From the NCBI GenBank assembly GCA_000934665.2, contig JYFJ02001216.1, forward strand, positions 62,001 through 87,059: DNA of 25,059 bases. Direction: 5' to 3'. This stretch comes from Catajapyx aquilonaris (lineage: Eukaryota). This document shows positions 1-25,059 of this stretch, piece after piece (the first letter of the stretch is position 1; each line of letters opens with the position of its first letter). A program made the position numbers and the translations under genes. The notes under the pieces are model-generated. The model was not told the DNA's origin. It did not search any database and saw only the letters and a program-made list of their open reading frames with translations.

Positions 1-290
1 TTTCAGTAAAATTAATTGCAGCTTTCTTCATACAAATTTGACTCAAGATTTATATACTGTATGCCAGTAATATGTTGCATGATATTTCTAAAAATTCGCA
101 AATTTAACTGTTAAAATATGTTAATCTTATTCAATATTATTAACAGCATGTGCTTAAATTTGTCATGCTGATTTTGAATAAATAAAAAATAATGCCTTAA
201 ATTTTACAGTGTAGTTCTACTGTAGAATAATTTCTGTCACTTTCATGTCTGTCTTTATAATGATTTAAAAACAATTCTATCTCCTTACAG

Positions 291-1599
291 TGTTCTGGTT
301 GACTAGCATCTGGAAGGACGACCCTCAGTGTCAGGACATCCTCAATGCCACAATTCAAGTGTTGCAAGTGGTGCACGACAATTTGGGCTCCCACATCCCT
401 ACAGATGACAAGTCCCTTGACAAAGTCTGCAAGTAAGGGGAAACTCCATAATTTCTGAGGGGCAGTTTTAATATTGACGTTTATCGTACGATGTAGGGAG
501 TTCAGCCCCACTGAAAAAGAAATTTTGGACATTGTCGGGCCATGCATTCCATCATCACTGGATCCAGTGAAGGACATGGTGGTGGGAATAGTCAACGACT
601 TCGTCAAGTCCCTGTGCGATCCATCCCAGGATTTTCATAAGCGTAAGAACGGTTGCTTTATCATAGTTGGTAAAGTTTCAGCCACTATTTAAAAAAATGA
701 AAAACGCAATCACATAAAAGTTGCAAAAATACCTCACCTTACTGTTTATTTACGCAACAATAACAGTTGGTTTTCTGTCTCTCTCGTATGAGATTAAGGG
801 TCTGATTACAAGACTTCCCCAAACTTCTTTCTAGCAATCATTATCGAATCACTAGACTGTGACATCTTTCTGGTACAAGTGCTACTTGTTACATCGTTAC
901 CTTTTAATTTTTTAGAATGAATGTGTTGCAATAAAATCTATAAGTAATAATGTAACATGCAAAAATTCAGTGCAATAGGTACTCTGTAGACATCTCCTTG
1001 AAACAGTCTAATTATTATGTTTTCCAGTGTACCTGGAGTCTATTTCCTGCCTGCTGGCTAAAGGGGCTGATTCCTTGCCCTGCGACATTCAGTTTGCTCA
1101 GGACGTGGCCATCATCCTACCTCAAATACACAGCGTCACCGATGCGGTTAAACTCTGCTGGTGAGCATTAGTAATACTCTACAATATTATGATGACTATG
1201 CACTGAAATGCTGCACAGAGAGAAGACACACTGAACTGGAAGATAAGAAATATACAATCTGTTTTCTTCATGATCCAGCCCTGTTGAGCAAGTCACCTAC
1301 TGCCTCAACTCAACCACAACTCAAGACTGCGGCTCAGACGCAGCTGAGTTCGTCAACGAAGCTATTGGTAAACTGGCAGGCACATTGACGGTAATATAAG
1401 CACAGACGAATTTTCCGAATGAGGTTTCTCTTCCTTCATCGCATATGGGCTTTTCTTTATGTCCTTAACAATTCGTACTTTTCTTTCCTTCCAGTCTATT
1501 TGCCCGTGGATTGGTCCAGACTGCAGCGGATGGCTTACCCCGTCTCCTACACCAGCAGTATTCACAACAGAACCATCGTTCAGGAAGAAGTTCAACTGA
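291..1599 (+). CDS. Gene A (5'-partial): second module of a secreted cysteine-rich two-domain protein (DUF19-like family)
   Basis: GT-AG exons 291-432, 497-642, 1028-1160, 1279-1390 and 1495-1599 splice in frame to FWLTSIWKDDPQCQDILNATIQVLQVVHDNLGSHIPTDDKSLDKVCKEFSPTEKEILDIVGPCIP...YLESISCLLAKGADSLPCDIQF...KLCCPVEQVTYCLNSTTTQDCGSDAAEFVNEAIGKLAGTLTSICPWIGPDCSGWLTPSPTPAVFTTEPSFRKKFN*. Exon lengths are identical to gene B exons 7-11. Upstream exons lie outside the window. Confidence 0.9.
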
Positions 1600-1742
1600 C
1601 TGCCTTACACAACTTGCTGTCTGATACAACCTTCACCTTGCCCTGCTTAATTCCAGTTACCAATTTAGAAGTAAATGCTAAAATTTTTCCGATTTTATGC
1701 GAAACAGTTTATACACATTGTGAAGAATTTGTGTATAGTGTC

Positions 1743-1748
1743 AATAAA
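1743..1748 (+). promoter_or_regulatory. Candidate polyadenylation signal of gene A
   Basis: AATAAA ~145 nt after the stop codon, conserved in the paralogous context downstream of gene B (8471-8476). Confidence 0.5.
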
Positions 1749-2146
1749 ATCATACCCAGAGTAAGTGTATTATTTTGTCCGGATTTATTAATACGCCAGG
1801 TAAGCAACATACAGCAACTCTTATAAACTTTCAGATTAAGTTCAAAGAATTGTTGTCCATCATGCGCAACAACAACTAGGATCAACAATAATTGGTTTTA
1901 GGACATCTCGTAATCCCGTTCTAAGGGACTTTAGATATTAACCTTCAAAATGTTTTTAGCACCCATTATTTAAAACCTTTACTTAAAGGTTGCCGGTACG
2001 TTACGTGCTGCTCAGAATGTGAATTTCAAGTATGGTCTATAATACTACTACTGCTGCTACATATGACATTCTTCTTATTTTCTGTGTCCCGTCGTACAAT
2101 TATTCATAATACCATTCACTTATGTCAAGGTGTAAATTGCTTTCAG

Positions 2147-2799
2147 GAGCATTGTCATCGGCAATTCAAGACGAGGCAAAGAGTCGCTATAGATATTCTT
2201 AAAGTGATCGATAAAAATTTCTGATATCATATTCCTCTCAATGGGGACGAGCTGGACTTGGATTGCAAATATGCGACGCTTACAATATATTATTTATTCA
2301 CTAATAATGTAAATGTACACCTAGTCGCCAACATTATCGTTCGCTTCGGATCTTTCAGAAGCTTTCCTTCAGCTCAAGACGATATCATAAAAATTATAAT
2401 TCCTTCCATTCCGCCATCAGTGTTGTCTCTCCTTAGTGAAGTGGTTCCCATTATTATCTACCCTTTCGTGCCGAATATTTGCTGGCAAGAGAAAGATCTG
2501 CACGATTATAAGGTCATACGCGCTGGTTTGACCACAGTGACATTCATTACTTTCCAAATAACATGTTAGCATGTTACATGCAACAATCATAGGGAATCCT
2601 TCCAATGGCTGTGTTCCTCCTTTCCGCAAAGACTTTCTATCTTGCTTTCTACACTGAACAGGTTTCCATTAACCTATGTGCAACGAATATTAATCCATGA
2701 CAAGCAGGAACACAACAAGAGTTTTTAAGGTTTTCATTATTTTCACTGACTGTTGTGGACATGATTCCCTGCCTACTGACGTAATTCAATATAAATCAA
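2147..2799 (+). pseudogene. Decayed gene C-like pseudogene (remnants of exons 2-3 and flanking introns)
   Basis: The exon 2 remnant (2147-2268) has a 17-nt deletion relative to 9876-10014, an in-frame TGA at 2222-2224 and a GT>AT donor. The exon 3 remnant (2359-2507) also has a GT>AT donor. The signal exon and exon 4 are deleted, and homology ends before exon 5. Confidence 0.88.
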
Positions 2800-4961
2800 G
2801 CTGCTACTACTACCATGTATGGCGTCATAGCAAGTCGGACATTTATTACGAGAACACTCCTGGGACAATGTTGGCGCATTTGAGACCAAACTGCCTGCCA
2901 TGCACGACAGGTGCTCTTTATAGTGTATGATGTAGGTCTGCGGAGACACTATACATGCTGAAGAGGTGAAATCTGCAGCACTCGGTCATGCAATGAAACG
3001 CCTTGTTGCCCTGAATGGCAGTACTGGCAGGGTCATTTGTTTAGCTTCTATATGATACATTGAGGCAAACTTTGTCTGCTATCAGTCGATAAATTTTATT
3101 TCCTCACTACAATGCAAATAATGCAGCTAGGAAATTTATGAAACATAATATGTTTCACCATCCACTATTGTGTTCTTTCCATGCGGAATTGGTCAGTTTG
3201 GGGGAACACTTTGGCAAAATTGGAGTGGAACTTATAAAGGACCTGTTCAAAGTTATCCTGGCAAAGAAAGGCCACCCTCATGGCCCAATGATTCGTGTCA
3301 TTAGATTGGAGCAGATCACTGAAACTTGGCAACGCAGGGGAGTTGGATCAAAATGTTGCTGTCCAGCCACTCTAATATATGTCATTCAATGGAAGCATGC
3401 TTCTAAAGGGTGACCTTCATCAGTTTGGAGAAAGAGTTCGCCCTTGCTTCGCGAACGAACGCCATCTTGCGTCCGGAAGCTTCGTCTATCTCTTTCCTCT
3501 CTCTCTTTTAGAGGAGAGTGAGAGAGAGGAGCGAGGGAGAGAGGGGGAGATACGCGATTGGGCAAACGCGTGATATCACGATGGGGCTTGCATTTCGCAT
3601 ATTGATTTGCGGACGCGGCATTTCTCTCACACGAATATTCTTACAACATTTTTACGGGGTAAAAACCACACGAGTTTTCCTGAGTCTAAATCAACTAATA
3701 AAACAGTTCACCACGTGACAACATGTTTTGAATCCTACCAAGGCCGCCAGGTAGCAACCCCTACCACATCAAAGATACAGTCAGTGGCGAACACAGCGGC
3801 CTTTAGCGTCAAACTAGGTGCATAGATTATACACTACAAGATGCGCAAGATGGTTGCCGTTTGGGTAGCGGGGCTACTTGAACAGGTCCTTTGGTCAGGA
3901 GCGATGACAATACACGAATGCGGAATGATGTATGGAAAGTGGGACAGGTCATTGGAGATCCCCCTACCACCACGTGACTCAGCCAGGCAAGAGTAACCGA
4001 GGTCAACGAGCAAGGTTAAGGTTATCCTGGCCAGACTGTAACCAGCATGACAAAACTTTATCACTGATGATAACCATCCTTCCTTTGTTCAATATTCACA
4101 ATCTCCAGTACGGATGCGGCTATGTCTGGGGGAAAAAAGGGATGGAGTAAATGCATGAAATTAATTGCTGCGTAATATTAATAACATTAATACTCTGAAA
4201 TATTGAAGATTATGACTACACAAATATTACTGCACAATTATACTGACATATTTAATTTCCTTTTTTCATCCACTCATTGTGGTTAATTATTTTTGATGCC
4301 TCATTTTTTCCTTGTGGAGTCACACTTTGGAGTGAAGTAAGTCGATCTCCAAAACATAATCATGTTTGCTGTAAGCGGAACAGTAATTAGTGCTAACGCC
4401 AAAAACGCACTCAAATGGGGAAATTCACATTTGGTGCATAATTTTATTTGAGAGGTGGATATTGTGCTCCACATATTCTCTTCGTGCATATTTTAATGCA
4501 CTCCAGGTTTTCAGTGATGAGTCTTAGTCCGCGCCCATCAGGAACTGATTATAGTCCTCTGAAGAAGTTACTCTTATATACTGATGGACTGTGCATGACA
4601 ATATGAGGAAATCCTCCTATTACACAAGCAAAGTCAGCTTGTTATGCACAATGTGGCAATATTAATACACGTGGGACTCGTTAAGATAGGGGATTGCTAA
4701 ATCCAATTGCAACATTGTATTACTCATTATGTAAGAAACTATTGCCGATTTCTCATGAATCTGAGCCAATTATGTATTTTTATTGTCATATTCGTGATCA
4801 GCCCATTGAAATCTTTAATAAATGTCTACTTTAATCTCATAAATTTCAATTTTGTCAAAATTTGTTGGCCAGTGTTATCCGAGAGCGAATCAAAAAATTT
4901 CATTTGGTAATCGATAAATAAGATACGTTGTAGTCACTATCTATCCTCAAGGAAGAGAGAG

Positions 4962-4968
4962 TATAAAA
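4962..4968 (+). promoter_or_regulatory. Candidate TATA box of gene B
   Basis: TATAAAA 58 nt upstream of the ATG at 5020. Confidence 0.45.
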
Positions 4969-5019
4969 ATGTAAATCAGCTTTCGAGGAAGTGATTGAGC
5001 GAACAGCACTGCTGGCAAG

Positions 5020-8000
5020 ATGATTTTCGCTAAGCTCTGCACATTATCTGCAATTCTGGCCGGTAAATGTATACCTTTTGGTGCAATGCCCACATCTCCA
5101 GTTCGAGTTTAAAGAGAAGCTGTAATGTTACAAAAATTGCAGCAAATCGCAACAGAACACTGGGTTACTGGAGTCCACAACTCAAATATTCTCGACTAAA
5201 CTTGAACTGCACTGCTGGGCAGTGCATTCCACTGTTGTTTAATGTCTACACTCTGCAATGTTCACATAGGCCTATTATTCAAAGCTCCCTTTTGCATGCT
5301 ATTAACCTAGTAATAAATTATTGTTTCAGTGGCATCGTCTTCGGTAATTAAAGACGATCCCGGCAGCAACGACACGCTTCAAGTAGCTATTGATATTCTC
5401 AAAGTTGTTGACGCAAATTTCGGATGGCACATTCCTTTCAATGGCGACGAGCTGGATTTTGATTGCAAGTACGAACATTGTCATTTCTTTGCTTATTAAG
5501 TAGTCTATTAATGTGAACAATACATCCGTTTTTATTAATCGGTTGTGCCTTTCAGAAACTACCCATCAGCCGCAGCAGACATCGTCACTATCATATTATT
5601 TTCTCCATGTGTTCCGCCATTAATGCAGTACATTATTGAGGCAGCGTTTTCTATGTTTGTCGACCCATTCGTTAGTGACCTGTGTGACCCGAAGAATGAA
5701 CTTCATGATTGTAAGGCCCCATATAGTCAGTGCACCCACAGTGCAATTAATTCCAAATAATTCCTTTCAGTGTATCTGGAGTCGGCTGTATGCTTGAGCT
5801 CCAACTGGACTCATTCTTTGCCCTGCAGTCTCCAACTGGCCAAAGAAGCCGTGTCCATCGTGCCAAATATTCACTGCTCTGATGACGTTTGCCAACTGAT
5901 GTGGTCCGTATAACACAGAGTGGTCCAACGAGCAAGGTCCTTACGCGGAATGAGCATATTGTAATGCGTCCATTACAAAAGTTGAAATTAACTGCACGCT
6001 CCTATTTGTCGATTAAAATATCAAAAGCAGAACATCTGCCGGCGTCATTCACCTTTCTTGTAGGACCACCCTGCACAATTATTAAATTCATAACTCAAAC
6101 TGAAATAATGATTAATGACTTAATGATCTGCACAGTCCCTTGGAACAGGCCAGATACTGCATTGACAAACAAGTAAACAAGGATTGTGGACCGGATGCAG
6201 TCAAGTTCATCAACATGGCTGCTAAGCGGCTGGGAGGATACATGCTATGGGTATCACCATGACTCTGAAACATGTCTGAAACTTATACTATAATATTGTT
6301 ACAATATTGCATACAGTAGAAGATAATAATGCAATGCAGCCATATTCACCTATTGTCGCCATTTCGTTATTTTGCTATCCTTTGGAAGGGTCTCCAAAGG
6401 TTCATAATGGAAAAAAACAGTCGTAAAGTTAAGGCTATCTTGCACAGGGAAATGGCTAAATTATCTTAAGATTCAGAAGAGATATTTTGTTTTCTATTTG
6501 ACAAGATACTTTACAGTATAACTGTGTTGTGTGATTGTGTCTGTAGGAGTTGTGCCACTCGCCCGACTGCGACGGCTGGCTGACTGATGCGCCACCACTT
6601 GACGTTACTGAATCACCAGAGCAAGAAACATTCATGCAGGAGATGCACAGGAGGAAGGAAGGTGATTGTACGTGCATATTGCATTCTTTCAAAAATTTAA
6701 ATTGGGGCTTTCTTCATTTAAATGTTACTCAAAATTTACACACTGTATGTGAGTAATATGTTGCCTGACATTTCTAAAAATTCGCAAATTTAACTGTTAG
6801 AATATGTTAATGTTATTCAATATTGTGACTGCATGGGCTGAAATTTAAGTCGTGGTGCTTATTTTGAATAAACACAAATGCCTAAAATTTTAAAATGTAG
6901 TTCTATTGTAGAATACGTATGTCATTTCCTTGTCTGCAATTATTATTATTTTTACAAATATTCTATATCTCCTTTCAGTGTCCTGGTTGACCAGCATCAG
7001 GAAGGATGACCCTCAATGTCAGGACATCCTCAATGCCACAATTCAAGTGTTGCAAGTGGTGAACGACAATTTGGGGTCCCACATCCCTACAGATGACAAG
7101 TCCCTTGACAAAGTCTGCAAGTAAGGGAAAACTTAATAATTGTTTCTGAGGCGCAGTATTAATATTCACGCTTATTGTACCATGTAGGGTGTTCAACGCC
7201 ACTGAAAAAGAAATTTTGGACATAGCCGGGCCATGCATCCCATCATCATTGGACCATGTCAAGGAAATGGTGTTGAACATTGTCAACGACTTCGTCATGT
7301 CCCTGTGCGATCCATCCCAGGATTTTCATAAGCGTAAGAACGGTTGCTTTACATAGTTGGTAAAGTTGGAGCCACCATTTAAAAAATGAAAAGCGCAATC
7401 ACATGAAAGTTTCCAAAATACGTCACCTTACTGTTTCATTGCGCAACAATAACAGTTGGATTTCTGTTTCTCTCGTATGATATTAAGTGTCTGATTACAA
7501 AACTTCCACAAACTTATTTCTAGTAATTATTATCGAATCACTAGACTACATCTTTCTGGCACAAGTGCTTCTGGTTACATCGTTACTCTTTAATTATTGT
7601 TATTTAGAATGAATGTATTGCGCTAAAATCTATATAGAGTAATAATATAACATGTGAATGCAGTGCAGCAAGGAGTCTGCAGACATCTCCGTGAAACAGT
7701 CTAATAAATGATATTTTCCAGTGTACCTGGAGTCTATTTCCTGCCTGCTGACTAATGGGACGGATTCCTTGCCCTGCGACATTCAGTTCGCACAGGACGT
7801 GGCCATCATCCTACCTCAAATACACGGAGCCTCTGATGCGATTAAACTCTGCTGGTGAGCATTAGTAATATTATGTCTATGCACTGAAATGCTGCACAGA
7901 GAGAAGACACACTGAACTGGAAGATATGAAACATACAATCTGTTTTATTCGCGATCCCCAGCCCTGTTGCGCAAGTCACCTACTGCCTCAACTCAACCAC

Positions 8001-8302
8001 AACTCAAGACTGCGGATCAGACGCAGCTGAATTCGTCAACGAAGCTATTGATAAACTGGCAGGCCCATTAACGGTAATATAAGCACAGACAAATTTTCTT
8101 TACAAGGCCTTGTTCACACGAATGAGCTTTCTTTTCCTACATCGCATATGGGCTTTTCTTTATGTCCTTAACAATTCGTACTTTTCTTTCATTCCAGTCT
8201 CTATGCTTGTTTCTTGGTCCAGACTGCAGCGGATGGCTTACCCCATCTCCTACACCAGCAGTATTTACAACAGAACCATCGTTCAGGAAGAAGTTCAACT
8301 AA
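5020..8302 (+). CDS. Gene B: complete secreted cysteine-rich two-domain protein, 447 aa (DUF19-like family)
   Basis: Eleven exons: 5020-5062, 5330-5468, 5556-5710, 5771-5903, 6136-6250, 6547-6667, 6979-7120, 7188-7333, 7722-7854, 7962-8073, 8198-8302. Total 1344 nt with no internal stop. N-terminus MIFAKLCTLSAILAVASSS is signal-peptide-like; 12 Cys per module; ends FRKKFN*. The exon 6 donor could alternatively follow 6661 (same phase). Confidence 0.9.
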
Positions 8303-8470
8303 ATGGCTTTACACAGCGAAAAGGGGGACAACTTGCTGTCTGATGCAACCTGTACCTTACCCTGCTTGATTCAAGTTACCAATTTAGGAGCAAATGCAAA
8401 AAAAACAACATATATCCGGTTTTATGCACATTAGGTCATACACGCTTTGAAGAATTTATGTAACAGTGTC

Positions 8471-8476
8471 AATAAA
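8471..8476 (+). promoter_or_regulatory. Candidate polyadenylation signal of gene B
   Basis: AATAAA conserved with the gene A copy at 1743-1748. Confidence 0.5.
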
Positions 8477-8785
8477 GTTATGCCCAGAGTAAAAGTATCA
8501 TTTTCCCCTGATTTATTAATTACTTTTAAATGCCAAAAGAAACATACGTACAACGCTTAGAAACTTTCAGAATAAGTCATTGGTTCAAATTGTTGTCCAT
8601 CATGTACAACAATGAATAACTAGGATCAACATCATTTGATCCTGATATACATTACGGATATGTATTATGCATCTCGTAAACCAGTTCTAAGGGTTTTATT
8701 CAAAAAGTTTTTAACGCGCATTTTAAAAAACCTCTCACATCGAAAAACTCAAAGATTGCCGGTAAGTCACGTGCTGCTCATGTAA

Positions 8786-9117
8786 TTTTTTTTGAAGTAC
8801 CCCGTGATGACCTGTTTCGTCTATAGGGGGGTGGATTACCACCATTGGAGGGAAAGGGCTGTTGTCTATTTTTTAATACGCTCGAACCCACGGGCAGGGA
8901 AACTGGGAGGGGATGTGCAAAGTGCGTGTGCACAGACGTTGATGTGCCGTTTTGTGAACTCCCCCTGGTGGCATATGTGGAAGGATCGCCACCCGAAACG
9001 AAGCCAGAGACGGTCTTACTCTGCGCGAGATGAAGGGGGGAACCCCGGGTTGGGATCGAACCCGGGACCTTAACATCCGCGGGCGCATACGTTACCGCAG
9101 CGCCACTTCGCCTCCCC
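8786..9117 (-). mobile_element. tRNA-derived SINE
   Basis: The minus-strand 5' end has Pol III A-box TGGCGCTGCGG and B-box GGTTCGATCCC. There is an A8 tail (T run 8786-8793) and a 13-bp TSD GCTGCTCATGTAA at 8773-8785 and 9118-9130. The paralogous site at ~2007-2025 is empty. Confidence 0.88.
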
Positions 9118-9488
9118 GCTGCTCATGTAAATTTAAAGTGTGGCCTATTATGCTGAAATGATTATTTATAGTCAATCAGCACTTTATATTATCCAATGTG
9201 TCTATTTGTTATTATCTACGTTAATGACACAGATTATTACAGATCATTGGTATTGTGTGTCAGGGACAGCTAGAGAGGGTTTGGGTACAGCATCGCGGAA
9301 AACGCTTGAACTATGGACTTGGGGAGGTGAAACCTCCTGTGATCTGAAACTGAATCACTAAAATATCGCAAGATAGTATAGGCATATCGAATGAGATATA
9401 ACTCAGAACTTGCAATCAGTGGCTTTATCATCACGAAAGTAGCTGAAGGTTCTGCTTTCGGGGAATAAGAGATTCGGCGACGGGCAAG

Positions 9489-12400
9489 ATGATTTCTTCA
9501 AAACTCTGCATATTAGCTGTCATCTTGGCGGGTATGTGTCTCTAAAGTAGTCTACAAAATCTATCATCAAGGAACTGGGATTAAACATGATTTCGCATGT
9601 ATTTGAAGAATTACTCAATAATTACGTATTAAATAATATTCATAACATCCACTGTACTAGCCGACTATCCCCCCACATCATTCGCACCTTTAATTACTTT
9701 TGAAAATTATTTTCCATCACAGTGTTCGCTGATCACCAAAAATTATAAAGAAAATAGTACTTATTGATCCAAAATACTAAACTAACTGCTCTGCATGACA
9801 TTCTTCTTATTTTCTGCGTCGCGTCGTACGATTATTCATAGTACACTTCACTAGGTGTAAATATATTGCTTTCAGGAGCATTGTCATCGGCGATTAAAGA
9901 CGACGCAAAGAAGGAAGACCTTCTTCAAGTCGCAATAGATATTCTCAAAGTGATCGATGCAAATTTTGGATACCATATTCCTCTCAACAGGGAGGAGCTG
10001 GACTTGGATTGCAAGTATGCGATACTTCCATTTTATTTACTGACTAATGTGTATGTACACCTACTCAGCAACATTATTATTCGTCTTGCACCTTTCAGAA
10101 ACTTTCCATCAGCTCAAAACGATATCATTAAAATCATATCTCCTTCCATTCCGCCATCAGTGTTGCCTCTTCTTAGCGAAGTTGTTCCCATTATTATCGA
10201 CCCTTTCGTGCAGAATATTTGCGGGCAGGAGAAGGATCTGCATGACTGTAAGGTCATGTGAGTTGGTTTGCCCACACTCTCATTTCTTAATTTCCCAAAA
10301 AACAGCAACATTTAGGGTACTTGGCATCAGCTGAGTGCTTGAACGCCAACTGGACTCATTCTGTGCCTTGCGGTCTGCAACTGGCCAAAGAGTGTCTGGC
10401 CATCATACCAAACATTCAAGATGCGGGGAGCATTTGCCAACTGGTGTGGTGAGTTACAATCATAGGGAATCCTTCCAATAGCGGAGTCCCTCTTTCCCTT
10501 AACCCTTTGATGACGGAGTTTTTGAGGGATTGCATTACCCCAGGGCCTGAGTTTTTTTCCCCCTTTTCCGGAAATTTTATGACCTCGCCGATTTTCTTGA
10601 AATTCGGTCCATTGGTAGCCCACACCAAGGGATGAAAAACGCACCTATAGTTACCTGATAAAAATGACCTTGTGACCCAATTTTGAGGGGGGCAGAGGTC
10701 AAATCATAAAATTTCGACCTCCCTGATTTTCTTCAAATTCGGTGCATTAGTAGCCCACACCAAGGGATGACAAACCCACCTATAGTTCCCTGCTCGACAT
10801 GACCCTGTGACCCATATTGGAGGGGGACATATGTCAATGCACCGAATTTCAAGAAAATCGGTGGGGGCTGTGCGATATCCGACATTGCATATCGACTTTC
10901 GATACTCAAAAAATATCGAATCAAAGTCGATATATCGAAAATCGAAAAACCGACATCGAAAAATATCGAAAAATATCGCAAACCGACATCGAACCGACAT
11001 CGAAAATATCGCAAAATATCGCGATGTCGGTTTGCGATATTTTGCGATGTGCGATATTTTGCGATGTCGGTTCGATGTCGGTTTGCGATATTTTGCAATG
11101 TCGGTTTTTCGATTTTCGATATATCGACTTCGATGCGATATTTTTTTAGTATCGAAAGTCGATATGCAATTTCGGATGTCGCGCAGCCCTACCTATCGGT
11201 GAGGTCGGAATTTTATGGTTTGACATCAGCCCCCCTCAAAATTGGGTCACGAGGTCATTTTGATCAGGTAACTATAGGTGCGTTTTTCATCCCTTGGGGT
11301 GGGCTACCAATGCACCGAATTTCAAGAAAATCGGTGAGGTTGAATTTTTTTGCGTTGAAAAATGACCCAAGTTGGCAGGGCAAATCTTCGGACATCATAT
11401 GATGTCCGTAGGCCCTCCAGCAATGCAAGCTCGGAAATCATATGATGGCCGTAGGCAGCAAAGGGTTAAAGACTTTTACACTGAACAGGTTTCCATTAAC
11501 CTATACGTATGTGCAATAAAATATTAATTCATGACACGCAGAGATTTTAATGTTTACATTATTTCCACTTACTGTTGTGGACATGATTCACTGCCTACAC
11601 ATAATATAATTGAATATAAATCAATAATCATCATTAACATACACATTGATACACAGCCCTCTGGAGCAGGCAGGATTCTGCATAGACGAGCAATTGAATG
11701 CAGATTGTGGCTCAGACTCGGTCAAGTTCTTCAACAAGGCAGCTATGGAGCTAGGAGGTGACATGTTTCAGGTATGTTAGTTGGAATGCCAATTATTAGA
11801 ATGGCTATACTTACAAGTAAATAATTTGTCATTATAATAGAAATGTTGTCACACACAAAATATCATTTTTTTCAATGTGCTTATTAACTTTATAATATGG
11901 TACTCTACGTCCAAAATAAAATGTTTCGAGCAATCAAAATGTGATTTCATGGATTTCACATTATAAAATTTAATCCTGCTCTAATTCGTAGTTGCGGGCG
12001 TGCAATCACTTGAATTATTGGAAGTGAATTAATGAACAGGAGAGTGATTATATTTGTGATGAAGTGAAGTCGCGATTTTAACACTTTGCTGCCTACGGCC
12101 ATCATATGATTTCCGGAGATTTGCCCTGCCAACTTGGGTCATTTTTCAACGCAAAAAATTTCAACCTCACCGATTTTCTTGAAATTCGGTGCATTGGTAG
12201 CCCACACCAAGAGATGAAAAACGCACCTATAATGACCTGATGAAAGTGACCCTGTGACCCAATTTTGAGTGGGGCAGAGGTCAAATCATAAAATTCCGAC
12301 CTCGCCGATTATCTTCAAATTCGGTGCATTAGTAGCCCACACCAAGGGATGACAAACCCACATATAGTTCCCTGCTCGACATGACCATGTGACCCATATT

Positions 12401-14358
12401 GGAGGGGACCTATGTCAATGCGCCGAATTTCAAGAAAATTTGTGACTGTCACTTGCAAAGTCTCCCTCGTGATTCACTAAGGCGGGTAGTACATGTACGC
12501 AAAAAATGTAAGTGTGTATAACCTTGGTATAACCCCCGAATTTCAAGAAAATCGGTGAGGTTGGAATTTGACCTCTGACCTCATCAGAATTGGGTCACGA
12601 GGTCATTTTGATCAGGTAACTATAGGTGCATTTTTCATCCCTTGGGGTGGGCTACCAATGCACCGAATTTCAAGAAAATCGGCGAGGTCATAAAATTTCC
12701 GGAAAAGGGGGAAAAAAAACTCCGTCATCAAAGGGTTAAGGCTGATTTTGAACCTACATGATGCTTGAAGTGTTTTTTTATTACGGCCCTATATCGCGGT
12801 TTTGTCAGATGTTATGCGGATCTCCCGACTGTACAGGGTGGCTCACAGACGCGCCGACAATAGGCACGACACCATCGCCAACACCACCATACTCATCCAT
12901 GATTCAAGAGAGAGGCACCAAGAAGGAATCTTCAATCAGTAAGGATGGCACAGGCGTTTATGCAATATTATCATTGGACATGTATTTATGGAATTTCTAC
13001 TGTGTGCCAATAATTTTGTATTCACGTGTCCTGGTGCTACAAAAAATATTTAAATAAGTGATGAGTTATTTTTGTCTGTAGATTTATTGACCAGCTTTAA
13101 GGAGGCCAACCCTGAGTGTGATGACTTCCTCAACATCACTATACAAGTTTTGCAGGTGGTGGAAGATAATTTTGGGGCTCAGCCTCAGATTCCTACAGAT
13201 GAAAAGACTCTAGACCAAGATTGTAGGTATGGAATATGTCATGTAATCTCCATCGACTGGTTACGTGTTAGACACTATTGTAATGAGGGGTATTATTCTT
13301 TGCCCCATGCAGTGTATTCAGCTCAGCTGTGAAAAAAATTACAGACATTGTGGAACCATGTGTACCGCCAGCAATGCGGTATGTCATAGAATTTGTGACC
13401 AAGCCATTCGAAGATCTTGTGACGAGCATCTGCGATCCAGCCCAGAATATGCATCGCCGTAAGACCTCAAATAATAATAATTTCTATATTGATATTAGGG
13501 CTTAGTTCTTTGAAATAGCAATGTTTCAATATCCTATCTTCTTCGCGCTCAATATCATCTTCGTTTGATTTTTCAGTGTACCTAGAGTCATTATTTGCTT
13601 AATGGACACGTGGGGTAATACATTGCCATGTGACAGCCAGTTTGTTGAAGATGTAGTGACGTTACTACCACAAATCAAAGACATCAGTTCAGCGAAGCTA
13701 TTGTGCTGGTGAGTGCTCTGTGAGCTACGATATAGTGATACAGTGGTTTTAACATTTTCAATACATCACCCACACCCCACACCACATCCTTACAAGTCAA
13801 CCCTTTCTCTCATGAAAAATGGACATCAAAGTGTCATAATGCAGTACTATACACTAGTGCTTCTGTTCATAATATATACTTTTACCATCAAACGTAGAGT
13901 TTTGCATATGACGTAATTAATTTTTCGATTTGAAACAGCTCACTGGAACAATTCAACTACTGTCTCAACGCAACAACAACTGAAGATTGTGGGTCTGACG
14001 CAGCAAAGTTTGTCGACAATGCCCTGGATGATCTGGGAGGAGCTCTGTTGGTAATAATATCTCCTGTGGGATACCCAATAGTATACCGCTTCATGATCCC
14101 TCCATGTTGTTCTGAATATATTATTACCCATGTTATTACACCATCCTACTGGCAATATCTCCACAGCATAATTATCTGTTTAAACACTTTCTAAGAGTGT
14201 CATCAAACTATGATTTCCAAATATGAATGATTTTGAAATTATTCCAGATGTATTGTTCCTTCGTGGGTCCAGACTGCAGCGGATGGCTGACACCTTTCCC
14301 CACAACCCAGCTACCCACGACTCCATCACCAAAATCCAAACCCAATCCATTTCAGTAG
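9489..14358 (+). CDS. Gene C: secreted cysteine-rich two-domain paralog with a 1-nt frameshift in exon 9 (null allele, young pseudogene or sequencing error)
   Basis: Exons 9489-9531, 9876-10014, 10099-10247, 10316-10448, 11657-11771, 12809-12938, 13082-13226, 13313-13458, 13577-13708, 13939-14050, 14248-14358. Signal peptide MISSKLCILAVILAGALSS. Exon 9 is 132 nt versus 133 in paralogs, giving TAA at 13600-13602. All other exons and splice sites are intact. Confidence 0.82.
10503..11465. mobile_element. Non-autonomous piggyBac-type element, copy 1 (intron 4 of gene C)
   Basis: TTAA at 10499-10502 and 11466-11469. Termini CCCTTTGATGAC / GGCAGCAAAGGG form a 10/12 inverted match. Internal ~135-bp units occur in direct and inverted orientation. 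The element is absent at the paralogous site (~2625). Confidence 0.85.
10863..11191. mobile_element. Palindromic ATCG-rich MITE (hAT-like) nested in the piggyBac-type element
   Basis: Ends GGGGCTGTGCGATATCCGACATTGCATATCGAC / GTCGATATGCAATTTCGGATGTCGCGCAGCCCTA. The whole element is a near-palindrome centred at ~11021. Host sequence ATCGGT is duplicated on both sides. It is absent from copy 2. Confidence 0.75.
12082..12735. mobile_element. Non-autonomous piggyBac-type element, copy 2 (intron 5 of gene C), termini reversed relative to copy 1
   Basis: TTAA at 12078-12081 and 12736-12739. Begins CACTTTGCTGCCTACGG and ends CCGTCATCAAAGGG. Shares the internal repeat units of copy 1. Confidence 0.85.
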
Positions 14359-14613
14359 ACACATAAGGACAGGGCCAACATCCAAACCAGAGGCAGATGA
14401 ATTGATCACCCCTGCGGACGCAGAGAAAACTGCAGAGAACCTGAAGAATATTGTCTCGTGGCCTGTACATCCTGCAACACACTCATGTTCCTTATGGTAA
14501 TTATATGAGTATATACTCCACGATTACGTAGCAACATGACCTTCGCCGCTATGTAATTTCTGGGATGAATAAATGAGCTCTTTTCATTGTACTGAACATG
14601 AAGAAAGTGCCTA

Positions 14614-14850
14614 TCTATATTAATAAAACCATTTGTGATCTGTCTGTCTGTCTGTCCGCCTGGAACGCCGACCGTCATTTGCCTGCCATCTGTGGTCCGC
14701 CTCCTACACCTCCAAGGCTCCAACCTCTCCCATCCTTCCGACCAGGCCTTCCTTTAATTAAGATTCTGAATTACATGTATTTTTTTGCCTGTCCTTTTCA
14801 GCTTGCTTTCCATTCATTTCTTCCCGAGCAACGCCGGGTATCGCAGCTAG
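14614..14850 (+). mobile_element. Non-autonomous Helitron (237 bp)
   Basis: Inserted between A (14613) and T (14851). 5' end TCTATATTAATAAAA followed by (CTGT)n; 3' hairpin CCCGAGCAACGCCGGG shortly before the terminal CTAG. Confidence 0.8.
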
Positions 14851-15331
14851 TACTTTATAAACACATCTTGACTTGAGGCATGTGATGGAGCTCATTTTAC
14901 ATCTTTCTTGCCCCAACTTCACTAAGAAAGGACTAAACCACACATTTTCTATGAGCTAAGGAGGGAAACAAGAAGAAAGTTCATGTGATGATGTTTTGTT
15001 TACTTCAGAGTAAAAGTTTTCTATGCCTATATTGTTAGTCTGAGTATTGCGAACAAATACATTATCCTTCATAATATTGCCATTCACAGCTTATAACCGT
15101 ACTGCATAATGAGTGGACGAATGAGAAAGTACTACGTTAAAGGGCAGTTCTGATTGCTGGAAATGCATTTTTGAGGTGTGGTGTACTGTACGTTGCATTG
15201 CTCAATCAGGTCAGACTGTCCTCACATGACTCGTCAGGCAGAGATAAGATAACATACTGTGGAAAAATGCAATCAATATCTCTGGAGGAAAAATATAATC
15301 ATAAACACTTATCTCGATTGTCGCAAAAGGA

Positions 15332-15337
15332 TTCAGT
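15332..15337 (+). promoter_or_regulatory. Candidate initiator (TCAGT) of gene D
   Basis: TTCAGT ~20 nt before the ATG at 15355, with an AT-rich TATAATCATAAA ~30-40 nt upstream. Confidence 0.35.
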
Positions 15338-15354
15338 CGCTGTATGTCACCATT

Positions 15355-18287
15355 ATGGCCGCAATGATGACTTATACAAAATTCCGCGTCTTAGCTGTGA
15401 TCTTGGCCGGTATGTCTATGTTACGTGTTATTCTCATTCCCCTAGACTATAGACCTATAGAGTAACACTGGTTAAATTGATGAGATTCATTATAATGATA
15501 CTCATTGGTTATTTAATCAATTCATCATTTTATACTTAGACACGTTGATTCAATAAGCTCGGTTGCTTTCCGTTATGCTTTTTTCTGAAGAAATGTACAG
15601 TGATGCACAGTGATGTGTGTGACTCCAATTGGTTTAACGTCACAAAGTACGTCACCATCACAGGCATTATTAATCTGCACTTAATGACATGTATGGAAAT
15701 GTGTACGTCATAATTATTTCATGATTCGAACATCTTTCAGCATTTCTTTCAGGTGCATTGTCTTCGGTGACATCGGACTCTCCTAAGTGCGACAACTTGA
15801 AAGTCACAATAGATGTTCTCAAAGTAGTGGACGCTAATTTTGGCTGGCATATTCCTCTCAACAGTACCGAGTTGGACTTGGCCTGCAAGTAAGGGTAGTA
15901 TAAGTTTGGAGATTTTAAACCATCCTGTTCTTGCAGGACTTTTCTGTTCAAGGCTTTACCTTTACATCACGATGGTATCATACGCGGTACTCATAAATTA
16001 CGTTTTCATTGTTAACACTGCCTATGTCTTTTAGGAACTTCAAGCCTGCCGAAAATGAAATCCTGGCCATTATAAAGCCATGTGTTCCGCCTTCACTGCA
16101 GGATATTGTTATTGGCCTGATTCCCACGATTGTCGATCCTTTCGTAATGAACATCTGTGGAGGAGATAAAGAACTACATGACCGTAAGGCTGCAAAATTC
16201 CTGAGATGTACAGCACACCATAATTATAACGATATTATTTACTTTTAGTGTACTTGGAATCGGCTGTGTGCTTGAATGCCAACTGGACCAATTCCCTTCC
16301 CTGTGGACTGCAACTGGCTAAAGAGTCGGTGTCCACAATTCCAACTTTTCACGATATATACGACATATGCTCCCTGATGTGGTAAGTTGTGTCAGAGATG
16401 GTGTTCTTTTCCAAGCAAACAGTCCAACAATGGAGGAGGAGCAAATGTTATGGGTTGTTCGCTTCAGAAATCAGTTGGTAGAGAAGCAACAACCACTACG
16501 AGTTTGATTGGATTGTTTCAGCCAATTGTAAAACGTCTGGTTTCCGTTGGTAAACAATATTCAGAATCCTGTATTATCCTCTTTTACCCCCATCTTGGAC
16601 AAGCTGGGCAGCAAAGCGCACCACTCTGTTTAATATTAATTAGCCTAACTTGTGTTTGTAACGGTACGTCGGGGATGGGTGGGAATAACGTACAAGGGTG
16701 GGCTAATAACTAGTATATTACAATATGATACATAAATACAGTGAGAAGGAATAGGAAGGAAGAAAGGAAGGAAGGACCTGATCAGGGCAAAGGATAGGGT
16801 GAAAGAGGGCGAGCCCACCAGTCCAACTCCTATTTATGGAGTCCCTCACTCTGGGGGTCAAGGGTAGGTGGCTTAGGGGAGGATTGGAAAAGGGTTGCAA
16901 GAAGGACCCGGGGTCATGACCCGATAAGTCTATAGAGGAGAGGAGAGGGTGAGCTGGACATTAAATAGAAGTTTAAAGAGAGCGGCCTGGCATTGCTATA
17001 CGCCCTCTCACCTTATCAGGGTGCTAACCGTCTTAAGACACCATGTACTCAACCATAAGGGCACGGAGCCTTTAGTCATCCAAGCACAGCTTGGATGACT
17101 AAAGGCTCCGTGCATAAGGGTACCAGCGTACCTAAGCCAACCGCATTACACCGCGGGGTCCCAAATTCTGTGAATGCAAACGCGTCTCAAAGTAATGCCG
17201 ACCAGTAGGTGAAAAAAAGAAAAAAAAGAAAAGGGAGACCGAGAGGGTCTGAGGAACCCCCTAGGTCAAAAGAAAACACAAGACGACCACAACAAAACTA
17301 GCAGTCGGTGTCGTAAACGACCACGGCCGCTTGAGAGAGATTGAGCAATCTCTCTCAAGCGGCCGTGGTAAATGACCCAACCGGACAGGCCACGGCCCCC
17401 AGGGAGACCAAGCAGGCGCAAGGCGCGACCCACAAGGAACCCCTGGGGAGACATCCAAACTAAAAGGGTAAAAACTCTAAAACCTAATCCTCCACACTGG
17501 GGGGTGATCTGGACAGGAAGGGACTAATTAGCAGGAGGGGGAAGGTGGGTGGTGAGGAAGGACTGGTATATGTTATGATGTATAACTGCACATTTTTCAA
17601 CTGAATTATGTGCCACGATAAACGCGAAAATTAACAGCCCCCTGGAGCAGGCCAAATACTGCGTAGACCAGCAAGTGCTAATGGACTGCGGCCCAGACGC
17701 GGTCGACTTCATCAACAAGCTGGCCTTGGAACTGGGAGGCGACCTGCTGCAGGTATTTGGGTTAATTATGAAATTTTAACACACGGGTTATATCAGGATC
17801 TTTGTAGGGTAGTAATACTGCCCATGGTAACAATCTTCATTGATCAAAAGGGGTATAAACAATACAACATCTCGCCTGCATTAGCGCATTGTTGGAGATC
17901 ACTTAGGTAAATCACCACAAATTGAATAAATTGCAGTTCTGAGACAGAATAAATGCGACAAAATAATACAATGCAAGCCTAAATATTCATTTCACGATGA
18001 CCCCGACGACTTTTGACTTTCTGCTATATGCGGTCCGCAAAACTAGGTCCTCATTATTATTGCGCCTCTGTGTTGCTGATGTTGTATCCTATCTTTCAGA
18101 TGTTGTGCCCAACACCGAACTGCGATGGCTGGTTCACTACCTCTCCGCCAGTAATTGAAAACAATCCATCCTCACAGAATATGAAAATATATACATCTCG
18201 GCAGGATATAATATACGGAAACAAACCAGTTCCATCAATTGTGGAGGGTGACCATCAGTCTGAAGGTGAACGTATTTAATAATGATG

Positions 18288-18377
<90 letters not shown>

Positions 18378-21300
18378 AGAGAAAAAACTTGTGCTTCAAC
18401 AAGCATATGTTCAGTGCACTCAAAAAAATAATAGTTGAACAAACCAAAAACATGTTTAATTCAACAAAATAGGAAGGTTAATATAAAGCCTGCTAAAAAT
18501 TTGGTTGAAGTAACCAAAAATATTTGGTTGTCGTTCTACAAAAATATTTGGTTGTCGTTCTACAAAAATATTTGGTTGATTGATGTAACCAACATTTTTG
18601 TTGATATGGTGTACATTTGGTTGTGGTAGCTAAGGTTTTGGTTGAAACGATCGCATAGGCCCTACCCTTCAACCAAAATGTTTTGGTTATACTTCAACCA
18701 ATTCTGTTTTTTCAATTCAGCTAAGATTTTGGTGAAAGCAACCAAATCTCACTCAACCAAATAGTTTTGGTTACTGTAACCATTTCGGTTTTTTCAGTGT
18801 GAACTTCATTTCGGCCATTTGTACGTTCAGCGAACGTTCCGAAGCAAGTTCCGACGTCTCAGTCTTGATATCCCAAAGCCTCAGTTTAAAATTAAATTCA
18901 AATTTATATATTGATTATTGCTGTCTAAATTTATCTTGTTAACTACTGCTATGCAGGTCCACTGGCAGCTTTCACTTGATATTTAGAGTAAGGTTATCGT
19001 TCCTCTTTAGTATTTCAGCAGTCTTTGTTTTGGGAAAATATTTTCATCATAATTATGAGGTATAACTCCAACAGAGAGAATAAATGACATACAGTTAGTC
19101 ACAGTCAAGTATCAATAAAAAATTGCACAATATGTTCCAACCATCTCAGTTTAGGCTATATACACATGGAGTTGGTTGATGTGAGGTTATATTCTTTCGT
19201 TTTTAACGTAAGTGTTCTTATAGGTTCGTATCTTCTTTTTATTTATTAAATATAAGAACTTAGGCATTGGTATACAATGACACAATTCGCCGCTGTAAGG
19301 CATTATGGATTCAACATTTTTAAAACGCGCCATGACGTCTCGTGCGCATACCATGTGCAATGCTCACAGGCTAATAACATTATACAATACTTTGAAATAC
19401 TGGTACTGTAACAAAACAAGGTGTAAAAATGTCCAGCCACGACGGACGTGACTGGAGCGGACCACTTTTTACTTCCATCATATTAAAACATGCAATAAAG
19501 CATGTAGATGAGATTGAATAATAGCTCGCTACTATTGCAATGCAGGAAGATACTCTAGAGGTGATTGCAATAACGTTCTTCTTAACATTCTCCGACTTTA
19601 TTGTGCCCTTATCCCTATATATATAAAGCTCAAAATTTGTACATATATTTATTTATTTATTTATTTATCACGCCTAATTAAGCCACTTCCCGGGCACGGA
19701 GAGCGCTCAAATTTCTCAGAGCCATGTCTTACATATCACTGACCCCGAGAAAAGTCCCAAACCCGAACTTTCTTGAGTCTAAGGGGGGTTTTCAGCAGAT
19801 TAAGCAATTGCCTATAGCAACCCTGGCTGTCAACAAGCCCGAAGGGAGGATCTGCCTCTCTCACTCACGTTCTAAAATGAAATCAGCATTGCATATTCAA
19901 CAATGAAAACAATAGAACAACGGGCAGGTTGGCAAGAATAATATAATTGCAGTATACGAGTAGGGTATTGTAACAATGAACGGTTGGAGTACTTAGGGGA
20001 GTGCCGAGATCAACAATACCGAACAATACGGTACTGTACAGTTCATATATCGATAGAACCTGCCACAAGGCACCAGGAAACACAGAGGAAAGAAGAGAAG
20101 GTATACGTTCGTGTGTTTGGTCTCAGAAGTGTTGGAGTGATGCGTTCATGTTCAGATTGTGTTGTCATCAAATATTTAATCTGATACCAAATTTTCAAGT
20201 GTAATTTTAAAACCGGGGTTAATGCGAAACGGCGTAAAATGGAGCGGCGTAAAACGGGTACTTCCCGCATGGGAAATCCTTCTTGGCCGCTTCACAACCA
20301 GCAAGCTATCATAATTTCCACGTTATAACAATTTTTCAATTTAAAAATTTTATGATGTCATATTCAAACCTGCGTTAATGTGGAACGGCGTAAAATGGAG
20401 GGGTGTAAAACGGGTACCTACCGTATTATTTTGATAATTGGACGGTGTTATGCAATAATGCATCAACCCACATGAGAACAGTTATGAGAAAAAGGGCTTT
20501 TAAAAGGTCATACCTGTGAAATTAATTCAGTGTTCTTTCCGGTCATTTATGGCAGAAGTATGCAGATTTCACCTGCGTGATTTTAACTGAATGAAGTAGG
20601 ATCCTTTAGGTCAGCGGTTCTTAGCCTGGGGTGCCCGCACCTCCAGGGGGTGCGAGGTGGCTTCCCTGGGGGTGCGAGCAAGGTGCACCTCTAAACAAGA
20701 GTTAATATAAACGGGTCTAACTATGAACGTAATCAATCACCCCTGGTAAATGGGGTGCGTCAAGGACCCACATATTGTCTACAAAGTGGTGCGGAGGCCC
20801 TAAAAGGTTAAGAACCTCTGCTGTAGGTTTATGTTCCTGGGCTTGGCTCTATTTTGGCATTTTTGGGGGTTGACCCAGTATTGCATAACACTGTCCAATA
20901 TATTATCCCTCCGCTTTCGATCACTTCTGTGTGTACGTTGACTGACACCAGGTTCAACATATGTACCAGACACTACACACGGATTTGCTGCTATAAATTA
21001 ATTAATAAATAACATATTTTGATAATCTACGTATGCCTTACCATTTTGTAATGTAAGGCACCAGAATTTTGTTGGTGATTACCATAGAAACAGGCATGTA
21101 AATGGTTTCAAATTTTGCACTTCCCCCAATTTTTTTATCCAAATTTTTTTATACCCCCTCCCCCCAATGTATCTCCACCTTGCCGTGGTGGTGGGCTTGC
21201 GTTTTCTCATGATCCTGAAGAACTATGCCGGCGGTAGTTTCGTCCACTGGTAGGGCCGCCCAAGTCGGACAGGTCTTTGGGATAGGAGGCAGACTATAAG

Positions 21301-24300
21301 AGAGATACCAGTCTTTCCTCTCTTCTTTTTCCTCTTTGTTTCTCTCTCCATCTGTCCCACCTTTTTGTATTCTGATAACCAGCACTTAGCCATAGTTGCG
21401 TGGCTCTTTATTACGCAAACAAACCAGAATTTTTACACCCTTCCAGAGCCTGCATATGCAATGGAATGAGCAGTTTTGCATTTAATATTGCCTGAGATCT
21501 GAAAAGATTTCGGTGTAATTACCCACGCTATTTTTTTCCCCGTGCGAAGAACGGGTACCGCTGCTAGTTTAACAATAAATGCAAATGGTAGCCTCGTCTA
21601 TGTTAATTCTGGTGATATCTACCCCAGTTGGGAAGGAGCATCCAATGTAGGCTATATGGTGTACGGTGTATGTAAATTTGACAAACGATCTGTTTGGCAT
21701 TAGCTTCTCAGAATGAGTGTCGTTTGTCTTCAAACATAACAGTAGATATGTGTTACATTTTTTGAATTACGGTTCTACAGTAGATCATTCTATAGGTATG
21801 GGGTACACTGTACCAATGGGCGTAGCCAGGATTTCATAATACGTATTATACTAGCAGGTTACACCGGCGCACAGTGATCTAGATTCGGAAAACCCTGGAC
21901 AAAATCAGAATTGTTTAATTTGTAGTATGATATTCCCATTCATGCCTGCATAATCAATGACAATCGAGCTATACTCTGGCCTATAGTTTGTTCCTGAAAA
22001 AAAAGTTATTCGGCAGCGCGGAGGCATTTAAATTTGGGGTTAATCGTTGTTCTGAATAGACATGCACGGCAGGCCTATTTTAACCATTTGCTAAATGTTC
22101 TGAAACATATGTCAACGGTAATTTTGGTTACACTGTGTTGTAGAGTATACATTTACTTGCAAAATTGTTCATATTTCATTTTTGTAAATTATAAACATAA
22201 TGATTAAATCGAATTTTGGTGTAGCAGTTCAAATGTGTCGTTTCAAAAATTAAATCGAGTCATACAAAAAAATGGACAAAAAATGACATTTTAATTTTTG
22301 GTGCGTAATGTGCGAAATAGTGTGTAGGTGAAGGGTCAACAAAGTCCAGCTGCTAAAACTTGCTAATTTTATCGTAATTCGTAATTTTCGCCGTGGCGGT
22401 ATTTCCACCCTCGCGCTCGAGCTAATGCCTGAAACAAATAGTGCACGGGCTGGAGTCCAGTGACGGGAAGGGGGGAGAAATTCGAAGTGTGGCCAAACTG
22501 ACCAGATTAGTGACACCTTGATACCTGTTGATATCGTACATTACTTCCTATGTTTCCTCGACGGAGGAGGGAATATAATTTTGGTGTGCGTGCGAGTGAA
22601 AGGCAAGTCTTGAGGAAATAATAATCAATATACTATGGCTTATTTTCGGGGCTGTCGTTATAATAATTTCCTATACTTTATCCTTGAATTATCCTTAATT
22701 ATTTTATCTATGAGACACACACATTTACATACAATTATATGTATAATGATATATACGTCGTACGCATATAATTATGTATATCTTGTGGCCGGCAAATTTG
22801 TACCTTGATTATAATTATATTGAAACGCAGAGGTCAGATAATTTCTGCAACTGTTTTGGGTTTTTAATTAAATATTCTTCCCATTCTGCAGTGCCGGGGA
22901 GGGGGGTGTTGTTTAACTTTTTTCTCCGCCCCCGCATACGATTATTTATCCATATGTATACCAAAATAGGAGACATCGATGGACCTTTAAAACCAAGTCA
23001 AGTTCAAATCTGTAACTGTTTTCGTTTTCAAATGAAAAGGGGTGGGACGCTCTGGTCAAAAATGGGGTCTGGGGTTTATCGTTCGTCTTTTGTTTTTCTC
23101 CCCCTCTCGTGATTTTTGCGTTATCAACATACCTACACAAATTTCCATCGACTGAGCTTGAGGCAAAAGGTACCTTTGTAACCTTTACATTTTCCCAAGA
23201 AAATAGACGCAAAGATTCAACCTCCATTTGCCCCCTATTATTTTGTCCAATCCCTGTACGTGAACATCTGTCAATAATTTGACAATTTTGACTTCAAATT
23301 CGTACTCGCCGACTAGGAAAACCCCTAAACACTTATTTTTATCCTTCTAGGATGATAACTATAATTGTGACCAGGGTTTTCCGAATCTAGATCACTGCGG
23401 CGTTGCCCGGGTACGTTGGGGGTGCTGGTAAAGGTAGGGGTACATACACAGTATTTTAGGAAGTGTGTGTGCGTTTGTAAAAATTTCCCTTCCATACACT
23501 CGAAACTCGATATGTCTTAAAATAGGCCCTATAAGTTGCAATAAGCCAAAGTTTGTCACTATCTGTGATAGATTACCTGCTTGTCTTAATAGCGTATAGT
23601 CGACACAGATATTCTGATTGGATGTGTAAAAAGAGGTATGCGGATGGAGTTGGCCCAGGAAAAGACTGCACAGTCACGTGTTTTTTCCCCTGCATTTTTA
23701 ACCCCTTGACCAACCCCACTTCACACCCCCACCTCGTTACATATGTTTGCTCTGAAGAACTTTAGAAATGTACGTACAGATGCATGGTGGGAAATTTTGT
23801 TTTCAACACGGAGTAATATTTGTAAATACTGTCTTATTTTATTGCATTTATTATTGTGTTATTATATATTAGTCTAGTTTCAAATCCCACAAAATCCCAG
23901 AATGACCATACGATACGAACTCACGTGAGGTGGCCAAATAGCTTAATTGGTGAATGATTTGAATTTACGGCAATGGTTTTTTTTTGCATAAAGGCATTTC
24001 CATGGGAATGTGAATTGATATATTATTATTTGATTTTTATGTAAGTTAATTGTTGAGGCCCGAGAAGAGAGAAGATTCGGGAATATGCGTGTTGTGGGAG
24101 TTAGGTTCATTTTCGGAAGCTGAAACATGCGTCGTTAGATTCCTTGGAAAATGTAACCCCCGATATGCTAATTGAAGGCGGTGTAAGGGCCTTCCCCTGG
24201 ATTTCTATAAGGGACAAACATCCAAACTCACAAACTCACAAACTTCCTTATTTATAGATATAGAAAAGATAAATTTATTATCAGACTGGGAAAAATCATG

Positions 24301-24770
24301 TCTACTATAGTAGATGATAGTGCCACAACGGAAAGGTTGTGGAATGAGCGTCTATATGACAAGTTACTTGTGTGTTTATTACTTTTTAACAGTAAAATTG
24401 CATATCTCCTTTCAGTATCCTGGCTGACCAACATCAGGAAGGATGACCATCAGTGTCAGGACATCCTCAATGTCACAATTCAAGTGTTGCAAGTGGTGCA
24501 CGACAATTTGGGGTCCCACATCCCTACAGATGACAAGTCCCTCGAAAAAGTCTGCAAGTAAGGCATATTTTAATACTTTCGGAGGTGCATTTTCAATATC
24601 CATGTTTCTGGTCCCATGCAGGGTGTTCAGCCCCACTCTAACAGAAATTTTGGACATTGCCGGACCATGCATCCCATCATCAATGGACTATATAGTGAAT
24701 ACATTCCTGATTGGTAATATCAAAGGCTTCATGGCGGCCCTTTGCGATCCATCCCAGGAACTTCATAACC
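15355..24770 (+). CDS. Gene D (3'-partial): secreted cysteine-rich two-domain paralog
   Basis: Exons 15355-15409, 15753-15888, 16035-16183, 16249-16381, 17638-17752, 18100-18271, 24416-24557, 24622-24770. Signal peptide MAAMMTYTKFRVLAVILAGALSS; 12 Cys in module 1; same intron phases as gene B. The join across the 6.1-kb intron is inferred from phase and homology. Remaining exons lie beyond the window. Confidence 0.82.
17062..17112. mobile_element. 51-bp perfect hairpin insertion (micro-MITE)
   Basis: CACGGAGCCTTTAGTCATCCAAGC-ACA-GCTTGGATGACTAAAGGCTCCGTG, flanked by direct repeat CATAAGGG (17054-17061, 17113-17120). Confidence 0.75.
17322..17367. mobile_element. 46-bp perfect hairpin insertion (micro-MITE)
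   Basis: CACGGCCGCTTGAGAGAGATTG-AG-CAATCTCTCTCAAGCGGCCGTG, flanked by GTAAACGAC / GTAAATGAC. Confidence 0.72.
18277..18374. repeat. Compound (AAT)n(GAT)n microsatellite
   Basis: Directly visible trinucleotide runs immediately after exon 6 of gene D. Confidence 0.97.
18417..18799. mobile_element. CACTA/EnSpm-like MITE
   Basis: Termini CACTCAAAAAA / TTTTTTCAGTG with a 2-bp TG duplication on both sides. The interior has many AACCAA/TTGGTT motifs and a short tandem duplication (caaaaatatttggttgtcgttcta). Confidence 0.65.
20210..20425. repeat. Imperfect ~58-bp direct repeat pair, possibly decayed DNA transposon ends
   Basis: aaacc..gttaatg.g.aacggcgtaaaatggag.gg.gtaaaacgggtac at 20210-20267 and 20366-20425. 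Confidence 0.55.
20612..20820. mobile_element. hAT (Charlie-like) MITE
   Basis: TIRs CAGCGGTTCTTAGCCT / AGGTTAAGAACCTCTG; 8-bp TSD CTTTAGGT / CTGTAGGT; GGGGTGCG subterminal repeats. Confidence 0.82.
21175..21310 (+). mobile_element. 5' UTR fragment of an RTE-clade (BovB/Expander-like) LINE or a derived SINE
   Basis: CCACCTTGCCGTGGTGGTGGGCTTGCG...CTATGCCGGCGG...GGTAGGGCCGCCCAAGTCGGACAGGTC matches my recollection of the conserved RTE 5' end. No ORF follows. Confidence 0.6.
21539..21567 (+). mobile_element. Helitron 3' terminus (5' end not identified)
   Basis: Hairpin CCCGT-GCGAAGA-ACGGG followed 8 nt later by CTAG|T. Confidence 0.6.
21870..23397. mobile_element. Non-autonomous Transib-like DNA transposon (~1.5 kb)
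   Basis: Perfect 27-bp TIR CAGTGATCTAGATTCGGAAAACCCTGG (21872-21898 / 23371-23397). The left end starts CACAGTG. GC-rich 5-bp TSD CGGCG at 21865-21869 and 23398-23402. The right end lacks the terminal TG. No transposase ORF. Confidence 0.75.
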
Positions 24771-24854
24771 GTAAGAAAGTGTGGATATATTCGTGGCTGG
24801 TTTCTTAGTTAGCAAATTCTGCATTATACCCACTTGTTAAATCAGCAACGATAT

Positions 24855-24855
24855 C

Positions 24856-24901
<46 letters not shown>
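24855..24901. repeat. (CAA)n microsatellite, possibly the tail of a minus-strand LINE 3' end
   Basis: Directly visible CAA run. The adjacent sequence reads CCCCTCATAGGGAAATGTCGTGATGTTGTTG on the minus strand (short stem-loop plus repeat tail). Confidence 0.9.
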
Positions 24902-25059
24902 TCACGACATTTCCCTATGAGGGGTAGTCAGCGATGAAGGGAGACGCAAGCTAACCCAACATATGAACTAATAAAACTCATGAAAATAAACCTAAAAACA
25001 ACCTGTCCCACCCCCCACCCCTGCCCACTTCAGACATCACCTTATCCTCAGACATATTT

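Follow-up and report, generated by a model that had tools for sequence, protein, structure and literature searches.

What does a 25,059-nucleotide stretch of the Catajapyx aquilonaris genome (contig JYFJ02001216.1; hereafter the window) encode, and to what kind of family do its products belong? A first-pass annotation had described a tandem cluster of secreted, cysteine-rich two-domain proteins. Stop-to-stop ORFs were compared all against all by BLASTP, and tblastn was run with the gene 2 model described below. The results showed that five exon types, E1 to E5, recur in constant order on the + strand at eight places, giving seven copies of a five-exon, ~210-aa module with 12 cysteines and one decayed fragment. 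A module profile was searched against every ORF of at least 12 aa on both strands of the window. All 33 strong matches (E values from 6.9e-10 to 2.3e-22) lay on the + strand within the eight places, in agreement with the single orientation claimed earlier, and the best E value outside these places was 3.2. Because the profile was built from the same module copies, only this absence of matches elsewhere is informative. The limits of the proposed cluster, 291 and 24770, turned out to be the first and last exon boundaries of our models. No RNA genes were found in the window by Rfam or ARAGORN.

The modules follow a common gene plan: a signal-peptide exon, module B, module A, a stop codon and an AATAAA. 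All 31 modelled introns, predicted from the sequence and from conservation among the paralogues, are GT-AG. The B and A modules of one gene share 39% identity over 207 aa, with the Cys columns conserved. The signal exon and both module boundaries are in intron phase 1 (1-1 modules); therefore, whole modules can be duplicated, lost or swapped with the frame kept. Thus, the gene models bore out the proposed signal exon followed by two homologous 12-Cys modules, but the order had to be corrected: B comes first, and A is C-terminal with the stop at its end. Similarly, there are four genes and one dead fragment as proposed, but genes 1 and 4 extend past the window edges. The tandem cluster of animal-type split genes, predicted to encode secreted two-module glycoproteins, was confirmed as real at the level of the sequence. 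What the present analysis adds is the phase 1-1 nature of the modules, the young A modules beside old B modules, and E2 as the variable segment.

Gene 2 (5020-8302) is intact, with 11 exons totaling 1338 nt that encode 445 aa followed by TAA. Read by eye, its signal exon encodes a basic n-region and a hydrophobic core, with A-V-A preceding the SSS encoded by exon 2. The predicted protein has 25 cysteines, one of them in the signal peptide, leaving 24 in the mature form. An AATAAA is found at 8471. The features of gene 2 are as follows.

4962..4968, + strand: TATAAAA box, 52 nt upstream of the gene 2 ATG, read from the sequence
5020..5062, + strand: exon 1, signal-peptide exon (MIFAKLCTLSAILA...), phase-1 donor
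5330..6661, + strand: B module, canonical splice sites, continuous frame, 12 Cys
B exons, + strand: E1 5330-5468, E2 5556-5710, E3 5771-5903, E4 6136-6250, E5 6547-6661 (phase-1 donor)
6979..8302, + strand: A module, 12 Cys
A exons, + strand: E1 6979-7120, E2 7188-7333, E3 7722-7854, E4 7962-8073, E5 8198-8302 (stop TAA 8300-8302)

At the left edge, gene 1 is represented by its A module, followed by an AATAAA at 1743. Positions 1-290 are a paralogue of the intron between B and A in gene 2 (1-2014 matches 6687-8780). Further downstream lies a B-type fragment paralogous to a part of gene 3.

291..1599, + strand: gene 1, A module only (B module and signal exon left of the window), 211 aa open plus stop, 12 Cys, all junctions GT-AG
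Gene 1 A exons, + strand: E1 291-432, E2 497-642, E3 1028-1160, E4 1279-1390, E5 1495-1599 (stop TGA 1597-1599)
2033..2800, + strand: decayed B-type pseudogene fragment, paralogue of gene 3 region 9765-11624
Fragment exon remains, + strand: E1 about 2146-2270, E2 about 2357-2512, the sole exons with profile matches

The fragment lacks a 985-bp stretch that bears the promoter and signal exon in gene 3. Its E1 carries a 17-bp deletion and a TGA, AT has replaced GT at the donors of both E1 and E2, E3 has been deleted, and there is no E4 or E5. Judging from these lesions, the fragment is dead.

Gene 3 also has 11 exons, but exon 9 is 132 nt long versus 133 nt in the paralogues, owing to a 1-bp deletion.

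9489..9531, + strand: signal-peptide exon (MISSKLCILAVILA...)
9876..12938, + strand: B module, 11 Cys
B exons, + strand: E1 9876-10014, E2 10099-10247, E3 10316-10448, E4 11657-11771, E5 12809-12938
13082..14358, + strand: A module, frame broken at the homologous E3 acceptor
A exons, + strand: E1 13082-13226, E2 13313-13458, E3 13577-13708, E4 13939-14050, E5 14248-14358 (stop TAG)

Splicing at the homologous acceptor (13577) would break the frame and lead into a TAA. With an AG acceptor 11 nt downstream (exon start 13588), the whole gene is open and would encode 447 aa. This is the only model of that length, and the 447-aa protein described earlier therefore does not apply to gene 2. The conserved frame has no further lesion beyond the deletion, and an AATAAA is present at 14568. 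In the B module, repeats have been inserted in the introns after E3 and E4; the scaffold cysteines at columns 13 and 67 are missing, and there is an extra one at column 127. The previously claimed 24 cysteines per protein thus hold for the mature gene 2 product, but mature gene 3 would have 23. The TATA box of gene 2 is partly conserved upstream of gene 4 and is missing at the homologous place in gene 3. Because gene 3 lacks the box there and also carries a frame-breaking deletion, part of the array may be dying.

Gene 4 (8 exons) is cut by the right edge of the window, and its frame stays open over the 348 aa that precede this edge.

15355..15409, + strand: signal-peptide exon (M(AAM)MTYTKFRVLAVILA...)
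15753..18265, + strand: B module, 12 Cys
B exons, + strand: E1 15753-15888, E2 16035-16183, E3 16249-16381, E4 17638-17752, E5 18100-18265 (phase-1 donor)
24416..24770, + strand: A-type module copy, presumed partner of the gene 4 B module, E1 24416-24557, E2 24622-24770, remainder past the window end

If the gene 4 B module were not spliced after E5, a stop would be reached four codons later. The A copy is frame-compatible with this B module across a gap of 6,150 nt, and the putative splice gives the open 348 aa. No module remnant was detected between them (18266-24415) by the module profile in ORFs of at least 12 aa. The homology of the A copy to gene 2 begins just 39 nt upstream of its E1 (6940-7340 matches 24376-24777).

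The single strand and the phase 1-1 design, which lets any modules be joined, would also suit one very long gene with all modules as its exons. However, an in-frame stop ends every complete A module, without a phase-1 donor before it and with an AATAAA 144-210 nt further on. A separate signal exon with an ATG lies ahead of each B module, and gene 2 has a TATA box. We therefore consider a single giant gene extremely unlikely and treat the locus as separate genes.

Codon comparisons by the Nei-Gojobori method showed purifying selection on the predicted modules. The dN/dS ratio was 0.22-0.38 in 6 of the 10 module pairs compared, 0.68 between the A modules of genes 1 and 4, and 1.05 between those of genes 2 and 4; the two remaining pairs, both A versus B, were saturated and gave no value. 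Between the A modules of genes 1 and 2, no gap column was found in 638 exon positions, versus 55 in introns. In older module pairs, identity was 61-70% in exons versus 47-56% in introns. In each exon, the model frame was the one without stops, and its pN/pS was the lowest or close to it. An origin from a repeat or transposon was rejected on the basis of purifying selection and splice structure. Antisense coding was considered and also rejected.

These data bear on whether the window still contains an expressed or functional copy. The array might be mostly a graveyard of relics, given the dead fragment, the frame-breaking deletion and missing TATA box of gene 3, and the gene 4 A copy lying 6.15 kb from its presumed partner with an E2 pN/pS above 1. 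Against this, gene 2 has an unbroken frame and no damaged site, 211 codons of gene 1 and 348 of gene 4 are open, gene 3 has acquired no second lesion after its deletion, and the low dN/dS ratios go together with exons free of indels. A mere graveyard is thus very improbable.

The ages of the modules were found to be mosaic. Low dS values (~0.16-0.25) mark the A modules of genes 1, 2 and 4 as young, whereas the B modules are old (dS of 1.0-1.55). For genes 2 and 4, the dS was 0.16 for the A modules versus 1.55 for the B modules. The discordant ages of the two halves point to module exchange. Since intact, frameshifted and decayed copies coexist, and duplicates are both young (dS of ~0.17) and old (dS of >1), the pattern is one of birth and death, as suggested by the first-pass annotation. 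The array would thus evolve by birth and death together with exchange at the module level. A segment comprising an A module and the start of the next gene was probably duplicated recently, one copy becoming the fragment at 2033-2800, and the 1-bp deletion in one gene would be fresh.

Changes are concentrated in E2. Among exons E1 to E4, E2 had the highest pN in every pair compared; in old pairs, its pN was 0.29-0.36 versus 0.18-0.24 for E1 and E4. Between the A modules of genes 2 and 4, E2 differs at 22 of 48 residues with a pN/pS of 1.42, a ratio based on small counts (28.5 nonsynonymous and 5.5 synonymous changes), whereas the adjoining E1 differs at 5 of 46 residues (pN/pS of 0.43). Instead of diversifying selection, the high E2 ratio may mean that the gene 4 A copy is an orphan fragment under relaxed constraint.

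We next consider the proteins themselves. Nine columns have a cysteine in all modules that extend over them, two further columns have one in 5/7 and 6/7 modules, and the remaining cysteine sits in either of two nearby columns, depending on whether the module is A-type or B-type. The 12 conserved cysteines of each domain presumably form six disulfides. Sequons for N-glycosylation occur at fixed places: NAT, NIT or NVT at alignment column 18 in 4/4 A modules, NWT at column 112 in 3/3 B modules, and NST or NAT at column 155 in all three complete A modules. These sites, together with the variable E2, match the sequons and variable inter-Cys segments noted previously. The predicted signal peptides read MIFAK-LCTLSAILAVA followed by SSS in gene 2, and end in ...ILAGA followed by LSS in genes 3 and 4. 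Judged by eye, they have the classical features of secretion (n-region, hydrophobic core, small residues at -3/-1), and the proteins have no other membrane segment. The C termini are hydrophilic (...EPSFRKKFN). We infer secretion because a signal-peptide-like N terminus is combined with a hydrophilic C terminus devoid of a hydrophobic tail. An AF2 model of a 130-aa open frame spanning E1, the intron and E2 showed helices over the E1 and E2 parts, at a mean pLDDT of 52.4 and a pTM of 0.34 and with 29 intron-encoded residues included. The domains are therefore predicted, with low confidence, to be mostly helical.

Each module is followed by a linker or tail rich in Pro, Thr and Ser. Such segments in secreted, Cys-rich, repetitive proteins with several N-glycosylation sequons might instead point to a structural or matrix role, for example in a mucin-like coat, an egg or cuticle layer or a biomineral matrix, and not to ligand binding or recognition; tandem expansion is common in genes of this kind. 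However, the linkers are short (about 20-45 aa) and form no long repeat arrays, the bulk of the protein consists of two compact conserved domains, and nothing ties the genes to a tissue. A matrix role is for these reasons rather unlikely.

We favor instead a role in binding. Disulfide-stapled domains may serve as stable extracellular binding scaffolds. Their specificity would lie in the tails and in the E2 helix segment that separates Cys3 from Cys4 and changes rapidly, and the genes as a family would supply a diversifying repertoire of secreted proteins for binding or recognition. This proposed mechanism draws on general features only, since the exon-level searches returned no homologue of known function that would bear on the roles suggested by the first-pass annotation (ligand binding, immunity, venom or saliva, pheromone transport). 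Taken as a whole, the reading that the window is part of a tandem array whose genes each encode a secreted, N-glycosylated protein of about 445 aa, with the binding scaffold as its explanation, appears reasonably probable. A more specific version is improbable as a package: the 12-Cys unit would be an uncatalogued all-helical six-disulfide domain on a phase 1-1 five-exon cassette, with E2 under positive selection and A modules exchanged or converted, the whole forming a lineage-specific repertoire for innate-immune or gamete/pheromone recognition.

To which family could the modules belong? A resemblance to DUF19/T20D4.11-like domains (PF01579) or to DUF1397 had been proposed. Neither family matched any of the 33 exon pieces or the 139-aa two-exon ORF at 9842-10258 (Pfam, E values up to 10, unspliced translations), or any of 131 ORFs of at least 60 aa (E values up to 0.01, unspliced), and in none of these runs did a family reach its cutoff. 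The sub-threshold rows were chance matches (TFIID_20kDa, E = 0.05; DPM3, 0.018; STK_08120-like, 0.0034), together with low-complexity ones. The proposed resemblance is thus unsupported by these Pfam runs, although exon-level tests are weak against distant kinship. A profile of E1 plus E2 found no protein at E values up to 0.001 among 1.84 billion representatives, and E2 alone gave two candidates in a word-index protein library, neither of which scored. The E3 and E4 alignments gave 463 and 7,712 candidates in the word-index library, none at E values up to 1; in all of these library searches, animal coverage was uncontrolled. PDB sequence profiles searched with E1 plus E2, E3 and E4 yielded nothing credible (best E of 0.33). 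In metagenome contigs, 34 stretches fitted the E4 pattern and 68 the E1 pattern, none of them confirmed by tblastn, and six 7-residue motifs from the proteins did not occur in the literature searched. Since these exon-level queries found no relative in the databases searched, the family appears lineage restricted, with its fold unassigned.

The modules could nevertheless be divergent DUF19 domains, the cluster being a two-domain branch of that mainly nematode secreted family. According to Pfam, DUF19 is an extracellular domain with 12 conserved cysteines, present in one or two copies per protein; its length is about 130 aa. The 130-aa E1-intron-E2 frame matched generic helical-repeat families and a nematode cluster in the ESM Atlas. 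The best feature match was to this unnamed, mostly nematode cluster (score of 0.96), which is only a lead because the recognition value of the query was low (1409). For C. elegans, Table 2 of PMC3534327 gives 51 DUF19 genes encoding 140-220 aa; a signal peptide is present in 42 of them, and infection induces 14. PMC8410859 puts the C. elegans paralogues at over 80, of which several are locally clustered and stress induced. A table in PMC10058639 names an oyster protein "DUF19 domain-containing protein," so the family, by that label, is not confined to nematodes. The likeness to our array comprises a signal peptide, 12 cysteines per domain, one or two domains and a large, locally clustered, fast-duplicating family. 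Genes 2, 3 and 4 do have a signal-peptide-like exon ahead of both modules, a feature that is not specific to DUF19. In contrast, the array domain is longer (about 175 aa plus linker, with a Cys core of about 180 alignment columns), its proteins regularly consist of two domains joined by a Pro/Thr-rich linker, and neither Pfam with the exon pieces and ORFs nor the protein library with the E1 plus E2 profile gave a match at the exon level. Membership in DUF19 is thus a possibility to which we give limited weight. If the domain were a far outpost of DUF19, or else a new fold, it would offer a handle on a family that is biochemically obscure even in C. elegans.

Other known systems share parts of this design. 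DUF1397 proteins, including the insect 27-kDa hemolymph glycoprotein, are secreted glycoproteins of roughly the module size; however, the array has no Pfam match to them at the exon level, and we know of no 12-Cys scaffold or two-module plan in that family. The array resembles the phase 1-1 mosaic modules of animals, the exon-shuffling class, in its phase-1 signal exon and boundaries, in its tandem duplication within genes, and in having an A copy with a history unlike that of the adjoining B copy. Classical 1-1 modules (EGF, Ig, FN3 and kringle) usually consist of one or few exons and are found across many gene families, whereas the five-exon module was seen only in this array. Saposin-like proteins and insect odorant-binding proteins, including the 12-Cys "Plus-C" or dimer forms, are likewise secreted, tandemly expanded and stapled by cysteines, around helices that for our module are predicted from a low-confidence model. 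The Cys spacing of the array seems to depart from their six-Cys patterns, and there is no Pfam or PDB sequence match, so this comparison concerns a possible way of working and not membership. Tandem-expanding secreted Cys-rich families are a common source of lineage-specific proteins for immunity, reproduction and chemical communication. Orphan gene families are frequent in invertebrate genomes, and the one in this window combines a clean, repeatable architecture with discordant ages of its two halves and a localized fast-evolving segment.

An all-against-all BLASTP of the ORF pieces revealed five exon types (E1 to E5) repeated on the plus strand in a fixed order; together they make up one module. 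Gene models were built on conserved canonical splice sites, taken from the DNA flanking each ORF piece, and all 31 modeled introns were GT-AG. Every complete A module, the C-terminal one of the two homologous modules, was closed by a stop codon, with AATAAA 144, 169 or 210 nt further downstream. Together with a TATAAAA ahead of gene 2, this indicated that each gene is a unit of its own, running from the signal exon through module B to module A. We are highly confident in the gene models and the architecture of the array. The first-pass annotation had proposed a tandem cluster of two-module genes, an observation that the models and copies confirmed and refined; it described the modules correctly but left their order unstated, and its limits, 291 and 24770, fell exactly on the first and last exon boundaries of our models. 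The source appears to be a eukaryote, most likely an animal, given the short exons, the GT-AG introns, the TATA box and the AATAAA signals. The G+C content of the 25,059-base window was 35 to 48%, and no tRNA or Rfam match was found in it.

Gene 2 was intact, with 11 exons and 1,338 nt encoding 445 aa followed by TAA. Its ATG lay 52 nt downstream of the TATAAAA, and its B and A modules were 39% identical across 207 aa.

Exons of gene 2
5020-5062, plus strand, exon 1, signal-peptide-like start (MIFAKLCTLSAILA...)
5330-5468, plus strand, exon 2, module B
5556-5710, plus strand, exon 3, module B
5771-5903, plus strand, exon 4, module B
6136-6250, plus strand, exon 5, module B
6547-6661, plus strand, exon 6, module B
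6979-7120, plus strand, exon 7, module A
7188-7333, plus strand, exon 8, module A
7722-7854, plus strand, exon 9, module A
7962-8073, plus strand, exon 10, module A
8198-8302, plus strand, exon 11, module A

Genes 3 and 4 shared this plan. Gene 1, truncated at the left edge, had only its A module in the window, and positions 1-290 matched the intron that separates B from A in gene 2. When all ORFs of at least 12 aa on both strands were searched with a module profile, seven modules, one fragment and no others were found, with no module remnants in 18266-24415. Gene 4 had an open frame of 348 aa and was truncated at the right edge. Its A-type copy lay 6,150 nt downstream of the B module, with homology to gene 2 starting just 39 nt before the exon; the putative joining of the two is frame-compatible. 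Microsatellites followed B-E5, the last exon of its B module, directly (about 20 copies of TAA and 13 of ATG; 18277-18374), and about 16 copies of CAA lay behind the last A-type E2 exon (24855-24901).

In gene 3, exon 9 had a 1-bp deletion (132 nt versus 133 nt in the paralogues). Splicing at the homologous acceptor would lead to a TAA; use of an AG 11 nt downstream would regain the full 447-aa frame, with loss of the conserved YLES motif. Since no further lesion was found downstream, the deletion may be recent, rescued via alternative splicing, or an assembly error. Gene 3 also had no TATA box at the position of that of gene 2 (9440-9488 versus 4955-5019), and the ATG context GGCAAGATGATT was conserved. 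With the box missing and exon 9 damaged, gene 3 may be losing expression. The 2033-2800 fragment, paralogous to module B of gene 3, was dead: its E1 had a 17-bp deletion and a TGA, both donors had changed from GT to AT, E3 to E5 were missing, and so were the 985 bp bearing the promoter and signal exon. This stretch upstream of gene 3 (8780-9765) had no counterpart in the paralogous 2014-2033. Its G+C-rich part (8778-9122), where both strands carry several open frames, is possibly a SINE-like insertion; ARAGORN found no tRNA in 8780-9765. Intact, frameshifted and dead copies thus stood side by side, and the birth-and-death pattern proposed earlier holds.

Phase 1 was shared by the signal exon, the start of every module and the point where B ends; exon lengths were conserved as well. 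The module is therefore, by its exon phases, a phase 1-1 cassette that could be duplicated or swapped in frame. Judged from dS, the two gene halves differ in age: dS was 0.16 to 0.25 among the A modules of genes 1, 2 and 4, and 1.0 to 1.55 among the B modules of genes 2, 3 and 4; the gene 3 A module differed from the other A modules by 1.3 to 1.5. The simplest reading would be that the A modules were recently duplicated or gene-converted. One segmental duplication linked 1-2014 with 6687-8780 and 2033-2563 with 9765-10304.

Nei-Gojobori dN/dS was 0.38 for the A modules of genes 1 and 2 (g1A-g2A), 0.24 and 0.28 for g3A against g2A and g1A, and 0.22 to 0.34 among B modules; it was higher in pairs with g4A (0.68 with g1A, 1.05 with g2A), and two A-versus-B pairs were saturated. 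The g1A-g2A alignment had no gap column in 638 exon positions and 55 in introns. Older module pairs were 61 to 70% identical in exons versus 47 to 56% in introns. The model frame was stop-free in every exon, with pN/pS lowest or near-lowest of the six frames, on small counts. Among E1 to E4, pN was highest in E2 in all pairs. Between g2A and g4A, 22 of 48 E2 residues were changed (pN/pS 1.42), against 5 of 46 in the adjacent E1 (pN/pS 0.43), a pattern consistent with diversifying selection or, alternatively, with relaxed constraint on an orphan copy.

Minus-strand open frames of 145, 116 and 91 aa (200-634, 6978-7325 and 24415-24687), 70 to 83% identical among themselves, spanned E2, intron and E1 of the young A copies. 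Frame-wise pN/pS counts were too small to decide on them. Their lengths differed among copies and the frame was broken in gene 3, so they were read as a sense-strand by-product rather than as antisense genes.

If the B-E5 donor were skipped, the frame would reach a stop beyond the split codon, so B-only, single-module isoforms are possible. An AATAAA lay at 6867, downstream of the gene 2 read-through.

Read-through stretches of B-E5
6662-6756, plus strand, gene 2, stop after 31 further full codons
12939-13057, plus strand, gene 3, stop after 39 further full codons
18266-18277, plus strand, gene 4, stop after 3 further full codons

The gene 3 B module introns (10552-12718) held several direct and inverted repeat copies of about 135 to 290 bp and a 660-bp self-complementary palindrome (10699-11358). 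No Pfam domain was found in ORFs of this region, and the repeats look like nested non-autonomous transposon insertions.

Each module had twelve Cys: nine columns were invariant, two others were kept in 5/7 and 6/7 modules, and the position of the seventh Cys differed by three columns between the A and B types. The gene 3 B module was missing both Cys 1 and Cys 3, a joint loss suggesting that these two may form one disulfide. Sequons were found at conserved positions: columns 18 and 155 of the A modules, column 112 of the B modules. A Pro/Thr/Ser-rich stretch closed each module. From the hydrophilic C terminus, we infer a soluble secreted glycoprotein. For structure modeling, the sole contiguous two-exon frame, in which 29 aa of intron read-through connect E1 to E2 of gene 3, was both aligned to the remaining E1 and E2 pieces and folded; helices were predicted over E1 and E2, with a mean pLDDT of just 52.

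All homology searches were performed at the exon level, on unspliced translations. With 33 exon pieces, the two-exon frame and the 131 ORFs of at least 60 aa in the window, no Pfam family reached the cut-off, and neither PF01579 (DUF19) nor DUF1397 was among the results. An E1+E2 profile had no match at E up to 0.001 among 1.84 billion representative proteins, and a word-index library gave no relatives for E2 or the E3 and E4 alignments; these protein-library blanks came without a positive control for animal coverage and are weaker than they look. PDB profiles gave nothing under E 0.3, and metagenome contigs gave no confirmed relative. Recognition in the ESM Atlas was low, with matches only to generic helical families and an unnamed nematode cluster. 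Six peptide motifs of these proteins were absent from the literature searched. Of the earlier interpretation, the architecture and birth-and-death pattern stood, but the DUF19 link was unsupported at the exon level. These genes most likely form a lineage-restricted family whose products are secreted, disulfide-stapled glycoproteins of two domains with a putative role in extracellular binding or recognition; a binding mechanism can be proposed only tentatively.

DUF19 domains have 12 conserved cysteines and occur in one or two copies. In Caenorhabditis elegans, Table 2 of PMC3534327 gives 51 DUF19 genes of 140 to 220 aa, 42 with a signal peptide and 14 induced by infection. More than 80 paralogues, several locally clustered and stress-induced, are described in PMC8410859, which reports no RNAi phenotype and finds that overexpression of T20D4.11 retards growth. 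One oyster protein is named as DUF19 containing (PMC10058639). Compared by description, the array and DUF19 are alike in secretion, 12 Cys, one or two domains, clustering and expansion, which is a likeness in kind.
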